Origin: Pseudomonadota bacterium
GTDB taxonomy: Bacteria; Pseudomonadota; Gammaproteobacteria; Burkholderiales; Burkholderiaceae
Length of the DNA: 64,000 nt
Assembly: GCA_040387715.1 (NCBI GenBank)
Contig: JAZKDF010000001.1
Span: forward strand, 326,420-390,419
Reading direction: 5' to 3'
Part shown: positions 1 to 64,000 of the stretch, piece by piece
Layout of the letters: each line of letters starts with the position of its first letter
How positions within the stretch are numbered: position 1 is the first letter of the stretch
Translations under genes and position numbers: made by a program
Notes under the pieces: model-generated
What the model saw: only the letters and a program-made list of their open reading frames with translations
Database searches by the model: none
What the model was told of the DNA's origin: nothing

Positions 1-1080
1 GGCGTCCGTTCACAGGTGGCCATCAAGATTTTTGGGGACGATTTAGCCCTCTTGCAAAAGCTGGGCGCGCAGATTAGTCAGGTGCTAGTCAAAATGAAAG
101 GTAGTACTGACTTGCGTATTGAGCAAGCCTCAGGTCAAAACTATCTCAATATTGTAATTAATAGAGATGCTATTGCCCGCTATGGTATTAATGTTGCGGA
201 TGTCAATGAGGTGATTGAAACCGCAATTGGTGGTAAGCAGGCTAGCACTATTTACGAGGGTGAGAGACGCTTTCCTTTGGTGCTTCGCTACCCTAGCCCT
301 TATAGAAATAAAGTGGATGCGATTGAAAACATCATCTTGCATTCACCAGATGGTGCGCAAGTATTGATGCGTGACTTGGCAGAAATTACTTTGGTTGATG
401 GGCCGGCGCAGATTTCTCGTGAGTCTGGCAAACGACGTTTGGTAGTAGGCGTGAACGTAGAAGGCCGAGATCTGGGTGGCTTCGTAGAAGAGGCGCAATC
501 ACGTATAGCGAAAGATGTTGAGTTGCCCCAAGGCTACGCCCTAGAGTGGGGTGGTCAGTTTGAAAATATGCAGCGTGCTATGGCGCGTTTGATGATCATC
601 ATTCCATTAACAATTTTGGCAATTTATTTCTTGCTCTTCATGCTCTTTAAGTCCATGCGTTTGGCGGGCCTCATTATTTTAGTTTTGCCATTTGCTTCGA
701 TTGGTGGCGTATTTGGTTTATTTCTATCTGGTGAGTACTTGTCGGTTCCAGCCGCGGTAGGTTTTATTAATCTCTGGGGTATCGCAGTACTTAATGGCGT
801 GGTGTTGATTTCATTTATCAAGCAACTGCGTGAAGATGGTTACTCAATGGAAGATGCCCTGTTGCATGGCTGTGGTCATCGCTTCAGGCCGGTGATGATG
901 ACTGCATCTGTGGCTATGTTGGCTTTAGTGCCGATGTTATTTTCTGGTGGCCCCGGCTCTGAGGTGACTCGGCCGTTGGCGGCTGTAGTGATTTCGGGAT
1001 TGATTACCTCAACCGCATTAACATTGCTGGTACTCCCTGTCTTATATAGATGGTTTGAAGATAAAGAGGTGGAAGCATGA
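1..1080 (+). CDS. czcA: CusA/CzcA-family heavy-metal RND efflux permease, C-terminal part (5' end outside the window)
   Basis: The frame is open from base 1. Heavy-metal RND C-terminal motifs GFINLWGIAVLNGVV, RFRPVMMTA and RPLAAVVISG are present. Confidence 0.9.
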   Translation, partial: GVRSQVAIKIFGDDLALLQKLGAQISQVLVKMKGSTDLRIEQASGQNYLNIVINRDAIARYGINVADVNEVIETAIGGKQASTIYEGERRFPLVLRYPSPYRNKVDAIENIILHSPDGAQVLMRDLAEITLVDGPAQISRESGKRRLVVGVNVEGRDLGGFVEEAQSRIAKDVELPQGYALEWGGQFENMQRAMARLMIIIPLTILAIYFLLFMLFKSMRLAGLIILVLPFASIGGVFGLFLSGEYLSVPAAVGFINLWGIAVLNGVVLISFIKQLREDGYSMEDALLHGCGHRFRPVMMTASVAMLALVPMLFSGGPGSEVTRPLAAVVISGLITSTALTLLVLPVLYRWFEDKEVEA

Positions 1081-1400
1081 TGGAAGTGAAGGCGGTGATT
1101 CGCCCAAATAAGTTGGCTGCCCTCAGAACAGCTTTGCTAGAGACCCCGGGTTTTCCGGGGATGACGGTGACTAAAGTTGAGGGGTGTAGCGCACCCAATC
1201 GAACAGGCAAGTTCAACATCAAAGATGAGTTAACTGATTACTCTGCAAAAGTGAAGATTGAGATTGTGTGCAACGATGAAGTTGCGGAGGTTTTCATGGA
1301 TCGGATTGTGACTATCTGCCAGACTGGTCAAGTAGGGGATGGTGTGGTTTGGTGCACTGAGGTTCCCAAGGCCTTCTTTATCTCTAAGTCCACGCCATAA
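1077..1400 (+). CDS. P-II-like protein coupled to the RND gene
   Basis: KAVIRP, GMTV..VEG, KVKIEIV and TGQVGDG motifs of the P-II fold. The start overlaps the czcA stop (ATGA). Confidence 0.85.
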   Translation: MMEVKAVIRPNKLAALRTALLETPGFPGMTVTKVEGCSAPNRTGKFNIKDELTDYSAKVKIEIVCNDEVAEVFMDRIVTICQTGQVGDGVVWCTEVPKAFFISKSTP

Positions 1401-1506
1401 ATGAGCATAAATTCAGCATATTTTAATAATTTGCTGGAAATCACAAATTGGTAGAAATTGTTAGAATGTACAGTGCCAAAAAAGGGCTAATTGCATCTAA
1501 CAAGGA

Positions 1507-4410
1507 TTGAATATGGGTGGTATTTCTCAGTGGGAGCAGCTCCATGTTGAGCTGACAGCGGCTCTTGGAAGTTCAGTTCATTTCGATACTGCGCATCAGG
1601 CCGTATACGCCTCGGAAGCCTCAAATTACCGTCAAATTCCGATTGGGGTTGTTACCCCTAGAAATACTGAGGAGTTTGTAAAAGGCATTGAGATCTGCCA
1701 TCGCAATCAGGCGCCGGTCCTCATGCGTGGTGCTGGCACCTCCATGAATGGACAAACAGTGAATAACGCTGTGGTGTTCGATATCTCCAAGTACTGTAAC
1801 CATATCCTTACCCTAGATCCGGCTGCTGGTAATGCTGTTGTTGAGCCGGGAGTCATCTGCGATTCATTGCGCGATGCCGCTGAGCTCCATGGCTTAACTT
1901 TTGCACCAGATCCTTCGACCCATAGCCGCTGCACATTAGGCGGTATGGTTGCCAATAACTCCTGTGGTGCCCATTCGGTGATGGCGGGCAAGACGCTTGA
2001 GAACACCGAGGCTTTAGAAATTCTGACCTATGATGGTGAACGTTTTTGGGTTGGCCCGACATCCGATCAAGAATTACAAGAAATTATTGCCGCTGGTGGA
2101 CGCAAAGGTCAGATCTATCAGGACTTACTGACTCTGCGTGATCGCTATGCGGATTTGATTCGTGCCCGCTTCCCTAATATTAAGCGTCGCGTTTCTGGGT
2201 ATAACCTGGATCAACTCTTGCCTGAGAACGGATTTAACGTGGCTCGGGCCTTAGTGGGTACCGAAGGTACTTGTGCGCTGACTTTGGCGGCCAAGGTAAG
2301 GCTGGTAAAGAGTCCTGCCAAGCGAGTGGTTTTGGTGCTGGGCTTTGAGAATATCTACTTAGCGGGTGATGCTGTCCCCGAATACCAATCTTTTAATCCA
2401 ATCGCGATTGAGGGCTTAGATTACAAAATTATCCGCGGCTTGCAAGAGCGCAATTTGGCTAAAGCAGAAATTGATTTGCTTCCTCCTGGAAATGCTTGGG
2501 TAGTCGTGGAGTTTGGTGATGACACGCTTGAGGGAGCTATAGCTCAGGCTGAAAAAGCGCAGCAATATTTCAAGACAAGAACTAAAGGACCTCAGCCATC
2601 GACATGGTTGGAGCCCGATCCTTTGGTGCAAAAGCGTATCTGGTCTATTCGTGAGAATGGCGCCTCGGCCACACACCTATCGATTGATCCAAATTCTCCA
2701 GATCCAGTGGTGGGTTGGGAAGATGCTGCAGTCGATCCAGCGCGTTTAGGTGAGTATCTACGCGCTTTTCAGGCGCTAGTGGACTCTTATGAATATGAAA
2801 CCTCGCTCTATGGGCACTTTGGGGATGGCTGTATTCATGCACGCATTACTTTTAATTTCCGCTCTGCAGAAGGCGTTGCCAAATTTAGATCTTTTATTCG
2901 CGATGCGGCGACCTTGGTTGTTGAATTCGGTGGCTCACTGACTGGTGAGCATGGCGATGGGCAAGCTAGAGCAGAATTTTTGCCGATTATGTTTGGCGAA
3001 GAGTTGATGGGTGCGATGCATGAGTTCAAGCGCATCTGGGATCCGCAAAATAGGCTCAATCCTGGCAAAGTGGTTCACCCCTATCGCGTAGATGAAAACC
3101 TCCGTATGGGTCCAGAATACAAAGTCGTTAATATCAAAACGCGCCTGAATTTCTTGAGCCAAGAAGGCAATGGATTCCAAAGAGCAGTTGAGCGTTGTGT
3201 GGGTATGGGTAAGTGCCGTAGTGAAAAAGTTGGCACGATGTGTCCAAGCTATCGCGCCACTAAAGAAGAGCGCTTCTCCACTCGTGGACGTTCGAGACTT
3301 TTCTGGGAGATGATTCAAGGTGAAGTAGTGAAAGATGGCTGGGAAAGCAAGGAGCTTAAAGAGGCTCTGGATACGTGCCTCTCCTGTAAGGGCTGCAAGA
3401 GTGACTGCCCCGCTCACGTTGATATGGCTTCCTATAAGGCTGAGTTCTTATCTCACTATCACGAGACTAATGGCAGGCCGCGCCAGGCGCTCACTATGGG
3501 CCGTATTGGTGACTGGGCACCGTTGGCAAGTAAGTTCTCTTGGCTGATTAATGCGGTAATGCAGACGCCTGTGATCTCCAGTGTTGCCAAGTGGGTTGGC
3601 GGTGTTGCGCAAGAGCGCAGCTTACCCAAGTTTGCAAACCAATCTTTCAGAAAGCAATTTCAGAAATCAAAGGCTGCAAGTATTGGTCAGAAGAAGGTCA
3701 TTCTCTGGGTAGATACTTTCTGCGAGCACTTTCATCCTGAGGTCGCTAATGCGGCAGTAGAAGTTCTGGCGCATGCAGGCTTTGAGGCAACTTTGCCAAA
3801 GACACCTTTATGCTGTGGCCGTCCTTTGTACGATTTTGGCTACTTGGATCTGGCCAAGCAAAAACTCGAGAAAATTCTCGATGCGATCGGCACTGAGATT
3901 AAGGCAAATCCCAATGCACCTATTGCAGTAGTAGGTCTTGAGCCTGGCTGTATGTCGGTATTTAAAGATGAGTTGCTAAAGTTTTTCCCTCATGATCCAA
4001 GAGCCCAGCTCTTAGCTTCGAGCACGTATTTGCTGGGGGATTTCTTGCACGAACAGGGTTACACGCCACCACCTTTGGACTGTAATATCTTGGTGCACTC
4101 GCATTGCCATCAGAAATCTCTCTTTGGTACCAAAGGTGATGTGGCGTTGTTAGCGGCTTTGGGCGCTAAGGCGAACTATATTGATAGCGGTTGCTGCGGC
4201 ATGGCAGGCTCATTTGGATTTAACCCTGAGCATATAGAAATATCTAAAGCGGTTGGGGAGTTGGTATTACTTCCGGCTATCCGAGCTGCCGATCAAGAAA
4301 CAATTATTCTCACCAACGGGTTTAGTTGCCGAGAGCAGATCGAACAAGAAACTGGTCGCAAGGTGAAGCATTTAGCTGAGCTTTTGCAGATGGCGCATCA
4401 GGCAAAGTAA
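1507..4410 (+). CDS. FAD-binding/4Fe-4S oxidoreductase (GlcD-GlcF/YdiJ-like fusion; D-2-hydroxyacid dehydrogenase family)
   Basis: FAD_binding_4 motif (RGAGTS), GHFGDGCIH, GEHGDG, CxxCxxCxxxC ferredoxin motif, and CCG domains. Confidence 0.9.
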   Translation: MNMGGISQWEQLHVELTAALGSSVHFDTAHQAVYASEASNYRQIPIGVVTPRNTEEFVKGIEICHRNQAPVLMRGAGTSMNGQTVNNAVVFDISKYCNHILTLDPAAGNAVVEPGVICDSLRDAAELHGLTFAPDPSTHSRCTLGGMVANNSCGAHSVMAGKTLENTEALEILTYDGERFWVGPTSDQELQEIIAAGGRKGQIYQDLLTLRDRYADLIRARFPNIKRRVSGYNLDQLLPENGFNVARALVGTEGTCALTLAAKVRLVKSPAKRVVLVLGFENIYLAGDAVPEYQSFNPIAIEGLDYKIIRGLQERNLAKAEIDLLPPGNAWVVVEFGDDTLEGAIAQAEKAQQYFKTRTKGPQPSTWLEPDPLVQKRIWSIRENGASATHLSIDPNSPDPVVGWEDAAVDPARLGEYLRAFQALVDSYEYETSLYGHFGDGCIHARITFNFRSAEGVAKFRSFIRDAATLVVEFGGSLTGEHGDGQARAEFLPIMFGEELMGAMHEFKRIWDPQNRLNPGKVVHPYRVDENLRMGPEYKVVNIKTRLNFLSQEGNGFQRAVERCVGMGKCRSEKVGTMCPSYRATKEERFSTRGRSRLFWEMIQGEVVKDGWESKELKEALDTCLSCKGCKSDCPAHVDMASYKAEFLSHYHETNGRPRQALTMGRIGDWAPLASKFSWLINAVMQTPVISSVAKWVGGVAQERSLPKFANQSFRKQFQKSKAASIGQKKVILWVDTFCEHFHPEVANAAVEVLAHAGFEATLPKTPLCCGRPLYDFGYLDLAKQKLEKILDAIGTEIKANPNAPIAVVGLEPGCMSVFKDELLKFFPHDPRAQLLASSTYLLGDFLHEQGYTPPPLDCNILVHSHCHQKSLFGTKGDVALLAALGAKANYIDSGCCGMAGSFGFNPEHIEISKAVGELVLLPAIRAADQETIILTNGFSCREQIEQETGRKVKHLAELLQMAHQAK

Positions 4411-4430
4411 CAAATTTATTAATTAAGATC

Positions 4431-4464
4431 AAAAATCCTCCGAGAGCGTGTTCGGGGGATTTTT
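4431..4464. terminator. Intrinsic terminator, probably bidirectional
   Basis: AAAAATCCTCCGA...TCGGGGGATTTTT hairpin just after the stop at 4410. Confidence 0.75.
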
Positions 4465-4580
4465 TATTTGCACCGCCCAATTAAACGTGTTGGCAATATG
4501 GGAATCTCGATATTGAGTGTTTTGCTCTCTCTAGAGCGTAATATGTAATTTAGTTAATTACGTTACTTTCTGGAGCGCCT

Positions 4581-5855
4581 ATGAGTCATGAAATTGCATC
4601 TTACTTAGACCCTAAAAATCTTGGTGCTTGGGGCACTTACCTCGAACAGATTGATCGTGTAACCCCTTATCTAGGACCTCTTACGCGCTGGGTCGAGACT
4701 CTAAAACGACCAAAGCGATCCTTAATTGTGGATGTACCTATCGAGCTGGATAACGGCACCATTGCACATTTTGAAGGATATCGAGTTCACCACAATTTAT
4801 CTCGGGGTCCAGGTAAGGGTGGTATCCGCTTTCATCCGGATGTCACACTCTCTGAGGTCACCGCTTTATCAGCATGGATGTCGATAAAAACCGCAGTTGT
4901 GAACGTCCCATTTGGTGGTGCAAAAGGAGGAATTCGCGTTGACCCTAAAAAGCTATCGAACTCTGAGCTTGAGAGAATGACCCGACGTTTTACTAGTGAG
5001 ATCAATATGATGATTGGTCCTCAAAAAGACATTCCAGCGCCTGACGTCAATACCAACGAGCAAATCATGGCGTGGATGATGGATACCTATTGCGTTAATC
5101 AGGGCTATACGACCTCAGGCGTTGTCACTGGCAAGCCAATTTCACTTGGCGGAAGTTTAGGAAGAAGGGATGCGACTGGTCGAGGTGTTTTTGTGGTGGC
5201 AAGAGAGGCTTATGGACAGATGAACCGTCAGCTCTCTGGAGCGCGGATCGCGATTCAGGGTCTGGGTAATGTTGGCGGTCATGCGGCGCGTCTGTTTGCC
5301 CAGGCTGGCGCTAAGGTGGTGGCAATTCAAGATCACTCTGGTGCTTTGTACAACCCTAATGGTTTTGATATAGAGGCTTTGCTTCACCATGTCTCGCTTG
5401 CCCATGAGATCAATGGTTTTCCTGGTGAGGCCATTACCAGTCAACAATTTTGGTCATCACCCTGCGATATTTTGATACCTGCCGCATTGGAGTCTCAAAT
5501 AACTCCTGCTAACGCTGCGAGTATTCAGGCCAAATTAATTGTAGAGGGTGCTAATGGACCTACGACGCCAGAAGCTGATGACATCTTGAGGGATATGAAT
5601 ATTACCGTTGTCCCTGATGTGATTGCTAATGCCGGTGGAGTAACTGTGAGTTACTTTGAGTGGGTGCAAGATTTCTCTAGTTTCTTCTGGACTGAGGAGG
5701 AAATTAATAATCGTCTAGATATCTTGATGGTCGATGCATTCAAAGGAATTTGTGATGTAGCCAAGAAGCATGGTGTTAGCTTGAGAACCGCTACCTTTAT
5801 TGTCGGGTGCGAACGTATTCTGAAGGCTCGACAGATGCGAGGTTTGTATCCTTGA
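4581..5855 (+). CDS. gdhA: Glu/Leu/Phe/Val dehydrogenase (glutamate dehydrogenase)
   Basis: [27 protein letters not shown] and [13 protein letters not shown] motifs. Confidence 0.93.
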
Positions 5856-5885
5856 TTCATCGTCAGCGACTGACTTGCTTGAAAT

Positions 5886-5917
5886 GAAAAAAGCCCCGAA
5901 TCTCTCGGGGCTTTTCT
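5886..5917. terminator. Bidirectional terminator between convergent gdhA and ahpF
   Basis: AAAAAAGCCCCGA-ATCTC-TCGGGGCTTTT hairpin. Confidence 0.75.
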
Positions 5918-5940
5918 ACATTCAGAGTGCTTTGAAGATC

Positions 5941-7485
5941 TTATGACCGAATTAAATAGTCAAATGCTGAGAGGGAAGCCTTGGCACCTTCACCCATGGC
6001 AATGATGATTTGCTTATAAGGTACTGTAGTGCAGTCTCCAGCAGCAAATACGCCTGGCATGGAAGTCTCGCCCTTGGCGTCAATCATGATTTCGCCGCGA
6101 GGGGATAATTCAATGACATCCTTTAACCAATCTGTATTGGGCAGCAAACCAATCTGCACAAAGATGCCTTCAAGTGCAATGTCATGCATCTGCTTATTGG
6201 CACGATCTTCGTATCTCAAGGTAGTCACTTTCCCATCGGCACCCAGAACTTCTTTGCTCAAAGCGTTCGTGATGATGGTGACGTTAGGCATGCTATTCAA
6301 TTTCTTTTGCAGGACCGCATCCGCACGCAACTTCGTATCGAATTCAACCAAGGTGACATGGCTCACGATGCCCGCCAAATCAATAGCAGCTTCAACCCCA
6401 GAGTTCCCTCCGCCGATGACTGCAACGCGCTTACCTTTGTAGAGGGGGCCATCGCAGTGCGGGCAGTAGGCGACACCTTTGCCGCGGTATTCTTGCTCGC
6501 CAGGTACATTCATTTCACGCCAGCGCGCACCGGTGCTCAGAATGACTGTCTTGCTTTTCAGGACTGCACCATTTTCTAGGGTGATGGCAATTTCGTCGCC
6601 AGTCTTACTTAAACTCTTAGCGGTTTGCAGGTTCATGACATCAACTTCATATTCCTTCACGTGCTGTTCCAGCGCCATTACCAGCTTAGGCCCCTCTGTT
6701 TCTTTAACGGAAATGAAGTTCTCAATACCGACGGTATCAGCAACTTGACCGCCAAAGCGTTGAGCTACAACACCAGTTCTAATGCCCTTTCTGGCCGAGT
6801 AGATTGCTGCCGATGCGCCTGCTGGACCACCACCAATGATAAGGGAGTCATAGGCAGGTTTAGCGCTCAATTTTTCCGCATCACGAGCTGAAGAGTTGGT
6901 ATCCAGTTTGGCGGCAATTTCTTCAACGCTCATACGACCTTGGCCAAAAACTTCGCCATTCAAAATCACGGTAGGTACAGCCATGATTTGATATTGATCT
7001 ACCAAGCCTTGGAATAGGGCGCCATCAATCATTTCATGCTCGATCTCTGGATTGAGGGCGGCCATGAGGTTCAAGGCCTGCACGACGTCTGGGCAGTTAT
7101 GGCATGACAGAGAAATAAATGTCTGAAAATGCTTCTTACCCTCTAAACCTTTAATGCTGTCAATCACATCTTGCTCAACTTTGGGTGGATAGCCACTAGT
7201 TTGCAAGATGGCCAAGATGAAAGAGGTCATCTCATGACCCATGGGCAAGCCAGAGAATGTAATGCGGGCAACTTCATCTGCCTTGGCCACGGTAAAGCTA
7301 GGAATGTTTTTACTGCTACCAGATGTCTTTACGGTGATCTTGCCGGATTGCTCAGCAACTTCATTCAATAGTTCGAGCATCTGCGCTGACTGGGAGCTGT
7401 CATCCAAAGTGGCTTCTAAAACAATGGGACTCTCAATTTTTTCAAAATAAGCCTTGAGCTGGGTCTTGATGTTTGTATCTAACAT
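5941..7485 (-). CDS. ahpF: Alkyl hydroperoxide reductase subunit F
   Basis: CHNC and CPHC redox motifs, GGGPAG and GGGNSG nucleotide-binding motifs, 514 aa. Confidence 0.97.
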
Positions 7486-7605
7486 GATGTATTCCTAGGT
7501 ATTCAGTCCTGATGAGTCTATTGGGCAGGGCTACTGCGTCTCATCCTGCCCAATAGACTCTCCGAAGAGAGTCTATTGATTGCTAATGACTATTAATGTT
7601 GATTC

Positions 7606-8169
7606 TTAGATCTTGCCTACGAGATCTAAAGATGGAGTCAATGTAGCTGCGCCTTCTTTCCACTTCGCTGGGCAAACTTCACCTGGATGTGCGGCTGTGT
7701 ATTGAGCTGCTTTGAGCTTACGCAATGTCTCAGAGATGTCGCGAGCGATTTCATTTGAGTGAACTTCAGCTGTCTTGATGATGCCTTCAGGATTGATGAT
7801 GAATGTGCCGCGCAATGCGAGACCTTCTTCTTCAATGTGAACACCAAAACCACGTGTCAATGTATGAGTTGGATCGCCAACCAATGGGAACTTGGCCTTA
7901 CCTACAGCCGGTGAAGTCTCATGCCATACTTTGTGTGAAAAGTGAGTATCGGTAGTGATGATGTATACCTCTGCACCCATCTTCTGGAATTCAGCATAGT
8001 TATCAGCTGCATCTTCAATTTCTGTAGGGCAGTTAAATGTGAATGCTGCAGGCATGAAAATCAATACTGACCATTTGCCTTTGAGGGTCTCGTCAGAAAC
8101 AGTGACAAACTTGCCGTTATGGAAGGCTTGAGTCTTAAATGGTGGAACTGGTGTGTTGATTAATGACAT
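7606..8169 (-). CDS. ahpC: Alkyl hydroperoxide reductase subunit C (2-Cys peroxiredoxin)
   Basis: FTFNCPTE and GEVCPAKW motifs. Start placed at MSLINT, after an AGGAGA RBS. Confidence 0.97.
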   Translation of the reverse strand: MSLINTPVPPFKTQAFHNGKFVTVSDETLKGKWSVLIFMPAAFTFNCPTEIEDAADNYAEFQKMGAEVYIITTDTHFSHKVWHETSPAVGKAKFPLVGDPTHTLTRGFGVHIEEEGLALRGTFIINPEGIIKTAEVHSNEIARDISETLRKLKAAQYTAAHPGEVCPAKWKEGAATLTPSLDLVGKI

Positions 8170-8253
8170 AGGATTCTCCTGTAAAAAATGAAATAGTTGA
8201 TGCACAACAGGAGTAATTCTAGGCCTTATTTATTTATTTGCATAATGAATAAT

Positions 8254-8290
8254 TTAGATATTACTTATCTATTAATTAGATAAATAAAGT
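8254..8290. promoter_or_regulatory. OxyR-like operator upstream of ahpC
   Basis: TTAG-atattac-TTAT-N7-TTAG-ataaata-AAGT resembles ATAG-N7-CTAT-N7-ATAG-N7-CTAT, and the position is the expected one. Confidence 0.5.
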
Positions 8291-8402
8291 TGGGTAGATT
8301 CATGCTCTGGATTACTTCGGCACCTATTTTTTTCTGCCGGGAGTGTTGTTTCATGCTAACTTGAGAATACTCAACCGATTGAATGCTTAGATTGCTTCAT
8401 TT

Positions 8403-9674
8403 ATGAAAATTCGTAGTATCTGGAAACGCATCAAAGCCCATCCACTGGCGCGTGTTGGCCCGGGATTGGTGACTGGCGTTGCGGATGATGATCCGAGTGG
8501 AATTGTTACTTACTCTCAAGCTGGTGCTCAATTTGGGTTCAATATGCTTTGGACTATGCCGATTGCATACCCACTCATGTCAGCCATTCAAATTTTGTGC
8601 GCGCGCATTGGTAGGGTGACCGGGCACGGTCTAGCCTCAAACATTAAAACTACCTTTCCCCCTGCGGCGCTTTTTGCCTTGGTATCGCTATTACTCATTG
8701 CCAATGTTTTGAATATTGCCGCTGATATTGCTGCCATGGGTGAGGTCGCTGAACTCGTGACTGGTATTAATTGGCATGTCATGACTGTCGTTTTTGTCCT
8801 GATTACACTCGTCTTGCAAATACTAGTGCCATACCATCGCTATGTGTTTTTTCTAAGATGGTTAACCCTGTCTTTATTGGCCTATGCGGCGGTTTTATTT
8901 ACGGTGCATGTTCCTTGGGGTGAAGTTCTCTGGAGCACTATGTTTCCAAAGTTCACATTGAGCTCTGAAGCCGCTGCCGTGATTGTAGGAATTTTTGGTA
9001 CAACCATTAGCCCCTATTTATTTTTTTGGCAGGCCTCTCAAGAGGTCGAAGAGATGAAGAGTCGTCATCAGGTTGATTTGCTTTCAGAGGATAAGGCAAC
9101 CGTCAAGTCAGAGTTGCGTCGTATGCAATGGGATACCTGGAGCGGTATGTTGTATTCCAATGTGGCGGCTTACTGCATTATTTTGGCTACCGCCGTGACC
9201 TTGCATGCCGCTGGAATCACGGATATCAATACGGCCTCCCAGGCGGCATCGGCGCTTAAGCCTCTAGCGGGAAATTTTGCCTACCTCTTATTCTCTTTGG
9301 GGATTTTAGGCGTGGGTTTAATGGGTGTTCCAGTTTTAGCTGGCTCCGCCGCTTACGCTTTATCTGAAGTATTTGGCTGGCCAGCAAGCCTGGAGGAGAC
9401 CCCGTCGCATGCAGTCAGGTTTTATACGGTCATTGCTCTAAGCGTATTGGGTGCGCTGGTGATTCAGTACTCTCCAATCAGCCCCATGAAGGCATTGTTT
9501 TGGAGTGCGGTAATTAACGGCGTAGTTGCTGTACCTTTGATGGTGGCGATTCTTGTTCTGGCTTCCAAGTCCTCTGTCATGGGGCCTCACACCGCGGGAA
9601 AGACCTTGTTATTTTTTGGCTGGTTTGCTACGGCTTTGATGGCGCTCGCGGCGATACTCATGTTCTTAGGTTAG
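8403..9674 (+). CDS. NRAMP/SLC11-related divalent cation transporter
   Basis: Polytopic membrane protein with DDDPSGIxTYSQAGAQFG and GTTISPYLFFWQ motifs. Confidence 0.85.
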   Translation: MKIRSIWKRIKAHPLARVGPGLVTGVADDDPSGIVTYSQAGAQFGFNMLWTMPIAYPLMSAIQILCARIGRVTGHGLASNIKTTFPPAALFALVSLLLIANVLNIAADIAAMGEVAELVTGINWHVMTVVFVLITLVLQILVPYHRYVFFLRWLTLSLLAYAAVLFTVHVPWGEVLWSTMFPKFTLSSEAAAVIVGIFGTTISPYLFFWQASQEVEEMKSRHQVDLLSEDKATVKSELRRMQWDTWSGMLYSNVAAYCIILATAVTLHAAGITDINTASQAASALKPLAGNFAYLLFSLGILGVGLMGVPVLAGSAAYALSEVFGWPASLEETPSHAVRFYTVIALSVLGALVIQYSPISPMKALFWSAVINGVVAVPLMVAILVLASKSSVMGPHTAGKTLLFFGWFATALMALAAILMFLG

Positions 9675-9680
9675 TTGCCA

Positions 9681-10289
9681 ATGATCCCAATTTTGTATTC
9701 ATATCGAAGATGTCCCTATGCTATGCGGGCTCGCATGGCATTGAAATACGCTGGCATTCAGGTTGAGCACAGAGAGATAGCATTAAGAAATAAGCCGCAA
9801 TCCATGTTGCTTGCTTCGCCCAAAGGAACTGTTCCGGTCCTGTGTGTTGATGGCCTCGTCCTCGATCAGAGTCTAGATATCATGCATTGGGCATTGGGGG
9901 TCTCTGATCCAGACGGCTGGAGGGATATCGATCCAAAATTCTCTCAAGTATGGATCGAAAAAAACGATGGCCCATTTAAGCTGCTGTTAGACCAATATAA
10001 ATACCCCAATCGATTTCCAGATCTAAGTCAAAAGGAGGTCCTAACTGATGTCATAGAGATCATGTTTAGCCCAATGGAGTCGACTCTTCGATCTAGCCAG
10101 CATCTAATGGGAAATAAGATATCTTGGGTGGATGTGGCTATCTTTCCATTTATTCGACAGTTTGCCGCAGTCAATCCAAAAAGGTTTGAGGAGTTACCAT
10201 TCCCCTCTGTCAGGAAGTGGCTAAATCAACACCTTGAGTCTGAATTATTGAATGCAGCGATGGATAAGCATCCAACTTGGATCGATTAA
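9681..10289 (+). CDS. Glutathione S-transferase family protein
   Basis: YSYRRCPYAMRARMAL, SPKGTVPVL and DQSLDI motifs. Confidence 0.9.
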   Translation: MIPILYSYRRCPYAMRARMALKYAGIQVEHREIALRNKPQSMLLASPKGTVPVLCVDGLVLDQSLDIMHWALGVSDPDGWRDIDPKFSQVWIEKNDGPFKLLLDQYKYPNRFPDLSQKEVLTDVIEIMFSPMESTLRSSQHLMGNKISWVDVAIFPFIRQFAAVNPKRFEELPFPSVRKWLNQHLESELLNAAMDKHPTWID

Positions 10290-10353
10290 GCCTCCAATAA
10301 GAGTGGCGGCCGAGAAAATAAAAAAGCCCTGCAGAAGCGAGGCTTAGTAATTT

Positions 10354-10398
10354 GGGTGGGTTGGATAAGATGCTAACTTGCGACCAACGCATTAAAAA
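10354..10398 (-). repeat. att-like copy 1 of the tRNA-Lys 3' half (most degenerate)
   Basis: 35/45 identity to 50320-50364. Adjacent hairpin at 10321-10345. Confidence 0.75.
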
Positions 10399-10402
10399 GT
10401 AA

Positions 10403-10801
10403 TTAATATTTTTCAATATCCCTGAGCTTTCCTAGTTTGTTAGTTCTCAAATCCACAGCAAGCTCATGAACCATTTGAGCAGCATTTGATGATTTCTTTG
10501 CTCCCTCAATTAATTCTAAATTATTGGTGAATATCGCGGACTGCTCTGTTAGCAGGGTGGCCTCTACTGCAAGTCTAGCGAAGTCTTCAACGCGTGATGC
10601 CTCCTCAATCAGCTCCTTCGAGTTTTCTATTGATAATGCGGTAAGCCTATTTAATCTTTCATTAGCAATAATGTATGCCTGCTGCAGATTGCCGATTTCT
10701 TTGCTCATTACGACAACTCTATCTAGTAGGCCTTGCGTATATGAATCTAATCTTTCCCCAGTCATAAGATCCCTTACATATCGTTTTTTAGCGCTTTCCA
10801 A
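10403..10801 (-). CDS. Hypothetical, probably helical/coiled-coil protein
   Basis: 132-aa ORF with no recognised motif. Confidence 0.5.
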   Translation of the reverse strand: MESAKKRYVRDLMTGERLDSYTQGLLDRVVVMSKEIGNLQQAYIIANERLNRLTALSIENSKELIEEASRVEDFARLAVEATLLTEQSAIFTNNLELIEGAKKSSNAAQMVHELAVDLRTNKLGKLRDIEKY

Positions 10802-10912
10802 ACTTAATGGATGGGGCTAATTTGCATTCAGCATCCTTAAATCGCTATAGCAGCCAAATTGCTGCGCTGCACTTACTTATAAATACTATATTCATAATTC
10901 CCATACTAATAT

Positions 10913-10953
10913 AAATTATAGAAAATATAAAATTATAGAAAATATAAAATTAT
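10913..10953. repeat. 17-bp tandem repeat (AAATTATAGAAAATATA x2.4) upstream of the GGDEF gene
   Basis: Read directly from the sequence. Confidence 0.7.
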
Positions 10954-10964
10954 TTATTGAGGCT

Positions 10965-12293
10965 TTGATGGCTATGAAAGTAGATGCTCAAAATTTAATG
11001 CAGTTATTTGAATGTGTTGAGATCCCTATTTTTTTCTGCGATTCAAAATTTAGATTAATTTCCGCGAATCGCGCCTATTGCAAAATGTTAGGGCTTACCC
11101 CTGAAGAAATATTGGGGAGAATTTATTGGGAAATATTTCCTCTTGGGGGTGTCTTTCTGGAAAAGAGCAATCCTCAAAGCGATCCTTCAAATATCTTTTC
11201 AAATAATGTTGAATTTAAGTTTCAAGGAAGAACTTTTCATTCCTATGAATATAAGATTTCGAGTCTTGATAGTAAATTGCAGATTTATTTTCATGCGCTT
11301 GCTGATATTACGGGTGCTGCGCTAGTCAAAAAATCACTTGAATATATTGCAATAAAAGATAGGCTACTTTTTGAGCGAAATCCCGATGCCGTTTTATTAG
11401 TTGAAGACTATTTCGTCATGGAAATGAACCAAGCTGTATTATTAATGTTTGGCTGCAATAGCCGTGATGAGATGCTTTATTACGACTTCACAAGCAAATT
11501 CTTGCCGCCATTCCAGCCCAGTGGTGAAAGCTCAAAGAATGTAATTAGTTTGAATATTGCCCGCGCAGTGGAACGGGGTAGTTGTAATTTTGAATGTACA
11601 TTCTGCAGGATGAATGACTCTAATTTTTTTGCTCAAGTTCAATTAATTGCATTTGAATTGGAAGGCAAAAACTATATACAGGCAGCAATTAAAGATGTTT
11701 CCAATCAAAAGGCATCTATATCCCATTTGGAGGAGATCGCCTTTAAAGATCCGCTAACTCAACTCTCCACTAGGCGCTTGCTTGATGACAGGTTGAATCA
11801 AGTCCTCTTAAAAAGTAAGAGGAGCAAGCAATACGCCGCACTATTTTTTATCGATTTAGATCAATTTAAGAGATTAAATGATGTTTTTGGTCATCATATT
11901 GGAGATTTAAGATTGCAAGATGTTGCTAAGCGTATTGCTTCTTGTTTAAGGATTGGGGATACGGTTGCAAGGATAGGGGGTGATGAGTTTGTAGTCCTTA
12001 TCAATGAGTTTAAAAATGAACTTAGTGTTGTTAAGCCTCAAGTATTAGAAATTGCTGAAAAATTAGTGAAAGCACTTTCAGCCAAGGCTTGTTACGAGGG
12101 GGTAGATCGAAAGCCATGTCGGTTGGCAGATGTTGCCCAATGCGCATGCTCTGCAAGCATTGGTGTGGTGATATTTTCTGGGGACGGCCAAAGTGGCGAG
12201 CAATTACTTGAACTTGCGGACGCAGCCATGTACACGGCCAAAAGAGCAGGTGGCAATCAATATTGGCTTTATGACGCCCAAAAGGGTGATTGA
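10965..12293 (+). CDS. PAS-PAS-GGDEF diguanylate cyclase
   Basis: Two PAS-like segments, DPLTQL..RR, FIDLDQFKRLND, and RIGD (I-site) preceding RIGGDEF. Confidence 0.9.
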   Translation: MMAMKVDAQNLMQLFECVEIPIFFCDSKFRLISANRAYCKMLGLTPEEILGRIYWEIFPLGGVFLEKSNPQSDPSNIFSNNVEFKFQGRTFHSYEYKISSLDSKLQIYFHALADITGAALVKKSLEYIAIKDRLLFERNPDAVLLVEDYFVMEMNQAVLLMFGCNSRDEMLYYDFTSKFLPPFQPSGESSKNVISLNIARAVERGSCNFECTFCRMNDSNFFAQVQLIAFELEGKNYIQAAIKDVSNQKASISHLEEIAFKDPLTQLSTRRLLDDRLNQVLLKSKRSKQYAALFFIDLDQFKRLNDVFGHHIGDLRLQDVAKRIASCLRIGDTVARIGGDEFVVLINEFKNELSVVKPQVLEIAEKLVKALSAKACYEGVDRKPCRLADVAQCACSASIGVVIFSGDGQSGEQLLELADAAMYTAKRAGGNQYWLYDAQKGD

Positions 12294-12323
12294 TGGATCT
12301 TGCAACTGTGAGTTGCAGTCAAG

Positions 12324-12632
12324 CTAATTCAACATTGCTTTCGCTAGATCGTTATAGCGCTGTAAGCCTGCCTCAGTCAGCTCTACATGTTTGATTCTGC
12401 TTTCGCTATTTTTTTTATGGGTGATTAATTCTTTTGCAGCCAACTTCTTTAGGGCTGCATGAATGGTGGCTGGTGAGGCAATCTCAGAAAGCAGGAGTAA
12501 TTCCCCAACGCTGCTGGCTCGTTTTTCTGACATGGCAAAAACTAAGGCGTTTAACACCTGAATTTGAGTGCTATCTAGGCTATATGACTCATTGATAGCC
12601 GTCTCTCGCTTTAGGTATTTTATATAAGCCAA
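12324..12632 (-). CDS. Small winged-helix (MarR-like) DNA-binding protein
   Basis: SPATIHAALKKL and RIKHVELTEAG wHTH pattern. Confidence 0.7.
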   Translation of the reverse strand: MAYIKYLKRETAINESYSLDSTQIQVLNALVFAMSEKRASSVGELLLLSEIASPATIHAALKKLAAKELITHKKNSESRIKHVELTEAGLQRYNDLAKAMLN

Positions 12633-12737
12633 AAGCCTCTTGTTTATATTAATTTCTGGTCTCCAACAACCTCTTTGGTTCTTGTAATATACTATTTTCT
12701 ATTTATAAAAATTATAATTTAAGCATTAGAAAAGTAA

Positions 12738-12956
12738 ATGACTGAAGAGCATGCTGAAAACGCGATTAGGCTATTAGATATAGTCTATGACCTCTATGGC
12801 GGGGGCAAGGGCTATCCCACCAAAGGACTTCCCTTTACAGTAAATCAAGCTGGTACTGTAGATCTTCACGAAGATTTAGTAAATGAGTTGCGAAAAGAAG
12901 GTAACGAGGACTTGTTAGGATGGGCGCAAGACAATATCCAGAGTCTTTTTGAATGA
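12738..12956 (+). CDS. Small acidic hypothetical protein
   Basis: 72-aa ORF with plausible composition and no recognised motif. Confidence 0.5.
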   Translation: MTEEHAENAIRLLDIVYDLYGGGKGYPTKGLPFTVNQAGTVDLHEDLVNELRKEGNEDLLGWAQDNIQSLFE

Positions 12957-13163
12957 GTGGTTTTTAGGTGGTATTGCCTCAAAAGCGTCAGTCATTTGTT
13001 CTGATCTTGAGCAATTTGGTTTGGAGTATGTGCTCATCGCCATCTCAAAAGGGATGTAGAGCATTCTTTGATATGGACTCAATAAAGCGTACATTAGCGA
13101 AGCGACTATTGCCATGACTGATATCAGCCGTGCGAATCTTGCCAGCCGAGGCGCAGATATCAT
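12915..13163 (-). CDS. Possible small membrane-anchored hypothetical protein
   Basis: 82-aa ORF with one hydrophobic segment. It overlaps its neighbour by 42 bp. Confidence 0.3.
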   Translation of the reverse strand: MISAPRLARFARLISVMAIVASLMYALLSPYQRMLYIPFEMAMSTYSKPNCSRSEQMTDAFEAIPPKNHSFKKTLDIVLRPS

Positions 13164-13282
13164 TAAAGAGTATTACGTGAATATCCCGGAATGGATTTGC
13201 TACTAATTTCTTAGGAAATTTTGCCCATCAATCTAGCCGTAAACCCATCGTATTTCAATGGGATACGGTCGTACTTGGCGGA

Positions 13283-13672
13283 TTATTCATGATATCGATA
13301 TTCCTGAGTCTTGCCACCATAGCCATAGCTAGTAGCCCTGACATCTTGAACATAGATATAGCTCTCTTCATGAAGATTGCCTAGGATTCGTTCAAATCCT
13401 AAAAATGCTTCCTTGATGTACTGAGCCTTCTCATCCTTGGTATTGGTCTCATCGGTAACCTTGATATCAAAGTAAAAGCTATTCTTCCCTTGCTCGCTTA
13501 ATAGCTTACCGGCTATAAGCCAGCAGTCCAGGTCTACATATTCAATAGCAATGGCAGTTACTTCTTTCTTCTTGCCTAGAATGCGATTGGTAAGATCTAG
13601 TAGTAATTCATTTATCGCTTTAGTAGTGGCGATATTCTTTTGTCCACTGACTTTCACGTTCAAGATTGGCAT
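13283..13672 (-). CDS. 4-oxalocrotonate tautomerase-family protein, copy A
   Basis: Catalytic Pro-1 (MPILNVKV), GKKKEVTAIAIEYV, and a double beta-alpha-beta unit. Confidence 0.88.
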   Translation of the reverse strand: MPILNVKVSGQKNIATTKAINELLLDLTNRILGKKKEVTAIAIEYVDLDCWLIAGKLLSEQGKNSFYFDIKVTDETNTKDEKAQYIKEAFLGFERILGNLHEESYIYVQDVRATSYGYGGKTQEYRYHE

Positions 13673-13704
13673 GTAATTCTCCTTTAGTAATTGATTTCAA
13701 TAAG

Positions 13705-13720
13705 TTAGCTATGCAACTAT
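13705..13720. promoter_or_regulatory. Putative MarR operator TTAGCTATGCAACTAT
   Basis: The identical imperfect palindrome occurs at 13705, 14183, 33464 and 33942, each upstream of a marR or tautomerase gene. Confidence 0.75.
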
Positions 13721-13739
13721 TAGGTAAATAAAAAAGTCA

Positions 13740-14159
13740 CTATCCCTTCAGAGCGGAGCTAATGCCCCGAACCCGTCCAACAACATCTTCAAAATGGTTT
13801 TCGCCTAATACTTTCTTTAGACGCCTTGTAACATCTCCACTGGCAGCATTAATGGCATTCTTCATATCTATAGCCTTCTTGGTCGGATGAATTTCTTGTT
13901 CTCGACCATCCTTCATGGAGGCAAGTCGCTTAATTAAGCCCAATCTCTCAAGACCATCTAAACCTCTGGTGGCAGTAGGGCGGCTGATATTCATCTCTAA
14001 AGCCAGCTCACTTTGCAATAACGCGGCTTTATCCAAAACCACCCTGAGCATGAAGGCTTGTGAGGGGGTAAGCCCAAAAGGCTTAAATGCCTTGGTCCAT
14101 TCCCGCTCTAGCTGGCGAGCTAGGCTAGTGGTATTGAAATAGAGGCATTGTTCAAACAT
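13740..14159 (-). CDS. MarR-family regulator, copy A
   Basis: FGLTPSQAFML, ISRPTATRGLDGL and DGR motifs. Start chosen by homology with copy B. Confidence 0.9.
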   Translation of the reverse strand: MFEQCLYFNTTSLARQLEREWTKAFKPFGLTPSQAFMLRVVLDKAALLQSELALEMNISRPTATRGLDGLERLGLIKRLASMKDGREQEIHPTKKAIDMKNAINAASGDVTRRLKKVLGENHFEDVVGRVRGISSALKG

Positions 14160-14182
14160 AGTGGCAGTGTAGTGCATATTAA

Positions 14183-14198
14183 TTAGCTATGCAACTAT
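14183..14198. promoter_or_regulatory. Putative MarR operator (autoregulatory)
   Basis: TTAGCTATGCAACTAT upstream of marR copy A. Confidence 0.75.
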
Positions 14199-14238
14199 AT
14201 AGTTGAAAAAGCCCCACAGAAGCGAGGCCTAGTGATGT

Positions 14239-14291
14239 TGGTGGGTTGGGTGAGAGTTGAACTCGCGACCAACAGATTAAAAGTCCACTGC
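14239..14291 (-). repeat. att-like copy 2 of the tRNA-Lys 3' half, extending through the anticodon arm
   Basis: 40/45 identity plus 7/8 further matches (TCCACTGC vs TCCGCTGC). Confidence 0.85.
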
Positions 14292-14613
14292 AAAAACTCT
14301 TTAACCTACTGATTTAAATGAATAAAATATATAAGCGATGGATATCTGTGCCCATCACCGCCTAGCAATATCAAGGTATTAGCGCGATCAGATTTGCGTT
14401 TATTCACTATCAATTTTGGGTAAATGCATTGCGTAAAGGGTTGTTGTGGAGTCAGTTGCAGTTACTCAAGGTGGCATATTTTCAGGTGCTGGAAGGCCTC
14501 AATTCAGCCATTAGGCAGAGTTGCACTTCCCAGGAGGGGTAAGGGGGGCGTAATGAGCTATCCTCTTGGCTATTAGCCCTAGAGCTAGCTCCTCAACATC
14601 TTTTTTGGTTCTT

Positions 14614-16506
14614 ATGAAATCCAAGCGCCCCATTCTGAATAATCGAATAATTCTTTTTGCATTCATAGCTGCACTGGTTTCGAGCGGTCAAGTGATGGCG
14701 GCCGCTTGTTCTTCTTCGGTTTCGCCTTATGCGGTTGATTGTGATGCCTCGGGTATTAATTGGACCTCTGGAAGCTTAAGTGTAAACAGCGGAGTGACAT
14801 TGCTAGATAGTGCGAGTTTTAGCTTTAGAACGCCTGGTGGCAGCTTTACTAACAATGGCTCTATTACGAATACAAGAGCGGGTGATATCGCATTAGTCGT
14901 TGGTGATGGCGGGGCGCCAATAAATATATCAAATATTACTAATAATGGCTCTATGACTGGCGGTCAAAGTGCGATACAAACTTTTAACAGTGTGACCATA
15001 AATACACTATCAAATAGTGGGGCTCTCAATGCGCAATATGGCCTCTATTTTCAGTCCAGCAATGTAATTGGGGATTTAATTAATACGGGCACAATTACAG
15101 GCACTGTAAGTGGCATCAAATTTACAGGTGGTACTGTCACTACGATTACCAACACTGGGACTATTAGCGGTGGAATTTATAACTACGATCCATTTCCATT
15201 TGGCATCCCACGCGTTAGCACAATTGGAACTCTCATCAATTCCCAGGGCATGGGAAATGCTGCAGGGGCCTTAACTTATTCAGGTAAGCTCCCAAGCAAC
15301 TACAGCATCATCATCAACAGCCCTACTAGTTTTGGAAAGCTAGCGGTAACTAGTGCATCAGGATCTACTACATTTGGTATCTATGCTGGATCCACGGTTG
15401 CTAACGGAACTTATGCTGCTGTTATATCGGGCCTGTCGGCTGGCAACTTCACCGCAACAGCTGGTACTTTAGGCGCGGGAACTTGGACCTTAAGCAATAG
15501 CTCTGGGAGTATTTGGGATTTAATAATTTCCGGATATGTTGTTATGCCAGTAGGCCCTTCGACCGCCAATACCCAGCAATCTTTAGTCAACACATCTCAA
15601 GTCTTACAAGGCTCCTACACCTTACAAAATTCAGTCTTGGCCAACAGCTTTACTTATGACTGTGCTTTATTTGATAAGAACAATGTTTGTATTTCTGCTG
15701 GTGGTCGTAACACTGCTGTGTCAGCTGCAAATGGCTTAAACAATACGAGTGGTTTATTGATTGCTGCATACCGTCCACACATGAATTATCGTGTGGGGGC
15801 ATACGTTGATCAGAACCTCTCAGTAAATAATGCTGGCTCTACTGTGAACTTAGGCAATAACACTCCACTCATTGGCTTGTTTGGTGCATGGAATGGGCGT
15901 CTTGATGGCACTGGTGCGGAGGTGAAAGTATCAGCTGCTTATGGCCAAAAGAACGCTACTGTTACTCGTGGCGTAGTTGGTGCAGGATCTACGGCATCCG
16001 AAGCAGGCACGGGCGGGTCACAGCTTAATAGTCGGGGCGCACAAGTGGTTGCCAAATATGGCTTCGGCGTTGCAGAGAGCGCGATTGTTTCTCCGTACGC
16101 TGGTATTCGCTATACCCAGAATAATATGGGTGGCTATACAGAAAGTAATTCAAGTGCGGTAACGGCGCCACTGACATACTCAGCACTCAATACCAACGCA
16201 ACAACGGCATTAGCTGGTGTGGGGGCTTCCTATCGTTTTATTCCACAAGCAACAGCGTTTGCTAGCGCTGGCGTGGAGACCGATACGAATACCGCTAACG
16301 GCTCTTATTCTGCAACTGGAGTAACTGGTTTAACCCCAGTCAATTTCAATGCCAATCCTGTGAAGACCCGTCCAACGGCAATGGTGGGTGCCACCTATGA
16401 TGTGGAAAAGAATCAGCGTATTGGTGTAACAGGCATTTATCGCCAAGAGCCATATCAGGCAGTTTCTACAACTACTGTGATGGCGACTTATACGGTTGGT
16501 TTGTAA
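14614..16506 (+). CDS. Autotransporter (type Va) with a Gly/Thr/Asn/Ser-rich beta-helical passenger
   Basis: Signal peptide, repeated TITNTGTI-like units, and a C-terminal amphipathic beta-barrel ending YTVGL. Confidence 0.8.
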   Translation: MKSKRPILNNRIILFAFIAALVSSGQVMAAACSSSVSPYAVDCDASGINWTSGSLSVNSGVTLLDSASFSFRTPGGSFTNNGSITNTRAGDIALVVGDGGAPINISNITNNGSMTGGQSAIQTFNSVTINTLSNSGALNAQYGLYFQSSNVIGDLINTGTITGTVSGIKFTGGTVTTITNTGTISGGIYNYDPFPFGIPRVSTIGTLINSQGMGNAAGALTYSGKLPSNYSIIINSPTSFGKLAVTSASGSTTFGIYAGSTVANGTYAAVISGLSAGNFTATAGTLGAGTWTLSNSSGSIWDLIISGYVVMPVGPSTANTQQSLVNTSQVLQGSYTLQNSVLANSFTYDCALFDKNNVCISAGGRNTAVSAANGLNNTSGLLIAAYRPHMNYRVGAYVDQNLSVNNAGSTVNLGNNTPLIGLFGAWNGRLDGTGAEVKVSAAYGQKNATVTRGVVGAGSTASEAGTGGSQLNSRGAQVVAKYGFGVAESAIVSPYAGIRYTQNNMGGYTESNSSAVTAPLTYSALNTNATTALAGVGASYRFIPQATAFASAGVETDTNTANGSYSATGVTGLTPVNFNANPVKTRPTAMVGATYDVEKNQRIGVTGIYRQEPYQAVSTTTVMATYTVGL

Positions 16507-16759
16507 CAGTTCGAATTAGTTAGAAATAACGAAAATAAGAGACCTGCTGCGACTGTCCACTTAATGACGAATAGCTACCTTATTGGATTTCTTGTATGTG
16601 CGCCTAGTTCATTCCGGAATTCAATCCGTTGGCCTCATATAAGGCTCTCAAGCGTAAACCCCAGAGCCTTATAGATATTGGTAGGACGGATGCAAAAAAT
16701 TCTGAACGCTACTCTAAGTAGAGCTTGCGGGGATGTTTTCGGTCAACAGCATTCATTAG

Positions 16760-19243
16760 CTATTGAATCCATTTTCTTCTGTAACCTAACTTAACCAATT
16801 CGTACCACGTGAGTCCGATTAACCCAGAGGCAAGAATCGTTAATGCACCTTCAAGCGTAGGCACAGTGAATTGAAACCGATCGCGGAAAAAAGGAATCGT
16901 AACTAAAAATCCAAACGATATTACTCCAATGCCGAGAATCCATTTCTGCGATGGATTGTTTTTTTGTAGGATTTTAAAAAGGTGATCCTTTTTCGATCTG
17001 CTCACAACAATTAATGAGATGTTGCCAATCACTAAACTACCAAATGATAGGGTTGTAGCCATGGCATGGGAATAATTCATATTTAGGAGCCAGAAATAAA
17101 GCCCAACAACAATAGCGGTCAATCCCGCTCCTTGTAGAAAGGCCATGGAGATATTTTGTAGGCTAAAGAGTTTTTGATTAATATTTCTAGGGGCTCTTAA
17201 CATGACATCACTTTCAGATGCCTCCATCTCAAAAATAATTGCGCAGGCGGGATCAATAATCATTTGCAGAAAGACAATATGAATTGGGTCTAGGATCGGC
17301 TGTATTCCAAAAAGGATAGGAATAAACACGGCTCCAGCCATTGGGATGTGGATAGCAACGACATAAATTATCGCTTTATGTAAGTTGTCATATATTTGTC
17401 TACCTTGCTGGATAGTTTGGGCAATGGATGAAAAATCATCATTTAGCAGCACTAAGGATGCGGCCTCTCTAGCGACATCTGTGCCTCGTTGCCCCATTGC
17501 AATTCCTACATGTGCGGCTTTTAGGGCGGGCGCATCGTTGACCCCGTCACCTGTCATAGCTACTACTTCATTGTTAGCTTGCAAAGCTTTTACGAGTCTT
17601 AGCTTATCGGCAGGCTTAATGCGAACATATACAGATGTTTTCTTGACCGCTTGACGAAGTTCAAGATCATTTAATACATTGATGTCTTTGCCAGATAGGA
17701 TGCTAATACTATCTATACCTACTTGCTTTGCAATTGCTTGCGCTGTAATGGCATGATCTCCAGTAATCATGATGACGCGAATGCCAGCCCTCTGACATTT
17801 CTGAATGGATGCAGGCACTTCTTGTCGAATGGGGTCTTGGAGCCCCGCAAGACCGAGCCAAGTAAACTCAAAAGAATTCAAGGTGGCTGGCCAGTCAGGG
17901 CCTTGCTTTGTATATTGGGATTTTGCAACGCCCAGCAAGCGCAATCCTTGTGATGCAAGGTCTTTAATTTGTTTTTCAATTGCTGCTATCTGTGTTTGCG
18001 ACAAATTACAGCATTTAAGAACTGCCTCTGGCGCCCCTTTGATAGCTACAAGGCACTGATTTGATCCAGGGTCTTGCCAAATGTGTGTCATGGCAGGGAG
18101 CTCATGACTCAGGCCATACTCGTGTACTAATTTAAATTCAGAAGTTTGATTAATATACTCGAGGGCGAGATGGCGCTTTTCATGAAAAGCTTGTTCCATC
18201 GGATCAAAGGGTTTTACTTCACTTGCAAGGATGCAATAACTTAGAAGCTCTTTCTGCGGTGAATTAAGTTCATCATCTTTTGAGCTAAGCATCAAGATAT
18301 TCTGGGGGATTGCAAGAACCTCTAGAGACATCTTATTAAGGGTGAGGGTGCCTGTCTTATCAACACATAATGCTGTGATGCTGCCGAGTGTTTCAATAAC
18401 GGGCGCATACCTGGTAAGTACTTTTTGGCGAGCTATTCTCCAAACGCCAAGCGCCATAAATACTGTCAAAATAACTGTGAATTCTTCAGGCAATAGGGCC
18501 ATAGTTAAGCTAATGGCAGTAAGTGCGCCTTGAAGCCAGTTATCGTGCATCAATCCATAGATTACTAAAACAAGAATAGAGAGTGATACTCCAAAGATCG
18601 TAAATCTTTTAATTAATACCTCAATGTCTTCCTGAAGGGGGCTATTAAGAACAATAATTTGTTTTAGGCTACTTCCGATTTTGCCTAACTCAGTTTGCAT
18701 ACCAATAGCGGTAACCTTGGCTACGCCGCTACCCCGGATTACCATGCAACCCGAATGAACTTGATTGGCGCCATCCTTTTTAGCAGGCTCAGATTCGCCG
18801 GTGAGCAATGATTCGTCAACAAGCAGGTTGTGAGCTTCAAGCAATAGCGCATCTGCGGGAATTCTGTCGCCTTCCTCGAGAATGAGAATGTCACCAACGA
18901 CAATTTCTTTGCCTGCTATTCTTTGGGTAACCCCATCTCTGATGACAATTGCCCTAGGGCTTGATAGCTCCTTGAGTGCATCAATTGCTTTTTCACTTTT
19001 TCGTTCCTGAAATAGGGTAATCCCAACCGAAATAAAAATGAATCCAATCAATATCAACGCGTCATCAATTTTTCCGATTACTAGGTAAATCAAACCAGCC
19101 AGCAAGAGAAGGGCAAAAGTAGGCTCAGCTAGTATTCGCAGAAGCAGTTTAAGAACAGTTTTTCTATCTGCAACTGAAATCTCGTTTAATCCATACTCTG
19201 CTTGAAGCTGGATTACTTGCGATTTGGTAAGCCCTTGCATCAA
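16760..19243 (-). CDS. Cation-transporting P-type ATPase (type II-like)
   Basis: TGES, PEEF, DKTGT, TGD and GDGVND motifs. Confidence 0.93.
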   Translation of the reverse strand: MMQGLTKSQVIQLQAEYGLNEISVADRKTVLKLLLRILAEPTFALLLLAGLIYLVIGKIDDALILIGFIFISVGITLFQERKSEKAIDALKELSSPRAIVIRDGVTQRIAGKEIVVGDILILEEGDRIPADALLLEAHNLLVDESLLTGESEPAKKDGANQVHSGCMVIRGSGVAKVTAIGMQTELGKIGSSLKQIIVLNSPLQEDIEVLIKRFTIFGVSLSILVLVIYGLMHDNWLQGALTAISLTMALLPEEFTVILTVFMALGVWRIARQKVLTRYAPVIETLGSITALCVDKTGTLTLNKMSLEVLAIPQNILMLSSKDDELNSPQKELLSYCILASEVKPFDPMEQAFHEKRHLALEYINQTSEFKLVHEYGLSHELPAMTHIWQDPGSNQCLVAIKGAPEAVLKCCNLSQTQIAAIEKQIKDLASQGLRLLGVAKSQYTKQGPDWPATLNSFEFTWLGLAGLQDPIRQEVPASIQKCQRAGIRVIMITGDHAITAQAIAKQVGIDSISILSGKDINVLNDLELRQAVKKTSVYVRIKPADKLRLVKALQANNEVVAMTGDGVNDAPALKAAHVGIAMGQRGTDVAREAASLVLLNDDFSSIAQTIQQGRQIYDNLHKAIIYVVAIHIPMAGAVFIPILFGIQPILDPIHIVFLQMIIDPACAIIFEMEASESDVMLRAPRNINQKLFSLQNISMAFLQGAGLTAIVVGLYFWLLNMNYSHAMATTLSFGSLVIGNISLIVVSRSKKDHLFKILQKNNPSQKWILGIGVISFGFLVTIPFFRDRFQFTVPTLEGALTILASGLIGLTWYELVKLGYRRKWIQ

Positions 19244-19498
19244 TTACAAACAAAATTTACTTTTAATAAGGTAAAAGATAGCCCCGTAAAAACACCCCAA
19301 AAAGAATGTGATTCCAATTAACCCAATTGCGAGTAAGGGGCTAAATGCCTGCACTTGAAATGGAGAGTTCAGCATATGAAGCTTGAATACAAAATCTATC
19401 AGGGGTTGCGCCCATCCAGATGCCACAATGAATGCCCAGCAGACATGCAGGCTTGAAAGGCTTATGCCACCGATAAGGGATGTCCGAAATAGGCTCAT
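19244..19498 (-). CDS. Small two-helix membrane protein (DUF5676-like) coupled to the ATPase
   Basis: 84 aa with two hydrophobic segments. Its stop abuts the ATPase start. Confidence 0.6.
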   Translation of the reverse strand: MSLFRTSLIGGISLSSLHVCWAFIVASGWAQPLIDFVFKLHMLNSPFQVQAFSPLLAIGLIGITFFLGCFYGAIFYLIKSKFCL

Positions 19499-19607
19499 AC
19501 TTTCTCCTTTGCAGTTTCATCTTATGCCCTTTTTTACTGGGTGTCAGCAATGCATGAGATGAAACCAAAACAAAAGGGAGCGCATTTCCGTGATCCCTTT
19601 GTATTGC

Positions 19608-19647
19608 TGGTGGGTCGGGTAAGGCTCGAACACGCGACCAACGGATT
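19608..19647 (-). repeat. att-like copy 3 of the tRNA-Lys 3' half
   Basis: 35/40 identity. It is flanked by a diverged version of the hairpin found at 50279-50319. Confidence 0.85.
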
Positions 19648-19885
19648 GCCAGAGTGCTTTTACCCTTAACTATGGCTCTTATAAAGGTGATTTCTTAAAA
19701 AGCAGTCTTTTGCTGCTAAAGTAGGGTAAAATACATTAAGCGATTTTCAAGCTAATAGTGTTGTTGTACTAGTAATTAATACCGCAGTTCTGCGATAGTT
19801 CTTCTTAGCATCTCCCCCGCCATTCTTGACTTTCGCCTCATTTGGGGCATTGCCCCTTTAATATTTTTTTAAGGAATAGTCAGAT

Positions 19886-20089
19886 ATGGCAAACGGAACT
19901 GTGAAATGGTTTAACGACGCTAAAGGCTTCGGCTTTATTACCCCTGAACTCGGTGGCGAAGATTTATTTGCCCATTTTTCAGCAATTAATAGCAGCGGAT
20001 TTAAATCTTTAGCTGAAGGTCAAAAGGTAACTTTTGATATTACTACTGGCCCTAAAGGCAATCTAGCATCCAATATTCAACCTGTTTAA
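19886..20089 (+). CDS. cspA: Cold-shock protein
   Basis: [12 protein letters not shown] and [11 protein letters not shown] motifs, 67 aa, long 5' leader. Confidence 0.95.
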
Positions 20090-20128
20090 ATCAGCAGCAA
20101 ATGCCAGGCGGAAATTATTTGCCTGGTC

Positions 20129-20160
20129 CAAAGCCCAGCATGACTGGGCTTTTTATTTTT
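20129..20160 (+). terminator. Intrinsic terminator-like hairpin between cspA and infA
   Basis: AAAGCCCAG-CATGA-CTGGGCTTT followed by a T-tract. Confidence 0.6.
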
Positions 20161-20174
20161 ATAAAGGATGTTAA

Positions 20175-20435
20175 ATGGCAAAAGAAGAGCTGCTTGAAAT
20201 GGAAGGTCTTGTCGATGAAATTCTGCCAGATTCTCGTTATCGAGTTACTTTAGATAATGGCCATAAGCTTATTGCCTATACAGCGGGAAAAATGAAAAAA
20301 AATCATATCCGTATATTGGCAGGAGATAAGGTTTCTTTAGAGATATCCACTTATGACTTGAGCAAAGGCCGCATTACATTTAGACATCTTGAGAAGAAGC
20401 AATCTTTCGCTGGCGCGCCGAGAAGACGATATTGA
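20175..20435 (+). CDS. infA: Translation initiation factor IF-1 (outside the ribosomal operon, probably a paralog)
   Basis: [11 protein letters not shown] and [17 protein letters not shown]...[11 protein letters not shown] motifs. Confidence 0.93.
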
Positions 20436-20722
20436 TAGCCTTAAAGCTTAAAACTGCAAGTTAAATTAATGTTTGCAAAGAATCTCAGGCTCTGGTCGAT
20501 GCTGCCCCAGTTAAGCAAGAAATACTAAAACCATCTTCGGGTGGTTTTTCTTTGGGGAATTGCTTTGGGTCGATAGTAGACTTTTCCAAATTTCAATATT
20601 GCGTTGTCGGTTAACCCGGTAGTTGCCCTGTATCGAGATGCTCATAGTCCAATCGGTCACCCATCGCGGTCCGCTAGATCGCCTGTTGAATCCCCATAGT
20701 GACCACCGCATTCCATTTGGCC

Positions 20723-20808
20723 AAAAGAAAAGGGACCACATTTCTGTGATCCCTTTGTATTACTGGTGGGTCGGGCGAGATTCGAACTCGCGACCAACGG
20801 ATTAAAAG
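20723..20808 (-). repeat. att-like copy 4: perfect 86-bp direct repeat of 50279-50364 (tRNA 3' half plus terminator)
   Basis: Base-for-base identical by manual comparison. Confidence 0.95.
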
Positions 20809-20834
20809 AAATAAAATTGTTCTAAAACAGTTGA

Positions 20835-21329
20835 TTAACGAACTGGCAATGGTTTTATATCTACTCGGGATATATAAAATTGTATTAATTCATCACTTTT
20901 ATAGGTAATAAACTTTTTTTCACTATCCCAGTTGAAGACTGGTTCAATTTGAATTGAATTATTTCCAAGTAGCAATAAATCATGTAAGTCTGAGTTTGGG
21001 AGAGTTATCCTAAGATTGAAAAGAATGGGGTTATCGGTTGTGTTTAGATGGTGCGTCATTGGACTGACCTCCAGCCATCCGATTGCAGGAAAACTAGAAC
21101 CCCCTGGAATTTGGTATGAGGGTTTGTCTTCAAACTCAATGGTTAAGAAAGCAATACTCCCCTCACCACCTCTTTTATCAACCTTATACCCATAAAGTGA
21201 ATCCCCAAAATTTGTTACCTTACCTTCATATTCAATTTCTGCTGTACTTGAATAAATACCATTTGAAGGGAATCCCTTATCCATAACCATGGAGACTGGG
21301 TTGGCAGTAATCGCCAATAACTTGTTCAT
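20835..21329 (-). CDS. Hypothetical protein (AT-rich)
   Basis: ORF with an AAGGAA RBS before MNKLL. No recognised motif. Confidence 0.6.
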   Translation of the reverse strand: MNKLLAITANPVSMVMDKGFPSNGIYSSTAEIEYEGKVTNFGDSLYGYKVDKRGGEGSIAFLTIEFEDKPSYQIPGGSSFPAIGWLEVSPMTHHLNTTDNPILFNLRITLPNSDLHDLLLLGNNSIQIEPVFNWDSEKKFITYKSDELIQFYISRVDIKPLPVR

Positions 21330-21497
21330 GATTTCCTTAATCTTGACGTAGCATATATTTTTGTATTGCCGCTTTTTTTGGGCATTAACCAATTTTAATC
21401 CCTGTATGGGTAACCCAGGGTTTTCCAGAAATTGATTAATTTAATGTGCTAAATTTCATCTTATAAATTAATACTTATAAACATCATAGATATATTC

Positions 21498-22049
21498 ATG
21501 AACGAAATCCAATCCTATTCTTTTGATAGACATCGCCACTTGTTTTCATCATGGTGTGCATCTACCGCTTCTGGGGCTTCTCCAAAGTGTAGATTTGCAG
21601 TTAAGACTGGTTTAAATATATTGGATCAGTCAAATGTAACTAGTTCCGCATTAAATACCGAGTTTCCCAAATTAACTCATAAATCATTTGGCGATTGGCA
21701 CAACACTAAATGTTTGCTACTAATGAAGGTTGCGGATTCATTGGGTGTTGCTGGGTTTACATACGGCGTAGCGGCAAAAATGCTTAATTGTTACCTTAAG
21801 GCAAATTTCCTGTCTGAATTAGAGAAATACTCTTTTATACACCCACCAATAGACCGTCTTTTACTAAGCAGTTTGAGAGAGGCAAACTTTAATAATAATA
21901 AAAAGATATGGAGAAAGTATGAAACCAAAGGTTGGTCTAATTTCTCCAATGAAGATTATTTGAATGTTATAAATTTAATTAAACTTTCATTACCGGTTGG
22001 AGTTTCAATTTGGAAGATTGAAGCATTCTGGAAGGGTCACCAAGATTAA
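21498..22049 (+). CDS. Hypothetical protein with YGVAAKMLNCYLK and HPPIDR motifs
   Basis: 183-aa AT-rich ORF. The motif pattern is loosely reminiscent of helix-hairpin-helix-like proteins. Confidence 0.6.
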   Translation: MNEIQSYSFDRHRHLFSSWCASTASGASPKCRFAVKTGLNILDQSNVTSSALNTEFPKLTHKSFGDWHNTKCLLLMKVADSLGVAGFTYGVAAKMLNCYLKANFLSELEKYSFIHPPIDRLLLSSLREANFNNNKKIWRKYETKGWSNFSNEDYLNVINLIKLSLPVGVSIWKIEAFWKGHQD

Positions 22050-22203
22050 TTATGTTTTCAGAAAAATTGTCACAGTGCAGAATAGACCGTGCCATCCCCA
22101 CTCGAAACGTCCATTAAGCCCCGCATTGTTCCAAACAGTCTTCAGATTTGACCATCCTAAAAAGACAAAACCCCCACTATTGCTAGTGAGGGTTTCTTGA
22201 TAC

Positions 22204-22248
22204 TGGTGGGTCGGACGGGATTCAAGCTCGCAACCAACGGATTAAAGG
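22204..22248 (-). repeat. att-like copy 5 of the tRNA-Lys 3' half
   Basis: 39/45 identity. The left flank (22092-22203) is homologous to 34730-34841. Confidence 0.88.
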
Positions 22249-22303
22249 GAGGTAACGCTATTTAAAGGCTAAACTGTAATCGGTTATATAAAAATAGATA
22301 TCT

Positions 22304-23101
22304 ATGCCCCCATTCCTTCAATCTAATTTGCGCGTGGTTGAGTTTGCACCACTGTTGCTGACTATTGCCACTTTTATTTGCATTGCAATTGGTTGGTATT
22401 TTGGGCACTACCGCCTAAACAAGCATCGTGAGGGTGGAATTGTTGTTAGAGACTCTTTAGTTGCTGCAATTTTTGGTTTATCTGCTCTGGTTTTAGGCTT
22501 TACATTTTCTGGGTCTGCATCGAGATACTTTGATCGGATGGATGAAATTAGGGTTCAGGCGCAAACCTTGCAACAGGTATACGGTTCTCTTAAATATCTT
22601 GCCCCAAGCGATCAAATTAAGATTAGAGCTTCTCTTAATGAGTTATTGGATTTAAGGCTGTCCGCATATAAGGACATTAAATCAATGACGGATGTGGATG
22701 TTGAGGGATCCAAGATCATGGCCTCAGTTAGAAGGATTCAGGAGGAGGTAAGCAGAGCAGTAGCGAATGCCCCTGTCGAAAATAAAGGTTTAGTTGCCGA
22801 TTTATTAATACCTCAGGTTAGCAGCCTTTCCTCGACTTATGCTGCGGGGATCGTTAAGAGTAAGTCCCATCCGCCCAGCTTATTAATGAAGTTCTTATTT
22901 GCGATGCTTTGTATTGGAGCATTTTTAATTGGTTATACGATGGCGGTCAAGAAAGAGCATGACTGGCTATTGGCTACACTTTATACGCTTCTAATAGGCA
23001 TATCTCTGTATGTAATACTCTCTTTAGAGGTCCCTAATCTATTGATGCCCTATGATGAGATCAACCGTGATTTCTTGTTGCTCAAAGAGGCAGTGAAGTA
23101 A
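22304..23101 (+). CDS. DUF4239-like membrane protein
   Basis: AIFGLSALVLGFTFS, SHPP and ILSLEVP pattern, with four hydrophobic segments. Confidence 0.7.
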   Translation: MPPFLQSNLRVVEFAPLLLTIATFICIAIGWYFGHYRLNKHREGGIVVRDSLVAAIFGLSALVLGFTFSGSASRYFDRMDEIRVQAQTLQQVYGSLKYLAPSDQIKIRASLNELLDLRLSAYKDIKSMTDVDVEGSKIMASVRRIQEEVSRAVANAPVENKGLVADLLIPQVSSLSSTYAAGIVKSKSHPPSLLMKFLFAMLCIGAFLIGYTMAVKKEHDWLLATLYTLLIGISLYVILSLEVPNLLMPYDEINRDFLLLKEAVK

Positions 23102-23138
23102 CTTATTTACATTTATCCACCATATCAAACTAATCAAT

Positions 23139-24398
23139 ATGCAAAATATACTCAGAGTCAGCCGTCATTTAGTGCTTAGCACTCTGAGCTTATTATTGGT
23201 TGGATGTACTACGGGCATTACCCCAGACTTTGGGCAAATGTCTTCAAAATACGCAAATTCCCTAGAGCAATATCAAATTAATATGATTTTCCAAAACATC
23301 TTGCGTGCCTCTGAAAATAGGCCCGTTAGTTTTTTGGATATGCCAACAATTAACGGTTCTGGATCTATCGGTGTTGCGTCTGGAGTTAGTGCCTTATTTT
23401 CTGGTGGGGCAATACCCTACAACGCTAGCTACAACGTCATTCAGGGTGGACTTTCGTATGCCATACCAAGCACCACTCTCTCGTTAAACAATACATTTAA
23501 TTTCACACAATCATCCCTGGATAACGCTGTATTTTGGAAAAGTTATCTCAATGAGCTTCCTAGGGAAACGGTAAAGTATTTCAATCACAATCACATTCCA
23601 AAAGAAGTGCTTTTGAGTTTAGTGGTTGATGAAATCGAAATTTTTCAACCGAATAGCAAATCTATAGTTCTAATTAATAACCCATTAAGATCAGATCATC
23701 AGCAGTTTCAGCAACAGCTCTATAGGCTTATTGATGATGGCTTTACTGCTGAGCTAATTGATACATCGGAGAAATTAGGACCTCCACTTTCAATGGAAAA
23801 AGTGGTGCCAAGGTTTGGGGACAAGGCCTTTGTGATGTTTAAAGAGTCCAATATCTCTCTCAAGCAAACCAATGATTCTCAAAATCCGCTTTACCAGCCA
23901 ATTCAGATTTCTAATAAATATAAACTTTGTATCAACTCTGATAAGTACGCCAATTACTTGCCTGCAAAAAAATATGGTCAAACACTCTTTTGCGAAGAGA
24001 GTGCTCCCGAAGTTTTATTAAAAACTAGTGCGGCAAAGAAGCGTCAGCCGACATTGATTGTTCGCATTCGCTCTACTAATAATGTTTTTGAGTATCTGGG
24101 GCAAGTTGTGAGGGCTCAACTTTCTGATAACCCTTACTTGGTTACCTTGCCTTCAACGGAAACTACATTCAATAGCAATAGAGGTAAGCTGAATCAGAAT
24201 GCATTGTTAATTGTTAACAAAGATAAGCCAACGCAGAAAGCATTTGCAACTATTGAAGGTTTGGATGGCGATATTTACAGCATTCCTAGTGTAGATAATG
24301 GTTATTCGCCCTTAGCAATCAAATTGCTATCCCAGTTGATGTCGCTTCAAAAGATCCCGGGCAGCATACCGGCCTCACCATCTGTACTCCTGAAATAG
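23139..24398 (+). CDS. Uncharacterised lipoprotein
   Basis: Lipobox LLLVG-C, 419 aa. Confidence 0.7.
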   Translation: MQNILRVSRHLVLSTLSLLLVGCTTGITPDFGQMSSKYANSLEQYQINMIFQNILRASENRPVSFLDMPTINGSGSIGVASGVSALFSGGAIPYNASYNVIQGGLSYAIPSTTLSLNNTFNFTQSSLDNAVFWKSYLNELPRETVKYFNHNHIPKEVLLSLVVDEIEIFQPNSKSIVLINNPLRSDHQQFQQQLYRLIDDGFTAELIDTSEKLGPPLSMEKVVPRFGDKAFVMFKESNISLKQTNDSQNPLYQPIQISNKYKLCINSDKYANYLPAKKYGQTLFCEESAPEVLLKTSAAKKRQPTLIVRIRSTNNVFEYLGQVVRAQLSDNPYLVTLPSTETTFNSNRGKLNQNALLIVNKDKPTQKAFATIEGLDGDIYSIPSVDNGYSPLAIKLLSQLMSLQKIPGSIPASPSVLLK

Positions 24399-24643
24399 CG
24401 GCCTAATATCCAATCTAGAGCTTTAGTATTGCCGATGGGCCGCCTGAGTTTCGGGCTCTCGGCCGGCTACTTAATTGGTCTGCAGCAGGAGGGCTAATCA
24501 ATCTACGCTTCTTGGGAAATGAATTTGACTGGATTCTAGGCGTACTTTCAGAACTTCCGTTTTAACCCCTATTAGATTAATTTAAGCTATAGTGAAAACT
24601 ATCAAATATGCCATTTGGCGCATTGCAAGTGGAAGGGGTGGCG

Positions 24644-24919
24644 ATGAGTTTCACGCGTAGGGATTTTATAAAAAGTCTTGCAGCTACCGCTGCTCTAATG
24701 GGCTCTGCTTCTGCAATTGCTAGCAGTGATTCTGTCGCAAGTAAGGCTGCCATTGAGAAATCCATTAAGGCCAGTTTTGGCGGTGGTTTTTCACTCATTT
24801 CCTATTCCAAATCTGGTGCAACAACCCAAGCCAAAATAGAAAATTTTGGCAATCAATACACCGTCACTTCCATGAATTTGCTTGATTGGAAAATTATTCA
24901 ATCCTCATTAAGCAGCTGA
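24644..24919 (+). CDS. Small twin-arginine (Tat) signal protein upstream of the lodA-like gene
   Basis: MSFTRRDFIKSLAATAALMGSASAIAS, with a GAAGGGG RBS. Confidence 0.75.
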   Translation: MSFTRRDFIKSLAATAALMGSASAIASSDSVASKAAIEKSIKASFGGGFSLISYSKSGATTQAKIENFGNQYTVTSMNLLDWKIIQSSLSS

Positions 24920-24977
24920 TACCTTTTTCATTCTGGGTTTTAGGGTGGTGAAGATTAATTTATTTGAAGGATAAATA

Positions 24978-26978
24978 GTGTCTAGCAAAATCAAGAGCAT
25001 TCGTATTCACCCTGGTATTGGTATGGCCCGCATGGGTGATAGTGATGAGTTTTTTATTGGCCCCGAAGCTCCAGGCCTTGTTGTAGATCCAGGAGGCAGT
25101 AACGGTCCCGGACCCAAAGGGGGTAGTTATCGAGATAGCAAATCTAAGTTAAAAAGGCAGGCGCAACGTTATCGCGTATATGCCTACGATGCTGAGGGTA
25201 ACGTGATTGAGGAGCTCACATCTAAATCTGACCTAGTCAAATCTCTGAGCTGGCGTGTTCACGTCCGCAATATGAAAGCGGCAAACTATGCTTTTCAGGG
25301 TGCATATCTTTTTGACCCAACCCAATTAAGAAACCCATCCATTCAACCGGGCAAGAAACCAATTGAGCGCAATCAATTAATTATTGATCCAGGAGTGCAA
25401 ACCATTGCCTCAGGCCAAAGTGGGCCAGTCGTTATGAAGGGTGATATTTTTACCGGCATCGAAAAAGGTTTGTTGCCAGGGCAGTTGCGATATGAGGGCT
25501 TTACGCCAAAAGATATTTCTAAAGATGTCGAAGTAACTTATAAGCCTGCTAAAGGAATTGAGCTTGGGCAGTTACGTCTTGATGCACAAGATCGCCTGTT
25601 ATTTATTCCGTCTCCTGGCAAGGGGGCTTGCGTTACAACACCTAAGGTAGCTCTATCTAATCCTAGTGAATTCATCAATCCACCCAATGGCCCTGACAAT
25701 GGAAAGAATCCATTAACCAATCAGTTTGCTTACTTTAACGTTCCGGGTTGGTGGGATGATACGTGTGGTGGTGAAATTGATGTAACCATTACATTAAAAG
25801 ATGGCACCGTTTTAAGCACTCGAGACAATGTGAAGGCTGCAACGGATGAGGGAACTCGAAATCCAGCGGCTGGAGCCTGGATTATTACGGCACCACCAAA
25901 ATTTTCTCCATACATGTATCACGTAGTTTCCATTACAGATCGTGTGTATGAGGCATTCCCAGAGGCTTACCCCTACGCCAAACAAAAAACCAACTTTTAT
26001 CGAGACGTTTACCCCATTTTTGCTAACGCTGTAAATTATGGATGGGTGAGTGCAGAAGCCTCCGGTATTGCTAAGGCCCATAGAAATGCAGCGCATGGAC
26101 CAAATCAAGCGGGTAATCTGCTAAGTCCAACCTATATGGCCTTTTTTACGGATCCCTCTGAGAAGGGTAAATCTATGCGGCAGATGGTCTATGCTTTAAT
26201 GCGCCATCCGGCCGGCAAGAATGGGCGCTTAGTCGACTCTTTAATGCCGCCGCCTCCGCAAAAACCGACCAGCTGGAAAAATGATGAATTCAAAAGGGCT
26301 GAGCAAGATAACCTCATGCCTATATTGTGGGGAACCGCTGGCAAGCCAAAGCAAAATGAGCAACTGGGAAATCATTTCCCCAATCAATTTTTAGCCCTTA
26401 CCGCAATTCAGTTAAATCATATTAAAGAATGGGCTGATGGAAATTTTGAGGTTGGAGTTTTGCAGCAGCCGCTCGAATTGGAAAAATTACCCACAAAAGA
26501 TCAGCCGCGCGCTCTTGATGCTTCCGCGTTAGAGCCTACTATCGGTGGAGGTTTTCACCCCGGAATTGAATTCCCCTATTTAATTATTTACCGAGAGTTT
26601 TTTGCTGAAGCATTTCGGGTTGGCAAGAATGTAGAGCCTGGAGCGTTGGCAGCCTATATGTCCAGTCCATGGCATGGTGATTTCTGGTCATGTAATAGTG
26701 CCTGGTGGCCAACTCAGCGCCCAGATGTAGTTTTTGAGTACGATCAGAAGAATCAAACTCGAACTTATAGAGAGTGGTTCAGGGGTTATGACGCAGATGG
26801 CGAGCCATTGTCAGATACTGATGGCTTTAATCAAATGGCGTATGCCTGGTCAAAGTTGGGTATGGTGTTGCCGATTAAAGCGAAGGACGGCAGCTTTGTT
26901 AAGGACAATGGTGCGGTTGTCTTTACTGAGCAAGAGCGAAGCCCGGAGCTGAATCGGCCGCCAGTAAAAAAGAAGTAA
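24978..26978 (+). CDS. LodA/GoxA-family CTQ-dependent amino-acid oxidase
   Basis: IHPGIGMARMG, KRQAQRYRVY, GWWDDTCGG, GGGFHPGIE and PWHGDFWSC..WWPTQRPD motifs. Confidence 0.9.
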   Translation: MSSKIKSIRIHPGIGMARMGDSDEFFIGPEAPGLVVDPGGSNGPGPKGGSYRDSKSKLKRQAQRYRVYAYDAEGNVIEELTSKSDLVKSLSWRVHVRNMKAANYAFQGAYLFDPTQLRNPSIQPGKKPIERNQLIIDPGVQTIASGQSGPVVMKGDIFTGIEKGLLPGQLRYEGFTPKDISKDVEVTYKPAKGIELGQLRLDAQDRLLFIPSPGKGACVTTPKVALSNPSEFINPPNGPDNGKNPLTNQFAYFNVPGWWDDTCGGEIDVTITLKDGTVLSTRDNVKAATDEGTRNPAAGAWIITAPPKFSPYMYHVVSITDRVYEAFPEAYPYAKQKTNFYRDVYPIFANAVNYGWVSAEASGIAKAHRNAAHGPNQAGNLLSPTYMAFFTDPSEKGKSMRQMVYALMRHPAGKNGRLVDSLMPPPPQKPTSWKNDEFKRAEQDNLMPILWGTAGKPKQNEQLGNHFPNQFLALTAIQLNHIKEWADGNFEVGVLQQPLELEKLPTKDQPRALDASALEPTIGGGFHPGIEFPYLIIYREFFAEAFRVGKNVEPGALAAYMSSPWHGDFWSCNSAWWPTQRPDVVFEYDQKNQTRTYREWFRGYDADGEPLSDTDGFNQMAYAWSKLGMVLPIKAKDGSFVKDNGAVVFTEQERSPELNRPPVKKK

Positions 26979-26984
26979 TGGGCA

Positions 26985-28172
26985 GTGCTGAATTTAGCTG
27001 ACGCTTTTGGATTGGATTGGGATGTCGTCATTATTGGCGCCGGACCCGCAGGCTCAGCAACTGCTATTACGTTGACATCCCTGGGTCAGCGAGTCCTACT
27101 GATCGATGAGAAGGTGGCGGCTAAATATAAATTAGGTGAGTCTCTGCCACCCGCCTCAGTTGATATCGTGAGTCACTTCTTGGGTGATCTAGATTCTCCC
27201 GATCGAAAAGCTATTGGCCTGTTCAAGACGGCCGGTAATATTTCCACATGGTCTGGTGAGCAACAGGATCATGCTGATTTCTTTTTTACTGCAAAAGGAT
27301 TTGGTTTATGTATTGACCGACTTGCTTTTGATGAGGCGCTTCGTTTGCGCGCGTTAGAGCTAGGCGCATCTTTGCAGAGGGGAATCAGCTTTGAGTCGTG
27401 CGCTCGTAGTTCTGAGTCTGGATTTAGTTGGGATATTATCCTTAATTCCCCATCAAAAGTAGAGCATCATCGCGCACGCTATTTAGTCGACTGCTCAGGT
27501 CGTCGCGCGGTGCTTAGCAAGATGCTTGGTATTCCTGTCGTTGAAAATGAAGACAAGCTATTTGCCTATGCACAATGGTTTACTAGTGATGTAGCGGATG
27601 ATGACTGCTTTACTCGTATTGAGGCTGTGGAGAATGGCTGGTGGTACAGCAATCGGGTGCCTGGTGATGACCTTGCCGAAAATAAGCGCTTAGTTGTTTT
27701 TTATTCAGATAGAGACTTGCCAGATGGTAAAAAAGCTGGGACCTTAGGGGGTTTTGATGAACTTCTTAGTGAGACCAGCCAAATTGCACCTCTTCTGAAG
27801 AATGGTGCATATCAGGCTTCGGGAGTAATTCGGGGCGCGCCTGCTAATGGTCAGCGTTTAAGTGAATTCTGCGGAGATGCTTGGATGGCGGTTGGGGATG
27901 CAGCGCAGGCCTATGACCCGCTGTCATCGCAGGGTATTGATAAGGCACTGAGAACAGGTAGTCACGCTGGCCACCTAATTCATTATGCTTTGACGGATGA
28001 GTCCGGCAATACCTTAGGCGCTAATAATCCCTATATTCAACAATACAACGAAAAACAGCAGCAGCTTTGGGAAGAATACCAATCCCAAAGGGCTTACTAC
28101 TATGGTATTCAGACTCGTTGGGCTGATCAGCCATTTTGGCTACGTCGTCACAATTATTCGACTGTAATTTGA
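26985..28172 (+). CDS. LodB/GoxB-family flavoprotein (CTQ biogenesis)
   Basis: IIGAGPAG, GWWY and AVGDAAQAYDPLSSQGI motifs. It directly follows the lodA-like gene. Confidence 0.85.
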   Translation: MLNLADAFGLDWDVVIIGAGPAGSATAITLTSLGQRVLLIDEKVAAKYKLGESLPPASVDIVSHFLGDLDSPDRKAIGLFKTAGNISTWSGEQQDHADFFFTAKGFGLCIDRLAFDEALRLRALELGASLQRGISFESCARSSESGFSWDIILNSPSKVEHHRARYLVDCSGRRAVLSKMLGIPVVENEDKLFAYAQWFTSDVADDDCFTRIEAVENGWWYSNRVPGDDLAENKRLVVFYSDRDLPDGKKAGTLGGFDELLSETSQIAPLLKNGAYQASGVIRGAPANGQRLSEFCGDAWMAVGDAAQAYDPLSSQGIDKALRTGSHAGHLIHYALTDESGNTLGANNPYIQQYNEKQQQLWEEYQSQRAYYYGIQTRWADQPFWLRRHNYSTVI

Positions 28173-28858
28173 ACGATACCTCTGGATTTTCCAGAATCAG
28201 AATCAATTGTTTTTAATGAAGCTAGTAAATCACTAGTCTTGACCCAAAATGGCGGATATTTAAATTTAGCTACATCTAAAATTAACACTGAATCTGATTT
28301 AGAGTCATAGGCGCCAATCGGTGAGAAATGTCCACTCCCTGCTTGGTTTAATACTTTCCGATCAAAGTCAGCCATCACGCGTTGATTTGGATTGGCAAGT
28401 GTAGATTTGACTATATTCCTGAGTTGATCAACTGTGAGATCGCTCCCATAGTAAATTTTGGGGTTTGCTCCCAGCGCAGTTAAATATTGACGTATTTGCT
28501 CTAAAGTTAAGCCACCATTTAGTACATCATCCCGACTCTTAATCTTAGTGGTTGCTTCGTTAAAGATGCTTTCTTCTGTAAAGAATGGGTGAGGCGCAAG
28601 TTCTGGGGTGATCGGGCGAACCATCTTTGGAAGACTATTTAGAGTGGCTGCCATCGATGATATTCCACAAAAGGTAGTGCGCTCTTGAGTATCGACATAG
28701 CTAGCGAGTGAAAAATATTGACGGTTATAGTCAGAGTTCAATAGGCGGCTTGAACCTGCCTTTGTATTGATATATACCAAGTCCTGGCAAAAGACGTTGG
28801 ATATCAATCCGAACAGCAGAAAAGTTGCTGCAATCAAACTTTTAGTATTGCGGTTCAT
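28154..28858 (-). CDS. Secreted phytochelatin-synthase-like (papain-fold) protein
   Basis: Signal peptide, with a Cys-His-Asp triad in TFCG, GHFSPIGAYD and LILDVAKFKYPPFWV. Confidence 0.85.
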   Translation of the reverse strand: MNRNTKSLIAATFLLFGLISNVFCQDLVYINTKAGSSRLLNSDYNRQYFSLASYVDTQERTTFCGISSMAATLNSLPKMVRPITPELAPHPFFTEESIFNEATTKIKSRDDVLNGGLTLEQIRQYLTALGANPKIYYGSDLTVDQLRNIVKSTLANPNQRVMADFDRKVLNQAGSGHFSPIGAYDSKSDSVLILDVAKFKYPPFWVKTSDLLASLKTIDSDSGKSRGIVQITVE

Positions 28859-29082
28859 AGCGCTGCCTTTAAATAATGGATTACTTTGATGGTTAAAGTA
28901 TTTTTATGAGAACAAGATATCACAAGTTTTTATGGATATTGGATGGGCCTCGACCCAAATTCGCTAGAGGTGGATGCGAGCGCTTTCCCCCTTCAGGCGT
29001 AATCAATTGCTTTATCTTAGGCCCTTGAGAGTTTTGTGAATCCAGCAATACAAAAGCCGCCCGAAGGTGGCTTTTGTATTGC

Positions 29083-29127
29083 TGGTGGGTCGGGCGAGAT
29101 TCGAGCTCGCGACCAACAGATTAAAAG
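29083..29127 (-). repeat. att-like copy 6 of the tRNA-Lys 3' half
   Basis: 43/45 identity. Adjacent 17-bp perfect inverted repeat at 29042-29085. Confidence 0.92.
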
Positions 29128-29284
29128 AAGTCGCGGCTCTTCAAAATCCTTTATAAAACAATGGTCTACAGGGCAAAAAAAATGACTGTGCGATTGAGTG
29201 TGCGATTACATATTGGTGCAAAGTTCGAATCTCTAGGCCGGATTTCAAGCTTTTGAGCGTTACTTTAAGCAAGGGTCCGGCTAC

Positions 29285-29926
29285 CTAGATTTCGTTAGTC
29301 AATATTAAGTCAGCAAAAGCTTTGCCACCGGATGATATGTGCTCTCTCATAGCATCGGCTGCTTTATCTGCCTCCCCCTTCAAAATCCATTCAGCAACCG
29401 CTTTATGCTCGAGCTGCGATTTTTTTAGGCGCCCTGGCTTTTCAAATAAATGCCTACGATATCCGGAAATCTGCAATCTCACTGCTTTTGTTTGCTCAAC
29501 AATATAGGGATTGCCGCTTGCCCTGTAAATTGCATCATGAAATTGCGCGTTTGCTAACTGATAGTTGCTGATATCTTGGGAATTTGCAAATTTCTCAGTT
29601 TGTTTGATTGCGTCCTTAATCTCTTTTGTATGCTGAGTATTAATGCGTTGTGCAGCCAACCTAGCTAAAACACCCTCTAGCTCACCCAATCCTTCCATCA
29701 TTGCAATCAACTCATGGGCAGTAAGTTTTTTGACATAGATTCCTGTTCTGGGAATGATGTCGATTAATCCTTGAGCGCTCAGAAGTAACAACGCTTCTCT
29801 GACTGGGGTTCTGGAAGTCTTAAATTTTGTAGCTAAGGCGCGCTCATCTAATGCTGTGCCTGGCACTAATTTTCCTTCACGAAATTCATTTTCAATCCGC
29901 TTGCGCACGCTTTGTTGGGTATTCAT
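29285..29926 (-). CDS. GntR/FCD-family regulator
   Basis: TSRTPVREALLLL HTH and an FCD domain. Start placed at MNTQQ. Confidence 0.9.
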   Translation of the reverse strand: MNTQQSVRKRIENEFREGKLVPGTALDERALATKFKTSRTPVREALLLLSAQGLIDIIPRTGIYVKKLTAHELIAMMEGLGELEGVLARLAAQRINTQHTKEIKDAIKQTEKFANSQDISNYQLANAQFHDAIYRASGNPYIVEQTKAVRLQISGYRRHLFEKPGRLKKSQLEHKAVAEWILKGEADKAADAMREHISSGGKAFADLILTNEI

Positions 29927-29957
29927 GGGCTCTAGGGTTTCTACTGGTTGTAGGGAG

Positions 29958-29986
29958 GTTGATATATCAACAATATCAGTTGATAT
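29958..29986. promoter_or_regulatory. Putative GntR operator pair
   Basis: Perfect palindrome GTTGATATATCAAC (29958-29971) followed by ATATCAGTTGATAT, between the divergent gntR and ECH genes. Confidence 0.7.
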
Positions 29987-30767
29987 GCAAAATGTACACC
30001 CTAAAGAATCTAATTCGCCATCACTCGTGATCAATGGTCCATTAGCCACAATCACCTTAAATAGACCTACTTCGGCTAATAAGCTCACCCCTGAAGATTT
30101 AGGGGTTTTGCGAAGTCATATAGATGCTGTCAATGCAAGTAACGAAGTATTGGTTCTGGTGTTGCGGGCCGAGGGAAAGTACTTCTGTAGCGGATTTGAT
30201 ATTGCAGAAGTGATTAAGAGTAGCCAAATTAAGGGTGTGAGCTTTGGTGAGATGGTTGATGCACTAGAAGCATGTAGGGCTGTAACGATTGCTGCAGTCC
30301 AAGGCGGTATTTATGGTGGGGCTACTGACATGGCTCTGGCCTGCGATTTTCGGTTGGGCAGTGAAGCAACTGAGATGTTTATGCCAGCAGCTCGCCTAGG
30401 ACTGCATTTTTATCAAAGCGGATTAGAGCGGTATGTAACCCGACTTGGGATTGATACGACTAAAAGATTATTTCTAACAAGTGAAAAGTTAGATGCAAAA
30501 CAAATGCTGGAAACTGGGTTTTTAACCTCGCTGTATTTAGATCAAAAGAGTCTAGATGAGGGACTCACTAAATTAACTAATTCGTTAGTTGATAAGGCCC
30601 CAATTGCTTTGTTGGGCATGAAGAAATCGATTAATGAAATTGCTAGAAATGTTGCAGATGCTAAAACGATTGATGCACTAGTACAACAATCCGTGCAATC
30701 CAGTGATATTCAAGAGGGGGCTTTAGCATGGCAAGAAAAGAGAGTGCCAAAGTTCGCGGGTAAATAG
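29985..30767 (+). CDS. Enoyl-CoA hydratase/isomerase family protein
   Basis: ITLNRP, FCSGFD, GGATDMALACDFR and EG..AWQEKRVPKFAGK motifs. Confidence 0.9.
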   Translation: MQNVHPKESNSPSLVINGPLATITLNRPTSANKLTPEDLGVLRSHIDAVNASNEVLVLVLRAEGKYFCSGFDIAEVIKSSQIKGVSFGEMVDALEACRAVTIAAVQGGIYGGATDMALACDFRLGSEATEMFMPAARLGLHFYQSGLERYVTRLGIDTTKRLFLTSEKLDAKQMLETGFLTSLYLDQKSLDEGLTKLTNSLVDKAPIALLGMKKSINEIARNVADAKTIDALVQQSVQSSDIQEGALAWQEKRVPKFAGK

Positions 30768-30783
30768 AAATTAGGAGGAGACT

Positions 30784-31749
30784 ATGAAGAAATTACTTAT
30801 AACAACAGCCTTAATTGTCGGAAGTGTATATCCAGCCTTTGCGCAGGAGTATCCGCAAAAGCCAATTACTTTGGTTGTGGGCTTTCCTCCAGGGGGTGGG
30901 GCTGATGCTGTAGCTCGTATTGTTAGCGATAAACTTTCAAGGGTTTTAGAGCAACCTATCATTATCAATAACATGCCTGGAGCTGGCACCACAATTGCGT
31001 CTGCTTACGTTTCTAAGGCTGCGCCAGATGGTTATACATTGCTTTTGGCGGGACCTGGTTTGTATGGCTCTGACCAATATCTTTATAAAAGCGTCAAATA
31101 TGATGGAGTTAAAAACTTCACAGCAATCACTCGCTGGTCTTTAGCTCCGATGATGCTTGCTGCCAATAAAGATGTTCCTGTTAAAAATACTCAAGAGTTA
31201 ATTGCCTATGCCAAGAAAAATCCTGACAAAGTAACGTATTCATCATCTGGTGTGGGAGTGGTAACCCATCTTGCGGCGCTGGAGTTTGAAAAGGCCACCA
31301 ATACAAAACTCATGCATATACCTTATAAGGGTGGCGCACCTTCATTGCAAGCACTTGCAGCGGGCGATGTTCAAATTAGCTTTGGCACACCTCCTTCGGT
31401 AATGCCTTTGGCCCAGTCTGGTCGGCTAAAGATACTGTCAGTGACGACTCAGCAGCGCTCATTACTTTTTCCAGATATTCCATCAATGAAAGATGCTGGA
31501 GTAAAGGATTTGGATTTTACATTCTGGTTTGGTTTGTATGGCCCAGCAGGCTTGCCTGCGGATGTATCAAAGAAATTATTTGACGCGAGTATGGTTGCAT
31601 TAAATGATCCTGAAGTTAAGGCAAAGCTTGAGAAATCTGGTAATAACGCTGCTCCATCAAAGTCACAAACCGACTTTTTAATGCTCTCTATTGGTGAAGG
31701 TAGAAAGAGTAAAGATTTGTTAGGGCAGACTGGAGCCAAAGTCGAATGA
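30784..31749 (+). CDS. Bug/TctC tripartite tricarboxylate transporter substrate-binding protein
   Basis: VVGFPPGGGAD, NMPGAG and HIPYKGGAP motifs, plus a signal peptide. Confidence 0.92.
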   Translation: MKKLLITTALIVGSVYPAFAQEYPQKPITLVVGFPPGGGADAVARIVSDKLSRVLEQPIIINNMPGAGTTIASAYVSKAAPDGYTLLLAGPGLYGSDQYLYKSVKYDGVKNFTAITRWSLAPMMLAANKDVPVKNTQELIAYAKKNPDKVTYSSSGVGVVTHLAALEFEKATNTKLMHIPYKGGAPSLQALAAGDVQISFGTPPSVMPLAQSGRLKILSVTTQQRSLLFPDIPSMKDAGVKDLDFTFWFGLYGPAGLPADVSKKLFDASMVALNDPEVKAKLEKSGNNAAPSKSQTDFLMLSIGEGRKSKDLLGQTGAKVE

Positions 31750-32912
31750 GTAATGCGAATACTGCAGGTGCCGGTCCTTTAAGTGGAATCACGGTAGTTG
31801 ATTTAACCAGGGTATTGGCGGGTCCTTACTGTACATTGCTGATGGCAGATCTTGGTGCTCGCGTCATTAAGGTAGAGCAGCCTAATATTGGCGATGACTC
31901 ACGCCAAATCGGCCCATTCTTAGATGGTGAATCGGCTTATTTCATGTCGGTTAACCGTAATAAAGAATCGATTGCATTGAATTTAAAAGCTGAGGCTGAT
32001 AAGAAGATCTTTGAATCTTTATTAGAGACGGCTGACGTATTAGTAGAAAACTTCCGTCCAGGTACGATGGAAAAGTTGGGTTATAGCTGGGAAGTATTGC
32101 ATCAACGTTATCCAAAATTGATCTTTACTTCAGTCTCTGGCTTTGGGCAAACTGGCCCATATAGCAAAAGGCCTGCATACGATATGGTTGTACAGGCCAT
32201 GGGCGGCATTATGAGTTTGACAGGGCAACCTGGCGGTCCTCCAACCCGAGTAGGTGTTTCCATTGGGGATCTAGGTGCTGGTTTATATGCCATGATTGGT
32301 ACTCAAGCTGCACTATTGCAAAGAGAGCGAACAGGTAAAGGCGAGCGAGTAGATGTAGCTATGCTCGATTGCCAAGTTGCTTTGCTTGAAAACTCAATTG
32401 CTCGCTTTGAGGTAGATAAACGTATTCCTGAGCCCATTGGCTCCCGCCACCCCTCAATTACTCCGTTTGATGTCTTTAAGGCAAAAGATGGCTGGATGGT
32501 AATTGCTGCAGGCAATGACATGTTGTTTCAACGCTTATGCGACATTCTCAATCTATCCAACTTAAAAACGGATGAGAGATTTTCTACAAATCCAATGCGG
32601 TGCGAGCATCATCATCAACTAAAAGTGGAGCTTGAAAAACGCCTGCAAGATGAAATCTGCAAGCACTGGATTGACTTGTTAATGGAAAATAATATTCCAA
32701 CAGGTGAATACAATAATTTGGCTCAAGTTTTGGAGAGTCCACAGATACACGAACGTGAGATGTTATTAGATGTTTTTTCTAAAAATGGCAGTAAGTTGAC
32801 GGTTGCAGGTAACCCAATTCATATTGGATCATTTGTCTCTAAGGTAAACAAAAATCCGCCTGCACTTGATGGGGATCGCGCTAATATTTTGAATGCATTA
32901 GGAGATAATTAA
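31746..32912 (+). CDS. CaiB/BaiF (family III) CoA-transferase
   Basis: VVDLTRVLAGP, DLGARVIKVE, ENFRPG and YDMVVQAMGG motifs. Confidence 0.92.
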   Translation: MSNANTAGAGPLSGITVVDLTRVLAGPYCTLLMADLGARVIKVEQPNIGDDSRQIGPFLDGESAYFMSVNRNKESIALNLKAEADKKIFESLLETADVLVENFRPGTMEKLGYSWEVLHQRYPKLIFTSVSGFGQTGPYSKRPAYDMVVQAMGGIMSLTGQPGGPPTRVGVSIGDLGAGLYAMIGTQAALLQRERTGKGERVDVAMLDCQVALLENSIARFEVDKRIPEPIGSRHPSITPFDVFKAKDGWMVIAAGNDMLFQRLCDILNLSNLKTDERFSTNPMRCEHHHQLKVELEKRLQDEICKHWIDLLMENNIPTGEYNNLAQVLESPQIHEREMLLDVFSKNGSKLTVAGNPIHIGSFVSKVNKNPPALDGDRANILNALGDN

Positions 32913-33033
32913 GTCATCAATAAATTGATGGATTTGTATTAACTTTTGCTTCTTGAGGCAATCGATTCCTACTTTGTTGATTTGTCGGTTTACCCGACAT
33001 ATCACCACAAGTTTCCGGAAACACGACACTCCT

Positions 33034-33423
33034 CTACCGGTGATATCGATATTCCTGAGTTTTCCCACCATATCCATAGCTAGCAGCCCTAACATCTTGT
33101 ACGTAGATATAGCTCTCTTCATGAATATTGCCTAGGATACGTTCAAAACCCTCAAATGCCTCCTTGATGTACTGAGCCTTCTCATCTTTGGTATTGGTCT
33201 CATCGGTAATCTTGATGTCAAAGTAAAAGCTGTTCTTGCCTTGCTCGCTTAATAGCTTGCCACCCACAAACCAGCAATCTGTATCTACGTATTCAATTGC
33301 GATAGCGGTAACTTCCTTTTTCTTACCCAGAATACGGTGGGTAAGATCCAGCAGTAGCTCATTAATGGCTTTAGTCGTAGCGATATTCTTTTGTCCGCTG
33401 ACTTTAACGTTCAAGATTGGCAT
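33034..33423 (-). CDS. 4-oxalocrotonate tautomerase-family protein, copy B
   Basis: Near-identical protein to 13283-13672. Confidence 0.9.
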   Translation of the reverse strand: MPILNVKVSGQKNIATTKAINELLLDLTHRILGKKKEVTAIAIEYVDTDCWFVGGKLLSEQGKNSFYFDIKITDETNTKDEKAQYIKEAFEGFERILGNIHEESYIYVQDVRAASYGYGGKTQEYRYHR

Positions 33424-33463
33424 GTAATTCTCCTTTATTAATAAATCAAATCAATAAAACTAA

Positions 33464-33479
33464 TTAGCTATGCAACTAT
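33464..33479. promoter_or_regulatory. Putative MarR operator
   Basis: TTAGCTATGCAACTAT. Confidence 0.75.
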
Positions 33480-33501
33480 TTGGGAAATAAAAAGGTTCCC
33501 A

Positions 33502-33918
33502 TTACTTTAGGGCAGAGCTGATACCCCGAAGTTGTCCAACAACATCTTCAAAATGGTTTGTGCCCAATACTTTCTTAAGACGCTTGGTAACTGCACCACT
33601 GGCAGCATTGATTGCATCCTTCATTTCTACAGCCCGCTTGGTTGGATGAATTTCTTGCTCCCGGCCATCTTTCTGAGAGGCCAGTCGCTTAATTAAGCCC
33701 AATTTCTCTAAGCCATCCAATCCTCTAGTAGCGGTAGGGCGGCTGATATTCATCTCCAAAGCCAGCTCACTTTGTAATAACGGGGCTTTATCTAGTACCA
33801 CTCTGAGCATGAATGCTTGGGAAGGCGTGAGTCCAAAAGGCTTAAATGCACTAGTCCATTCTCGCTCTAGCTGGCGAGCTAGGCTGGTGGTATTGAAATA
33901 GAGGCATTGTTCAAACAT
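33502..33918 (-). CDS. MarR-family regulator, copy B
   Basis: Near-identical protein to 13740-14159. Confidence 0.9.
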   Translation of the reverse strand: MFEQCLYFNTTSLARQLEREWTSAFKPFGLTPSQAFMLRVVLDKAPLLQSELALEMNISRPTATRGLDGLEKLGLIKRLASQKDGREQEIHPTKRAVEMKDAINAASGAVTKRLKKVLGTNHFEDVVGQLRGISSALK

Positions 33919-33941
33919 GAGGGTAGTGTAATCGATATTGG

Positions 33942-33957
33942 TTAGCTATGCAACTAT
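33942..33957. promoter_or_regulatory. Putative MarR operator
   Basis: TTAGCTATGCAACTAT. Confidence 0.75.
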
Positions 33958-34019
33958 ATAGAAAATTTAACGAAATCAGCGTAATATTAAAAAATTAACC
34001 GATACTATCAGGGGGTTTC

Positions 34020-34385
34020 ATGAACACGTCTCTAGCAAGTGATATGACTTTTGAGGTAATAGTAGGAAATAAAAAGCTGGTTTCATCAGGTTTGGTACAT
34101 CTTGATGAGCCAAGGTTTGAAATATCAATTCACGGACTAGTTATTGAGATTGTATTTATAAGCGAAAGAGATTCGGCCCCAAAATACGTAGGAAATGTTG
34201 TGGATGGAAGATTAAGGATGGAGCTAATCAATCACAACAATAGTTTGGGTGAAGGTGTTTTTACGCCAATTGAAATAGGGAAAATAAACGATAAAAGTCT
34301 CTATATGACTTATTATGTTTTTGTACCCAGCGCCTCAGAAAATAAACGTTCATTCGAATTCGCCTTTTATTTGGGGGATGCGTAA
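34020..34385 (+). CDS. Small beta-rich hypothetical protein (DUF6864-like)
   Basis: 121 aa with NHNNSLGEG..P..IG..N.K.LY pattern. Family assignment is from memory. Confidence 0.55.
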   Translation: MNTSLASDMTFEVIVGNKKLVSSGLVHLDEPRFEISIHGLVIEIVFISERDSAPKYVGNVVDGRLRMELINHNNSLGEGVFTPIEIGKINDKSLYMTYYVFVPSASENKRSFEFAFYLGDA

Positions 34386-34690
34386 TGTCAGATAAATTGA
34401 TTGCATCAAAATCTACAATAACTACAAAGCAAATACGTGGAAACGCAACCGAGGGTGAAATTAGTAAAAAAATTGGAACCGGGGAGAATGCTCGTAATTC
34501 AATTGTGTGGATAACCATTCGTTGGAGTTTAATTGCTGGAGGTCTGATTACACTTGCCTTATATCTCCGATCTTTTTCTTGCGAAGTTGCTGGGTATGGT
34601 AATTTTGTCGAAGATATAAAAACGGTATGGGCTATATTTTTGCCGCTAATTACCCTTGCTCTTGGTTATACCTTCGGAAAAGGGCGTTAG
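34385..34690 (+). CDS. Small two-TM hypothetical protein, translationally coupled to the preceding gene
   Basis: TAATG overlap and two hydrophobic helices. Confidence 0.6.
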   Translation: MSDKLIASKSTITTKQIRGNATEGEISKKIGTGENARNSIVWITIRWSLIAGGLITLALYLRSFSCEVAGYGNFVEDIKTVWAIFLPLITLALGYTFGKGR

Positions 34691-34841
34691 GTGTCGCGTT
34701 TCGAGATGCTTAGTCTCATTCAGCGTCCACCATCCCCACTCGAAAAGTTCACAAAATTCCGCATTGTTCCTGGCAGTCACTACATTTCGCCAGCCTATAA
34801 AGACAAAACCCCCACTATTGCTAGTGAGGGTTTCTTGATAC

Positions 34842-34886
34842 TGGTGGGTCGGGCGAGATTCGAACTCGCGACCAACGGATTAAAAG
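34842..34886 (-). repeat. att-like copy 7; distal attachment site of the IME
   Basis: 45/45 identity to 50320-50364, followed by IHF-like and arm-type motifs. Confidence 0.95.
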
Positions 34887-35067
34887 ACGCACAGTAACTT
34901 TTATTAAGCCAATAAAAACAATGACTTGTAATGCTTGCTCACCTTGATTATCAGTGTCACACAATCGCAATTTATCTATAAATATGAATAATTTGGCACA
35001 AATTAGGCACACTTTCTTGGGCATCCTTTTCCAGGGGGTGATGAGTTAATTAACAGTCTGATTCCCC

Positions 35068-35096
35068 TTGTTTTATCCTTCAATAAGTACTATTAT
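35068..35096 (+). promoter_or_regulatory. Sigma70-type promoter upstream of the NYN leader
   Basis: TTGTTT-17 bp-TATTAT. Confidence 0.6.
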
Positions 35097-35102
35097 TCAT
35101 GC

Positions 35103-35163
35103 ACTACTACCCTGATGGTTTCGACTGTCAGGTGCAGGGCCTCTTCGGAGGCCCTTGCTTTTT
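35103..35163 (+). ncRNA. Candidate ~60-nt structured leader/small RNA ending in an intrinsic terminator
   Basis: A 9-bp hairpin with a UUCG loop (35111-35132), then a GC-rich cUUCGg hairpin (35134-35158) and TTTTT. Expression is not shown. Confidence 0.5.
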
Positions 35164-35178
35164 CTGGAAGAGGTTTTT

Positions 35179-35817
35179 GTGGCTAAGTCAAAACTACGAA
35201 CCATTGTCTATATTGATGGCTTCAATTTTTACTATGGACAACTTAAAGATGGCCCTTATAAGTGGCTAGATTTAACAAAACTATTTAAAGCCGTACTGGG
35301 CGAAGAAAACCATCTCGTCCGGATTAAGTATTTCACAGCAAGAGTACAGCCCACTGACCGTGATCCGCAGGTCAACATTAGGCAGGATACTTACTTTAGA
35401 GCACTAAATACCCATTGCCCTGAAGTTGAAATACATTTTGGACATTTTTTGCGGCACAAGGTTTTTGCTGAAAATGCTAACCCCCCTCCAAACAAGCTTC
35501 AAATATTTAAAACCGAAGAAAAGGGTTCGGATGTAAATTTAGCTTTGCATGTACTCAACGACGCATGGGCAGATGCCTATGATTGCGCTGTCATTGTTTC
35601 TAATGATTCTGATTTGGCCACCGCCCTTAAGCTGGTCAAAGAGCAGCATAAAAAGGTTTTAGGGTTAATCACGCCTGGGGCGCCCAAAAGAAATACTTCT
35701 TGGCAGCTTCGTCAATACGCTAGCTTTGTGAAGATTATTAGACCTTGGGCTTTAGAGCGGAGCCTATTGCCTAACCCAATCCCTGGTACGGAAATTACAA
35801 GGCCTAAAAGCTGGTAA
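35179..35817 (+). CDS. NYN (LabA/DUF88, PIN-like) ribonuclease
   Basis: YIDGFNFYYG, EEKGSDVNLA and IVSNDSDL acidic catalytic motifs. GTG start after a GAAGAGG RBS. Confidence 0.9.
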   Translation: MAKSKLRTIVYIDGFNFYYGQLKDGPYKWLDLTKLFKAVLGEENHLVRIKYFTARVQPTDRDPQVNIRQDTYFRALNTHCPEVEIHFGHFLRHKVFAENANPPPNKLQIFKTEEKGSDVNLALHVLNDAWADAYDCAVIVSNDSDLATALKLVKEQHKKVLGLITPGAPKRNTSWQLRQYASFVKIIRPWALERSLLPNPIPGTEITRPKSW

Positions 35818-36047
35818 AGATTGGCGAAGGCAGTTAAGGTGCGATTACCGCCTAAAGCTAATGTGAATGGTTGCAGCATAAATCATTGTAATTTTTCATA
35901 ATGCAATCGCATTGGGTGGGGGTGGCATTTATGAATCTATTTCAGCATCCAGACTAGCATAGGGTAATCCCCCTCCCTAATATAGGCTATAGCTAAGTCA
36001 TGTGAACTTGATTATCTTAAGGCTCAATCAATTTCTGAATGGGCAAT

Positions 36048-36440
36048 ATGAAACTCAAGCTATTGGCAGCCACAATCCTTCTTTCCGCAGTTATTGCAGG
36101 CTGCGCCGGAACAGCGGGCAATCAAAAGTTATCCGAGCACACTAAAGAGTCGGTCACGCAAAATATTACTGAGGGCAAAACGACTCAAGCGCAGGTAAAG
36201 CAACTCTTTGGAGAGCCAAATACCACTAGTTTTACTGATGGTGGCAATGATGTTTATAACTACGCCTTCTCTCGGGCGAGTGCGCAAGGAGTTAACTACA
36301 TTCCTATCGTTAACTTATTTGCCCGTGGATTTGATGTAAATACCAAGACGCTTGCAATCCTTTTTGACAAAGACAAGATCGTAGTGAAATACACGATGTC
36401 TGAAACTCAGTCCCAAACTAAGGGTGGCGTAGGTCAATAA
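36048..36440 (+). CDS. SmpA/BamE-like outer-membrane lipoprotein
   Basis: Lipobox IAG-C and GKTTQAQVKQLFGEP motif. Confidence 0.7.
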   Translation: MKLKLLAATILLSAVIAGCAGTAGNQKLSEHTKESVTQNITEGKTTQAQVKQLFGEPNTTSFTDGGNDVYNYAFSRASAQGVNYIPIVNLFARGFDVNTKTLAILFDKDKIVVKYTMSETQSQTKGGVGQ

Positions 36441-36640
36441 CAGTCGTCCCCTCTAGCGAATTAGATCGGGTCGCTCCCTCACTTCATAAGAGGAGCAAAT
36501 GACTCCTGAGATGATGGCTGTTTTTGTCGTTCAATTTATCGCCCCCTATTTGGAGTGTAAGTTGAAGAATTCACACCAAGATTTAACTCTTTTGAGATTA
36601 ATTTACTGCAACAGCAGTCAAAATAAATAAGAAAAATATT

Positions 36641-37150
36641 ATGAAAAAAAGCTTTATTCTTAAGACAGTCGTACTAGCGATGATTACTTATGGATCTGTA
36701 GTCCAAGCTGCTGATTGGTATGGTACTAATGCGTTTTCAAATACGGCAGCGTATTACTTTGATCGGTCCAGCGTTGTCAAGTCGAATGGCAATATCACTC
36801 TTTGGGTTAAGACCGTCAAAGATACCAAATCAGAAATATCTCATGGGGTTTACTCTTACGCTTCGAAAAACACATATTTTTGCTCAACTAAAAGTTCTCA
36901 AAATACATTTGAATCGCAGTATGGAAAAAATGGAGATTTTATTAAATCTTTTCCAGAAGTGGGCCCCATAGAACCAATAATCCCTGGTTCTGTTGGCGAA
37001 GACATGCTTAAGATTGTTTGCTCGCCCAACTTTCCTAATGACTTAAGCAATAAAAACTATTACAAAATATCCGATGGCGATATATTTAAAGACAATCAAT
37101 CTTTTTATGACCGGAGACGTGCAGCACAAAACGATCCTGCCCCAAAATAA
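36641..37150 (+). CDS. Secreted protein (surface-adhesin-E-like)
   Basis: Signal peptide (VQA-ADW), YYFDRSSV, LWVK, FC and two Cys. Confidence 0.55.
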   Translation: MKKSFILKTVVLAMITYGSVVQAADWYGTNAFSNTAAYYFDRSSVVKSNGNITLWVKTVKDTKSEISHGVYSYASKNTYFCSTKSSQNTFESQYGKNGDFIKSFPEVGPIEPIIPGSVGEDMLKIVCSPNFPNDLSNKNYYKISDGDIFKDNQSFYDRRRAAQNDPAPK

Positions 37151-37725
37151 TTCTTTCTTGATGCTGCATAGCTTACTTGAGCGTCATCCATATTATTTAA
37201 TATAGGTTATGGAGGCTTTGAATGTTTTCTTATTTGATAAATATGGCGCCGATTGATTGGATAGCTACTTTTATTATATTTCTATTGACTTAACTAAGAT
37301 GTCCTCCAAAAGAAATTTCTAGGGAAGGCGCTTTTGGGGTTGATGGCTGGAAGAGGTTGATTTGGTGAAGTTAGTTTTACTTCAGATCTGGCGGAATCTG
37401 ACTCTTCGCGATTTTATTATTTACCGCACCCTTTATTTTCAACTAGCGCATTAATTTGGCGCTCTGGACCACTAAAAATGAGGTGGCTCCTTTCGAATCG
37501 GCAATGCAAAAGATTCGTCAATGAAATGACTGCTTAATCTAACATTGGGTAGCGGGGTTTTATTGTGGCCCCTATTTAAGGGGTGGCAAAGACATTAATT
37601 GAATTATTCGATCTTCCTAAAGCCCATATGGTTTTTGCGGACAAAATTGGGAGAGGTCTTTGCCTTTACCTATACAGCAGGCATTAATATGTGGGTAATA
37701 TAAAAATCTTTCAAATAATATATAA

Positions 37726-39327
37726 ATGTCCGAAGAACAACGCCGTCAGCTCCAACAACAACTCTGGAATATTGCCAACACCCTCAGGGGCAAGATGGGG
37801 GCTGATGAGTTTCGGGACTACATTCTGGGCTTTATCTTCTATAAGTACCTATCAGAGAAGATTGAACGTTTTGCCAATCTCCAGTTAGCCCAAGAAAACC
37901 TTCAATTTGCCAATCTAGATCCTGCCCTTAAAAAAGACCAAGCCTATATAGAGGCTCTAGAGAGCGCAGCCTTAGATGAGCTGGGTTACTTTTTAAGACC
38001 CAATGAACTCTTTCATGCGATTGCCTCTAAAGGCAATAATCAAAATGACAGCGACAAACAGGGCGATAGTCATAACTTTATTTTGGGCGATCTCACTAAG
38101 ATCCTCAAGAATATTGAACAAAGTACCTTGGGTACCGACAGTGAAGAAGAGTTTGAAAACCTCTTTGAAGACTTAGACCTCACCTCCTCTAAGCTGGGCA
38201 AGACCGAGAAAGAGAAGAATGATCTGATTTCTAAGGTATTGGCTCACTTAGACCAGATTGACTTTAATTTGGCCGATTCGACTGCGGATGTTCTGGGCGA
38301 TGCTTATGAATATTTAATCGGTGAATTTGCCAGTGGTGCTGGTAAGAAGGCTGGGGAGTTCTATACCCCGCAACCTGTGTCCACCCTACTAGCTAAGTTA
38401 GTTACAGCGAATAATCAAAATCTGAAGAGTGTGTATGACCCCACTTGTGGCAGCGGCTCCCTACTCTTAAGAGTTAAAAAAGAAGCTAAGCAAGTAGGCA
38501 AGATTTACGGGCAAGAGCTCAATCGCACGACGTACAACTTAGCCCGCATGAACATGATCTTGCATGATGTTCATTTTTCAGACTTTGATATTAAGCAAGA
38601 AGACACGCTTGAAAGACCCCAGCACCGAGAACTGCGCTTTGATGCGATTGTGGCTAACCCCCCGTTCTCTGCCAATTGGAGTGCCAGCCCTCTCTTTATG
38701 AGTGATGACCGTTTTAGCGTCTATGGCAGATTGGCTCCAAGCTCCAAAGCAGATATGGCCTTTGTGCAGCACATGGTCTATCAATTGGCTGAAGAAGGCA
38801 CCATGGCGGTGGTTCTGCCTCATGGAGTGTTGTTTCGTGGGGGAGCTGAGGGGCATATTCGGCAATACCTGATTGAAGAACTCAATTGCTTAGATGCCGT
38901 CATTGGGCTACCAGCCAATATCTTTTATGGCACCTCCATTCCGACCTGCGTTCTCGTCTTTAAGAAATGTCGTAAGAATCCTGAGGACATTCTCTTTATT
39001 GATTCCTCCAATCACTTTGAGAAGGTGAAGACTTCCAACGTGATGCGCCCAGAACATATTCAAAAGATTGTCGATACCTATAAAGCTAGATCTAGTGAAG
39101 ATAAATACAGTCAGCTTGCCACGATTGAGTCTATTAAGGCCAATGACTGGAATTTGAACATCCCTAGATACGTCGATACGTTTGAAGCAGAAGAGTCTAT
39201 TGATCTGGGGGCTATTTCAAAACAACTGACTCAACTAGACCAAGAAAGTAAAGAAACGGACAAGACTATTGCCAATTTTTGTAAAGAGCTTGGTATTGAG
39301 CCGCCGTTTACAGGAGTGGGGAAATAA
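37726..39327 (+). CDS. hsdM: Type I R-M methyltransferase
   Basis: GEFYTP, YDPTCGSGSL, NPPFS and PHGVLFRGG motifs. Confidence 0.96.
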   Translation: MSEEQRRQLQQQLWNIANTLRGKMGADEFRDYILGFIFYKYLSEKIERFANLQLAQENLQFANLDPALKKDQAYIEALESAALDELGYFLRPNELFHAIASKGNNQNDSDKQGDSHNFILGDLTKILKNIEQSTLGTDSEEEFENLFEDLDLTSSKLGKTEKEKNDLISKVLAHLDQIDFNLADSTADVLGDAYEYLIGEFASGAGKKAGEFYTPQPVSTLLAKLVTANNQNLKSVYDPTCGSGSLLLRVKKEAKQVGKIYGQELNRTTYNLARMNMILHDVHFSDFDIKQEDTLERPQHRELRFDAIVANPPFSANWSASPLFMSDDRFSVYGRLAPSSKADMAFVQHMVYQLAEEGTMAVVLPHGVLFRGGAEGHIRQYLIEELNCLDAVIGLPANIFYGTSIPTCVLVFKKCRKNPEDILFIDSSNHFEKVKTSNVMRPEHIQKIVDTYKARSSEDKYSQLATIESIKANDWNLNIPRYVDTFEAEESIDLGAISKQLTQLDQESKETDKTIANFCKELGIEPPFTGVGK

Positions 39328-39328
39328 G

Positions 39329-40582
39329 ATGTCAGCACCAACACTTCGGTTTAGAGAGTTTTCAGGCGACTATTTTCATAAAATGCTTGGCTCCATTGTG
39401 GGATGCCTTGAATCGGGGGTTAGCGTTAACTCAGAAGATCGACCTATTTTAGGTGAAATAGAGACGGGGATTCTAAAGACAAGCTGCGTGAGTGACGGCT
39501 TCTTCAATGAAAATGAAAATAAAAAAATAATTGATTCCGAAGTTCATAGAGCCAAAATAAATCCAATTAAAGATTCAATTTTAGTAAGTCGAATGAACAC
39601 CCCTATGTTGGTTGGTGAAATAGGGTACGTGTCAAAAGATTATCGAAATCTATTTGTGCCGGATCGGCTATGGTTAATCAAAATTGGTGACAAAGTTAAT
39701 AACTCAACAAAATGGTTATCTCATCAGTTGACGACCAAAAAAATGAAGGCTCTTCTGAGCTCTATCGCGACAGGAACAAGCGGTAGCATGAAGAACATCT
39801 CTCAGCCTAATTTTTTAAATCTGATGGTTAATCAACCCAGCTTCCAAGAACAAACCAAAATCGCCAACTTCCTCACAGCCGTTGACACCAAGATCTCCCA
39901 ACTTACCAAGAAACATCAATTACTCTCCTCCTATAAAAAAGGGGTAATGCAGAAAATCTTTAGTCAGGAATTGAGGTTTAAAGATGACGAGGGGCGGGAG
40001 TTTGCTGATTGGGAAATAAAAACGCTAAATGATGTTGTGCTTTCTATAACAAACGGCTTAAGCGCCAACCAAAATGAATCTAATTTAGGTTACAAGGTAA
40101 CCCGAATAGAAACAATCTCTAATAAAACTATTGACCTTGATAGAGTTGGTTACATCGATACTAATTCCGATATTTCAGAATACAAATTAGATATTGGGGA
40201 TATTCTTTTCAGCAATATTAATAGCCTTTCTCATATAGGTAAGGTTGCTTTTGTGGATCAGGAATACGGCCTTTATCATGGCATGAACTTATTAAGACTC
40301 AGAATTGATAAAGCTAGCAATGCGCCAAAATTTATATATCAACTGTTAAGCTCAGAGAAACTCAAAAAGTCATTTGAAATAAAAGCAAATCAAGCAGTTA
40401 ATCAAGCTAGCATCAATCAAACTGAATTAAAAAAAACGGAACTGTGCATACCAAAAAAGGATGAGCAGATTAAGATTGCCAACTTCCTCACCACCATTGA
40501 CGATAAGATCACCAACGTCAAATCCCAACTAGAAGCTGCCAAGCAATACAAGCAAGGTCTCTTGCAACAGATGTTTGTTTAA
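39329..40582 (+). CDS. hsdS: Type I R-M specificity subunit
   Basis: Two TRDs separated by repeated EQ.KIANFLT..D.KI conserved regions. ATG at 39329. Confidence 0.93.
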   Translation: MSAPTLRFREFSGDYFHKMLGSIVGCLESGVSVNSEDRPILGEIETGILKTSCVSDGFFNENENKKIIDSEVHRAKINPIKDSILVSRMNTPMLVGEIGYVSKDYRNLFVPDRLWLIKIGDKVNNSTKWLSHQLTTKKMKALLSSIATGTSGSMKNISQPNFLNLMVNQPSFQEQTKIANFLTAVDTKISQLTKKHQLLSSYKKGVMQKIFSQELRFKDDEGREFADWEIKTLNDVVLSITNGLSANQNESNLGYKVTRIETISNKTIDLDRVGYIDTNSDISEYKLDIGDILFSNINSLSHIGKVAFVDQEYGLYHGMNLLRLRIDKASNAPKFIYQLLSSEKLKKSFEIKANQAVNQASINQTELKKTELCIPKKDEQIKIANFLTTIDDKITNVKSQLEAAKQYKQGLLQQMFV

Positions 40583-40593
40583 TTAAAGGCGCT

Positions 40594-43458
40594 ATGTCTA
40601 CCCAGTCTGAACTTGCCTTAGAAAATGCCTTAATTGAACAACTAGAGGGAATGGAATATTCCCGGATCAAGATTGATGATGAACCAGGCATGCTCGCCAA
40701 TCTCAAGCGCCAGCTAGAGATCCACAACAAAAATATTATCTTTACCCCTCTTGAGTTTGAAAAGGTTCTCAACCATCTCAATACGGGCGGCGTATTTGAG
40801 CGCGCCAAGATTTTGCGGGACCGCTATGCCTTAAAGCGCGATAACGGCGATGTAGCCTACATTAGCTTCATTAATAGTGATGACTGGTGCTTAAACGAAT
40901 TCCAGGTCACTAACCAAATCACCATGGAAGGCCGACGCAAAAATCGCTATGACGTCACTATTTTGATTAATGGTCTGCCCTTAGTGCAAATTGAGCTCAA
41001 ACGCCGTGGAGTAGAGCTCAAACAAGCCTTTCACCAGATTGTGCGTTATCAGCATGATTCTTACGATGCCGGCAATGGCTTATTTCAGTATGTCCAGATC
41101 TACATCATCAGCAATAGCGTTAATACCAAGTACTTTGCCAACAACAAAGGAGACTCGTTTGAGCAGACCTTCTTTTGGAGCGATAAAGAAAATAATCGCA
41201 TCTCTGATTTAAAAGAATTTAGTTCTGAGTTTTTAAAGCCTTGCCATATTGCCAAGATGATCACCCAGTACACGGTACTGACAGAAGATCAAATTAGCAA
41301 AGTACTGCGCCCTTATCAGTACTTTGCAACTGAAGCCATCGTTGAGCAAGTCAAAACCAGCGTGGCCAATGCCTATATTTGGCACACCACGGGTTCAGGC
41401 AAGACGCTCACCTCATTTAAAGCCAGCCAGATCATCAGCAAGATGGCTAAAGTGCATAAGGTGATCTTTGTAGTGGACCGCAAAGACCTAGACTATCAAA
41501 CCGCTAAAGAGTTCAATGCCTTTGCCAAAGATAGCGTGGATGCCACCACGGACACCCGCTCTTTAGTAAAACAATTGGCCGATGACACCAATAAGCTCAT
41601 TCTGACCACCATTCAAAAGCTTAATAACGCCATTACTGGCGAAAAATACCTCTCTAAGGTCAAAGATTTACAAGACAAGAAGATTGTCTTTATATTTGAT
41701 GAGTGCCATCGCTCTCAATTTGGTGATACCCACCGCAATATCAAAGCATTTTTCAAAAATGCTCAGATGTTTGGTTTTACGGGTACGCCTATTCTGGCTG
41801 AGAACGCATCTGGCAGTACCGGGCAACAACGCACCACTAAAGACCTCTTTGGTAATTGCCTGCATCAATACGTGATTGTGGATGCCATTAAGGATGAGAA
41901 TGTCCTGCGCTTTGCCGTGGAATATGTTGGCAAGTACCATAGAGCAAACTCGGGTAGTGAAATCGATATTGAAGTGGAGGCCATTGATACGAAGGGACTC
42001 CTAGATAGCCCCAAACGCCTTGGCAAGATTACCGATTACATCTTGGAGCACCATCGTCAAAAAACGAAACATCCTGATTTCACGGCAATGTTTTGCGTCA
42101 GTAGCGTGCAAAACCTCATTAGCTATTACGAACTCTTTAAACAAAAGCAATCTGAATTGCCGCCCTCAAGAAAACCCCTCAAAATTGCGACCATCTTTAG
42201 TTATGCCGCCAATGAGGAAGATCCCACAGCCAATGGCCTCAATGGATTAATCGCTGAAGAGAGCCCGACAATTGATGTAGCCAAGATCAATCCCTACAGC
42301 CGCGATAAGTTAGATAGTTTTATGGCTGACTACAACACCATGTTTGGCACCAAGTACTCCACCAGAGATAGTGAATCCTTTTACAACTACTACCAAGATA
42401 TTGCCAAACGCGTTAAACAAGGCCAGATTGATATTTTGCTAGTGGTCAACATGTTCCTCACCGGCTTTGATAGCAAAAGACTTAATACCCTGTATGTGGA
42501 TAAGAACCTTAAATACCATGGGCTGATTCAGGCATTTTCCAGAACCAACCGCATTCTCAATGAAAAGAAATCCCAAGGCAACATCATCTGCTTTCGAAAT
42601 CTAAAGCAAGCCACGGATGAGGCCATTGCCCTATTCTCAGATAAAGGGGCTAAAGAAGTCGTTTTGCTCGACCCCTATGAAGACTATGTCGCGAAATACA
42701 ACGCTGCCACTGAAAAACTCTTAGAAATTACTCCGACGGTAGGCAGCGTAGACGCCTTACTAGATGAAAATGCGCAACTTCTTTTTGTGATGCGCTTTAG
42801 AGAATTACTGCGCCTCAAAAATATCCTCACTACTTTTTCTGATTTTAAAGATACAGATCTGAATCTTCCGGAGCAATCCTTTGAGGATTACAAGAGCAAG
42901 TACCTTGATGTGCATGACAAAGTCAAAAAGGACAAGGAGCCAGAAAAGGTTTCCGTTTTAGAAGAGATTGATTTTGAACTCAGCCTCGTTCACCGTGATG
43001 AGATTAATGTGGCCTACATCCTCAGCCTATTAATGAGCATCCATCAAGTTGACCCTAAAGAAGCCAAGAAGCGTCAAAAAGAGATCATGGACATGGTCTC
43101 TGGTGAAGTGCAGCTACGCAGTAAGCGTCAACTCATTGAAGAGTTTATTGAGCAAAACCTGCCTAAGATTAAGCCTGAAGATAATGTCGTAGCCAAGTTT
43201 GAAGCGTATTGGGATGAGCATAAAGAAAAGGCATTCCAGCAGCTTTGTCTTGAAGAAAAAATTGCACCAGAGCAACTCAAAAAATTGCTTCAAAACTACC
43301 AGTTTGCTAATCGCTTTCCGCGCAATCAAGAAATTAAGGCTGCATTGGCGTTTGAGCCCAAGATTTTGGAAAGTAAATCGATCTTAGAGCGAGTCTCAGA
43401 AAAGATTAAAGGGTTTATTGATACCTACATTGAAGGCATGGGAGGCCCTCAGGGATGA
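40594..43458 (+). CDS. hsdR: Type I R-M restriction endonuclease
   Basis: D...QIELK nuclease motif, TTGSGKT, DECHRSQ, GFTGTP and QAFSRTNR motifs. Confidence 0.96.
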   Translation: MSTQSELALENALIEQLEGMEYSRIKIDDEPGMLANLKRQLEIHNKNIIFTPLEFEKVLNHLNTGGVFERAKILRDRYALKRDNGDVAYISFINSDDWCLNEFQVTNQITMEGRRKNRYDVTILINGLPLVQIELKRRGVELKQAFHQIVRYQHDSYDAGNGLFQYVQIYIISNSVNTKYFANNKGDSFEQTFFWSDKENNRISDLKEFSSEFLKPCHIAKMITQYTVLTEDQISKVLRPYQYFATEAIVEQVKTSVANAYIWHTTGSGKTLTSFKASQIISKMAKVHKVIFVVDRKDLDYQTAKEFNAFAKDSVDATTDTRSLVKQLADDTNKLILTTIQKLNNAITGEKYLSKVKDLQDKKIVFIFDECHRSQFGDTHRNIKAFFKNAQMFGFTGTPILAENASGSTGQQRTTKDLFGNCLHQYVIVDAIKDENVLRFAVEYVGKYHRANSGSEIDIEVEAIDTKGLLDSPKRLGKITDYILEHHRQKTKHPDFTAMFCVSSVQNLISYYELFKQKQSELPPSRKPLKIATIFSYAANEEDPTANGLNGLIAEESPTIDVAKINPYSRDKLDSFMADYNTMFGTKYSTRDSESFYNYYQDIAKRVKQGQIDILLVVNMFLTGFDSKRLNTLYVDKNLKYHGLIQAFSRTNRILNEKKSQGNIICFRNLKQATDEAIALFSDKGAKEVVLLDPYEDYVAKYNAATEKLLEITPTVGSVDALLDENAQLLFVMRFRELLRLKNILTTFSDFKDTDLNLPEQSFEDYKSKYLDVHDKVKKDKEPEKVSVLEEIDFELSLVHRDEINVAYILSLLMSIHQVDPKEAKKRQKEIMDMVSGEVQLRSKRQLIEEFIEQNLPKIKPEDNVVAKFEAYWDEHKEKAFQQLCLEEKIAPEQLKKLLQNYQFANRFPRNQEIKAALAFEPKILESKSILERVSEKIKGFIDTYIEGMGGPQG

Positions 43459-43650
43459 CTTAATCCATTTAATAACAGCCGCCGATGACTATCTTTGAGT
43501 AGATGTGATGGGGTTTGGATTGTTGCTTAACAGGGCCTCGAGATAGAAATTATTAGATTAGAAGTATTAATATCAAAACATAGTCATTTTCCCCGATTAA
43601 ATTATTGGCTTTAAAAGGCTGTCAGTGTGCCTAATGATTATTTTCAGGGA

Positions 43651-44397
43651 TTAATCCGTTTTTCTGGCGCCTTTTTTCTTTATGGTGTTCATTTGAAGAT
43701 TTCTCCATTCCTCATCTAGAGAAATTTTATCCATAATTTGTTTTGAATAATTGTGGTCCATTATGAAATCAATAAATTCCCTATAGTCAGTTGATTTAGC
43801 TATTTCCCTATAAGGTTCAATTTTTTCCTCAAGAATACTCAGCGCCAATTCAGTCAATTTTTTACCAAGTAATAGGTTTAGCTTGTTACTTAGGGACCTC
43901 ATTTTGAGTTCATATAGATTGGTTTCTGAATATGCAGCATATGTATTGTTTGGAATTGTTCCCTCAATGGCCGCTAATCTAAATCGAGCAATTTCTTTAT
44001 CTATCCCTGCGCCACAGGTTTTGATCAATTTTAAAGCGCTAGTGGCATCAATTGACAAGGCTGGCCACAACTTTAATCCTTCTGGCCCTGATAAATAAAT
44101 ATCCTTCGAGCCGGGTATTAAGTTATTTATCTTATCGAGGAAAACCTCATTCGGTTGACTCCCATCTGAGTAGTTTAGCCATCTAGATTGGCGTCCACCA
44201 AATCTCTTTTCTAGCTGATAGTTTGAGGTGCACCCAGATTCCCTAATTACGAACTCATACCAAGCAATCGCCCTCAGCGAATCAATCGGCCAAATATATC
44301 TTTTGTCGGTTGAATTTGTCGGAAGTTTTTTTGTGGTTTTGATGGTGCCACCTATCTTTAAGTAGGTTGTATTAAAAAAAAGTTTATTTCCAAATAT
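43651..44397 (-). CDS. Probable HTH-type regulator; the frame extends well beyond the TTG at 44070, with a likely ATA start
   Basis: The frame is open to 44436. The upstream translation ..DSLRAIAWYEFVIRESG..YQLEKRF..RWLNYSDG.QP..VFLDKIN..IPGS looks HTH-like. GGAGG lies 7 nt before ATA at 44397. Confidence 0.55.
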   Translation of the reverse strand: MFGNKLFFNTTYLKIGGTIKTTKKLPTNSTDKRYIWPIDSLRAIAWYEFVIRESGCTSNYQLEKRFGGRQSRWLNYSDGSQPNEVFLDKINNLIPGSKDIYLSGPEGLKLWPALSIDATSALKLIKTCGAGIDKEIARFRLAAIEGTIPNNTYAAYSETNLYELKMRSLSNKLNLLLGKKLTELALSILEEKIEPYREIAKSTDYREFIDFIMDHNYSKQIMDKISLDEEWRNLQMNTIKKKGARKTD

Positions 44398-44444
44398 TGT
44401 TAAACCTCCAAAAGAAAAGAGGGTTTCAAATGAATATTAAAACT

Positions 44445-44557
44445 TTAATAAGATACACACCAGTGCAATCTCCGAATTGCGGCGTACCAATGCTTGGATC
44501 TACAAATACGCCCCAGCACAAAATCAATAGAAGTGGCAAAAATTCGGAGGTGCAAAA
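44445..44557. promoter_or_regulatory. Candidate oriT / divergent promoter region
   Basis: Directly upstream of the trwA-trwB-trwC-like genes, with nested inverted repeats (CTCCGAATT/AATTCGGAG, GGCGTA/TACGCC, CCAA/TTGG). Confidence 0.45.
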
Positions 44558-44899
44558 GTGAAAACAAAGCATCTACGAGCCAGGCTACCCGATTCAGAGT
44601 ATGAGTTGGTCAAGGTCGCCGCAGATAAATTGGGCTTAACTATTAGTGAGCATGTTCGCTCTGTTTTAGCCTCTGGCAGGCTAGCAATTGCTCAGGAAGC
44701 TCTATTAGACAGGATTGACTCGCACCTATTGCACCTTCCAGCTGCGGTTAACTCGACCCAAGAAGTCCAGGAGCTTGAGCCATTTGTTGTCGAAATTCTA
44801 CTTTTGGTGCGAGAGCTCGTGTCTGAGCGAAATGCGCAAATTCTCTCTCGAGTTTCAACTCAACTAAATAACTACTATCCAGCAAGGAAAAGACTATGA
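44558..44899 (+). CDS. Ribbon-helix-helix relaxosome accessory protein (TrwA/MobC-like)
   Basis: LRARLPDSEYELVK.AA..LGLTISEHVR RHH pattern. It is the first gene of the mob operon. Confidence 0.7.
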   Translation: MKTKHLRARLPDSEYELVKVAADKLGLTISEHVRSVLASGRLAIAQEALLDRIDSHLLHLPAAVNSTQEVQELEPFVVEILLLVRELVSERNAQILSRVSTQLNNYYPARKRL

Positions 44900-45222
44900 G
44901 CAAGCATGATCCAATTTTCATCACCTTCAAGATCTATTTTTTCAGAATTATCTGGTTTTTTGGTATATCTGCGCTCCTAGCATTTTCCGTTTGGAGTTGG
45001 GCGTTAATCCATCTCTTTGGGATTGCATTCTGGGATTTATTCGGTCATCTGACTTGGGAATTTTTACCGCATATAAAAATTATCGAGCCATTGCTTGTAT
45101 GGTGTTCAATGGTTATTGGGGTGTTGGCAACAAGCTTGATTTTTTCCTTGATTCATATTTGGTGGCACCAACGTGGTGATCAATATCGCCGCGGATCTAA
45201 CCTTGGCAATAAGGGGGCTTGA
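44896..45222 (+). CDS. Two-TM membrane protein, probably the detached N-terminal anchor of the coupling protein
   Basis: Two hydrophobic segments ending in WHQRGDQYRRGSNL, then a stop 1 nt before the T4CP ATG. Confidence 0.6.
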   Translation: MSKHDPIFITFKIYFFRIIWFFGISALLAFSVWSWALIHLFGIAFWDLFGHLTWEFLPHIKIIEPLLVWCSMVIGVLATSLIFSLIHIWWHQRGDQYRRGSNLGNKGA

Positions 45223-45223
45223 T

Positions 45224-46450
45224 ATGGGGCTTATAAATAGTATTTTCGGCCCATCTTCTGCCAATCAAAAAATTGTCTTTGGCGGCATACCTCTTTCTCG
45301 AAAACTAGAGCCATTACATTTTTTATTGGTGGGCTCAACTGGTACTGGCAAAACAACGCTTGTGGATCAGATTCTGAACGCCGCCATTCCTCGAGGCGAT
45401 AGGGTGATCGTTTGCGATCCTGGTGGAAGGCACCTTAGTTTGTTTTCACGGGCAGGGGATTTGGTTCTTAATCCCTTTGACAAAAGGTCATCTGGCTGGT
45501 CAATATTTAATGAGATCCGAACGGATTTTGATTATGAGCGTCTTTCTGGATCAATTGTGCCGGAGGCGCAGGGGTCGGATATGCAGTGGCATCATTACGC
45601 GCGGGTGCTATGTGCAGAGACAATGCAGGCCCTAATGAAACGCGGAGAGGGCGCAACCGAAAGATTGATGTATTGGTTGACCATAGCCAAATCGGATGAG
45701 TTGGCTGCCTTGTTGGTCGGAACGCCGGCTCAGGGTTTATTTGATAAGGACGCCGCAAAAGCTTTGGCTTCAACACGTTTTATCCTCACGACACAACTTA
45801 ATCCCCATAAGTATATAAAGCCAGGTGATTTTAGTATTCGCGATTGGTTGATTTCAGGGTCGGGAAATTTATTCTTAACCTGGCGCGAAGACATGCAAAC
45901 AGCCTTAAAGCCATTAATTAGCACCTGGATTGATATTGCCTCTAATGCAGTTTTATCTCTTCCCGCAGATCAAGATCGGCGCATCTGGCTCATTTTGGAT
46001 GAATTGGGTGCTTTGGGGCGACTAAATTCGATTGAAAGTGCCCTAACAAGAGGGCGAAAGCATGGCTTATGTGTTGTAGCTTGCTTGCAAAGTACATCGC
46101 AGTTAGATCGTGTTTATGGGCATGACTCAGCCATCGTACTCCGTAGTTGTTTTAGAAATCTAGTCGTTTTGGCTGTCAGTAAAGCGGACCCGGAGACTGC
46201 TGAAACTCTGTCTAAAAGTTTGGGAGAGGCAGAGATTGACAGGCGGCAGCACTCAAGCTCAGATGGGCCAGGCGGAATCACCAAAAGTATTGCAACGCAG
46301 AGGGTTTCCGAGCGAATTGTGATTGCAAGTCAAATCACGGGACTTCCAAACTTGACTGGATATCTGGCTCTGGCTGAAAGTGCGGATACGACCCGCATTC
46401 AAATTACCCCAGTCAATTTTCCTATTGTCGCCCCTGCCATATTGGAGTAA
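45224..46450 (+). CDS. Type IV coupling protein, TrwB/TraD family, nucleotide-binding part
   Basis: Walker A GSTGTGKT, NPFDKRS, Walker B LDELGAL, and GRKHG. No N-terminal TM. Confidence 0.9.
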   Translation: MGLINSIFGPSSANQKIVFGGIPLSRKLEPLHFLLVGSTGTGKTTLVDQILNAAIPRGDRVIVCDPGGRHLSLFSRAGDLVLNPFDKRSSGWSIFNEIRTDFDYERLSGSIVPEAQGSDMQWHHYARVLCAETMQALMKRGEGATERLMYWLTIAKSDELAALLVGTPAQGLFDKDAAKALASTRFILTTQLNPHKYIKPGDFSIRDWLISGSGNLFLTWREDMQTALKPLISTWIDIASNAVLSLPADQDRRIWLILDELGALGRLNSIESALTRGRKHGLCVVACLQSTSQLDRVYGHDSAIVLRSCFRNLVVLAVSKADPETAETLSKSLGEAEIDRRQHSSSDGPGGITKSIATQRVSERIVIASQITGLPNLTGYLALAESADTTRIQITPVNFPIVAPAILE

Positions 46451-46453
46451 TGC

Positions 46454-49036
46454 ATGCTAACTATTTCAAAAGTGTCAAGCGGGGCAGCGGCAGCAAATTA
46501 CTACGAAGATTCTAGTGACTACTATCTCCGAGATGATCCATCTAGTTGGCAGGGAAAAGGGGCAGGAGCGCTTGGATTGAGTGGGCAGGTGGATTTTGAG
46601 ATATTTAGAAATCTCATTAACGGAAATCTACCCAATGGAGCCGAGATTCATAATGTTGGGAAATCTAGATGTGGTGCGCTAGATTTCACGTTCTCAGCAC
46701 CCAAGAGTATTTCGATGCAGTCCTTAGTTGGGGGTGATAAGCGCCTTATTGCCGCCCATGAATTAGCAGCCTCTAGAGCTTTAGATTATGCCCAAACTCT
46801 AGCTGCATATCGGATAACCAGTGATGGAGTTACCGTCAAAGAGCAGAGTGCAAATTTAACGGTTGCCACTTTTTTGCATGATTTGAGCCGCGCCAACGAT
46901 CCTAATTTACATACTCATGCGGTGATTTTAAATATTACCCAAAGACCAGATGGGGGATGGAGATCTCTGGAGCAAACAGATTTATATCGCCAAAAAATGC
47001 TGATGGGCGCTCTATATCGCTCTGAATTGGCGCAAGAAGTCAAAAAAATGGGTTATGAAGTTCGTGTGACTCACGTTGATGGGCGTTTTGAATTGGCTCA
47101 TATTAGCGAGGCACAAGTCAAGGCATTTAGCACTCGCAGTCAGCAAATAGAGGCAATGCTGTCAGACCGCGGTTTGACAAGAGAAACCGCCAGCTCGAAA
47201 GAGAGGGAGGTGGCGAATCTTGCGACACGTGACAAAAAAGGCGTCGTTGACCGCGAGGCGCTCATGAATGATTGGATCCAGAAAAGCCAAGAATTTGGAG
47301 TTGACTATAGCCCTTCGATCTCCGCGCAGATGAGTTGTAAGGCGGACTCATTTGGGGTTAAGGATGTTATTGACTTTGCAATTGAGCATACGACCGAGAG
47401 GCAGTCTATTGTTGAAAAGTCAGCACTAATGAGGGCTGCATTAGAGCGCGGTATAGGCGTTACTAATTTAACCTCAATTCAGAAGGAGATTGAGAGGAGG
47501 GTTGAAGTTGGTGAATTAATTGCCTCTGGGAGTCGCTATACAACTGAAGCTGCACTCAAGCGGGAGCTCGATATTATTTCCATTGCTCAAAGAGGTTCTA
47601 ACAGACTTACTCCAGTTGCACCTAATGAGGTCACCTCAAAATGTTTGTCAAATACATCATTGAACTTAGGCCAATCGGCTGCTGTGCGGCTAATTTTAAA
47701 TACCGAAGATAGGGTGGTTGCCATACAAGGCTCAGCGGGTACGGGTAAAACTTTCATGTTGGAGGTCGCAAAGAATTTGGCGGAGGCGGAGGGTTACGAA
47801 GTTCGTGGATTAGCTCCATCAGCTGCGGCCGCTAAGGAGCTGGAGAAAGTTGGCATTGACTCACAAACGATTGCATCGTTTGGGGCGTCCAAGAGCTCGA
47901 ATTTAAATGAAAAAACTATTTTGCTGGTTGATGAGGCGGGAATGGTATCAGCCAAGGATATGCAGTTTATTTTTCGGGCGGCCGAGTTAAGTAATTCAAG
48001 AGTGGTCTTGATTGGCGATACCCAGCAATTACAAGCGGTTGAAGCTGGCAAGCCTTTTGCGCAATTACAAGAATCTGGAATCTCAAGGGTGGAGGTGGGG
48101 GAAATTATTAGGCAAAGCGATCAATCTTTGCGTCTTGCAGTTGAGATGGCCTCGCAAGGGGAAATTGGTAGCGCCATTAGAATTTTAGAAAAGCATATTC
48201 ATGAGATAACTGATGATCGAAGTCGATATGAGCAAATTGCAAAAGATTATGCCGCTCTAGCTGAGAGTGAACGGTCTCAAACCTTAGTGGTTGCAGGTAC
48301 CAAATATGCTTGCACATCAATTAATCAAAACATTCGCTCAGAATTAGATTTGGCAGGCAATGGCATTCAGGTTGCCACATTAGAGCGCAAGGATTTAACG
48401 CAAGCCCAAGCCAAAATGAGCACTTCTTATCAGCCCGGAGATGTGATCGAGGCGAAAAAAGACTTTTCATCCCTTGGGTTGAGTCGGGGGGATTTGGCAG
48501 TTGTAGTGCATGGGGATGCTGGTCTTGTCCAATTGGAGCGATCAGACGGGGTGCAAGTTGATTGGCGGCCTGCTGTACAAACTAACATGATTGCTTACAA
48601 GGCAATAGATCGAGAATTTTCCTCTGGAGATGTGGTTCGATTTACTGGCAATGACTATGCGATGGGCGTTACCAACGGAGATCGTGCATTAGTGGCAAGT
48701 ATTGACCAAGAAAAGCAGTTAATGACGATGCAAAAGATGGATGGAGATGTCATTGCACTGGATCTTAGCCAACCTCAAAAGATTGACTATGCCTATTGCA
48801 CCACGATTCATTCGGCTCAGGGCCAGAGTTCAGAAAGAGTGTTGATAGAGGCTGATACGGCTAGTGCCACATCTAATGAAAATGCATTCTATGTAGCCAT
48901 TAGTAGGGCTAGGTCTGAGGTGGAGATTTATACGGACGACAAATACCAACTTCCAGAGTCCATGGGTCGCGAAAATGTAAAAGAATCGGCTCTTGAGCTA
49001 GTGCAAGAGAGCCGCTCGCATTCCTTCGATCTTTAA
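46454..49036 (+). CDS. MOB_F relaxase-helicase (TrwC/TraI family)
   Basis: N-terminal YY..DYY, DFTFSAPKS, HDLSR..DPNLHTH, and helicase motifs GSAGTGKT, DEAGM, GDTQQL and YVAISRAR. Confidence 0.95.
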   Translation: MLTISKVSSGAAAANYYEDSSDYYLRDDPSSWQGKGAGALGLSGQVDFEIFRNLINGNLPNGAEIHNVGKSRCGALDFTFSAPKSISMQSLVGGDKRLIAAHELAASRALDYAQTLAAYRITSDGVTVKEQSANLTVATFLHDLSRANDPNLHTHAVILNITQRPDGGWRSLEQTDLYRQKMLMGALYRSELAQEVKKMGYEVRVTHVDGRFELAHISEAQVKAFSTRSQQIEAMLSDRGLTRETASSKEREVANLATRDKKGVVDREALMNDWIQKSQEFGVDYSPSISAQMSCKADSFGVKDVIDFAIEHTTERQSIVEKSALMRAALERGIGVTNLTSIQKEIERRVEVGELIASGSRYTTEAALKRELDIISIAQRGSNRLTPVAPNEVTSKCLSNTSLNLGQSAAVRLILNTEDRVVAIQGSAGTGKTFMLEVAKNLAEAEGYEVRGLAPSAAAAKELEKVGIDSQTIASFGASKSSNLNEKTILLVDEAGMVSAKDMQFIFRAAELSNSRVVLIGDTQQLQAVEAGKPFAQLQESGISRVEVGEIIRQSDQSLRLAVEMASQGEIGSAIRILEKHIHEITDDRSRYEQIAKDYAALAESERSQTLVVAGTKYACTSINQNIRSELDLAGNGIQVATLERKDLTQAQAKMSTSYQPGDVIEAKKDFSSLGLSRGDLAVVVHGDAGLVQLERSDGVQVDWRPAVQTNMIAYKAIDREFSSGDVVRFTGNDYAMGVTNGDRALVASIDQEKQLMTMQKMDGDVIALDLSQPQKIDYAYCTTIHSAQGQSSERVLIEADTASATSNENAFYVAISRARSEVEIYTDDKYQLPESMGRENVKESALELVQESRSHSFDL

Positions 49037-49060
49037 AGAAGAATTCATTTCATTTTTAGC

Positions 49061-49390
49061 ATGCGCACATTAGACCTTCAGGAGGCCGCTATTTTTCTCA
49101 AGATGCACAAGGAAGAAGTGCGCCGTAGAGCTAAGCTGGGGATTCTTCCGGGGGCAAAAATTGGCAAATGCTGGGTATTTATTGATGATGATCTTGCATT
49201 GCACATTCGTTCGCTGTACGCTATCCGAGAGCAAGCGTTACAGGTGACAACAAGAAAGGAAAGTATATGTCACTCATTAAACGCAGTAGTACGTGGTGGG
49301 TCAGTTTTACCACCCCACGGGGAGAGCGAATTAGACGCTCTGCTCAAACAGAAAATAAGTCTCAAGCGCAAGAATTCCATGACAAATTAA
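49061..49390 (+). CDS. Excisionase-like HTH protein overlapping the integrase start
   Basis: LDLQEAAIFLKMHKEEVRRRAK.G.LPGAKIGKCWVF (MerR-like HTH of the Xis type). Confidence 0.8.
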   Translation: MRTLDLQEAAIFLKMHKEEVRRRAKLGILPGAKIGKCWVFIDDDLALHIRSLYAIREQALQVTTRKESICHSLNAVVRGGSVLPPHGESELDALLKQKISLKRKNSMTN

Positions 49391-50280
49391 AGGCCGAATA
49401 CTGGAGTGTTCAGGTGGTTGGTAATAAACCGAAATACACTTGGGATGAAGCTGGCGTGAAGTGGTTATCTGAAATGAGTCACAAGAAAACTCATCTTGAG
49501 GATGTGAGAAAGTTGGCTTGGCTTCAGCAGTATTTGCGGGGAAGGGTTTTGTCAGAAATTTCACGTGATGACATATCGGCTATCGGTGAAGTAAAGAGAG
49601 ATGAGTCCAGTGGTTCCACTGCAAATCGGTATCTTGCGTTGATTCGTGCAATTTTGAGGCGGGCTTGTTTTGAGTGGGAGTGGATTATTCGGACCCCCAA
49701 GGTGAGAATGTATCAAGAGGCAAAACGTAGGGTGCGTTGGATAACTCCTGAGCAGGCAAAGGTTTTGTTAGGGGAATTACCTTTGCACCAAAAGGAAATA
49801 ACCCTTTTTGCATTATCAACGGGTTTAAGGCAGGCCAATGTAGTGCAGTTAACCTGGCCGCAAGTAGATTTGGTGCGAGGTACTGTTTGGATTCCAAGCG
49901 ATAAGGCAAAAGCCGGAGAGGATATTCATGTTTCGCTTAGTGAATTTTCTACTCAAGTCTTGCATCGTCAATTGGGAAAACATAAAGATCGAGTATTTAC
50001 TTATGCTGGAAAGCCGGTTCAGCAGGCAAATACAAAATCTTGGCGTAATGCTTTAAAGAGGGCTGGAATCGAGAATTTCAGATGGCATGACTTGAGGCAC
50101 ACGTGGGCAAGCTGGTTGGTGCAAAACGGCACTCCTTTATATGTTCTGCAAGAAATGGGCGGATGGAAGTCTTCTGAGATGGTTCGGCGGTATGCGCACC
50201 TAGCACCTGCGCAGTTGGCGCAACATGCTGCTGTAGTTGGAAATCTGCTTTGTGACACAAACTTGGCACAAAGCCTGTAA
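49267..50280 (+). CDS. Phage-type tyrosine integrase
   Basis: GLRQAN (R), KAG (K), HDLRHTWAS (HxxR) and GGW..EMVRRYAH (W, Y). It ends next to the tRNA. Confidence 0.95.
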   Translation: MSLIKRSSTWWVSFTTPRGERIRRSAQTENKSQAQEFHDKLKAEYWSVQVVGNKPKYTWDEAGVKWLSEMSHKKTHLEDVRKLAWLQQYLRGRVLSEISRDDISAIGEVKRDESSGSTANRYLALIRAILRRACFEWEWIIRTPKVRMYQEAKRRVRWITPEQAKVLLGELPLHQKEITLFALSTGLRQANVVQLTWPQVDLVRGTVWIPSDKAKAGEDIHVSLSEFSTQVLHRQLGKHKDRVFTYAGKPVQQANTKSWRNALKRAGIENFRWHDLRHTWASWLVQNGTPLYVLQEMGGWKSSEMVRRYAHLAPAQLAQHAAVVGNLLCDTNLAQSL

Positions 50281-50319
50281 AAGAAAAGGGACCACATTTC
50301 TGTGATCCCTTTGTATTAC

Positions 50320-50395
50320 TGGTGGGTCGGGCGAGATTCGAACTCGCGACCAACGGATTAAAAGTCCGCTGCTCTACCGACTGAGCTACCGACCC
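50320..50395 (-). tRNA. tRNA-Lys (anticodon UUU), with encoded CCA
   Basis: GGGTCGGTAGCTCAGTCGGTAGAGCAGCGGACTTTTAATCCGTTGGTCGCGAGTTCGAATCTCGCCCGACCCACCA, a 76-nt cloverleaf. Confidence 0.98.
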
Positions 50396-50407
50396 AGTAA
50401 GAACGAA

Positions 50408-50416
50408 ATTATAGCA
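50408..50416 (-). promoter_or_regulatory. Extended -10 promoter of tRNA-Lys
   Basis: TGCTATAAT on the minus strand, 12 nt upstream of the tRNA. Confidence 0.6.
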
Positions 50417-50481
50417 AGAACTTGGTTTGGCTTCCCTAGGTTTCCTGGGTTTGCCCTCTGCGCCTTGTAATTACAAGAGCG

Positions 50482-51819
50482 CTATGCGTTTGCTCGTCTG
50501 GCAACCGGCGGGTTTTTGGAGAAATAGTCCTTAATTCCCCTCAAAATGGCCTCAGCAATTTGATCTTGGTAGACATCGTCATTTAGGCGGGCTTCTTCTT
50601 GCGGGTTGCTGATAAAGGCGGTCTCAACCAAGATTGAGGGGATATCAGGGGCCTTGAGAACCGCAAAGCTCGCTTGCTCTACTTTTCCTTTGTGTAGAGG
50701 TGCAAATCCACTAATTCGCTTCAGAATGGAGCTGCCAACCTGAAGTGAGTCTTTAATTTGGGCGGTTGTGGACATATCTAGCAATAGGTTTGCTATTTGC
50801 TTATCTTGCGTCTTAATGTTGATACCGCCAATTAAGTCGGAAGCATTTTCTTTGTTGGCCATCCAGCGTGCCATTGTGCTACTGGCTCCCATTTGTGAGA
50901 GTGCAAAAACTGAGGCACCTTTAGCTCTTGGCTCTATGAACGCATCCGCATGAATGGAGACAAATAAATCTGCTTCCACTCGTCGTGCTTTCTGTACGCG
51001 AGTATGAAGGGGTACAAAGTAATCCCCATCCCTAGTCAGAAATGGGCGCATATAGGGGTCATTCTCAATCTTGTCGCGAAGGCGCTTGGCAATAGAGAGT
51101 ACGACATGCTTTTCTTTGGAGCCCATAGCGCCAATAGCACCCGGATCTTCTCCACCATGGCCGGCATCGATTGCAATAGTGATGAGGCGTTTGTATTTCG
51201 CTTGAGCGGGAAGTTCTTTGACATCGGGAATTGCTTGAGCTACTGGAGCCTTTGGAGCATCTTTCTCTTTCTTTTTTGCAAACTGCGCAATCAGGTCGAC
51301 TTCTTCATTGGCTTTTTCTAGTGCGCTTTCTTTACGGGCGCTACTCTTTACCAATTCCATTAAGGGGTCTGGCGGAGTTGCTGGGTAGAGGTCTAGAACC
51401 ATGCGGTATTGATACTCTGCGATTGGATCCAGCGTAAATAGCTGTGGCTTCACAGGTTCTTTCAGGTCAAATACCAGGCGCACCATGCCGGGTTGAAATT
51501 GACCTACACGAATTTGTGAAACATAAGGATCATTTGGTTTTACTTTGGCTACCAAATCTTTCAGAGTGGCATTTAATTCCATACCCTGCACATCAACGAC
51601 TAAGCGATCAGGGTTCGTGAGTAGTTGTTGGGTAATGGGCAACGCTTTATCCGACTCGAGCGTGATGCGCGTGTAATCCTCTGCAGGCCAAATACGCACA
51701 CCTAGGATCTTGGCGCCCCAGGCAATTTCCGCCTCACTGAAAAAAAAGATGAAGCCCAGCATCTTTGCTGAATTCTGGAGATGCTTTCTTCTGGACGGGT
51801 TGATAGGAGTTTTGCTCAT
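50482..51819 (-). CDS. amiC: N-acetylmuramoyl-L-alanine amidase with AMIN domain
   Basis: Tat-like leader (SRRKHL), AMIN domain, and DAGHGGEDPGA, SIHADA and VETAFISN motifs. Confidence 0.93.
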   Translation of the reverse strand: MSKTPINPSRRKHLQNSAKMLGFIFFFSEAEIAWGAKILGVRIWPAEDYTRITLESDKALPITQQLLTNPDRLVVDVQGMELNATLKDLVAKVKPNDPYVSQIRVGQFQPGMVRLVFDLKEPVKPQLFTLDPIAEYQYRMVLDLYPATPPDPLMELVKSSARKESALEKANEEVDLIAQFAKKKEKDAPKAPVAQAIPDVKELPAQAKYKRLITIAIDAGHGGEDPGAIGAMGSKEKHVVLSIAKRLRDKIENDPYMRPFLTRDGDYFVPLHTRVQKARRVEADLFVSIHADAFIEPRAKGASVFALSQMGASSTMARWMANKENASDLIGGINIKTQDKQIANLLLDMSTTAQIKDSLQVGSSILKRISGFAPLHKGKVEQASFAVLKAPDIPSILVETAFISNPQEEARLNDDVYQDQIAEAILRGIKDYFSKNPPVARRANA

Positions 51820-51821
51820 TT

Positions 51822-52352
51822 CTATTGGGAGTGCATTTTTTCTACAACAGCTCTTCCCTGGTCTGAGCTTGCCTGGAGGCTAATATTTCTTGCGTTTTCA
51901 TCCTCTGCCGAACTGAGTTGAATCTGAATATCAAATGCGGGTAGCGTACCCTCAGCTTTTTCTGGCCACTCCACCAAGCAGAATCCAGGCTCATCAAAAT
52001 GCTCTGCAAAGCCTGCCTCTTGCCACTCTAGTGGATCTCTCATGCGATACAGATCAAAGTGATGGGCGGTGATGCAGATTGCGTGATTTGCATCACTGCT
52101 TTTGATTTGAACGGGGTAGGGCTCGCACAAGGTGTAAGTTGGACTCTTAACCCTGCCTTTATATCCCATAGCCTGTATTAGGTAGCGGGCAAAAGTGGTC
52201 TTACCGGCTCCCAGATCGCCTTCCAGGGATATATTGAGGTGGGCACTCTCCGTTGTTTGAAAAAGATGGCTAAGACTGAAGGCAAGCTTTTGTGCCAAAG
52301 CAGTTGTATCTGCTTCCTGCCTACAATGTTGAGTAAATAAATTCTGAGCCAT
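51822..52352 (-). CDS. tsaE: t6A biosynthesis ATPase
   Basis: GDLGAGKTT, VKSPTY, HFDLYR and VEWPEK motifs. Confidence 0.95.
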   Translation of the reverse strand: MAQNLFTQHCRQEADTTALAQKLAFSLSHLFQTTESAHLNISLEGDLGAGKTTFARYLIQAMGYKGRVKSPTYTLCEPYPVQIKSSDANHAICITAHHFDLYRMRDPLEWQEAGFAEHFDEPGFCLVEWPEKAEGTLPAFDIQIQLSSAEDENARNISLQASSDQGRAVVEKMHSQ

Positions 52353-52395
52353 TTGCCTAGTTTATTCAATTATTAAGCTACATTCTGTATTCCCA

Positions 52396-53490
52396 ATGAC
52401 TTCTTCCAAAATACCGAACTCTGTTGACCAGGCCAATCTTCGTAAATGGCTAGATGATCAGTCTCGTAATTTGGGTTTTGATGGCTTACGCATTACCGAT
52501 ACGCACCTTGGAGCGGCTTCAGAGAGGCTACATGAGTGGTTGGAGCAGGGTCGCCATGGCCAGATGGAATACATGGCTAAACATGCTAATTTACGCTCCG
52601 ATCCCGGTGCGCTGGTTCCAGGGGCTGTCAGGGTGATTTGCGTCTCCATGAATTACCTTCCGCCCGAAATCAACTTTGATCGCGAGTGGCAACGATTGGC
52701 TGAGCCGGCTCAAGCAGTGGTATCGATGTATGCCCGTGGGCGCGACTATCACAAGGTGATGCGCAATCGTTTGCAAGAATTCGCGCAACGGATTGAAGCG
52801 CACATTGGATCATTTGGCTATCGCGTGTTTACGGATTCAGCGCCATTGATGGAGGTTGAGTTGGCTCGTAAAGCGGGCTTGGGTTGGCGGGGCAAGCACA
52901 CGCTACTACTCAATCGTGAATCTGGATCAACATTCTTTCTGGGTGAAATCTTGGTGGACGTTCCACTGCCGATTGATCAAGAAGAAGAGGCGCATTGCGG
53001 TACTTGCCAAGCTTGCATGGATATTTGCCCCACGCAAGCCATTACTGCACCTTACCAATTAGATGCGCGACGCTGCATCTCGTATTTAACGATTGAAAAT
53101 CCGAACGCCATTCCAGTGGAGTTTCGAAGGGCCGTGGGCAATCGCGTTTATGGGTGCGATGACTGCCAATTGATTTGCCCTTGGAATAAATTTGCACAAC
53201 GTACAGCCTTGCCGGACTTTGCTGAGCGCCATGGCCTTGGCAAAGCAAGCCTCTTGCAACTCTGGTCTTGGACTGAGGAAGAATTTGAGAAGCGTCATGA
53301 GGGGAGTGCCATTCGTCGTATCGGCTACTCCCGCTGGCGCAGAAATTTGGCGGTAGCGATGGGTAATGCCTTGGCTGATAGCACCGTGCCTGAGTCGGAT
53401 AAAGGGTTGCTGAGAAATGCCTTACGTGATGCCTTGCCCGCATCTGATGCCTTGGTGGTCGAGCATATTCAATGGGCACTAGATTCTTAA
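52396..53490 (+). CDS. queG: Epoxyqueuosine reductase
   Basis: YARGRDYH, DSAPLME, CGTCQACMDICPT and GCDDCQLICPWN motifs. Confidence 0.96.
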   Translation: MTSSKIPNSVDQANLRKWLDDQSRNLGFDGLRITDTHLGAASERLHEWLEQGRHGQMEYMAKHANLRSDPGALVPGAVRVICVSMNYLPPEINFDREWQRLAEPAQAVVSMYARGRDYHKVMRNRLQEFAQRIEAHIGSFGYRVFTDSAPLMEVELARKAGLGWRGKHTLLLNRESGSTFFLGEILVDVPLPIDQEEEAHCGTCQACMDICPTQAITAPYQLDARRCISYLTIENPNAIPVEFRRAVGNRVYGCDDCQLICPWNKFAQRTALPDFAERHGLGKASLLQLWSWTEEEFEKRHEGSAIRRIGYSRWRRNLAVAMGNALADSTVPESDKGLLRNALRDALPASDALVVEHIQWALDS

Positions 53491-53534
53491 GTCCGCCTTG
53501 CCAATTTCATCCCCATCTCACTTACAATGAGTCC

Positions 53535-54320
53535 ATGTCATCAGCCGATCAACCCTATATAGACCCTAGCGAAATCGCCCTACAGGGTTCGGCGGCGCAG
53601 CGTTTTAAAAATCGTAGTGACGCTTTCTGGGCTGGCATTCGTGATGCTGCAGGAGCGCCAGCGATGGTTTTATTTGCTGGCATGGTGGGCTTTGGGGCGA
53701 TGGGCAAAACCAATGGCGTAGACGCTTGGTTTACTGGGGCGACTAGCTTCTTAATGTTTGCCTTACCTGGTCAGGTGGTTTTGTTGGAGATGGCGATTAC
53801 TGGATCATCGGTTCTGGCAATCATATTGGCCGTCTCTCTGACATCCACTCGCTTCATTACGATGACAGTAACCCTCTTTCCGCAGTTCCACGAGAAAGAT
53901 CGCAATCATCGCCTCTACGCTTCGGTCCATTTGTTGGCAATGACGGCTTGGGCTATCTCGATGCGCGAGTTTCAGACGATGGAAGCAAAGCATCGCCTGA
54001 GTTACTTTGTTGGCTTAGGATTGTTATGTTGGTTGATCTCCATTCCGGGAACTATCTTGGGGTATTTTCTAGCGGGTATGGTTCCCGCAGCAATTACGCT
54101 TGGCCTGGTTTTCATTAACCCCCTATTCTTTTTGCTGACCTTTACCGAGGTAAAGCCTTGGATTAATCGTATTGCGATCGGCCTAGGATTTGTGCTCGGA
54201 CCTTTTTTCTTTATCTTGGACCGAGATACCAGCTTGCTCACTACTGGCTTGGTAGCAGGAACGGCAGCTTACTTCTTTGATTGCAAAGTACTGCGTAAGA
54301 AAGCAGGGGTGATCAGCTGA
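53535..54320 (+). CDS. AzlC-family transporter
   Basis: Polytopic protein with FALPGQ and SLTSTRF motifs, paired with an AzlD-like gene. Confidence 0.8.
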   Translation: MSSADQPYIDPSEIALQGSAAQRFKNRSDAFWAGIRDAAGAPAMVLFAGMVGFGAMGKTNGVDAWFTGATSFLMFALPGQVVLLEMAITGSSVLAIILAVSLTSTRFITMTVTLFPQFHEKDRNHRLYASVHLLAMTAWAISMREFQTMEAKHRLSYFVGLGLLCWLISIPGTILGYFLAGMVPAAITLGLVFINPLFFLLTFTEVKPWINRIAIGLGFVLGPFFFILDRDTSLLTTGLVAGTAAYFFDCKVLRKKAGVIS

Positions 54321-54661
54321 TGAATGCCGCTCTTCAAGGATGGGGTTTATGGATTGCTTTAGCGGGCGCCACCATCGGAACCTATTTTTGCCGCGCGATC
54401 GGTGTCTTGCTCGCAAAACGGATTAATCAAGATAGCGAGATCTTTCGTTGGCTAGCAGCGGTGACTTATGCGATGGTTGCGGCTTTGGTTGTCAGGATGA
54501 TTTTGATGCCGCTTGGCCTCTTGGCAACCGTACCTGTATGGATTCGGATTCTGATTTGTGTTCTCAGCATTGGTGTGATGGTTTCTGGGCCGACACGCAG
54601 ACTCGTTCCAGCCTTATTGACTGGAACCCTCTTAATGCTAGCTTACGGCGTGATGCGCTAA
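54320..54661 (+). CDS. AzlD-family small membrane protein
   Basis: GTYFCRAIG motif, four hydrophobic segments, coupled to the azlC-like gene. Confidence 0.75.
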   Translation: MNAALQGWGLWIALAGATIGTYFCRAIGVLLAKRINQDSEIFRWLAAVTYAMVAALVVRMILMPLGLLATVPVWIRILICVLSIGVMVSGPTRRLVPALLTGTLLMLAYGVMR

Positions 54662-54682
54662 GCCAATCAATTTAGTGGTTTG

Positions 54683-57600
54683 TTAGAGATGGGCCGCCAA
54701 AATTTTGGCGATATGTACCGCGTCTCTTTGGGTGCCATCCGCAATCTGATGACGGCAACTTGTACCATCCGCAACTACCCAGCTATCTGGCGCTTTCCGT
54801 ATTGCAGGCAACAGGCTAGCTTCCGCCATTTGCTTGGATACTTCAATATGTTCAGCTTCATAACCAAAGCTACCTGCCATGCCACAACAGGAAGACTCTA
54901 TGAGTTTGGGTTCGGCATTGGGAATTAACCTCAAGAGTTCCATTGCCGGTGTAACAGCGGCAAATGATTTTTGATGGCAATGTCCATGAAATAACACGGG
55001 GCGTGAGGCTGGTTTTAATTGCAGCTTGAGCTTGCCACTTTTTGCTTCACTAGCTAAAAACTCTTCTAAGAGTTGCACATGCCTGCTCACGGTAATGGCA
55101 CGCTCACCAAAGCCCATCACCAATGCCTCATCCTTGAGCGTGAAAAGACAAGAAGGCTCGAGGCCAATAATGGGGATGTCTTTTTCTGCAAAAGGAGCTA
55201 GATGATTGACCAACTCATCTAAGCTGGCCTTGGCCTTATCCACCATGCCGGCGGCCAAGTAGGTGCGACCGCAACAGAATTCTTTAGAGCAGGTATTTTT
55301 TGTTGTGCTTGAGTCAGCGCTTGGTTTATCCAGACCCTTCTGTGGAATGTGAACGCGATATCCAGCGGCCTTGAGTACAGCCAGAGCTGCTTGTAGATTT
55401 TCATCTTCAAAATAAGCGTTGAAGGTGTCAGCTAAAAGTACCACACCCTTATTGCCATTTATATCAGGCTTACTCAGCTCCGCTGGCGTAAATTGATATG
55501 GTGCAATCGCATGCTGATTGCTCCAGAATGTTGTCGCTTTCCAGATTGGCAAACTCCTTTGTGCAGAAATGCCCATCAGCCATTCTTGTAGTTTGGCAAT
55601 TGGTGCAATGTGATTGCGAAGATTGAGTAATGCAGGAAGCCCTGGGATGCTACTAATGATCGGGGCATATTTGGGTAGATAGGCGACGGCTAGATCACGC
55701 ATCGTATGGCCAACCCGCTTTTTATAAGCCGACAGAAACTCAATCTTCATCTTAGCCATGTCTACGCCGGTAGGGCACTCACGGCGGCAGGCTTTGCAGC
55801 TAACGCAGAGCTCCATCACTTCTTGAATGGCATCACTTCCGAGGGGCGAACTTTCATCCTGGATATCCAGTTGATTCGAGAGTGCGAGACGCAAGGTATT
55901 AGCGCGACCACGGGTGAGGTGCTTTTCATCGCGAGTGACTCGATAGCTGGGGCACATTACTTCTGCATCAAATTTACGACAGTGACCATTGTTATTGCAC
56001 ATCTCCACTGCTTTAGCGAGGCCCATTGCAGGATCGCCACCAGTACCTGGTGCACTGGTTTCTTCAGTAACGGGATTGTTTTGCACATTCCAAGCGGACC
56101 AATCTAAGGCCGGTTTCAGTGGAATGACTTTATAGCTTGGTGGATAGCGGAAGTTGCTCACATCATCCATCTTGGGTGGATCAATAATCTTTCCAGGGTT
56201 AAATAATCCCTTGGGATCAAATGCCTGTTTGATTTCACGGAGAGCTTCAGTAATCTTGGGGCCAAACTGCCAAGAGATCCATTCGCCACGGCAGAGTCCG
56301 TCGCCATGCTCGCCGCTATAGGCACCCTTGTATTTGCGTACGAGCGCTGAAGCCTCTTCGGCAACTGCACGCATCTTCTGCGCACCATCGCGACGCATGT
56401 CTAGGATCGGGCGGACGTGGAGGGTGCCTACTGAAGCATGTGCATACCAAGTCCCGCGTGAGCCGTATTTAGAAAATACATCGGTGAGTGCTTGGGTGTA
56501 TTCAGCAAGGCTCTCTAACGGAACTGCGCAGTCCTCAATAAAGCTCACAGGCTTGCCATCACCTTTGAGGCTCATCATGATGTTTAGGCCTGCCTTACGC
56601 ACTTCCCATAGATTCTTTTGTAAGCCAGCATCAGGCATGACAACAACTGATCCCGGAAGTCCTAAGTCACCCATCAGGCTTTGTAAGGACTTTAATTTCT
56701 CGAGCAGGGGCGCATGCGCTTCCCCTGAAAACTCCACCAATAGGATGGCCTCCGGGGTTTGAGCGCCGGCATCAATCAGGGCGGTCTCAATGGTTTTCTT
56801 AAAGCTTGGGTTGTGACGCGCCAAGTCGATCATGGTGCGATCCACTAGTTCAACAGCAGTAGGCCCGAGCTTGACGATATGTTGCGCGCTATCCATTGCC
56901 TTAAAGAAGCTGGCAAAGTTCACTACCCCAAGTACTTTGTGTTGCGGCAATGGCGCTAACTTGAGTTCAAGTGATTTGAAATAAGCCAATGTACCTTCGC
57001 TACCTACTAGGAGGTGCGCTAAATTGACGCTGCCATCTTGAGTATAGGGACGCTCACTTTGTGGGTGGAAGACATCGAGGTTATATCCAGCCACACGACG
57101 CAATACTTTTGGAAAATGCGCTTCGATTTCTGGTTGGAGTGTATTGGCGAGACCTTTTACAAAATCGCCAAGTTGTTTTGCAGCGCCAGAACTATTGGCG
57201 TAATTTCCAAAACTGGCCATTTGCCCATTCGCCAACCAGGCATCGATTCCTAAAACGTTGTGCACCATATTGCCGTAAGCAATCGAGCGGCTACCGCAGG
57301 AGTTATTACCGGCCATACCGCCAATCGTTGCCTGTCCAGCAGTAGATACGTCTACGGGATACCAGAGGCCGTGGGGCTTGAGTGCGGCGTTGAGGTGATC
57401 TAGAACAATGCCGGGCTCAACAATGGCAGTAGCCTTTGCTGGGTCCGCATGCAATAGTTTGCGAAAGTATTTCGTGTTGTCGATAACAAGTGCTGTGCCA
57501 GTGGTCTGCCCACACTGGCTAGTGCCGCCACCGCGAGGCAAAACTGGGACATCTAAGTCAGCTGCAATCTGAATGGCTGTTGCAATATCTTCAGCGGTTT

Positions 57601-57775
57601 TAGGCACAAAGACGGCAACAGGCATAGCTTGATAGATGGATGCATCCGTTGCATAACGTCCCCGACTAGCCATGTCCGTCATGACTTCGCCAGAAGTTTC
57701 TTGTCTCAGGCGTTTGGCTAACTCTGCCTTATTGGCAACGAATTCGGGTAATGGCAAATCCAGTGGCTTGTTCAT
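54683..57775 (-). CDS. FAD-binding/4Fe-4S oxidoreductase (GlcD-GlcF/YdiJ-like fusion)
   Basis: RGGGTSQCG, AHASVGTLH, GEHGDG, CVSCKACRREC and CCG domains. Confidence 0.92.
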   Translation of the reverse strand: MNKPLDLPLPEFVANKAELAKRLRQETSGEVMTDMASRGRYATDASIYQAMPVAVFVPKTAEDIATAIQIAADLDVPVLPRGGGTSQCGQTTGTALVIDNTKYFRKLLHADPAKATAIVEPGIVLDHLNAALKPHGLWYPVDVSTAGQATIGGMAGNNSCGSRSIAYGNMVHNVLGIDAWLANGQMASFGNYANSSGAAKQLGDFVKGLANTLQPEIEAHFPKVLRRVAGYNLDVFHPQSERPYTQDGSVNLAHLLVGSEGTLAYFKSLELKLAPLPQHKVLGVVNFASFFKAMDSAQHIVKLGPTAVELVDRTMIDLARHNPSFKKTIETALIDAGAQTPEAILLVEFSGEAHAPLLEKLKSLQSLMGDLGLPGSVVVMPDAGLQKNLWEVRKAGLNIMMSLKGDGKPVSFIEDCAVPLESLAEYTQALTDVFSKYGSRGTWYAHASVGTLHVRPILDMRRDGAQKMRAVAEEASALVRKYKGAYSGEHGDGLCRGEWISWQFGPKITEALREIKQAFDPKGLFNPGKIIDPPKMDDVSNFRYPPSYKVIPLKPALDWSAWNVQNNPVTEETSAPGTGGDPAMGLAKAVEMCNNNGHCRKFDAEVMCPSYRVTRDEKHLTRGRANTLRLALSNQLDIQDESSPLGSDAIQEVMELCVSCKACRRECPTGVDMAKMKIEFLSAYKKRVGHTMRDLAVAYLPKYAPIISSIPGLPALLNLRNHIAPIAKLQEWLMGISAQRSLPIWKATTFWSNQHAIAPYQFTPAELSKPDINGNKGVVLLADTFNAYFEDENLQAALAVLKAAGYRVHIPQKGLDKPSADSSTTKNTCSKEFCCGRTYLAAGMVDKAKASLDELVNHLAPFAEKDIPIIGLEPSCLFTLKDEALVMGFGERAITVSRHVQLLEEFLASEAKSGKLKLQLKPASRPVLFHGHCHQKSFAAVTPAMELLRLIPNAEPKLIESSCCGMAGSFGYEAEHIEVSKQMAEASLLPAIRKAPDSWVVADGTSCRHQIADGTQRDAVHIAKILAAHL

Positions 57776-58455
57776 GCTGCAACCTTCTCGTGAGATTCTG
57801 TGTCTACCAATTGAATAACGACATCACGCTTATTCATGACATGCTGCATCATGACTTTACGCATACGAACGCTATCGCGCGCCTTTAATGCATCCAACAT
57901 CTCTTGATGTTCGCCGACCGCTTTTTCCCATTTGACGCCATCCTGATTAGAGCGAAAGCGCAGTGCCTCAATGCGAGCGTTGACTTGAGTAAATAGTTGA
58001 CTTAAGACTGGGTTGTTCGCTGCGTGATTAATGGCCTGATGAATCTTGAGATTGAGTCTGTAGTAACTAGAGAGGTCTCTGCGCGCATACGAAGCCATCA
58101 TTTCATATTGCAGCGCCTCTAGCTCGATGAGCGCTTGATCGCTAATATTTTGCGCCGCCAGCTCTCCAGAGTAGCCCTCTAAATTTGCAATCACATCAAA
58201 GGTATGGATGATGTCGTCTCGCGTTAATTGAACTGCGATCGCACCGCGGTTGGCAATTAACTCAACCAGTCCGTCAGCAGCCAAGCGACGAATCGCCTCC
58301 CGAATAGGGGTGCGAGAAACATTGAGTTGCTCTGCTAGTTCACGTTCATTCAGTTTGCTGCCGGGAGTGATTGCACCCTCCACCAATAAGGATCGGAGCT
58401 TTTGGAAGGTAGCTTCGTGTAGGTTTTGGGTATTTGGTGGTGCTGTGAGCATCAT
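57772..58455 (-). CDS. GntR/FCD-family regulator
   Basis: VSRTPIREAI HTH and an FCD domain. Confidence 0.92.
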   Translation of the reverse strand: MMLTAPPNTQNLHEATFQKLRSLLVEGAITPGSKLNERELAEQLNVSRTPIREAIRRLAADGLVELIANRGAIAVQLTRDDIIHTFDVIANLEGYSGELAAQNISDQALIELEALQYEMMASYARRDLSSYYRLNLKIHQAINHAANNPVLSQLFTQVNARIEALRFRSNQDGVKWEKAVGEHQEMLDALKARDSVRMRKVMMQHVMNKRDVVIQLVDTESHEKVAA

Positions 58456-58467
58456 TTGAAATGCCTT

Positions 58468-58566
58468 AAATTTGTATACATATTTACTATAACTCATCAA
58501 TAAGCCTAAATAACGCCATAAATAGCTTATTTTTTACTTATTTAATAAATATTTTGCATACAAAAT
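58468..58566. promoter_or_regulatory. Two putative GntR operators
   Basis: Near-palindromes AAATTTGTATACATATTT (58468-58485) and ATTTTGCATACAAAAT (58551-58566) in the divergent intergenic region. Confidence 0.6.
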
Positions 58567-58634
58567 TGTAAATTGCTAAAAAGTACCTTACACTGGTTTG
58601 CAAGATTAACTACAAAAACCAAGCGAGACACAGC

Positions 58635-59819
58635 ATGCTAAAACTAGATAACCACCTCTCAGGGCGTCATTTCTTACACATTCCTGGTCCCAGCCCAGTG
58701 CCTTCACGCATTCTGCGGGCCATCAGCTATCAAACGATTGATCACCGCGGCCCTGAATTCGGTGCATTTGGCCTCAAGGTTTTAGATGGCATCAAGAAGA
58801 TTTTTAAGACTGAGCAACCAGTCATTATTTATTCCGCTTCAGGAACGGGTTCTTGGGAAGGCGCTTTAGTCAACGTGCTCAATCCTGGCGACAAGGTACT
58901 CTTTTATGAAACCGGCCACTTTGCAAACTTGTGGCGTGCTTTGGCTAAAAAGATTGGTATCGAAGTTGAGGTAATTGGAAAGCCTGGTCAAGATACCTGG
59001 CGCTGGGGTATAGATGCGGCAGTCATTGAAGAGCGCTTACGTAAAGATACTCAACATGAAATTAAAGCAGTTTGCGTGGTGCATAACGAAACCTCTACTG
59101 GCATGACATCCAATATTGCTGCGGTTCGCAAGGCAATTGATGATGCGAAACATCCAGCGCTCTTGCTCGTAGATAGCGTATCTGGCTTGGGTTCGGCGGA
59201 CTATGAGCATGACAAATGGGGTGCTGATGTAACCGTCTCTGGTTCACAAAAAGGCTTGATGTTGCCTCCAGGGATTGGCTTTAATGCCTTGTCACCCAAA
59301 GCGATTGAAGCTAGCAAACATAGCAAAATTCCCAAAGCCTATTTAGCGTGGGACGAAATTTTAGAATCGAACAAAACAGGCTACTGGCCAACAACGCCAA
59401 GCACCAATCTGATGTACGGTTTGCATGAAGCAATCGACATGATGCAGACCGAGGGCTTGGACACTATTTTTGCTCGCCATCAACGTTTGGCAGAAGCTTG
59501 TCGTCGTGCGGTTGCTGCTTGGGGTCTTGAGAACCAGTGTTTGGACCCAAATGCCTATTCACCAGTATTAACAGCAATCGTGGTTCCAGAGGGGATGGAT
59601 GCGGATGTCCTGCGTAAGCATGCCCTAGAAAAGTTCAATCTTTCGCTTGGAACTGGCTTAGGCAAGCTCAAAGGCAAGATTTTCCGTATCGGCCACCTGG
59701 GCGATTGCAACGAATTGAGCCTGATGGCCGCTTTAAGTGGGGTAGAGATGAGTTTTAGCGCTATTGGCTACAAACCCAAGGCCAGTGGCGTGGTTGCGGC
59801 CCAAGAGTACCTAAAGTAA
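58635..59819 (+). CDS. Class V aminotransferase (serine/alanine-glyoxylate transaminase-like)
   Basis: HIPGPS, VHNETSTG, VDSVS and GSQKGLMLPPG (PLP lysine) motifs. Confidence 0.92.
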   Translation: MLKLDNHLSGRHFLHIPGPSPVPSRILRAISYQTIDHRGPEFGAFGLKVLDGIKKIFKTEQPVIIYSASGTGSWEGALVNVLNPGDKVLFYETGHFANLWRALAKKIGIEVEVIGKPGQDTWRWGIDAAVIEERLRKDTQHEIKAVCVVHNETSTGMTSNIAAVRKAIDDAKHPALLLVDSVSGLGSADYEHDKWGADVTVSGSQKGLMLPPGIGFNALSPKAIEASKHSKIPKAYLAWDEILESNKTGYWPTTPSTNLMYGLHEAIDMMQTEGLDTIFARHQRLAEACRRAVAAWGLENQCLDPNAYSPVLTAIVVPEGMDADVLRKHALEKFNLSLGTGLGKLKGKIFRIGHLGDCNELSLMAALSGVEMSFSAIGYKPKASGVVAAQEYLK

Positions 59820-59890
59820 GGCTTGGTCTACAGACTCAACCTATAATTAACCCTATATATCAATAGCATTAAGAGACAGAAAGATTAATC

Positions 59891-60298
59891 ATGTTGGCAA
59901 CTAAACCGTATTTAACCCAGGCTGATGTTCAAAAGATTTTGGATGCAGCAGACAAGCATGCAGCAGCAAATAACTGGGCAGTGACTATCGCCGTTTGTGA
60001 TGATGGTGGACACCTGTTGGGTTTAACTCGTCGCGATGGTTGCGCACCTGTCTCTGCTTACATTGCTCAAGAAAAAGCACGCACTGCTGCAATGGGTAAA
60101 CGCGAGAGCCGTGTGTATGAAGAAATTATTAATAACGGACGTATTTCCTTTTTATCTGCCCCGCACATTTCGGGCATGTTGGAAGGTGGCGTCAATATCG
60201 AGGTAAATGGGTTTACCATCGGCGCAGTCGGCGTTTCCGGCGTTAAATCGACTGAGGATGCCGAAACCGCAAAGGCCGGCATTGCAGCCATTCTGTAA
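59891..60298 (+). CDS. glcG: GlcG/HbpS-family heme-binding protein
   Basis: IAVCDDGG, AQEKARTAA, GG..I and IGAVGVSG motifs. Confidence 0.85.
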   Translation: MLATKPYLTQADVQKILDAADKHAAANNWAVTIAVCDDGGHLLGLTRRDGCAPVSAYIAQEKARTAAMGKRESRVYEEIINNGRISFLSAPHISGMLEGGVNIEVNGFTIGAVGVSGVKSTEDAETAKAGIAAIL

Positions 60299-60304
60299 GT
60301 TACC

Positions 60305-61723
60305 TTGACAAATACTGTTCCTGAAATAAATTCCCCTACCGGCGCTACCGAGAGTAGCGCCACCCCAGCAACAATTACCTTTGCTGACTTTGGCTTAGAT
60401 CCAAAGATTCAAAAAGCGGTATCTGAGCAGGGTTACAACACCCCAACTCCGATTCAAGCGCAATCTATTCCGCACGTTTTGGCCGGAAGTGATTTGATGG
60501 GTGCGGCCCAAACCGGTACCGGAAAGACGGCTGCCTTTGTACTGCCGATTATTCAAAAGATTCTGCGTCACGCTAGTAGCAGTGCTTCACCTGCTCGCCA
60601 TCCAATTCGTGCTTTGGTATTGACGCCAACCCGTGAGTTGGCTGTTCAGGTTGCTGAGAATGCAGCAAGCTATTCCAAGCACACTGATTTGCGTGCTGCC
60701 GTGGTTTACGGTGGTGTGGATATGAAAGAGCAAGTGGCTACATTACGTGGCGGAGTGGAAATTTTAATTGCCACCCCGGGACGCTTGCTGGATCACATTG
60801 GATCCAAAGTAGCCAATCTCTCACAAGTTGAAATTCTGGTGCTGGACGAAGCGGATCGCATGCTCGATATGGGCTTCTTGCCTGACTTGCAGCGCATCAT
60901 TGATTTGATTCCAGCCCAGCGTCAAACTCTATTGTTCTCAGCAACGTTCTCACCAGAAATTAAGAAGTTAGCGCAAAGTTATTTGCGTACACCTGTCACT
61001 GTTGAGGTGGCGCGTCAAAATGCCGCAGCGGATACCGTTAAGCAAGTAGTGCATATGGTGTCTAGTGCCGATAAGCAACAGGCGATTGTGAAAGTGCTTG
61101 AAGCGCGTACTCGTCAAGGCCTGTCTCGCCAGTGCATCATCTTTACTAATAGCCGTTTAGGTTGTGCTCGATTGGCTCGCTCATTGGAGCGCGATGGCAT
61201 CAAGGCTGGTGCGATTCATGGGGATAAGAGTCAGGGTGAGCGAACACTTACTTTGGATGCCTTTAAGTCTGGAGCGATCGAGGCTTTGGTAGCAACTGAT
61301 GTTGCGGCTCGCGGTCTTGATATCCCCTCTATGCCTTGTGTGATTAATCACGAGTTGCCATTTAATGCGGAAGATTTTATTCACCGTATTGGCCGTACAG
61401 GTCGCGCTGGTAGCAAAGGTGATGCGATTGCTTTGGTTGATGCTAGTGAAAAGCGCTTGCTCGACGATATTGAAAAGTTGATGAAGCGTAAGTTGGATAT
61501 TCAACCATTGCCTGAAGGTAGCTCACGCCCTGCGCCAAGCAGGAACTCATCGAGAGCGGATGCGCCGGCCAAAATGTCAGACCCATTTTTCTATAAGCCG
61601 TATGAGCCTAGCGCTGCCCCTAAGCCATCCTCAGAATCTGCAAATCCTGAAGAGAAAAAAGTCGGCATCACCCCTGCAAGACCAGCCGTTGGTGCTTTGC
61701 TCGGTGGCTTTAAGAAGAAATAA
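60305..61723 (+). CDS. DEAD-box RNA helicase (RhlE-like)
   Basis: AQTGTGKT, PTRELA, DEAD, SAT and HRIGRTGR motifs. Confidence 0.95.
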   Translation: MTNTVPEINSPTGATESSATPATITFADFGLDPKIQKAVSEQGYNTPTPIQAQSIPHVLAGSDLMGAAQTGTGKTAAFVLPIIQKILRHASSSASPARHPIRALVLTPTRELAVQVAENAASYSKHTDLRAAVVYGGVDMKEQVATLRGGVEILIATPGRLLDHIGSKVANLSQVEILVLDEADRMLDMGFLPDLQRIIDLIPAQRQTLLFSATFSPEIKKLAQSYLRTPVTVEVARQNAAADTVKQVVHMVSSADKQQAIVKVLEARTRQGLSRQCIIFTNSRLGCARLARSLERDGIKAGAIHGDKSQGERTLTLDAFKSGAIEALVATDVAARGLDIPSMPCVINHELPFNAEDFIHRIGRTGRAGSKGDAIALVDASEKRLLDDIEKLMKRKLDIQPLPEGSSRPAPSRNSSRADAPAKMSDPFFYKPYEPSAAPKPSSESANPEEKKVGITPARPAVGALLGGFKKK

Positions 61724-62663
61724 TTTTTCTATCCCAAGCCTGGGTGGCTGCCAAAAGCCACTCAGCAATCGAAGTTGCTTTTCCATCCGGCAGGTCTCCC
61801 AATCCTAAATGCCTTGCGGCTTTACGCAATTCTTGTAAAGCCTGCTGCGCATTCTCAGTATGAATGGCGCTCGCTAAAGTTTGCTTGCTGAGTTTTTCAC
61901 CATGCTCATCCAGTACGAGGGGTAGGTGGAGGTAGCTCGGGCTTGCATATCCCAAGACGCTCTGCAGATGAATTTGTCTTGCTGTGTTGTTGAGTAGATC
62001 CGCGCCACGCACAATATGGGTAATGCCTTGCTCGGCATCATCCACTACGACAGCAAGCTGATAGGTAAATACGCCATCTCGGCGCCGCAGCACAAAATCC
62101 CCCACCTCTCTATTGAGGTCCTGACTTTGCTTGCCAAGAATGAGGTCTTCAAACTCCAGGATAAGTTCTGGCGGGAGACTAAGCCGCCAAGCTACATCAC
62201 TAAATAACGCATTTGTTCTCTGATCTGACTGTATTGGATGGGGTCGGCAGGTGCCTGGATACACCATTTCTTGATTGCGGGGCGTGGTCACACCGCGAGC
62301 CTCTAGGAGGTTTGCGATGCTTTGCCGGGAGCAGCTGCAGGGATAGATTATTTGGAGCCCATTTAAGCGCTCTAGAGCCTTTTTATAGCGATCTTGGTGG
62401 TTAGATTGCCAGCGTGGCTCCTCGTCCCAGGAGAGGCCGCAGGCAAGCAATTGGCGCAGGATTTCTTGATCTGCCCCAGGAATACAGCGGGGAGTATCTA
62501 AATCCTCGATTCTGAGCAGCCATTTCCCATGATTTTTACGGGCATCTAACCAGCTTCCTAGGGCAGCAACGAGCGATCCCGCATGAAGCGGGCCAGTAGG
62601 CGAGGGGGCAAATCGCCCGCGATAGCCGTCAGCTGGGGATGAGGGGTTTTTAGGATTCGGCAC
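61710..62663 (-). CDS. gluQ: Glutamyl-queuosine tRNA(Asp) synthetase
   Basis: RFAPSPTGPLHAGS, YQLAVVVDD and KLSKQ motifs. Short GluRS-like protein. Confidence 0.92.
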   Translation of the reverse strand: MPNPKNPSSPADGYRGRFAPSPTGPLHAGSLVAALGSWLDARKNHGKWLLRIEDLDTPRCIPGADQEILRQLLACGLSWDEEPRWQSNHQDRYKKALERLNGLQIIYPCSCSRQSIANLLEARGVTTPRNQEMVYPGTCRPHPIQSDQRTNALFSDVAWRLSLPPELILEFEDLILGKQSQDLNREVGDFVLRRRDGVFTYQLAVVVDDAEQGITHIVRGADLLNNTARQIHLQSVLGYASPSYLHLPLVLDEHGEKLSKQTLASAIHTENAQQALQELRKAARHLGLGDLPDGKATSIAEWLLAATQAWDRKIISS

Positions 62664-62678
62664 AGCTAAAATGATCTC

Positions 62679-64000
62679 ATGGCTTCACCCCGTTTTGTTC
62701 ATCTACGCGTCCATTCCGAGTTTTCAATTACGGATGGCGTCGTTCGCATTGATGTTGCGGTGGCTGCAGCTGAAAAAGACGGCATGGGGGCCTTGGCGCT
62801 CACCGATCTCAGTAATTTATTTGGTTTAGTCCGTTTTTATACCGCCGCACGTTCCGGCGGAATTAAACCGATTGCGGGCGCGGATGTTTGGGTCAGCAAC
62901 CCCCAAGATCCTGACCAGCCCTATCGCTTATTACTCCTAGTCCAAAACCATTCTGGCTACCTCAATCTGTGTCAGTTATTAAGTAAGGCCTCCCTAGAGA
63001 ATCAATCGCGTGGTCGAGCCGAGGTGGATTTAAAGTGGTTTAGTGAGCCAGCCTCTAAGGCTGAAGATAAGGCAGCAAAAAGAACGCTTGCCTATGGATT
63101 GATTGCCCTCTCTGGTGGACGCTGGGGTGATGTTGGTGCTGCACTCTTGGCTGGCCAAGAAGATCAGGCTAAAGATGCTGCTAAGCATTGGGCAAAGATA
63201 TTTCCGAATGCCTTTTACATCGAAGTGCAGCGTGGCGGCCATCCTCAGGATGAGAAGCAGTTACAGCTTGCCTGCCATCTTGCTAGTGAATTGGATTTAC
63301 CAATCGTTGCTACACATCCTGTGCAATTTATGCAAAGGAGTGATTTCACAGCACATGAGGCCCGAGTTTGTATTGCAGAGGGTGAGCTCTTAGGTAATCC
63401 TCGACGCACCAAGAAATTTAACGAAGAGCAATACTTCCTATCTCAAGAGGAGATGGAAAAGCGCTTTGCAGATTTACCGGTTGCGCTCGCAAACTCGGTA
63501 GAGATTGCTAAGCGTTGCAACCTCTCTTTAACGCTAGGTCAGCCACGTTTACCGGACTTTCCGACACCACCGGGTATTACGCTCGACGATTATTTATTGC
63601 AGCAATCTGAGATTGGATTGAAGCGTCATATGGAGCGCAATTTTCCCGATCCGGAAGAGCGTGCCAAGGAAGAAGCTCGCTATCACGAGCGTCTCGTGTT
63701 TGAGGTGAAGACGATTGCTCAAATGGGCTTTCCAGGTTACTTCTTGATTGTTGCGGACTTCATCAACTGGGCAAAAAACAATGGCGTGCCAGTTGGACCG
63801 GGTCGTGGATCTGGCGCTGGCTCACTAGTTGCTTACTCACTAGGTATTACTGACCTAGATCCCTTGCGTTACAACTTACTCTTTGAGCGCTTCTTAAATC
63901 CTGAGCGGGTATCGATGCCCGACTTCGATATTGACTTCTGTCAGCATGGGCGCGATCGCGTTATTCAATACGTAAAAGATAAATACGGCAAAGATGCGGT
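62679..64000 (+). CDS. dnaE: DNA polymerase III alpha subunit, N-terminal part (runs off the window; absent from the ORF track)
   Basis: Manual translation: [24 protein letters not shown], and [27 protein letters not shown]...[19 protein letters not shown]. Confidence 0.97.

Follow-up and report, generated by a model that had tools for sequence, protein, structure and literature searches.

Regions of the kind described here already bear a name, additive flexible genomic island (PMC4898812). They are known from Alteromonas through the work of Lopez-Perez and Rodriguez-Valera (PMC4898812, PMC3698932), and in the freshwater betaproteobacterium 'Ca. Methylopumilus' fGI-2 lies at tRNA-Lys(ctt), with tRNA-repeat islands reaching 42 kb (PMC10872708). 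The island that we analysed resembles these in its fixed hotspot on one side of a tRNA gene, in the variable number, order and nature of its cassettes, in its direct repeats of partial tRNA, in near-identical cassettes found across species, whose identity exceeds that of the core, and in a cargo of transporters, regulators, metabolic genes and toxin–antitoxin or defence systems. The repeat is 45 nt long and reaches from the anticodon loop to CCA, whereas in Methylopumilus it comprises the last 20 nt; the island also differs from additive islands in carrying its own terminator at every repeat and conserved attP-like arms that can be defined in integrase-less cassettes. To our knowledge, such arms have not been described in the additive-island papers cited here. 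The stacking of tRNA scars is a known way of collecting swappable genes, seen here in an unusually clean form.

Tandem site-specific accretion at a single att site, placed where a gene has its 3' end, is shared with ICESt1 and its CIME in Streptococcus thermophilus and with IME-CIME tandems such as the IME_Sag2603_tRNAlys composite (PMC5704250). In these arrays, as in ours, an integrase-bearing mobilizable element stands beside units that keep att sites and lack integration and transfer genes, and composite excision is possible in principle. The present array differs in the number of its integrase-less units (six, against one or two), in the lack of any sign of ICE/IME decay in these units, in its Gram-negative host, and in a predicted mobilization module that consists of a MOBF (TrwC) relaxase and a coupling protein. 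The tycheposon islands of Prochlorococcus (bioRxiv 10.1101/2020.12.28.424599) are alike in the streamlined planktonic host, in tRNA islands studded with the partial repeats left by integration into tRNA genes, in newcomers that push older elements inward and in plug-in cargo modules. However, they contain fragmented integrases, of which none was seen here, and tycheposons carry a replication module, whereas the innermost unit here has a relaxase and a coupling protein (and a type I restriction-modification system) and no match to replication families (primase, helicase, polymerase module). The ssrA-specific islands of Dehalococcoides (PMC3146451) are similar tandem islands, separated by 3'-end direct repeats, at a single-copy small-RNA gene, with tmRNA as the target and a different phylum as the host.

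The window, a stretch of 64,000 nucleotides, comes from a Polynucleobacter genome in which a 40-kb island adjoins the lysine tRNA gene. Polynucleobacter is one of the most abundant groups of freshwater bacteria and has a small streamlined genome; its exchange of flexible genes is partly understood. The tRNA-Lys(UUU) gene (50320-50395, minus strand) is the sole tRNA called by ARAGORN. The right core flank consists of an AMIN-amidase_3 (AmiC-like) gene and TsaE (50482-52352, minus strand), and this flank is kept beside tRNA-Lys in 80 Polynucleobacter loci, in the order amidase, tRNA-Lys and then variable DNA. On the left, a Nramp transporter and a GST gene (8403-10289, plus strand) form the core flank, the end of the GST at 10289 abutting the first tRNA fragment; a GST lies 1-10 kb from tRNA-Lys in seven of the loci (L034, L004, L009, L036, L022, L044 and L070). 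Between the GST and the tRNA-Lys/amidase border are seven head-to-tail units, M1 to M7, with a GC content of 0.36-0.45 compared to 0.47-0.50 in the flanks. Their sizes of 3.9, 5.4, 1.2, 1.4, 6.9, 5.8 and 15.5 kb agree with those given in the first-pass annotation of this DNA.

An ungapped scan of the window, with the tRNA-Lys 3' half (50320-50364) as the query, and an nhmmer search both recovered the seven co-oriented copies that this annotation had reported. From the outside in, these are fragment 1 (10354-10398, minus strand, 35/45 identical), fragment 2 (14239-14283, 40/45), fragment 3 (19608-19652, 37/45, consistent with the 35/40 counted earlier), fragment 4 (20764-20808, 45/45), fragment 5 (22204-22248, 39/45), fragment 6 (29083-29127, 43/45) and fragment 7 (34842-34886, 45/45). 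The scan found no copy on the opposite strand of the window; matches with at most three mismatches numbered four, against 0.00 expected from 100 shuffles. The nhmmer profile, built from 36 distinct fragment sequences, returned exactly the seven copies and the tRNA, with no weaker further copies in the window. The near-universal break at the anticodon loop noted earlier was found in five of the seven fragments, where identity ends at ...GGATTAAAAG|; in fragment 2 identity runs 8 nt past the loop (7/8), to 14291, and fragment 3 has lost the loop. A stem-loop followed by a U run lies 3' (in the tRNA sense) of all seven fragments, as had been claimed, and of the tRNA itself (dG -10.4 to -25.8 kcal/mol, z -2.3 to -6.9). 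The numbers of mismatches per fragment, from the outside in, are 10, 5, 8, 0, 6, 2 and 0. Given this non-monotonic decay, simple one-by-one insertion at the intact tRNA cannot by itself account for the stack.

At the end nearer the tRNA, each of the units carries a terminator hairpin of its own and a 45-nt tRNA 3' half. We infer that fragment 1 and its hairpin (10324-10345) represent the original chromosomal tRNA-Lys 3' half and terminator. M1 (10399-14283) encodes a hypothetical protein, a PAS-GGDEF diguanylate cyclase, a wHTH protein and a tautomerase-like and MarR pair, with a type C hairpin (14209-14230) and then fragment 2 at its end. It is probably a fusion of two cassettes, since its right 1.1 kb matches a separate cassette present in L001, L013, L022 and L067. 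M2 (14284-19652), with an autotransporter, a P-type cation ATPase and a small ORF, has at its end a type A hairpin, in degenerate form, and fragment 3; its P arm, the segment that follows the tRNA half, is similar to the P arms of modules of the locus L028. M3 (19653-20808) is a cold-shock cassette in which a cspA-like 5' leader and CSD gene (19886-20089) are joined by an IF-1 paralogue (20175-20435); element X (20589-20717) comes next, and a type A hairpin (20729-20756) with fragment 4 closes the unit. The last 86 nt of M3 (20723-20808) are identical to 50279-50364, the tRNA-proximal end of M7. The two hypothetical genes of M4 (20809-22248) gave no family matches; the unit has a family-4 P arm, and element X (22074-22159) stands near its other end, ahead of a type B hairpin (22167-22196) and fragment 5. 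M5 (22249-29127) carries genes for a bestrophin-like protein, a lipoprotein, a TAT-signal protein, a phytochelatin-synthase-like protein, a LodA-like oxidase and a LodB-like flavoprotein; a hairpin (29045-29082) before fragment 6 marks its end. M6 (29128-34886) starts with a family-3 P arm (29128-29215), in which GTGCGATT occurs in tandem at 29188 and 29200, and encodes GntR, an enoyl-CoA hydratase, TctC, a CoA-transferase III, DUF6864 and a tautomerase-like and MarR pair paralogous to that of M1; the unit finishes with fragment 7, preceded by element X (34686-34797) and then a type B hairpin (34805-34834). Like M1, M6 resembles fused cassettes whose internal scars have been lost. The fused appearance of these two units indicates that deletion does reshape the array.

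The innermost unit, M7 (34887-50364), is bounded by 45/45 repeats at 34842 and 50320. It carries NYN, BamE-like and adhesin-E-like lipoprotein genes, a type I restriction-modification system (hsdM/S/R, 37726-43458), a NikA-like gene (44558-44899), a TrwB-type T4 coupling protein (45173-46450, 5.3e-104), a TrwC relaxase-helicase (46454-49036, 1.2e-76), an HTH ORF (49061-49390) that may be an excisionase, a weak assignment based on the HTH only, and a tyrosine integrase (49267-50280, PF00589, 3.5e-33). Its tRNA-proximal end is formed by a type A hairpin (50285-50312) together with the tRNA 3' half in current use (50320-50364). No VirB4-type or other T4SS families were found among its ORFs. With an integration module, a relaxase and a coupling protein, and mating-pore genes absent, M7 has the predicted make-up of an intact integrative mobilizable element. 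The nhmmer profile detected no degenerate tRNA fragments in its interior, and a composite origin of the unit was rejected on this ground. The tRNA gene would be chimeric under the integration model, with a chromosomal 5' part (50365-50395) and the 3' 45 nt from M7. The integrase belongs to a family with 7076 relatives; in three loci of other Burkholderiales (L087, L090 and L092) the integrase gene is convergent with tRNA-Lys, and a perfect 45-nt repeat that ends at the same loop position flanks the L087 element.

Pfam, tblastn and jackhmmer searches agree with the earlier claim that the integrase is confined to this innermost unit, which is also the only one with a relaxase. No recombinase gene appears among the Pfam matches of M1-M6, and no integrase remnant was found in them, either by tblastn with the integrase and the Xis-like ORF or by jackhmmer, an iterated HMM search, over all stop-to-stop ORFs. 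Flanked by att-type repeats and devoid of integration and transfer genes, the six units resemble CIMEs (cis-mobilizable elements) in this respect. These searches found no traces of ICE or IME ancestry in M1-M6, although old clean deletions would also leave none.

The same locus is variable across the genus. Arrays of fragments (at least 33/45, always co-oriented) occur at tRNA-Lys in about 27 of 80 Polynucleobacter species loci, with about 50 fragments besides the seven in the window. The stack had been called unusually deep. This is not established: other Polynucleobacter species have 3-4 fragments within the 10 kb viewed, and tRNA-repeat islands of up to 42 kb have been published for another freshwater betaproteobacterium (PMC10872708). 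Full-length cassettes reappear at different ranks, for example L010_m3 as L068_m2 (96%), L010_m2 as L075_m1 (93%) and L066_m2 as L068_m1 (95%), and M3 of the window recurs as L047_m2. Between species, cassettes are 88-97% identical, compared to 69-80% for the adjacent 2-kb core, and many of the integrase-less ones are toxin–antitoxin units of 0.6-1.4 kb. In most array-bearing loci of other species the 10 kb viewed contain no integrase. Integrases of at least three further types are, however, found at the tRNA-Lys site in other species.

Module order and content, which the first-pass annotation expected to be fixed if accretion were not at work, vary among samples and species, and the breakpoints coincide with the fragments. 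A JGI contig is the same as the window as far as 20808, after which another module follows; in an ENA k141 contig, M3 is linked straight to an intact tRNA; and near-identical M3 has three different proximal neighbours. In a metagenome census, one cassette end, after ...GGATTAAAAG, meets six different P arms or the tRNA, that is at least seven neighbours. Sequencing runs X1 and X2 show a fixed array of even depth, whereas in run X3 only M3 and M4 are present, and in run X4 M3 reaches 255-387x with its neighbours at no more than 6x. The public runs were examined as k=31 Logan contigs, for which the 86-nt repeat is beyond resolution; contig joints at fragments in these runs are repeat-induced and were left out of the evidence. 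For none of the att pairs did these contigs reveal an excision product, a circle or an empty site. The exact breakpoints at the fragments support the view that the latter were left as att scars by site-specific accretion at a single tRNA-Lys.

Some unrelated integrase-less cassettes have conserved arms in common, namely an 85-nt P arm with tandem AATCGCAC and a 140-nt element X. P arms of three families are built alike: a TATAAA-type motif, rich in A/T, stands at about +25, and two direct repeats GTGYGWT follow at about +50-75, as is typical of the arm sites of integrases. The junction lies at the same anticodon-loop nucleotide in 36 distinct P-arm contexts. Where fragments carry variants, the loop-proximal 8 nt travel with the P arm and the other 37 nt adjoin different hairpins; this constant switch is what is expected of a fixed crossover point. 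A terminator follows every fragment in the related loci, and these terminators belong to a few shared hairpin families. A YAHL-like frame was noted in element X, but an origin as an integrase 3'-end relic was rejected, as its nhmmer profile matches no integrase gene; a structured RNA was likewise rejected, RNAalifold giving no consensus pairs on either strand and Rfam nothing there.

We consider the region likely to be an additive flexible genomic island and thereby an integration hotspot, built at tRNA-Lys(UUU) by tyrosine-integrase recombination, whose cassettes would depend on an integrase acting in trans. A tyrosine integrase would recombine a circular unit with the tRNA gene, with the crossover in or beside the anticodon loop. 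The attP of such a circle would consist of the inner arm, the terminator, the 45-nt tRNA half and the P arm; the copy brought by the incoming unit would complete the tRNA, and the earlier 3' half with its terminator would be displaced outward as a scar. Repeated insertion, en-bloc moves of neighbouring units and internal scar loss would together produce the stack. Integrase-less cassettes would retain attP-like arms and use the integrase of whichever integrase-bearing element is present, and they could leave the cell with a mobilizable element such as M7, by accretion and cis-mobilization.

Part of these observations could also arise if cassettes were gained, lost and reordered by RecA-dependent exchange through the 45-86-nt repeats after uptake of larger DNA, with site-specific recombination reserved for integrase-bearing elements. 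The perfect 86-nt repeat and the hairpin families common to several cassettes would provide homology for such exchange, gene conversion could account for the non-monotonic divergence of the fragments, and P. asymbioticus has an r/m of 7.4, with recombination hotspots on the flanks of genomic islands (PMC5644125). We nevertheless regard homologous recombination as rather unlikely to be the main route: it does not predict junctions at one anticodon-loop nucleotide in 36 P-arm contexts or a switch point that stays constant where the P arm has a variant loop, and an integrase-type arm architecture in three families would be superfluous for it. That the array is an artefact, in which tRNA-half repeats chained unrelated metagenome contigs, has a negligible probability. 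The window does match metagenome contigs, and many MAG contigs of related species break at tRNA-Lys, but independent public contigs reproduce 16452-30428 and 39450-51757 at 99.9-100%: a 23-kb contig covers fragments 3-6 (99.9%) and a 12-kb contig covers M7 to the core. Depth is equal over all seven modules both in run X1 (about 100x) and in run X2 (about 5x), and the same architecture is present in isolate genomes of other species. Misassembly, which had been named as a possible source of the fragments, is thereby contradicted.

A third explanation is that M1-M6 were once autonomous integrase-bearing elements that lost their integration and transfer genes in place, leaving dead scars. Decay to CIMEs is the standard three-step model of the IME review (PMC5704250), and just past the distal 45-nt repeat of L087, another betaproteobacterium, lies a truncated integrase. 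The apparent fusions M1 and M6, with their internal scars lost, point in the same direction. Streamlined genomes delete rapidly, and a CIME origin by decay is said to have been proposed by Pavlovic in 2004 and Guedon in 2017. In-situ decay still seems improbable for this array: neither tblastn nor the iterated HMM search found integrase remnants in M1-M6, many of the units across the genus are toxin–antitoxin cassettes of 0.6-1.4 kb, conserved arms stand on both sides of unrelated cassettes, and one cassette end has at least seven neighbours. Moreover, the same integrase-less units, with the same ends, occur in several species at 88-96% identity, above the 69-80% of the core, which argues that the integrase-less form is what spreads.

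The first-pass annotation had a single integrase/relaxase element, M7, moving the other six units, and this part of its reading is not sustained: the P arm and the inner end of M7 differ from the conserved arms of the integrase-less cassettes, and at least three other integrase types are found at the site elsewhere. M7 has neither element X nor a family-3 P arm, so that recognition of the outer cassettes by its integrase lacks a sequence argument, and a metagenome scan for the M7 P-arm junction, with distal neighbours or as a circle, gave no matches. With these differences in the arms of M7, and with several integrase families active at the site, mobilization of the outer cassettes in trans by the M7 integrase is no more than plausible.

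The tRNA-Lys locus provides a precise, sequence-defined route of flexible-gene trade in Polynucleobacter. The cargo that is stacked and exchanged between species covers cold shock, c-di-GMP signalling, metal transport, organic-acid catabolism, toxin–antitoxin systems and restriction-modification, and the 45-nt tRNA half, the terminator families, the P-arm families and element X can serve as search keys for this mobile gene pool in metagenomes. Polynucleobacter is cultivable, and the movement of integrase-less cassettes in trans is therefore open to direct experiment.

The stack had also been described as integron-like, which holds as a loose analogy: as in chromosomal integrons, an array of small cassettes, many of them toxin–antitoxin units, grows on one side at a fixed site, and the recombinase lies outside the cassettes. 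However, the array is not a true integron. IntI, attI, attC and a common promoter are absent, the M7 integrase scores 22.8 bits against the integron-integrase model TIGR02249 (cut-off 265), and the boundaries are tRNA halves and terminators, corresponding to double-strand attP-type sites. The cargo genes of the window lie on both strands with their own regulators, whereas integron cassettes are mostly promoterless and co-oriented. A more far-reaching idea, which we put forward tentatively, is that the tRNA-Lys cassettes form a genus-wide system functionally analogous to the integron on the basis of lambda-type recombination, with full attP-like sites, insertion, excision and reshuffling in trans, and export by M7-like elements. 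In such a system the attP-like site would comprise a P arm with tandem GTGYGWT, the 45-nt tRNA half, the terminator and the 140-nt element X, and many of the cassettes would be single toxin–antitoxin or small metabolic modules.

The only tRNA gene in the window is a tRNA-Lys(UUU) gene at 50320-50395 on the minus strand. Its 3' 45 nt, running from the anticodon loop to the CCA (50320-50364 on the plus strand), recur in seven extra copies of a single orientation, at 10354 (35/45 identical to the tRNA), 14239 (40/45), 19608 (37/45), 20764 (45/45), 22204 (39/45), 29083 (43/45) and 34842 (45/45). The first-pass annotation had reported these copies, and both a 45-mer scan and a profile HMM of 36 distinct fragment sequences bear it out. 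With up to three mismatches the 45-mer has four matches in the window against none expected, and the scan found no tRNA-Lys 3'-half copy on the opposite strand. The HMM matches just the seven fragments and the tRNA, so the innermost unit holds no hidden internal copy. In five of the seven fragments the match to the tRNA stops at the end of GGATTAAAAG, the 5' edge of the anticodon loop; in the 14239 fragment it runs 8 nt past this point, and the 19608 fragment has lost the loop. Next in the tRNA sense, all seven fragments and the tRNA have a stem-loop and U run (dG -10 to -26 kcal/mol), and a terminator scan independently picks up two of these hairpins. Type A is common to 19608, 20764 and the tRNA, type B to 22204 and 34842, and type C to 10354 and 14239. 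The segments 20723-20808 and 50279-50364 are identical at 86 of 86 positions.

The fragments delimit seven units, M1 (outermost) to M7 (next to the tRNA), in an island that is AT-richer than its flanks (AhpF, AhpC, Nramp and GST on the left; AmiC-like amidase, TsaE and QueG on the right). M1 encodes PAS-GGDEF, wHTH, and tautomerase-like and MarR proteins; M2, an autotransporter and a P-type ATPase; M3, a CspA-type cold-shock protein with a leader and an IF-1 paralogue; M4, two proteins of no family; M5, bestrophin-like, LodA/LodB-like oxidase and phytochelatin-synthase-like proteins; and M6, GntR, enoyl-CoA hydratase, TctC, CoA-transferase III, a second tautomerase-like and MarR pair, and DUF6864. 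M7 carries NYN, two lipoproteins, type I R-M hsdMSR, a NikA-like protein, a TrwB-type coupling protein, a TrwC relaxase-helicase, an HTH ORF and a tyrosine integrase whose stop lies 5 nt ahead of the hairpin. Since M7 lacks T4SS genes, it is an integrative mobilizable element and not an ICE. As originally annotated, the integrase is confined to this innermost unit, and the window contains no other recombinase and no detectable remnant of one.

Misassembly does not account for these repeats. Independent contigs, taken from a metagenome assembly at NCBI and from one Logan run, recover 16452-30428, with four fragments, and 39267-51757 at 99.9-100% identity, and depth is flat across all seven units (∼100x in sequencing run X1, ∼5x in X2). 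The island is not an assembly artefact.

Searching bacterial genomes, one per species, with the amidase gene yielded 80 loci (75-97% amino-acid identity), all from Polynucleobacter or Burkholderiaceae MAGs, and tRNA-Lys comes next after the amidase in every locus that extends far enough. Within the 10 kb fetched per locus, extra co-oriented 3'-half fragments, one to four in number, occur in about 27 of the 80, and none of the loci has a reverse-strand fragment. The site is near-empty in locus L034, where GST lies merely 1 kb from tRNA-Lys; the distance is 2-10 kb in six other loci. Many MAG contigs stop at tRNA-Lys, as expected of a variable, repeat-rich island.

Module order and content vary among species, contigs and runs, with junctions exactly at the fragments, in keeping with the discrete modules of the first-pass annotation. 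We cut all loci at the fragments, compared the pieces and found end-to-end homologues at differing ranks in different species: the third module of L010 equals the second of L068 (96% over 1406 nt), L010_m2 equals L075_m1 (93%), and L066_m2 equals L068_m1 (95%). A ∼1030-nt cassette is common to L009, L016, L028 and L047, and a 580-nt cassette to L027, L040, L061 and L063. M3 matches L047_m2 with fragments at both ends, and also L041 and L063; the block of MarR and tautomerase genes shared by M1 and M6 is also present at this locus in L001, L013, L022 and L067, as is the LodAB block of M5 in L079. The cassettes are exchanged horizontally between species. They are 88-97% identical, versus 69-80% for the adjacent 2-kb core in the same species pairs. 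The small ones are toxin-antitoxin pairs (HigBA, Gp49/HI1420, AbiEii with HTH, zeta, Fic). One JGI contig shows full identity to the window up to 20808 before passing into a different module, in an ENA k141 contig M3 is followed directly by the full tRNA, run X3 has M3 and M4 as its sole units, and in run X4 M3-like sequence reaches 255-387x beside neighbours at no more than 6x. Scanning metagenomes for hairpin A together with the first part of the 45-mer turned up 34 loci. Among them, a cassette end whose inner flank is identical throughout is joined exactly after ...AAAAG to six different right-hand sequences or the intact tRNA, and a second to four different sequences or the tRNA. Only in M7 and L098 (Int 90% identical) does an integrase lie directly beside hairpin A.

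The integrase relatives, the variant fragments and the P arms carry the signature of site-specific recombination. The M7 integrase family is large, with 7076 matches at E<1e-20, with 65-76% identity in other Burkholderiales. All three relatives examined are convergent with a tRNA-Lys (UUU or CUU) 25-36 nt past the stop codon, and in L087 a perfect 45-nt repeat, which stops at that same loop position and again has hairpins, flanks the element. On this betaproteobacterial metagenome contig (integrase 74% identical), a truncated 146-aa integrase lies just past the distal repeat, at 275-715; decay remnants are visible at L087, unlike in Polynucleobacter. In variant Polynucleobacter fragments the switch point is constant: each variant of the loop-proximal 8 nt (e.g. 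CcTaaAca, CTTTaAgc) is always paired with one family of P arms, the sequences just beyond the loop end, and the other 37 nt are contiguous with differing hairpin families. Other integrases found at tRNA-Lys in other species are a 464-aa SAM-like recombinase (L022, L054), a P4-like Int (L055) and a further type (L002, L017, L062).

An AAAAG junction is common to 36 distinct P arms, which fall into families. Family 3 (M6, L010 three times, L012, L041, L068, L075, L096, L107) conserves 85 nt on otherwise unrelated cassettes and bears a TATAAATCAATGG motif and tandem GTGCGATT repeats (29188 and 29200). Families 4 and 6 take in M4 and M2, respectively, and family 5, with tandem GTGTGTA repeats, an integrase-bearing unit (L022). 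Inward of hairpins A and B, at least 14 cassettes with unrelated cargo share a conserved non-coding element of ∼140 nt, element X, at 20589-20717 (M3), 22074-22159 (M4) and 34686-34797 (M6), and just after the hairpin in L001, L007, L012 (twice), L013, L015, L027, L041, L055, L067 and L071. Element X belongs to no known RNA family in Rfam, neither of its strands shows a conserved fold, and it does not match integrase genes; our guess is that it could be an inner attP arm. M7 lacks both element X and the arm of family 3. What may be new here is that cassettes without an integrase carry conserved attP-like arms.

With crossover in the anticodon loop, the anatomy suggests that a unit starts just past a fragment and takes in the whole of the following one on the tRNA side, so that its proximal hairpin and tRNA half are its own. 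Fragment 1, at 10354, and its hairpin would be the chromosomal end as it originally stood, 64 nt from GST, and the working tRNA-Lys a chimera completed by M7. From outside in, the fragments have 10, 5, 8, 0, 6, 2 and 0 mismatches. Because this series is not monotonic and each displaced tRNA half must have been functional when displaced, the island cannot have grown in this lineage purely by single insertions at an intact tRNA; its growth must also have involved the transfer of already assembled neighbours as a block, insertion into internal scars, or gene conversion. M1 and M6 have the look of fused cassettes. Deletions and reordering probably owe something to homologous recombination between the repeats. 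M7 and the outer units fit the picture of IME-CIME accretion (PMC5704250), but an origin by decay is not evident for the outer units. On sequence grounds we favour cassettes mobilized in trans over units decayed in situ, because the integrase-less, fixed-end form is what species share and unrelated cassettes keep conserved arms.

The locus agrees with an additive flexible genomic island (PMC4898812) in all four descriptive features and parallels fGI-2 of 'Ca. Methylopumilus', an island of 0.3-42 kb in which the last 20 nt of tRNA-Lys(ctt) are repeated (PMC10872708). For P. asymbioticus, too, there is mention of additive islands made up of cassettes (bioRxiv 10.1101/2022.03.25.485477). The present locus works like tycheposon-built islands but without the tycheposon replication module. 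The first-pass interpretation is borne out in part. The proposed accretion of discrete modules at tRNA-Lys holds, as shuffled cassettes; the integron comparison is no more than a loose analogy, and the locus is not an integron. It is a clean, genus-wide case of an already known sort of additive island.

Several smaller features were seen. Two neighbouring L028 modules share their first 430 nt (11510-11939 and 16696-17125, 99.3% identical), and their hairpin, fragment and P-arm junctions are the same, pointing to a recent duplication or to repeated insertion. In L078 (19926) and L079 (4621) an insert of ∼50 nt interrupts the fragment, parting its first 26 nt from its last 19 nt. A palindromic element, GGTACGTACCGGACACATGCTTTACGTCCGGTACCGACCACATGG, recurs directly after the tRNA or a fragment in L024, L028 (19651-), L032, L068 (13974-) and L069; it replaces the usual terminator in several species and may be a REP- or MITE-like repeat. 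The two MarR and tautomerase-like pairs (13290-14004 in M1, 33041-33763 in M6) are 83-86% identical in nucleotides. A 51-nt direct repeat in hsdS (39848-39898 and 40463-40513, 75% identity) is the usual duplicated conserved region between two target-recognition domains. The longest ORFs of the divergent GntR (29285-30088, minus) and enoyl-CoA hydratase (29856-30767, plus) genes overlap by 230 nt because the first start codon was taken; public gene calls for the pair (L083) use later ones. The M3 leader and start of the CSD gene (19698-20156) resemble the cspA thermoregulator (RF01766) at 43 bits, below the Rfam gathering score of 78, and an additional IF-1 gene lies next after the CSD gene, so that M3 has the look of a portable cold-shock cassette.

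What the first reader, a model, noticed from the sequence alone, without database searches (positions are those of the whole stretch)
24644..24977. Tiny Tat-signal protein directly upstream of a signal-less LodA homolog
Seen: a 91-aa protein with a clear TRRDFIK signal and a ~65-aa mature part, 58 bp before the oxidase, which has no signal peptide. Established: Tat exports folded cofactor-loaded complexes by hitch-hiking (e.g. hydrogenase subunits). Inference: this could be an export carrier or small subunit for the CTQ enzyme. I do not know such a partner for Lod/Gox systems.
Basis: inference. Interest (0 to 1): 0.55.

Follow-up and report, generated by a model that had tools for sequence, protein, structure and literature searches.

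The report
Tat-signal escort protein for LodA-like oxidase
A conserved 91-residue protein with an export signal for folded proteins is always encoded just upstream of one signal-less clade of LodA/GoxA-type quinone oxidases, so it most likely carries the finished enzyme across the membrane, a partner not described for this enzyme family.

Summary
Window 24644-24919 (+) encodes a 91-aa protein with a near-consensus Tat signal (T-R-R-D-F-I-K, hydrophobic core, A-I-A cleavage site) and a roughly 65-aa mature part. It ends 58 bp before a LodA/GoxA-family oxidase gene that has no signal peptide, and a LodB-type maturase gene follows.

The small ORF is a real gene (dN/dS about 0.1). It founds an unnamed family: 90 clusters at 50% identity, no Pfam domain beyond the signal.

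Linkage holds in both directions. All 44 testable genomic loci found through the small protein have the oxidase and maturase directly downstream. All 30 loci found through the oxidase have the small gene directly upstream.

The partnership is confined to one deep LodA clade, left ungrouped in the 2015 survey. None of 24 other LodA-like loci has the small gene. GoxA-type enzymes carry the Tat signal on their own N-terminus.

Best reading (about 0.6): a dedicated Tat "hitchhiker" escort or small subunit that exports the oxidase after its cofactor is matured in the cytoplasm. Binding and export are inferred, not shown.

Earlier scan notes (e1-4126567, e1-4128238) report LodA-like operons with Tat mini-proteins on other DNA. 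I could not test whether those are homologous.

The parts
24644..24919 (+). Gene for the 91-aa Tat-signal small protein (the proposed escort or small subunit), stop codon included
   Evidence: conserved family, invariant RR, purifying selection.
24644..24721 (+). Predicted Tat signal peptide, residues 1-26: n-region with T-R-R-D-F-I-K, h-region SLAATAALMGSA, and A-I-A at positions -3 to -1
   Evidence: The same architecture appears in the alignments. The cleavage site is inferred from the AxA rule.
24722..24916 (+). Mature part, residues 27-91: a short variable linker and then a conserved ~55-aa domain made of one helix (26-45) packed on four beta-strands. Its motifs are IEKSIKASFGGGFS and FGNxYxVxS..L.DWKI.
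   Evidence: AlphaFold2 pLDDT is 84-91 over residues 31-90. Conservation is shown. There is no specific structural relative.
24920..24977 (+). 58-bp spacer with the ribosome-binding site GAAGGA for the oxidase gene; no terminator-like site on the + strand
24978..26978 (+). Signal-less LodA/GoxA-family CTQ oxidase, 666 aa, GTG start. The cofactor residues are Cys572 and Trp577 in DFWSCNSAWWP.
   Evidence: It scores below the GoxA and LodA equivalog cut-offs. It belongs to a monophyletic clade.
26985..28172 (+). LodB/GoxB-type flavoprotein maturase, 395 aa. The Rossmann motif lies at its N-terminus, so it has no signal and is cytoplasmic.
   Evidence: It is conserved downstream in the related loci.
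22092..22246 (.). Left boundary repeat of the ~6.9-kb islet that carries the module (copy of a tRNA-3'-end-like sequence)
   Evidence: families D1 and D2.
29040..29122 (.). Right boundary repeat of the islet (same tRNA-3'-end-like sequence)
   Evidence: family D1.

Best explanation
The small protein is a dedicated Tat 'hitchhiker' escort, or small subunit, for the LodA-like quinoprotein. Proposed sequence of events: the oxidase folds in the cytoplasm. The cytoplasmic flavoprotein LodB starts formation of its cysteine tryptophylquinone cofactor (Cys572-Trp577). The ~55-aa helix-plus-sheet domain of the small protein binds the finished oxidase. The small protein's twin-arginine signal takes the complex to TatABC, and signal peptidase I cuts after A-I-A. 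This releases a periplasmic complex, which may be exported further, so that H2O2 is made outside the cytoplasm. Shown here: the signal, the signal-less cargo, strict two-way gene linkage, restriction to one oxidase clade, TatC in the genome, and a Tat signal in cis in GoxA relatives. Inferred: binding, co-export, cleavage and the final location.
For: The Tat motif is near-consensus and RR is invariant across the family. From the small-protein side, 44 of 44 testable loci in Alpha- and Betaproteobacteria have the oxidase 12-158 bp downstream on the same strand, followed by lodB where the locus reaches that far (39 loci); the one exception ends at the contig edge. A metagenomic relative only 35% identical keeps the same order. 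From the oxidase side, 30 of 30 loci have the small gene directly upstream. Only these three genes are conserved across loci, so the module travels as a unit. The oxidase has no signal in 44 loci or in 120 database relatives. None of 24 LodA-like loci outside the clade has the small gene or any upstream Tat mini-ORF, and one has its own Tat signal. GoxA carries the signal in cis (PMC3948610; PMC4417212 Group II). LodB is cytoplasmic, so the cofactor is made before export, which is the usual reason for using Tat. TatC is present. A cofactor-less dedicated Tat escort encoded upstream of its catalytic subunit has a precedent in the gamma subunit of FAD-glucose dehydrogenase (PMC6719666). A run of 13 consecutive conserved residues (EKSIKASFGGGFS) in a 55-aa domain includes residues that cannot all be buried, which suggests a binding surface.
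Against: There is no direct evidence of binding or export. Distance-matrix correlation gives no specific small-oxidase signal: the partial r for small and LodA given LodB is 0.16, against 0.54 for small and LodB given LodA. No natural fusion of the two proteins was found, although that search is weak. M. mediterranea LodA reaches the medium without a signal or a partner, so lacking a signal does not by itself require a carrier. The fold is generic (cystatin, NTF2 or PepSY-like; best Z 7.2), and many such domains are inhibitors. The gaps between the genes mostly argue against strict translational coupling.
Confidence: 0.6

Rival explanations
1. The small protein is exported by Tat on its own and acts in the periplasm as a functional partner of the system, for example as an inhibitor, regulator or binding protein. 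The oxidase stays cytoplasmic or leaves by another route, as LodA of Marinomonas does.
For: The helix-plus-four-strand fold resembles cystatin and PepSY-type inhibitor modules at Z 5-7. Many LodA-like enzymes lack both a signal and a partner. No interaction signal was found.
Against: A 65-aa protein with no cofactor has no evident need for the folded-protein export pathway. Strict linkage to one signal-less clade, together with mutual exclusion with a cis Tat signal, is explained more simply by co-export. A cytoplasmic enzyme that produces H2O2 would be harmful to the cell.
Confidence: 0.17
2. This is a variant of the hitchhiker reading in which the signal is not cleaved. The small protein then stays in the inner membrane as an N-terminal anchor, holding the oxidase on the periplasmic face, as Rieske subunits and some arsenite oxidases do.
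For: Uncleaved Tat signals that act as anchors are established (PMC13673990). A variable linker of 10-25 residues follows the hydrophobic region.
Against: An AxA-type site (AIA, SMA, AIA, AMA and similar) follows the hydrophobic region in most members. The h-region is short and rich in Ala and Gly.
Confidence: 0.1
3. The small protein is a maturation or assembly factor that works with LodB on the oxidase precursor. In this reading the Tat signal mainly serves quality control or timing.
For: Pairwise distances of the small protein track LodB more closely than the oxidase. LodB-type maturases form complexes with their substrates (PMC7876137, listed; not read here).
Against: LodA, GoxA and the 24 outgroup operons mature without such a gene. 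The small protein has no conserved Cys, His or other cofactor-binding residues. Known Tat chaperones do not carry signals themselves.
Confidence: 0.08
4. The small ORF and the oxidase gene are the two pieces of an ancestral GoxA-like gene with a Tat signal, split by a frameshift or a stop codon.
For: In several loci the two genes are in the same frame and separated by one stop codon plus about 12 nt.
Against: The two-gene state is conserved in more than 70 loci, in varying frames and with gaps of 12-158 bp. The small protein has its own conserved folded domain under purifying selection. GoxA has no counterpart of this domain; its signal runs straight into LodA_N. No fused form was found.
Confidence: 0.02

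Closest known systems
Gamma ('hitchhiker') subunit of FAD-dependent dehydrogenase complexes, e.g. Burkholderia cepacia glucose dehydrogenase (PMC6719666)
   Same: It is a small, cofactor-less protein whose main recognisable feature is a Tat signal. It is encoded directly upstream of a signal-less catalytic subunit that receives its cofactor in the cytoplasm, and it is needed for secretion of that subunit.
   Different: There is no sequence relationship: Pfam found only TAT_signal in the window protein. The gamma subunit is 168 aa with an all-helical mature part of 121 aa, whereas this protein is 91 aa with a helix plus four strands. The cargo is a CTQ quinoprotein and not a GMC flavoprotein, and no cytochrome subunit is conserved next to it.
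GoxA (CTQ-dependent glycine oxidase) and Group II LodA-like proteins
   Same: They share the enzyme superfamily, the downstream maturase gene and a twin-arginine signal associated with the enzyme (PMC3948610; PMC4417212).
   Different: In GoxA the signal is part of the oxidase itself. Here it sits on a separate protein with its own folded domain. The window oxidase scores 195 bits against a GoxA cut-off of 750, is 25-29% identical to GoxA-type proteins, and forms a separate clade.
LodA (L-lysine epsilon-oxidase) / LodB of Marinomonas mediterranea
   Same: Both oxidases are signal-less and start at the same conserved N-terminal motif. Both are followed by a flavoprotein maturase and have the Cys and Trp of CTQ.
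   Different: No small upstream gene is reported for lodAB. LodA scores 116 bits against a cut-off of 600. In LodA the cofactor Cys and Trp are 65 residues apart, here 5.
Classical Tat hitchhiker pairs: [NiFe]-hydrogenase small/large subunits, Aio arsenite oxidase, PaoABC
   Same: One signal on the small partner exports a folded, cofactor-loaded, signal-less large partner (PMC13673990; PMC4273604).
   Different: In those pairs the signal-bearing subunit is itself a redox subunit with Fe-S clusters. This protein has no conserved cofactor ligands.

Membership tests
Twin-arginine (Tat) signal peptide (TIGR01409 / PF10518) | S/T-R-R-x-F-L-K motif in the n-region | tested here: met
   The motif is T-R-R-D-F-I-K at residues 4-10. 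TIGR01409 scores 22.9 against a cut-off of 16.7, and PF10518 scores 22.6 against 22.7. RR is invariant in both family alignments.
Twin-arginine (Tat) signal peptide (TIGR01409 / PF10518) | Moderately hydrophobic h-region followed by an AxA signal-peptidase site | tested here: met
   SLAATAALMGSASAIA|SS, read from the sequence. The same layout occurs in homologues.
Twin-arginine (Tat) signal peptide (TIGR01409 / PF10518) | Export depends on TatABC and on the RR pair | not testable with these tools
   TatC is present in the genome. Dependence itself needs tatC and RR-to-KK mutants.
Tat hitchhiker escort / small subunit (functional class) | Only one partner carries the signal and the cargo has none | tested here: met
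   An in-frame stop lies just upstream of the oxidase start in 44 loci. The 119 full-length relatives among the 120 best hits start about 9 residues before the IRIHPGIG-type motif; the remaining row is an N-terminally truncated fragment.
Tat hitchhiker escort / small subunit (functional class) | The partners are encoded together and inherited together | tested here: met
   44 of 44 loci from the small-protein side and 30 of 30 from the oxidase side. Only the three genes are conserved across loci. Co-transcription was not tested.
Tat hitchhiker escort / small subunit (functional class) | The cargo acquires its cofactor in the cytoplasm before export | tested here: inconclusive
   The LodB-type maturase has no signal and has an N-terminal Rossmann motif. 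A cytoplasmic site for CTQ formation is inferred from that, not measured.
Tat hitchhiker escort / small subunit (functional class) | A physical complex forms and is co-translocated | not testable with these tools
   The structure tool folds single chains only. The distance-correlation test was uninformative.
FAD-dehydrogenase gamma subunit family (gluconate 2-dehydrogenase subunit 3 type) | Sequence homology to the family and a helical mature domain | tested here: not met
   Pfam and NCBIfam scans at E up to 0.1 return only Tat-signal models. The predicted fold is one helix plus four strands, against five helices in the gamma subunit.
LodA/GoxA CTQ oxidase operon (for the downstream genes) | LodA_N and LodA_C domains, the Cys and Trp of CTQ, and an adjacent LodB/GoxB flavoprotein | tested here: met
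   The oxidase is below both equivalog cut-offs, so it is a family member but neither LodA nor GoxA proper.
Cystatin / PepSY / NTF2-like fold | Clear structural match standing above background | tested here: inconclusive
   The best Foldseek E-value is 0.05. The best VIA Z is 7.2, within the range the tool calls common for unrelated chains.

The most novel reading that the evidence does not exclude
This is a new, non-homologous family of minimal, cofactor-less Tat escort proteins with a mature part of about 55-65 aa. If confirmed it would be among the smallest dedicated hitchhiker carriers. It would also show that a single enzyme superfamily (LodA/GoxA quinoproteins) solves export of a protein-derived-cofactor enzyme in two interchangeable ways: a signal in cis (GoxA) or a signal in trans on a dedicated adaptor (this clade). 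The self-contained three-gene cassette spreads horizontally between Alpha- and Betaproteobacteria, which would make it a portable module for exporting a folded enzyme.
Probability: 0.5. Interest if true: 0.65.

Novelty: new variant of a known kind. Interest (0 to 1): 0.58.

Why it matters
How LodA-like oxidases leave the cell has never been settled, and most of them have no signal. This finding gives a concrete mechanism for one whole, uncharacterised clade, the one left ungrouped ("None") in the 2015 survey. That clade includes Nitrobacter, Pusillimonas, Bradyrhizobium, Brucella and freshwater Polynucleobacter-type bacteria. The mechanism can be tested by genetics.

The finding also adds a third gene to an operon that is annotated everywhere as two genes plus a "hypothetical protein" or "Tat signal domain-containing protein". 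It defines a protein family with no Pfam entry. Dedicated cofactor-less Tat escorts have so far been documented mainly for FAD-dehydrogenase complexes, so this would widen that short list.

There are practical consequences. Heterologous production of these H2O2-forming quinoproteins may need the small gene as well as lodB. Localisation predictors that score each protein alone will wrongly call the oxidase cytoplasmic.

Tried and rejected
- **The look-up of encoding contigs:** I used the search for related loci and the genome search instead.
- **Fusions:** a search among longer proteins for small-protein/oxidase fusions found none. The tool itself calls that weak evidence.
- **Distant members in metagenomes:** the diverse alignment A2 was too variable to build a search pattern. 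The narrower A3 returned two loci. One is a true, linked locus (L048). The other is a chance motif match inside an unrelated 321-aa ORF (L049) and was rejected.
- **Structural relatives:** Foldseek against PDB, VIA-align wide, a profile search against PDB sequences and the ESM Atlas gave only generic or sub-threshold matches. No family was assigned.
- **Mirror-tree correlation:** all three proteins co-vary, and there is no specific small-oxidase signal. I treat this as uninformative.
- **Plasmid collection:** no member of this clade was found.
- **Promoter and terminator scan:** nothing above the shuffled expectation.
- **Small protein as oxidase substrate:** the small protein has conserved Lys and Gly in KSIKASFGGGF, so I considered it as a substrate. 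I rejected this because the lysines are not conserved in the wider family.
- **Complex prediction by read-through:** I considered folding a read-through small-oxidase translation as a stand-in for a complex prediction. I did not run it, because the tool returns no inter-domain error or coordinates, so the result could not be interpreted.

Full report
**Observation.** Window 24644-24919 (+) is an ORF of 91 codons. Its product starts MSFTRRDFIKSLAATAALMGSASAIA and continues with about 65 further residues. The N-terminus matches the twin-arginine signal models: TIGR01409 at 22.9 bits against a cut-off of 16.7, and PF10518 at 22.6 against 22.7. It has the expected three parts, namely T-R-R-D-F-I-K, an Ala/Gly-rich hydrophobic core, and A-I-A at positions -3 to -1. 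After a 58-bp spacer containing GAAGGA, a GTG at 24978 opens a 666-aa protein with LodA_N (2e-40) and LodA_C (4e-26). An in-frame TAA two codons upstream excludes a hidden N-terminal extension. The conserved IRIHPGIG motif begins at residue 9, as in solved LodA. A LodB/GoxB-type flavoprotein gene follows at 26985-28172.

**The small ORF is a real gene and founds a family.** A word-indexed search found 65 clusters of 91-114 aa at 42-88% identity. A profile search of 1.84 billion representatives found 90 clusters at 50% identity, almost all 88-118 aa. Of the 85 short hits, 72 show RR followed by a hydrophobic residue near the N-terminus; the rest are mostly fragments or sequences with no N-terminus on record. 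RR is invariant in both alignments. After a variable linker comes a conserved domain with the motifs IEKSIKASFGGGFS and FGNxYxVxS..L.DWKI. Against four close homologues dN/dS is 0.11-0.13, and 0.06-0.10 for the mature part. Pfam and NCBIfam recognise nothing beyond the signal.

**Linkage, from the small-protein side.** A scan of one genome per species returned 45 loci. They come from Alcaligenaceae-type Betaproteobacteria, Polynucleobacter, Nitrobacter, Bradyrhizobium, Tardiphaga, Phyllobacterium, Brucella, Paramesorhizobium, Limobrevibacterium and others. In 44 of them a homologue of the window oxidase (74-94% identical) starts 12-158 bp downstream on the same strand, followed by the maturase wherever the locus reaches that far (39 loci). 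The remaining locus ends at the contig edge right after the small gene. A metagenomic relative only 35% identical to the window protein keeps the same order, with an oxidase 65% identical. Three genomes searched whole contain exactly one copy, the one beside the oxidase. No other gene is conserved around the trio.

**Linkage, from the oxidase side.** This sample is independent of any small-protein pattern. The oxidase was searched in 301 genomes of the family that contains Allopusillimonas, and 36 genomes had it. All 30 loci fetched have the small gene directly upstream on the same strand, with its RR motif.

**Specificity.** The oxidase has no signal in any of the 44 loci. Most start with a valine-type (GTG) codion at the aligned position, with a stop just upstream. 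None of the 120 best database relatives, down to 59% identity, has a signal either. These sequences form one clade with full support on a long stem. The 2015 survey of the family listed members of this clade (Nitrobacter sp. Nb-311A NB311A_15287, Nham_2642, Pusillimonas PT7_3642) as group "None" and mentions no upstream gene (PMC4417212). Outside the clade, an unbiased Pfam LodA_N search of 800 Pseudomonadota genomes gave 24 other LodA-like loci, all 22-29% identical to the window protein. None has a member of the small family or any credible upstream Tat mini-ORF. One carries its own Tat signal, several are catalase fusions, and the rest have no signal. GoxA of M. mediterranea and nearly all Group II proteins carry a twin-arginine signal on the oxidase itself (PMC3948610; PMC4417212). 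I confirmed this on an annotated goxA of Martelella, where MKRRDFLSS... runs into the LodA_N motif about 40 residues later. Within one superfamily the signal is therefore found either in cis or, in this clade only, in trans.

**Structure.** With the family alignment, AlphaFold2 predicts a disordered signal, then one helix (26-45) packed on four antiparallel strands, at pLDDT 84-91. Foldseek finds nothing below E = 0.05. VIA-align gives Z of at most 7.2 to cystatin, NTF2, VirB8 and PepSY-type domains, a range the tool describes as common for unrelated chains. A profile search of PDB sequences is empty. The domain has no conserved Cys or His ligands, so it is not a redox subunit.

**Mechanism.** The maturase has no signal and so works in the cytoplasm. 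The oxidase therefore folds and receives its cofactor (Cys572 and Trp577 in DFWSCNSAWWP) before any export, which is the situation Tat handles. The genome has TatC. The simplest reading is that the small protein binds the finished oxidase and lends it its signal, the hitchhiker mechanism known from hydrogenases, arsenite oxidase and PaoABC. Its closest parallel is the cofactor-less gamma subunit of FAD-dependent dehydrogenases, which is also encoded just upstream of its cargo (PMC6719666). I put this at about 0.6. An uncleaved-anchor version is a sub-variant at about 0.1.

**What is missing is any direct sign of binding.** A distance-matrix comparison shows that all three proteins co-vary (r = 0.83-0.92) but gives no specific small-oxidase signal. 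No natural fusion was found. The rivals are an independently exported periplasmic partner or inhibitor (0.17), a maturation factor (0.08) and a split gene (0.02). These explain the mutual exclusion with a cis signal, or the conserved separate domain, less well.

**Context.** The trio lies in a ~6.9-kb islet (about 22246-29040) bounded by copies of a tRNA-3'-end-like repeat that recurs at 19565, 20721, 22092-22246, 29040 and 34799. The genome is about 2.03 Mb and Polynucleobacter-like. None of 24 same-genus genomes has either the small gene or the oxidase, and neither does an order-level sample of 400 genomes. The cassette was therefore acquired horizontally. Its three genes, and only those, recur in unrelated neighbourhoods.

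**Earlier notes of this scan.** Two notes (e1-4126567, e1-4128238) report LodA-like operons with upstream Tat mini-proteins in other genomes, one of them with a pentahaem cytochrome. No sequence look-alike was indexed, so I could not test whether they belong to this family. They are leads only. No cytochrome gene is conserved next to the clade studied here.

**Verdict.** The mechanism type is known; the escort family, its cargo family and the cis/trans alternation of the signal are new.

Noticed in passing
window 19565-19647, 20721-20803, 22092-22246, 29040-29122, 34730-34884: There are five copies of a tRNA-3'-end-like sequence (core TGGTGGGTCGGGCGAGATTCGAACTCGCGACCAACGGATT). They divide the region into a tandem array of small islets, and the oxidase cassette occupies the one between 22246 and 29040. 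ARAGORN finds no intact tRNA in 15000-36000.
   Followed up: partly
window 24978 and the aligned start in L003-L047: The oxidase gene uses a non-ATG start almost everywhere. About 38 of 44 loci read valine (GTG-type) at the aligned first codon, 4 read leucine and 2 read ATG. This could keep oxidase synthesis below that of the escort.
   Followed up: no
window 26691-26708 (oxidase residues 572-577): The cofactor Cys and Trp are only 5 residues apart (DFWSCNSAWWP), against 65 in LodA. The segment gives a weak match to the quinohemoprotein amine dehydrogenase gamma subunit: Pfam E = 1e-3 and NCBIfam E = 0.013.
   Followed up: partly
L003-L047 compared with window 24978-26978: The oxidase is unusually conserved (74-94% identity between Alpha- and Betaproteobacteria; mean p-distance 0.18). 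The maturase (0.29) and the escort (0.39) in the same loci are less conserved.
   Followed up: partly
L042, L047, L093, L095, L103, L106: In several genomes the escort and oxidase genes are in the same frame, separated by a single stop codon plus about 12 nt. Read-through would give a fusion protein. It is not known whether this ever happens.
   Followed up: no
L100 1498-4002: In one genome the oxidase ORF is 834 aa, about 170 aa longer at the C-terminus. The maturase region is split into two overlapping ORFs. This could be a decayed copy or an assembly error.
   Followed up: no
window 28154-28858 (-), 23139-24398 (+), 22304-23101 (+): The other genes in the islet are a secreted phytochelatin-synthase-like protein (Pfam 2e-54), a 419-aa lipoprotein-like protein with no family match, and a protein with a sub-threshold bestrophin-like match (31.4 bits, cut-off 32). 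None is conserved next to the cassette in other genomes.
   Followed up: partly
L050, L052, L064, L067, L068 (other genomes): Several LodA-like proteins outside the clade are about 1000 aa long, with a large N-terminal extension that reads like the catalase-related domain described for Group III (PMC4417212; bioRxiv 10.64898/2026.03.27.714854).
   Followed up: no

Follow-up and report, generated by a model that had tools for sequence, protein, structure and literature searches.

The window analysed here, a stretch of DNA of 64,000 nucleotides, contains three adjacent genes that encode a small Tat-signal protein, a LodA/GoxA-family quinoprotein and an FAD flavoprotein (Table 1). With a probability of roughly 0.55, we read them as a horizontally mobile, self-contained cassette whose enzyme would be exported by the Tat pathway together with the small protein and would deaminate an amine in the periplasm. 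Conservation around the locus is limited to these three genes. In tblastx comparisons of the window with loci L005-L009, L042, L011 and L018, which define the cassette limits, similarity to the nearest relatives was restricted to the cassette and the flanking regions were unlike. Homologs of the clade exhibit 59-97% identity and are spread over alpha-, beta- and gammaproteobacteria; the clade is sharply bounded, the next family representatives having at most 45% identity. Hosts include Polynucleobacter-like freshwater Burkholderiales, Nitrobacter, Nitrotoga and rhizobia; nitrite oxidisers and a small-genome (2.3 Mb) freshwater Burkholderiaceae strain are represented. Terminal direct or inverted repeats were sought at the cassette ends and dismissed, the matches being short and at chance level. 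Riboswitches and other known RNAs ahead of the operon were likewise discarded, as Rfam returned nothing for 24300-25100 at E up to 1; six related loci gave tRNAs only, and promoter and terminator scans remained at background level.

Table 1. Coordinates in the window of the cassette, its genes and the residues discussed.
Feature	Position	Strand	Product and basis
Conserved three-gene cassette	24535-28208	.	Approximate homology limits, tblastx
Small Tat-signal protein gene	24644-24919	+	91 aa; TAT_signal PF10518, TIGR01409
Twin-arginine codons Arg5-Arg6 in T-R-R-D-F-I-K	24656-24661	+	Codon check
LodA/GoxA-family CTQ quinoprotein gene	24978-26978	+	666 aa, GTG start; ORF list and Pfam LodA_N, LodA_C
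Tyr252	25731-25733	+	Equivalent to LodA Tyr211 and PlGoxA Phe316; alignments and residue counting on LodA orthologs
Loop T521-I-G-G-G-F-H527	26538-26558	+	Alignments to LodA, PlGoxA and clade
CTQ segment	26679-26708	+	Asp568 26679-26681, Cys572 26691-26693, Trp577 26706-26708; alignment to LodA, PlGoxA
LodB-type FAD flavoprotein gene, predicted CTQ maturase	26985-28172	+	395 aa; NCBIfam, Pfam

The original prediction had placed a LodA/LodB-type pair at 24978-28172, and both ORFs were recovered at exactly these coordinates, with family-domain and motif matches far above chance level. The quinoprotein matches Pfam LodA_N (PF17990; 139.6 bits, 2e-40, cutoff 26.3) and LodA_C (PF18417; 91.9 bits, 4e-26, cutoff 25), both of which are present in 21/21 clade members. 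Foldseek searches of the PDB with its AF2 model returned LodA or GoxA as 50/50 significant matches (E about 1e-24 to 1e-15). The moderate quality of this model (pLDDT 67.7, falling below 50 around the active site at residues 520-534 and 560-604) keeps the TM-scores to these structures at just 0.42-0.49. Judged from its domains, the protein is a genuine, as yet uncharacterised member of the LodA/GoxA family. By its NCBIfam scores it is an ortholog of neither LodA (NF038172, lysine epsilon-oxidase, group IA; 116.4 bits against a cutoff of 600) nor GoxA (NF038173, glycine oxidase, group II; 195.4 bits against 750). GoxA is the nearest characterised branch in a neighbour-joining tree of p-distances, a rough guide computed with no support values. 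The earlier caution that the substrate of the pair is not assigned is borne out by this lack of orthology and by a clade with no member of known substrate. As to expression, the sequence was found in DNA metagenome runs only and in 0 RNA runs.

The flavoprotein displays a GAGPAGS dinucleotide-binding motif, no signal peptide, and Pfam matches to FAD-monooxygenase/halogenase families; its NCBIfam scores for LodB (201 bits), GoxB (195) and QhpG (158) are all under the cutoff. Its gene starts 6 nt past the quinoprotein stop codon, and a lodB-type gene lies 3' of the lodA-like gene on the same strand in 67/74 loci, 3 nt being the commonest gap; most of the 7/74 loci devoid of it end at a contig edge. 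The CTQ signature, confirmed as PWHGDFWSCNSAWWPTQRP at nt 26667-26723, is intact as had been proposed. Asp568, Cys572 and Trp577 align with LodA Asp512, Cys516 and Trp581 (HMMER against the LodA structures 3WEU/2YMW) and with Asp678, Cys682 and Trp697 of the Pseudoalteromonas luteoviolacea GoxA (PlGoxA), and these residues are near-invariant among 150 family representatives. The closeness of the Trp to the Cys had been singled out as well, but it is the family norm: the spacing equals 5 in 111/137 representatives, LodA (65) and GoxA (15) being the outliers. The two genes very probably encode a CTQ enzyme and its maturase.

The loop that precedes the CTQ segment was confirmed as SALEPTIGGGFHPGIEFPY at nt 26523-26579. 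It had been described as a variant, EPTIGGGFHPG, of a usual C-x-GG-x-FHPG motif, with a Cys-to-Thr exchange that could signal a new specificity. The variant is indeed present and Cys is the majority state at position 521 (Cys 86, Thr 25, Gly 11, Ser 7, Ala 6; n=137 aligned family representatives), but position 527 is mostly Tyr or Phe (Tyr 47, Phe 38, His 30, Cys 5; n=137) and Cys521 and His527 occur together in just 12/137. In the alignments, Thr521 corresponds to LodA Cys442 and to a Leu in PlGoxA, and His527 to LodA Cys448 and PlGoxA His583; the supposed consensus blends the Cys of LodA with the His of GoxA. For the check that had been suggested, whether Thr is common in characterised enzymes, those two have Cys and Leu. 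Since Thr521 is invariant throughout the clade, recurs in 25/137 family representatives and is replaced by Leu in PlGoxA, alignment identifies it as a clade signature rather than a special active-site variant. The Leu of PlGoxA also indicates that a Cys at this position is dispensable for CTQ oxidase activity. The idea that Cys263 and Cys521 are alternative sites of one required thiol was rejected, as the counts are not complementary (Cys263 only, 12; Cys521 only, 78; both, 7; neither, 29).

Other aligned residues describe a hybrid active site, in which a GoxA-type His527 is combined with a LodA-type Tyr252 and the LodA insert that bears Lys530 is missing. This Lys lies between Cys516 and Trp581 of LodA and has no counterpart here, the Cys-Trp spacing of 5 leaving no insert. 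The LodA reference was an uncultured Marinomonas ortholog (L086), that of Marinomonas aquiplantarum (L085) being truncated after 300 aa. In a weak C-terminal alignment, Tyr604 matches PlGoxA Tyr766, and PlGoxA His767 is tentatively replaced by Asp605, with Asp or Gly across the clade. Because of the hybrid site and the missing insert, the substrate is probably not lysine. Two residues prompt the guess that it may be a small amine or amino acid, and glycine would be a weak default, itself rather improbable.

The loop also figures in the proposal that the pair is a secreted, antimicrobial H2O2-forming amino-acid oxidase, its specificity set by the Cys-to-Thr exchange and its host shielded by ahpCF. 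It was as antimicrobial producers of H2O2 that LodA, AlpP and GoxA originally came to light (PMC4417212, section 9; PMC3948610), and the intact CTQ site and the presence of ahpC (7606-8205) and ahpF (5941-7485) in the window are in line with such a role. We nevertheless consider it unlikely. The Thr is a property of the whole clade, at a position where GoxA has Leu, and the hosts are not the marine Marinomonas and Pseudoalteromonas that supplied the described antimicrobial LodA-type oxidases; genomic context offers no pointer in that direction. As for self-protection, the two ahp genes do exist, but they encode a cytoplasmic housekeeping system, lie 17 kb from the cassette and are linked to it in 0/80 related loci.

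The gene upstream of the pair was absent from the original prediction, and it alters the likely cell biology of the enzyme. Its 91-aa product is identical to an existing gene call (P0271), its ATG at 24644 is preceded by GGAAGGGG, and the alternative, longer reading frame beginning at 24608 is probably unused. The twin-arginine motif is invariant in an alignment of 40 sequences. The small gene is on the same strand as the lodA-like gene, at a median of 76 nt, and directly precedes it in 75/80 loci; four of the five exceptions are cut by contig ends, which leaves 75/76 testable loci and Gilvimarinus (L065) as the one clade member devoid of it. Reverse searches with the small protein as query returned the same gene trio, and the nearest outgroups (P0122 and P0124) have no small gene. 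AF2 predicts a disordered signal peptide, a helix (28-45) and four strands (pLDDT 80-89). This fold, one helix on a four-stranded sheet, has no significant PDB neighbour (best E 0.07), and the Pfam scan gave TAT_signal only.

The enzyme itself has no N-terminal signal peptide, and none is possible because LodA_N begins by residue 11 and the ORF cannot be extended upstream of 24978. Its lack of a signal is not diagnostic, since most LodA-family proteins, the secreted LodA included, have none; a [ST]RR Tat motif was found in 0/270 fetched LodA/GoxA-family proteins. What the 75/76 loci exhibit is a signal-less enzyme encoded beside a Tat-signal partner, the arrangement expected of a hitchhiker pair. 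Tat hitchhiker enzymes mature in the cytoplasm and are exported in a folded state (PMC2758597, PMC4273604). The gene order and export logic of the MelC1/MelC2 pair match those of the cassette (PMC2758597), and PaoABC is a further case (PMC4273604). Tat export also has a precedent within the family, as GoxA-group enzymes bear a Tat signal of their own (PMC3948610; PMC4417212, section 10). By analogy with these systems, co-export of the quinoprotein with the small protein has about an even chance of being correct. The quinoprotein precursor would fold in the cytoplasm, where the flavoprotein would complete the cysteine tryptophylquinone between Cys572 and Trp577. Once folded, the enzyme would bind the small protein and cross the membrane through Tat as a hitchhiker, as MelC2 does with MelC1, and cleavage at an Ala-x-Ala site would remove the signal peptide of the small protein. 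The exported enzyme would oxidatively deaminate a primary amine in the periplasm via a CTQ Schiff base, yielding an aldehyde and ammonium; the electron acceptor would be either O2, which is reduced to H2O2, or c-type cytochromes of the periplasm. The resemblance to MelC1 is one of analogy and not of membership.

The small protein might instead be an independent periplasmic inhibitor, immunity or regulatory partner, the enzyme staying in the cytoplasm or leaving by another route. Its predicted fold is a generic helix-on-sheet module; among its structural neighbours, which are weak and non-significant, are a type VI immunity protein and proteins of the cystatin-fold, NTF2-like and BLIP-like kinds. 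Moreover, LodA is found in supernatants despite having no signal peptide (its secretion is discussed in PMC3948610), and Gilvimarinus dispenses with the small gene. The strictly kept position of the small gene, on the same strand as a signal-less enzyme and immediately 5' of it, speaks against this alternative, as do the harm that an H2O2-forming amine oxidase would cause in the cytoplasm and the periplasmic pentahaem cytochrome encoded in the same operon of relatives; we hold it to be improbable, though somewhat less so than the antimicrobial role. A Rosetta-stone fusion, with the small domain and a LodA-like protein in one chain, was looked for and dismissed (0/270 family proteins).

LodA oxidizes an epsilon-amine in a manner similar to lysyl oxidase chemistry. 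This, together with the fact that the small protein has its Lys39 and Lys42 within the invariant EKSIKASFGGGF motif, could make the small protein the substrate of a peptidyl-lysine oxidase. Such a role has no precedent in the family, a folded domain behind a Tat signal is more to be expected of a partner than of a precursor peptide, and the locus harbors no additional processing or export genes; we regard it as very improbable.

For Tat co-export, a periplasmic site of action is supported by divergent clade members, since 13 of their loci encode, right after lodB, a Sec-signal protein with five conserved CxxCH motifs, a pentahaem cytochrome c. The same observation suggests a periplasmic amine dehydrogenase, which would feed CTQ electrons into c-type cytochromes and the respiratory chain, as quinohemoprotein amine dehydrogenase (QHNDH) does, with little or no release of H2O2. 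Consistent with it, a cytochrome c gene lies divergently upstream in L001, the maturase also resembles QhpG, and the CTQ segment has a sub-threshold match to the QHNDH gamma subunit (PF08992; 19.6 bits against a gathering score of 25) that recurs, likewise below threshold, in 10/21 clade members. Yet the cassette holds no cytochrome gene in the window or in any member of at least 70% identity, both characterised family members are oxidases, and the cytochrome of the relatives could equally be a peroxidase-type detoxifier. The dehydrogenase is thus doubtful for the enzyme of the window. Similarly a minority view is that the clade as a whole would define a three-component periplasmic CTQ system with a dedicated Tat escort, whose enzyme, at least in the pentahaem-bearing marine relatives, would work as a respiratory amine dehydrogenase and not as an H2O2-forming oxidase.

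Being conserved (59-97% across three proteobacterial classes), mobile and hosted by ecologically important bacteria, the clade is a good target for a third activity in the LodA/GoxA family. Its Tat-signal partner offers a testable answer to how a signal-less quinoprotein that matures in the cytoplasm gets to the periplasm, and the third gene should go along in any heterologous expression of these enzymes. If ammonium is freed from amines outside the cytoplasm, this would matter for how oligotrophs and nitrifiers scavenge nitrogen. A three-component system with a respiratory dehydrogenase, if true, would connect the LodA/GoxA oxidases mechanistically and evolutionarily with the quinohemoprotein amine dehydrogenases.

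Among known systems, QHNDH has a CTQ cofactor of the same class, formed in the QhpC gamma subunit with the flavoprotein QhpG, a homolog of the maturase. Both have a short Asp-x3-Cys...Trp segment, to which the recurrent weak PF08992 matches correspond, and QHNDH works in the periplasm with haem c partners, a trait that some relatives in the clade may share. Its CTQ resides in an 80-aa crosslinked subunit, in contrast to the 666-aa LodA-type protein found here, and the genes for the radical-SAM QhpD, QhpE and QhpF are absent from the cassette. In MelC1/MelC2 (Streptomyces tyrosinase), PaoABC and the hydrogenase small/large subunits, a Tat-signal partner carries a signal-less enzyme. In MelC1/MelC2, as in the cassette, a small Tat-signal helper gene is followed by the gene of a signal-less, cofactor-bearing oxidase. 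The small protein differs in showing no sequence similarity to MelC1 and no conserved His, Cys or Met for metal delivery in its alignment.

LodA (M. mediterranea, PDB 2YMW/3WEU; maturase LodB) has the family and fold in common with the quinoprotein, provides top Foldseek matches, and resembles it in the CTQ residues, the Tyr211 equivalent, the adjacent lodB-type gene and the absence of a signal peptide. It differs in its low identity (~26%), in Cys448 and Cys442, which are His and Thr here, in its 60-residue Cys516-Trp581 insert with Lys530, and in having no upstream Tat-signal partner. GoxA (Marinomonas mediterranea Marme_1655; PlGoxA, PDB 6BYW/6EER; maturase GoxB) likewise has the two Pfam domains and the fold, keeps the CTQ Asp, Cys and Trp, the GGGFHPG loop with the His583 equivalent and, by the weak C-terminal alignment, the Tyr766 equivalent, is followed immediately by its flavoprotein gene, and gives the best NCBIfam match. 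At ~25% identity, it differs in Phe316 (Tyr252 here), in His767 (Asp605, tentative alignment) and in a Cys-Trp spacing of 15 instead of 5; moreover, the group II (IIA, IIB) enzyme has its own Tat signal, which the cassette places on a separate upstream protein. Related proteins in the literature, all uncharacterised, are those that Campillo-Brocal et al. 2015 left in the group "None", namely PT7_3642 of Pusillimonas sp. T7-7, NB311A_15287 of Nitrobacter sp. Nb-311A, BC1002_7113 of Burkholderia sp. CCGE1002 and salmuc_02447 of Salipiger mucosus. For these, that survey gives the lodB partner only and mentions no upstream small gene. Their lengths (666-685 aa) agree with that of the quinoprotein, the Nb-311A and Salipiger loci hold relatives of 74% and 60% identity within the same gene trio, and these ungrouped LodA-like proteins probably belong to the clade described here.

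The LodA/LodB-type pair of the original prediction is genuine and correctly placed according to Pfam, NCBIfam and alignments, and an ORF and motif check bore out its coordinates and both quoted motifs. The pair belongs to a cassette of three co-directional genes, headed by a small Tat-signal gene whose real start is almost certainly the ATG at 24644 rather than the listed 24608. The quinoprotein matched Pfam LodA_N (2e-40) and LodA_C (4e-26), and the flavoprotein scored against the NCBIfam models of the CTQ maturases LodB (201 bits), GoxB (195) and QhpG (158), each time below the equivalog cutoff. Signal peptides are absent from both proteins. The AF2 model of the quinoprotein was moderate (pLDDT 67.7) and poor near the active site, with LodA and GoxA as its only significant structural neighbours.

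Features of the window, and pentahaem cytochrome loci in other genomes (L, genome loci retrieved for comparison)
Feature	Position	Strand	Remarks
646-aa ORF	14566-16506	+	No NCBIfam match
Bestrophin-like membrane protein	22304-23101	+	Below Pfam threshold
Predicted lipoprotein, 419 aa	23139-24398	+	LLVGC lipobox; no family match
Small Tat-signal gene, 91 aa	ATG 24644	+	ORF listed from 24608; start preceded by GGAAGGGG
LodA/GoxA-family quinoprotein gene, 666 aa	24978-26978	+	Pfam LodA_N, LodA_C
LodB-type flavoprotein gene, 395 aa	26985-28172	+	Pfam FAD-monooxygenase and halogenase family matches
Phytochelatin-synthase-like secreted protein	28154-28858	-	PF05023 (2e-54); signal peptide
tRNA-Lys(UUU)	50320-50395	-	
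Pentahaem cytochrome loci	L063-L066, L069, L073, L075-L078, L081, L083, L084 (e.g. L063:10617-13436)		

The CTQ site is intact. HMMER alignment to LodA crystal-structure sequences paired Asp568, Cys572 and Trp577 (the second Trp of SAWWP) with LodA Asp512, Cys516 and Trp581, while BLAST against full-length PlGoxA, taken from the P. luteoviolacea genome (locus L087) and numbered consistently with the mutant names in PDB titles, paired them with Asp678, Cys682 and Trp697. When the 150 best representatives of the family were aligned with HMM guidance, essentially all sequences covering the region carried these three residues. The WWP does follow closely after the Cys, as originally remarked, but this is not distinctive, a spacing of five being the family norm (111 of 137 representatives); LodA (65) and PlGoxA (15), the two characterised structures, are atypical and carry an insert there. 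The Lys530-bearing insert of LodA is missing from the quinoprotein. Over the CTQ segment (26613-26759, residues 546-594, in the window), 10 of 21 clade members gave sub-threshold matches to PF08992 (Pfam QH-AmDH_gamma), the family of the quinohemoprotein amine dehydrogenase subunit that bears CTQ. Together with the LodB/QhpG homology, they hint at an ancestral Asp-x3-Cys...Trp module shared by the two CTQ systems.

Thr521, originally read as a Cys-to-Thr variant, aligns with LodA Cys442. Cys is indeed the commoner state among aligned family representatives (Cys 86, Thr 25, Gly 11, Ser 7, Ala 6), but Thr521 is a lineage trait rather than a gene-specific variant, being invariant with the entire EPTIGGGFHPGIEFPYL stretch in 21 clade members (59-84% identity). 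Cys is dispensable here in one characterised CTQ oxidase, PlGoxA, which has Leu. His527 corresponds to LodA Cys448 and PlGoxA His583 (family-wide Tyr 47, Phe 38, His 30, Cys 5), and the Thr-His pair is a signature of the clade and its nearest long-form relatives. Tyr252 matches LodA Tyr211 and PlGoxA Phe316, Tyr604 matches PlGoxA Tyr766, and Asp605 tentatively aligns with PlGoxA His767. The active site is a LodA/GoxA hybrid.

Low scores were obtained with the GoxA (195 bits, cutoff 750) and LodA (116 bits, cutoff 600) equivalog models of NCBIfam, and identity is about 26% to a LodA ortholog and 25% to PlGoxA. When all 1.84 billion representatives were searched, 1,863 clusters of the family came up at E up to 1e-3. 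Identity drops from 60% for one representative to 45% or less for the next, so that the clade has sharp limits. A rough neighbour-joining tree put the clade nearer the GoxA branch. A 2015 family survey (PMC4417212, Table S1) listed under group "None" proteins of Pusillimonas T7-7 (PT7_3642, 666 aa), Nitrobacter Nb-311A (NB311A_15287, 666 aa), Burkholderia CCGE1002 (667 aa) and Salipiger mucosus (685 aa). The Nb-311A and Salipiger loci were recovered here as 74% and 60% relatives, so the clade had already been seen, but was unclassified and uncharacterised. No characterised activity beyond lysine and glycine oxidase is named in the searchable literature to mid-2026. At L102:866-2353, the nearest outgroup protein (P0122, 41% identity) has a tyrosinase gene directly upstream that overlaps its start, and a convergent lodB; this recalls group ID operons, for which a link with tyrosinase has been reported. 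The Marinomonas aquiplantarum lodA ortholog (L085:3992-4894) ends after 300 aa between an upstream reverse-transcriptase-like ORF and a large unrelated downstream ORF, and may be disrupted.

Clustering of all ORFs within 10 kb of 80 clade loci revealed that only the three cassette genes are conserved. The window resembles its closest relatives, MAGs of Polynucleobacter and other Burkholderiales at 91-94% protein identity, only over about 24535-28208, and other genomes carry the cassette among transposases, arsenic-resistance or toxin-antitoxin genes. The cassette is thus an accessory unit that moves horizontally, which also accounts for the 75-80% identity that alphaproteobacterial copies share with betaproteobacterial ones. 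Neither the upstream lipoprotein and bestrophin-like genes nor the phytochelatin-synthase-like gene, convergent with lodB and overlapping its 3' end by 19 nt, are conserved beside it in other genomes. The ahpC and ahpF genes proposed for self-protection are genuine, scoring above cutoff with TIGR03137 and TIGR03140. They lie 17 kb away and are unlinked to the cassette elsewhere, and the suggested connection with the pair is unsupported. In Burkholderiaceae strain ZE-4 (L008, 13239-17486), the cassette is immediately next to a tRNA gene and to homologs of the genes at 50300-54655 in the window. The 22 kb that separate cassette and tRNA in the window (28208-50395) thus have the look of variable or island DNA at a tRNA-Lys site. 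The window sequence also occurs in watershed and freshwater metagenomes.

What sets the cassette apart is a conserved, putatively trans-acting Tat-signal partner as near-obligate neighbour. The 91-aa protein begins with a textbook twin-arginine motif (M-S-F-T-R-R-D-F-I-K), after which come a stretch of mild hydrophobicity and Ala-x-Ala sites; its Tat signal is recognised by Pfam and TIGRFAM. Its gene lies directly upstream of the lodA-like gene in 74 (tblastn) or 75 (HMM) of 80 clade loci, always on the same strand, at a median of 76 nt; the lodA-to-lodB gap has a mode of 3 nt. Four of the five loci missed by HMM stop at a contig edge, leaving Gilvimarinus algae as the sole true absence. The gene was not found in the nearest outgroups. 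All matches to the small protein are unnamed or annotated [quoted passage not shown], on contigs carrying the same three-gene set. Lys39, Lys42, Phe45, Gly46, Phe49 and Trp82 are invariant in the aligned mature protein, which is predicted by AF2, with fair confidence, to fold as one helix on a four-stranded sheet, without significant structural neighbours in the PDB. In Chenggangzhangella methanolivorans (L004/L054), the small gene is split over two frames and the lodB call falls into pieces of 308 and 117 aa, reflecting either decay or assembly indel errors.

In known systems of the family, the flavoprotein turns a precursor with a mono-hydroxylated Trp into finished CTQ (summary in PMC7876137). 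CTQ would be assembled on the quinoprotein in the cytoplasm, and the enzyme would therefore have to cross the membrane folded, with the small protein providing the Tat signal in trans. Once in the periplasm, it would deaminate a small primary amine and pass electrons either to O2 or to a cytochrome. Thirteen divergent loci (clade members at most 67% identical to the window protein, from marine gammaproteobacteria and Rhodobacterales) encode after lodB a Sec-signal pentahaem cytochrome c of 830-1060 aa. It has five conserved CxxCH motifs, matches Pfam cytochrome families only weakly and has no relative in the PDB. Its presence speaks for action in the periplasm, and the enzyme may work in a dehydrogenase mode; the gene is absent from the window and its subclade. 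Beyond one more family member, the Tat-signal partner would make the cassette a new architecture of the known LodA/LodB system. Whereas GoxA-group enzymes bear their own Tat signal (PMC3948610, PMC4417212), that of the clade resides on a separate small protein, and its proposed supply in trans resembles Streptomyces MelC1/MelC2 (PMC2758597) and PaoABC (PMC4273604).

Follow-up and report, generated by a model that had tools for sequence, protein, structure and literature searches.

The 64,000-nucleotide stretch of DNA analysed here (the window) carries a gene for a predicted small RNA of about 60 nt immediately before a gene for a NYN-domain ribonuclease, and we read this locus, with somewhat better than even confidence, as a type III-like two-gene module in which the RNA would be the antitoxin and the nuclease the toxin, with phage-borne copies of the RNA as putative decoys. 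That RNA and nuclease form a pair without a protein antitoxin is well supported by the comparison of homolog loci. A broader proposal, which we advance tentatively and hold to have a little less than an even chance, is that the pair represents a new and widespread class of RNA-protein toxin-antitoxin (TA) or abortive-infection system, in which a single ~60-nt two-hairpin RNA neutralises a NYN ribonuclease, clade-specific variants of the RNA are spread through the NYN superfamily, on enterobacterial plasmids both small and large among others, and many phages carry the RNA alone as an anti-defence decoy.

Layout and genomic setting of the locus

The RNA gene and the nuclease gene both lie on the forward strand. 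The promoter claimed in an earlier sequence-only reading, TTGTTT-17-TATTAT, is present at 35068–35096 and consists of a −35-like hexamer (TTGTTT, 35068–35073) and, after a 17-nt spacer, a −10 hexamer (TATTAT, 35091–35096), both read directly from the sequence. It is absent from the output of a consensus promoter scan because the −35 hexamer matches only three of the six consensus bases. In many homolog loci clear TTGACA-type −35 boxes occur at equal distance, and 75 loci anchored on hairpin 1 share an A/T-rich −10 signal 14–20 nt 5′ of that hairpin, with an A at −5 conserved in 92%. Such position-specific conservation among loci supports the predicted small-RNA promoter.

The predicted transcript, proposed earlier as a two-hairpin RNA of ~60 nt ending in a terminator and U5, was found at 35103–35163. 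Its 5′ end (ACTACTAC from 35103) is placed from the promoter and its 3′ end lies in the U-tract. Hairpin 1 (35111–35132) has a 9-bp stem and a UUCG loop and is present in the single-sequence fold, while hairpin 2 (35134–35158) is GC-rich with a cUUCGg loop and a bulged U near its base, and is followed by the T5 (U5) tract at 35159–35163. In a terminator scan hairpin 2 was described by an 8-bp core stem with six G-C pairs and a 4-nt loop, followed by TGCTTTTTCT. Hairpin 2 with U5 is an intrinsic terminator and, at the same time, a conserved portion of the small RNA.

Downstream, as the sequence-only reading also had it, a ribosome-binding site precedes a NYN nuclease: a Shine-Dalgarno-like GGAAGAGG was read directly at 35166–35173, and 5 nt on a GTG codon opens a gene for a 212-aa NYN-domain ribonuclease of the PADLOC HEC-09 family (35179–35817). 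The homologs are conserved in their 212-aa length and at their N-termini, which backs this start. A TTG at 35155 was rejected as the start; it lies inside the terminator stem, and the GTG at 35179 is where the N-termini of the homologs align. Because the start codon follows the U-tract after only 15 nt, transcription of NYN in the window presumably occurs only via read-through of the terminator.

The module occupies the distal end of an integrative mobilisable element (IME) at tRNA-Lys, the position already assigned to it. It adjoins a 49-nt direct repeat of the 3′ half of tRNA-Lys(UUU) on the reverse strand (34839–34887); this copy, which was aligned to the intact tRNA-Lys at 50320–50395, forms the island's distal att end. 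Genes for an integrase, a TrwC relaxase, a type IV coupling protein (T4CP) and a type I restriction-modification (RM) system are present on the island. The NYN gene has the att repeat on one side and lipoprotein genes on the other, and is 1.9 kb upstream from hsdM. The absence of an adjacent protein antitoxin was borne out, the att repeat being upstream and a BamE-like lipoprotein gene, 222 nt downstream, being the next gene after NYN. In 80 homolog loci the closest ORFs on either side yielded no conserved protein partner: 103 Pfam families occur in 66 upstream ORFs and 121 in 70 downstream ORFs, and the commonest, phage integrase, accounts for just four occurrences. The module is carried by IMEs, prophages and plasmids, some of the latter only 3.5–5.7 kb in size. 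The window sequence itself was found in DNA metagenomes only. As for transcript data, one lysogen transcriptome contains the locus of a Mycobacterium prophage as contigs only, without strand or depth, that prophage is missing from four RNA-seq runs of 2026, and freshwater metatranscriptome contigs cover the NYN coding sequence of one locus (L058) in part only.

The NYN protein matches Pfam PF01936 over residues 7–183 (51.1 bits against a cut-off of 24.2, E=2.7e-13) and the PADLOC HEC-09 model PDLC04163 over model positions 3–202 of 203 (E=1.8e-43). An AlphaFold2 model of the protein (pLDDT 89.8) found its best Foldseek matches in 2QIP and the MARF1 NYN domain, with probability 1.00, and the closest solved folds are the LabA-like and MARF1 NYN domains (2QIP, 5YAA, 6FDL; E 1e-9 to 1e-5). 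Sequence identity to these is just 12–16%, and a PDB sequence search with the NYN family profile gave no match, the relatives being recognised by fold comparison only. In common with them the window protein has a predicted metal-dependent RNase site of conserved acidic residues, and the catalytic residues previously described as intact are indeed so: D13 (DGFN), E113, E114, D118 (GSDVN), D143 and D145 (SNDSD) do not vary among 24 homologs. Unlike them, its family has a conserved β-hairpin insert at about residues 89–115 (GHFLRH...NPPP) and a conserved C-terminal tail. We know of no dedicated RNA partner of LabA-like or MARF1 NYN proteins. The family comprises 362 clusters (50% identity) at E≤1e-30 and 2804 at E≤1e-10. 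In plasmid annotations, including those of Klebsiella, the gene is called just "NYN domain" or is mislabelled as HspA monooxygenase.

Covariation and genomic partnership of the small RNA

Hairpin 2 is present in the minimum-free-energy and centroid folds. The single-sequence fold has a z-score of just −2.28 against shuffles, a modest value that could speak for an ordinary terminator beside a fortuitous hairpin; the probability of such a coincidence is close to nil, as it is refuted by 76 covarying matches to a covariance model of the RNA (R1), which lie at equivalent positions in more than ten phyla with E-values from 1e-6 to 8e-30. The match in the window covers 35102–35163 (77.2 bits, E=4e-28) and is the only one there, in keeping with the single RNA unit first described. 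One strong match was obtained for each of 75 of the 80 homolog loci and for the window, and a search of both strands of 625 kb gave no strong matches beyond these. On these comparative grounds, the presence at 75 of 80 homolog loci and the covariation, the motif is beyond chance.

The sequence-only reading had asked for a covarying two-hairpin motif upstream of NYN homologs, and conservation and covariation across phyla hold for both hairpins. In hairpin 1, the element on whose conservation that reading hinged, all nine of nine pairs change on both sides among 78 distinct sequences. In hairpin 2 compensatory changes occur at 10 of 11 pairs and 98.6% of the cells are paired. Compensatory changes were found at 15 of 17 predicted pairs in an alignment made by MAFFT only and at 19 of 20 pairs in the model-fitted alignment, where 93% of cells are paired versus 74% in shuffles (the observed value is attained by none of 500 shuffles) and the covariation score is 0.56 versus at most 0.18 for slid partners. 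G-U pairs exceed A-C pairs by 127 to 15, which fits transcription of the forward strand at 35103–35163. A tRNA-like origin of hairpin 1, as a mimic of a T-arm or anticodon arm, was discarded: the pair that closes the loop covaries, being U-A in 32 sequences and C-G in 22, and for this reason we take the loop as a plain UUCG tetraloop. No Rfam 15 family matches 35102–35163, either at gathering scores across the whole window or at E≤1 across 30–40 kb; a snoR12 match at 35032–35114 (E=0.11) is below threshold and was taken as chance. The conserved single-stranded portions of the RNA are short and invariant. Two RNA units in tandem duplication occur at two loci only (L035 and L086), the window having one. 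The U-tract is conserved among RNA copies that lie in tandem orientation with a linked NYN gene. With two GC-rich hairpins and UUCG caps the RNA looks very stable, whereas TA logic expects a labile antitoxin, and we count this against the TA reading.

An R1 match lies beside NYN in 75 of 75 genome loci that have an intact NYN homolog and readable flanks, across more than ten phyla. The five unmatched loci among the 80 have a NYN gene that is N-terminally truncated, frameshifted or deleted, or lie at a contig edge, and intact NYN without the RNA was found in none of the 80. In decaying loci NYN is broken while the RNA persists, and the reverse was never seen. Variant RNAs accompany NYN homologs of 27–40% identity, so that the type of RNA tracks the NYN clade, as expected for cognate recognition.

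Near-obligate co-occurrence, clade-specific variants and a layout that permits action in trans would equally fit any stable RNA-protein partnership. The RNA might be an obligatory cofactor, activator or specific substrate of NYN, forming a ribonucleoprotein enzyme or being matured by NYN, or it might act as a sponge in the manner of CsrB or 6S RNA and tune a regulator that is not toxic. We judge this unlikely, if a serious contender. An RNA of such predicted stability and a NYN under strong purifying selection are more in line with a standing ribonucleoprotein than with a labile antitoxin; NYN identity is 65–70% across proteobacterial classes, which is unusually high for a toxin or defence gene and counts against the toxin reading. 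However, the short, invariant single-stranded parts leave no variable guide segment, and the one-way decay of the loci, in which it is always NYN that breaks, speaks against such a partnership.

The RNA gene usually lies upstream of NYN in the same direction, and in most loci, the window included, the motif is 0–26 nt before the NYN start codon. A second promoter would not fit into this distance, so read-through must control NYN, and this is what would be seen if the RNA were a cis-acting leader or attenuator only, with hairpin 1 and the terminator setting NYN expression, possibly through feedback of NYN on its own mRNA, and with no function in trans. We regard this as improbable. The RNA and NYN genes converge in each of the seven Actinobacteria loci examined (L064, L076, L082, L083, L091–L093) and diverge in one other locus (L114), and in these the RNA is outside the NYN mRNA; moreover, some NYN-free copies are free-standing, with promoter and terminator, others are phage-borne, and a covarying alternative (antiterminator) fold was not identified. 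As some lineages have the gene in convergent or divergent orientation to NYN, the small RNA is, by this comparison, a separate gene that acts in trans and is more than a leader, and the simple attenuator named earlier as the alternative is contradicted.

RNA copies separated from the nuclease gene

Among 49 metagenome instances selected by the RNA, 26 adjoin NYN (three frameshifted and one truncated to residues 6–52), two lie by short NYN remnants, 15 are without NYN and six could not be judged, so that RNA without NYN makes up about one third of the judgeable instances. As intact NYN was never seen without the RNA, the asymmetry resembles that of a toxin and its antitoxin. On viral contigs the share is higher: NYN is missing from 19 of 21 model-confirmed contigs (~90%; Fisher p ~2e-4 versus the metagenome contigs), counts that rest on one hairpin-1 seed pattern and on predicted viral contigs, which can include host DNA. 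Two extra hairpin-2 DNA patterns applied to viral contigs contributed just two confirmed orphans. Cultured phage genomes, searched by BLAST with the 62-nt motif, returned generic terminator-like hairpins only, and no conserved protein partner was found near the orphan RNAs. An attP remnant was entertained as the origin of the orphans, two of which are integrase-adjacent (L173 and L176), and fails for the copies in contigs with T7-like structural genes.

In real phage genomes the orphan RNAs adjoin portal, scaffold, head-tail adaptor and endolysin genes, and one lies directly 3′ of an Ulx-like anti-restriction gene. They occupy non-homologous positions inside the transcription units of unrelated phages and retain the RNA structure; about half are without the U-tract, hairpin 2 being kept regardless. 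The motif might accordingly be native to phages or mobile elements and be a target for recognition and cleavage by NYN, in which case the host copy would be a bait or autoregulatory site; the motif's place within transcription units of unrelated phages agrees with such an origin. Eukaryotic NYN/PIN-like RNases such as Regnase-1 also recognise stem-loops. Yet phages would select against a cleavage target, and the motif is instead found at non-homologous positions, like an acquired accessory element and once directly after an anti-restriction gene, while its sequence is best conserved in host modules; we therefore consider a native phage target very improbable. The orphans also bear on the RNA as a cofactor of NYN, since a cofactor should decay after NYN is lost, whereas structure-preserving orphans are common, especially in NYN-free phages. 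Under the antitoxin reading that we prefer, phages with the RNA alone would carry a decoy that keeps NYN silenced.

Relation to known systems and a proposed mechanism

A review of type III TA systems recognises only three families, which have one common toxin fold and repeat-array antitoxins. These systems (ToxIN/AbiQ, CptIN, TenpIN) and the window share one promoter, a non-coding RNA, a Rho-independent terminator and an endoribonuclease gene in that layout, which we found in the window and most loci and not in the Actinobacteria loci or L114. Also in common are the absence of a protein antitoxin, the carriage by plasmids, prophages and islands, and a link to phage defence. However, the toxin fold of ToxN/CptN/TenpN is unrelated, by Pfam and by fold, to the PIN-like NYN; the type III antitoxin is a tandem array processed by the toxin into pseudoknots, whereas the NYN-linked RNA consists of one two-hairpin unit that has 5′ and 3′ ends of its own, doubled at the two loci named above; and in some phyla the RNA gene of the NYN module is convergent or divergent to the nuclease gene. 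The differences in toxin fold and in the make-up of the antitoxin count against the TA reading. We liken the NYN module to type III TA, with neutralisation and toxicity as putative properties.

Other systems share single features. VapBC and other PIN-domain type II TA systems are mobile, self-contained modules with a PIN-like metallonuclease toxin, but encode a protein antitoxin upstream, where the NYN module has a covarying non-coding RNA and no conserved ORF. CsrB/CsrC and 6S RNA are structured small RNAs that bind and hold a protein, as we propose for the NYN-linked RNA, but they are chromosomal global regulators unlinked to their protein, whereas the NYN-linked RNA belongs to a mobile two-gene cassette.

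The closest precedent for the orphans is pseudo-ToxI of phage PhiTE, a toxin-free phage copy of a host RNA that suppresses ToxIN abortive infection (PMC3475682). In both cases a phage carries the RNA without the nuclease gene. Unlike PhiTE pseudo-ToxI, which arose in laboratory escape mutants, the NYN-type phage copies are natural and occur in many unrelated contigs; they are known from sequence, and their effect on NYN is a prediction.

The protein family has been catalogued before, as HEC-09 (PADLOC PDLC04163), a defence candidate embedded in Hma systems (Payne et al., bioRxiv 10.1101/2024.01.29.577857). The statement of the sequence-only reading that no NYN system of this type had been characterised stands for the RNA. 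As far as the preprint's description goes, HEC-09 and the window NYN have the protein family, the MARF1-like NYN fold and the conserved aspartates in common; the aspartates correspond to MARF1 D358, D426 and D452 in that paper's own mapping (bioRxiv 10.1101/2024.01.29.577857). In contrast to the embedded HEC-09, the window NYN gene is outside any Hma system, at the end of the IME; embedding in Hma or another multi-gene defence system was not seen in the window, and neighbours in the 80 loci are mostly unrelated genes. HEC-09 is described there as a single-protein candidate, with no RNA component mentioned in the description, and in the one published test a representative with its native upstream region gave no protection against the E. 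coli phages tried (bioRxiv 10.1101/2024.01.29.577857). The lack of a defence phenotype of this clone, as described there, counts against the module reading and is a further point for the RNA as a cofactor.

Taking the antitoxin reading, we propose the following mechanism. The small RNA would be made from its own sigma-70 promoter and end at the intrinsic terminator, and NYN would be expressed by read-through, which would keep the RNA in excess over the protein. The RNA would bind NYN and hold it inactive, as a type III-like antitoxin or protein-sequestering RNA, a role suggested by the genomic patterns; contacts would probably be made by the conserved bases at the feet of the helices (A-C-n-n-CCC, GGG-Y-GC-RGG and YUGC). 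If the supply of RNA failed or the RNA were displaced, possibly upon loss of the element, phage-induced shut-off of transcription or decay of the RNA, free NYN would cleave RNA and arrest the cell. The outcome may be post-segregational stabilisation of the island, plasmid or prophage, abortive infection, or both.

If this is correct, type III-like systems would gain an extra family, whose toxin is of the unrelated NYN/PIN-like kind, whose RNA is not repetitive and which is spread over more than ten phyla, and Rfam a new RNA family. The module would explain HEC-09, a catalogued candidate without a phenotype and, as described, without an RNA component; it would provide natural cases of phage-encoded RNA decoys against a host nuclease, and would matter for how hundreds of plasmids, those of Klebsiella among them, are annotated. 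Even if the RNA were a cofactor and not an antitoxin, a dedicated small-RNA partner of a bacterial NYN nuclease would be new.

The RNA-NYN locus and its island

Window positions 34700-36200 contain the promoter, RNA, terminator, RBS and NYN frame that the sequence-only reading had placed there. On the forward strand, directly read -35 (TTGTTT, 35068-35073) and -10 (TATTAT, 35091-35096) boxes with a 17-nt spacer are followed by ACTACTAC, which starts at 35103, hairpin 1 (35111-35132, CCTGATGGT-TTCG-ACTGTCAGG), hairpin 2 (35134-35158, GCAGGGCCTC-TTCG-GAGGCCCTTGC), which is the hairpin called by a terminator scan, a T5 tract (35159-35163), GGAAGAGG (35166-35173) and the NYN frame, which runs from a GTG at 35179 to 35817. 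Both hairpins are present in the minimum-free-energy and centroid structures from RNAfold, with a modest z-score of -2.28. The GTG start is backed by the constant 212-residue length of the protein and by the aligned N-termini of its homologs.

The protein contains a NYN domain (Pfam, E=2.7e-13), matches the PADLOC defence-candidate model HEC-09 over its full length (E=1.8e-43) and is a member of that family. At least 7978 proteins belong to the NYN family at E<=1e-5, and its 50%-identity cluster representatives number 362 at E<=1e-30 and 2804 at E<=1e-10. Conservation is unusually strong, with a mean column identity of 77% across classes, and Asp13, Glu113, Glu114, Asp118, Asp143 and Asp145 are invariant acidic residues. 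With a pLDDT of 89.8 the AlphaFold2 model is confident, and its closest folds are those of 2QIP, a LabA-like NYN protein, and of the NYN domain of MARF1; the paper defining HEC-09 agrees on a MARF1-like/NYN fold (bioRxiv 10.1101/2024.01.29.577857). A β-hairpin insert at residues 89-115 or thereabouts (35443-35523; GHFLRH...NPPP), found in 24 of 24 aligned homologs and modeled with lower confidence, is a candidate RNA-binding element. Some family members (protein hit P0068 and plasmid hits H19, H22-H24, H26, H73 and H76) are labelled "6-hydroxy-3-succinoylpyridine 3-monooxygenase HspA/nicB", almost certainly a propagated misannotation.

The pair had been placed at the distal end of an integrative mobilisable element, and the surroundings bear this out. 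An intact tRNA-Lys(UUU) gene (50320-50395) and a 49-nt direct repeat of its 3' half on the same strand (34839-34887) bracket an island of about 34.84-50.40 kb. Besides integrase and TrwC relaxase genes, it carries a type IV coupling protein gene, a type I RM operon and genes for adhesin-E-like and BamE-like proteins. It is thus an integrative mobilisable element of ~15.5 kb, with the RNA-NYN pair as the last cargo at the distal end. The tRNA-Lys fragment accounts for a weak Rfam tmRNA match (34842-34925). Just downstream of this displaced fragment, a 13-bp terminator-like hairpin with a T-run (34805-34834, reverse strand) is probably the original tRNA-Lys terminator, and just outside the island boundary (34020-34690, forward strand) lie genes for a DUF6864 protein and an overlapping, 101-residue predicted membrane protein.

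Conservation and arrangement of the RNA

We fetched 80 genomic loci encoding NYN homologs of 43-79% identity from Proteobacteria, Bacteroidota/Ignavibacteria, Chloroflexi, Planctomycetes, Gemmatimonadota, Actinobacteria, Spirochaetes and other phyla. The 130 nt upstream of each gene share, in almost all loci, the layout A-C-n-n-CCC, hairpin 1, a one-base linker, a GC-clamped hairpin 2 and UGCUUUUU. In a MAFFT alignment of 30 instances, 15 of the 17 pairs of the RNAalifold structure show compensatory changes. A covariance model built from these instances, R1, was searched against both strands of the window and the 80 loci (625 kb) and gave 76 matches, one per locus, with E values from 1e-6 to 8e-30; elsewhere in the 625 kb there was none better than E=0.1. 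In the five loci lacking a match, NYN is truncated at its N-terminus, frameshifted or internally deleted, or the locus lies at a contig edge. In the R1 alignment, which was fitted to the model and is therefore biased toward the structure, 93.2% of cells pair, a level that 0 of 500 shuffles attain (shuffled value 74.3%); both sides change in 19 of 20 pairs, and the covariation score is 0.559, compared to 0.22 in shuffles and at most 0.18 for slid partners. Support for a real covariation signal comes from the MAFFT-only alignment and from the slide control. Thus, the proposed two-hairpin motif upstream of NYN homologs is conserved and covarying, and an excess of G-U over A-C pairs (127 versus 15) identifies the transcribed strand.

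In 75 loci anchored on hairpin 1, sigma-70 -35 and -10 boxes lie at a fixed distance from it and an A five bases before it is 92% conserved, which places the transcript start a few bases before the hairpin. The gap between the end of the U-tract and the NYN start is 0-26 nt in most loci, too short for a second promoter; in these tandem loci NYN can be reached only by terminator read-through. Two loci (L035, 3865-3983; L086, 2858-2987) carry two tandem RNA units before NYN, the first without a full U-tract, and this is the only feature reminiscent of ToxI-type repeat-array antitoxins.

The RNA gene is strictly linked to NYN, in an orientation that varies. In every Actinobacteria locus examined (L064, L076, L091-L093, Mycobacterium prophage prophiGD43A-1 and a Paenarthrobacter plasmid) the RNA is downstream of NYN on the opposite strand and ends at, or within about 20 nt of, the NYN stop codon, while in L114 the RNA gene is divergent from NYN. 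These convergent and divergent arrangements exclude a purely cis-acting attenuator and thereby dispose of the alternative named in the sequence-only reading as the sole role of the RNA; we regard attenuation alone as improbable, less likely than a role as cofactor, substrate or sponge (see below). Together with the strict linkage, the orientations indicate that the RNA is a trans-acting partner of NYN. A conserved protein partner is absent, in keeping with the lack of an adjoining protein antitoxin gene noted in the sequence-only reading: the nearest upstream ORFs match 103 Pfam families and the downstream ORFs 121. Many of these are housekeeping families, and even the most frequent one, phage integrase, is found in just 4 of the 66 upstream ORFs.

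NYN clades at a greater distance (27-40% identity) have variant RNAs of the same layout just before the gene, consisting of a short 5' tail, hairpin 1, a short linker and a terminator hairpin. At least three further sequence variants occur in viral loci, within 150 nt upstream of NYN in clades of 27-38% identity (L108-L116, L121-L125 and L146/L151). NYN genes 30-40% identical to that of the window are carried by very small enterobacterial and many Klebsiella plasmids (207 PLSDB records). A variant RNA with 5'-ACUAC or ACAAC, a hairpin and a terminator precedes NYN in the 3461-bp E. coli/Serratia plasmid NZ_CP091696.1 (L081, 280-413), a 5359-bp K. pneumoniae ColRNAI plasmid (L302, about 620-712) and a large Klebsiella IncF/IncR plasmid (L303, about 1080-1209); R1 does not detect these three. 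Judged by eye and by single-sequence folding, the variants provisionally extend the module to distant NYN clades and, if the extension holds, RNA type appears to track NYN clade, as cognate recognition would predict.

RNA copies without the nuclease gene

On viral contigs the hairpin-1/junction pattern gave 19 R1-confirmed loci, only 2 of them with NYN, and two hairpin-2 patterns gave 2 further orphans, RNA copies without a NYN gene. The orphan-bearing viral contigs encode portal, scaffold, head-tail adaptor, tail-fibre and endolysin proteins, and three viral orphans adjoin integrases. At L162 the orphan (2330-2386, reverse strand) immediately follows an Ulx-like anti-restriction gene (phrog_1629), with the portal gene of the phage contig 100 nt further on, in what may be an anti-defence locus. 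The viral orphans retain the fold, with 91.5% of cells paired and compensatory changes in 12 pairs, and 0 of 500 shuffles do as well. The U-tract is gone from about half of them; since these keep hairpin 2 and its YUGC flank, hairpin 2 is functional RNA and more than a terminator.

The hairpin-1/junction pattern yielded 49 confirmed instances on metagenome contigs. Of these, 26 adjoin NYN (3 frameshifted copies and 1 reduced to residues 6-52), 2 adjoin only short remnants of it, 15 have no NYN although there was room for it and 6 were not judgeable. Counted as distinct orphans versus NYN-linked copies, with one seed pattern and predicted viral contigs, the numbers are 16 versus 2 in viral and 15 versus 28 in metagenome sequences, an enrichment of orphans in the former (Fisher p=1.6e-4). 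Chromosomal-looking orphans adjoin unrelated genes such as HipA, CreD, FKBP and GNAT. Free-standing copies that retain the U-tract and have no NYN within several kb (L270, 7361-7422; L221, 3341-3402; L257, 10622-10683; 75-80 bits), with HipA, CreD and a ParB-methylase as neighbours, may be anti-addiction copies, remnants or RNAs with a NYN-independent function.

NYN remnants with an intact RNA were also found among the NYN-selected viral loci (L143, L147, L148 and L153). Across the homolog, viral and metagenome loci, RNA without the nuclease is frequent and intact NYN without the RNA was never seen. Such an asymmetry would be expected of a toxin and its antidote, not of a leader or a harmless enzyme's cofactor. 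It runs contrary to the main rival explanation, in which a non-toxic NYN protein has the RNA as its cofactor, substrate or regulatory sponge and which we consider unlikely.

A candidate RNA-inhibited nuclease module

The RNA and NYN are very probably specific partners. That the RNA is the inhibitor in a toxin-antitoxin or abortive infection module is a closer call, which we judge slightly favoured at best. In such a module, the RNA would bind NYN through conserved bases at the junction of its two helices and hold it inactive; upon loss of the RNA supply, free NYN would cut RNA and arrest the cell, which could stabilise the mobile element, abort phage infection or both. Phage-borne copies would then be decoys, as pseudo-ToxI, the phage PhiTE copy of the antitoxin RNA, is toward ToxIN (PMC3475682). 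Several observations count against this reading. According to the HEC-09 paper, a HEC-09 clone with the native upstream region, and so probably with the RNA, did not protect against the phages tried (bioRxiv 10.1101/2024.01.29.577857). Moreover, the RNA looks stable rather than labile, and NYN is much more conserved than typical toxins. That NYN instead targets a phage motif is quite improbable, and less likely than the cofactor, substrate or sponge role.

The RNA-NYN module has the layout of type III toxin-antitoxin systems, and by analogy the same logic is plausible. It belongs to none of the three known families, from which it differs in its NYN toxin fold and in having no processed repeat array. 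No Rfam 15 family matches the two-hairpin RNA, and full-text literature searches found no paper in which an RNA antitoxin or RNA motif is connected with a NYN protein. The earlier view that no NYN system of this type had been characterised thus holds for the RNA component, which is undescribed as far as these searches show; the protein is already catalogued as HEC-09. The proposed module is directly testable with simple genetics.
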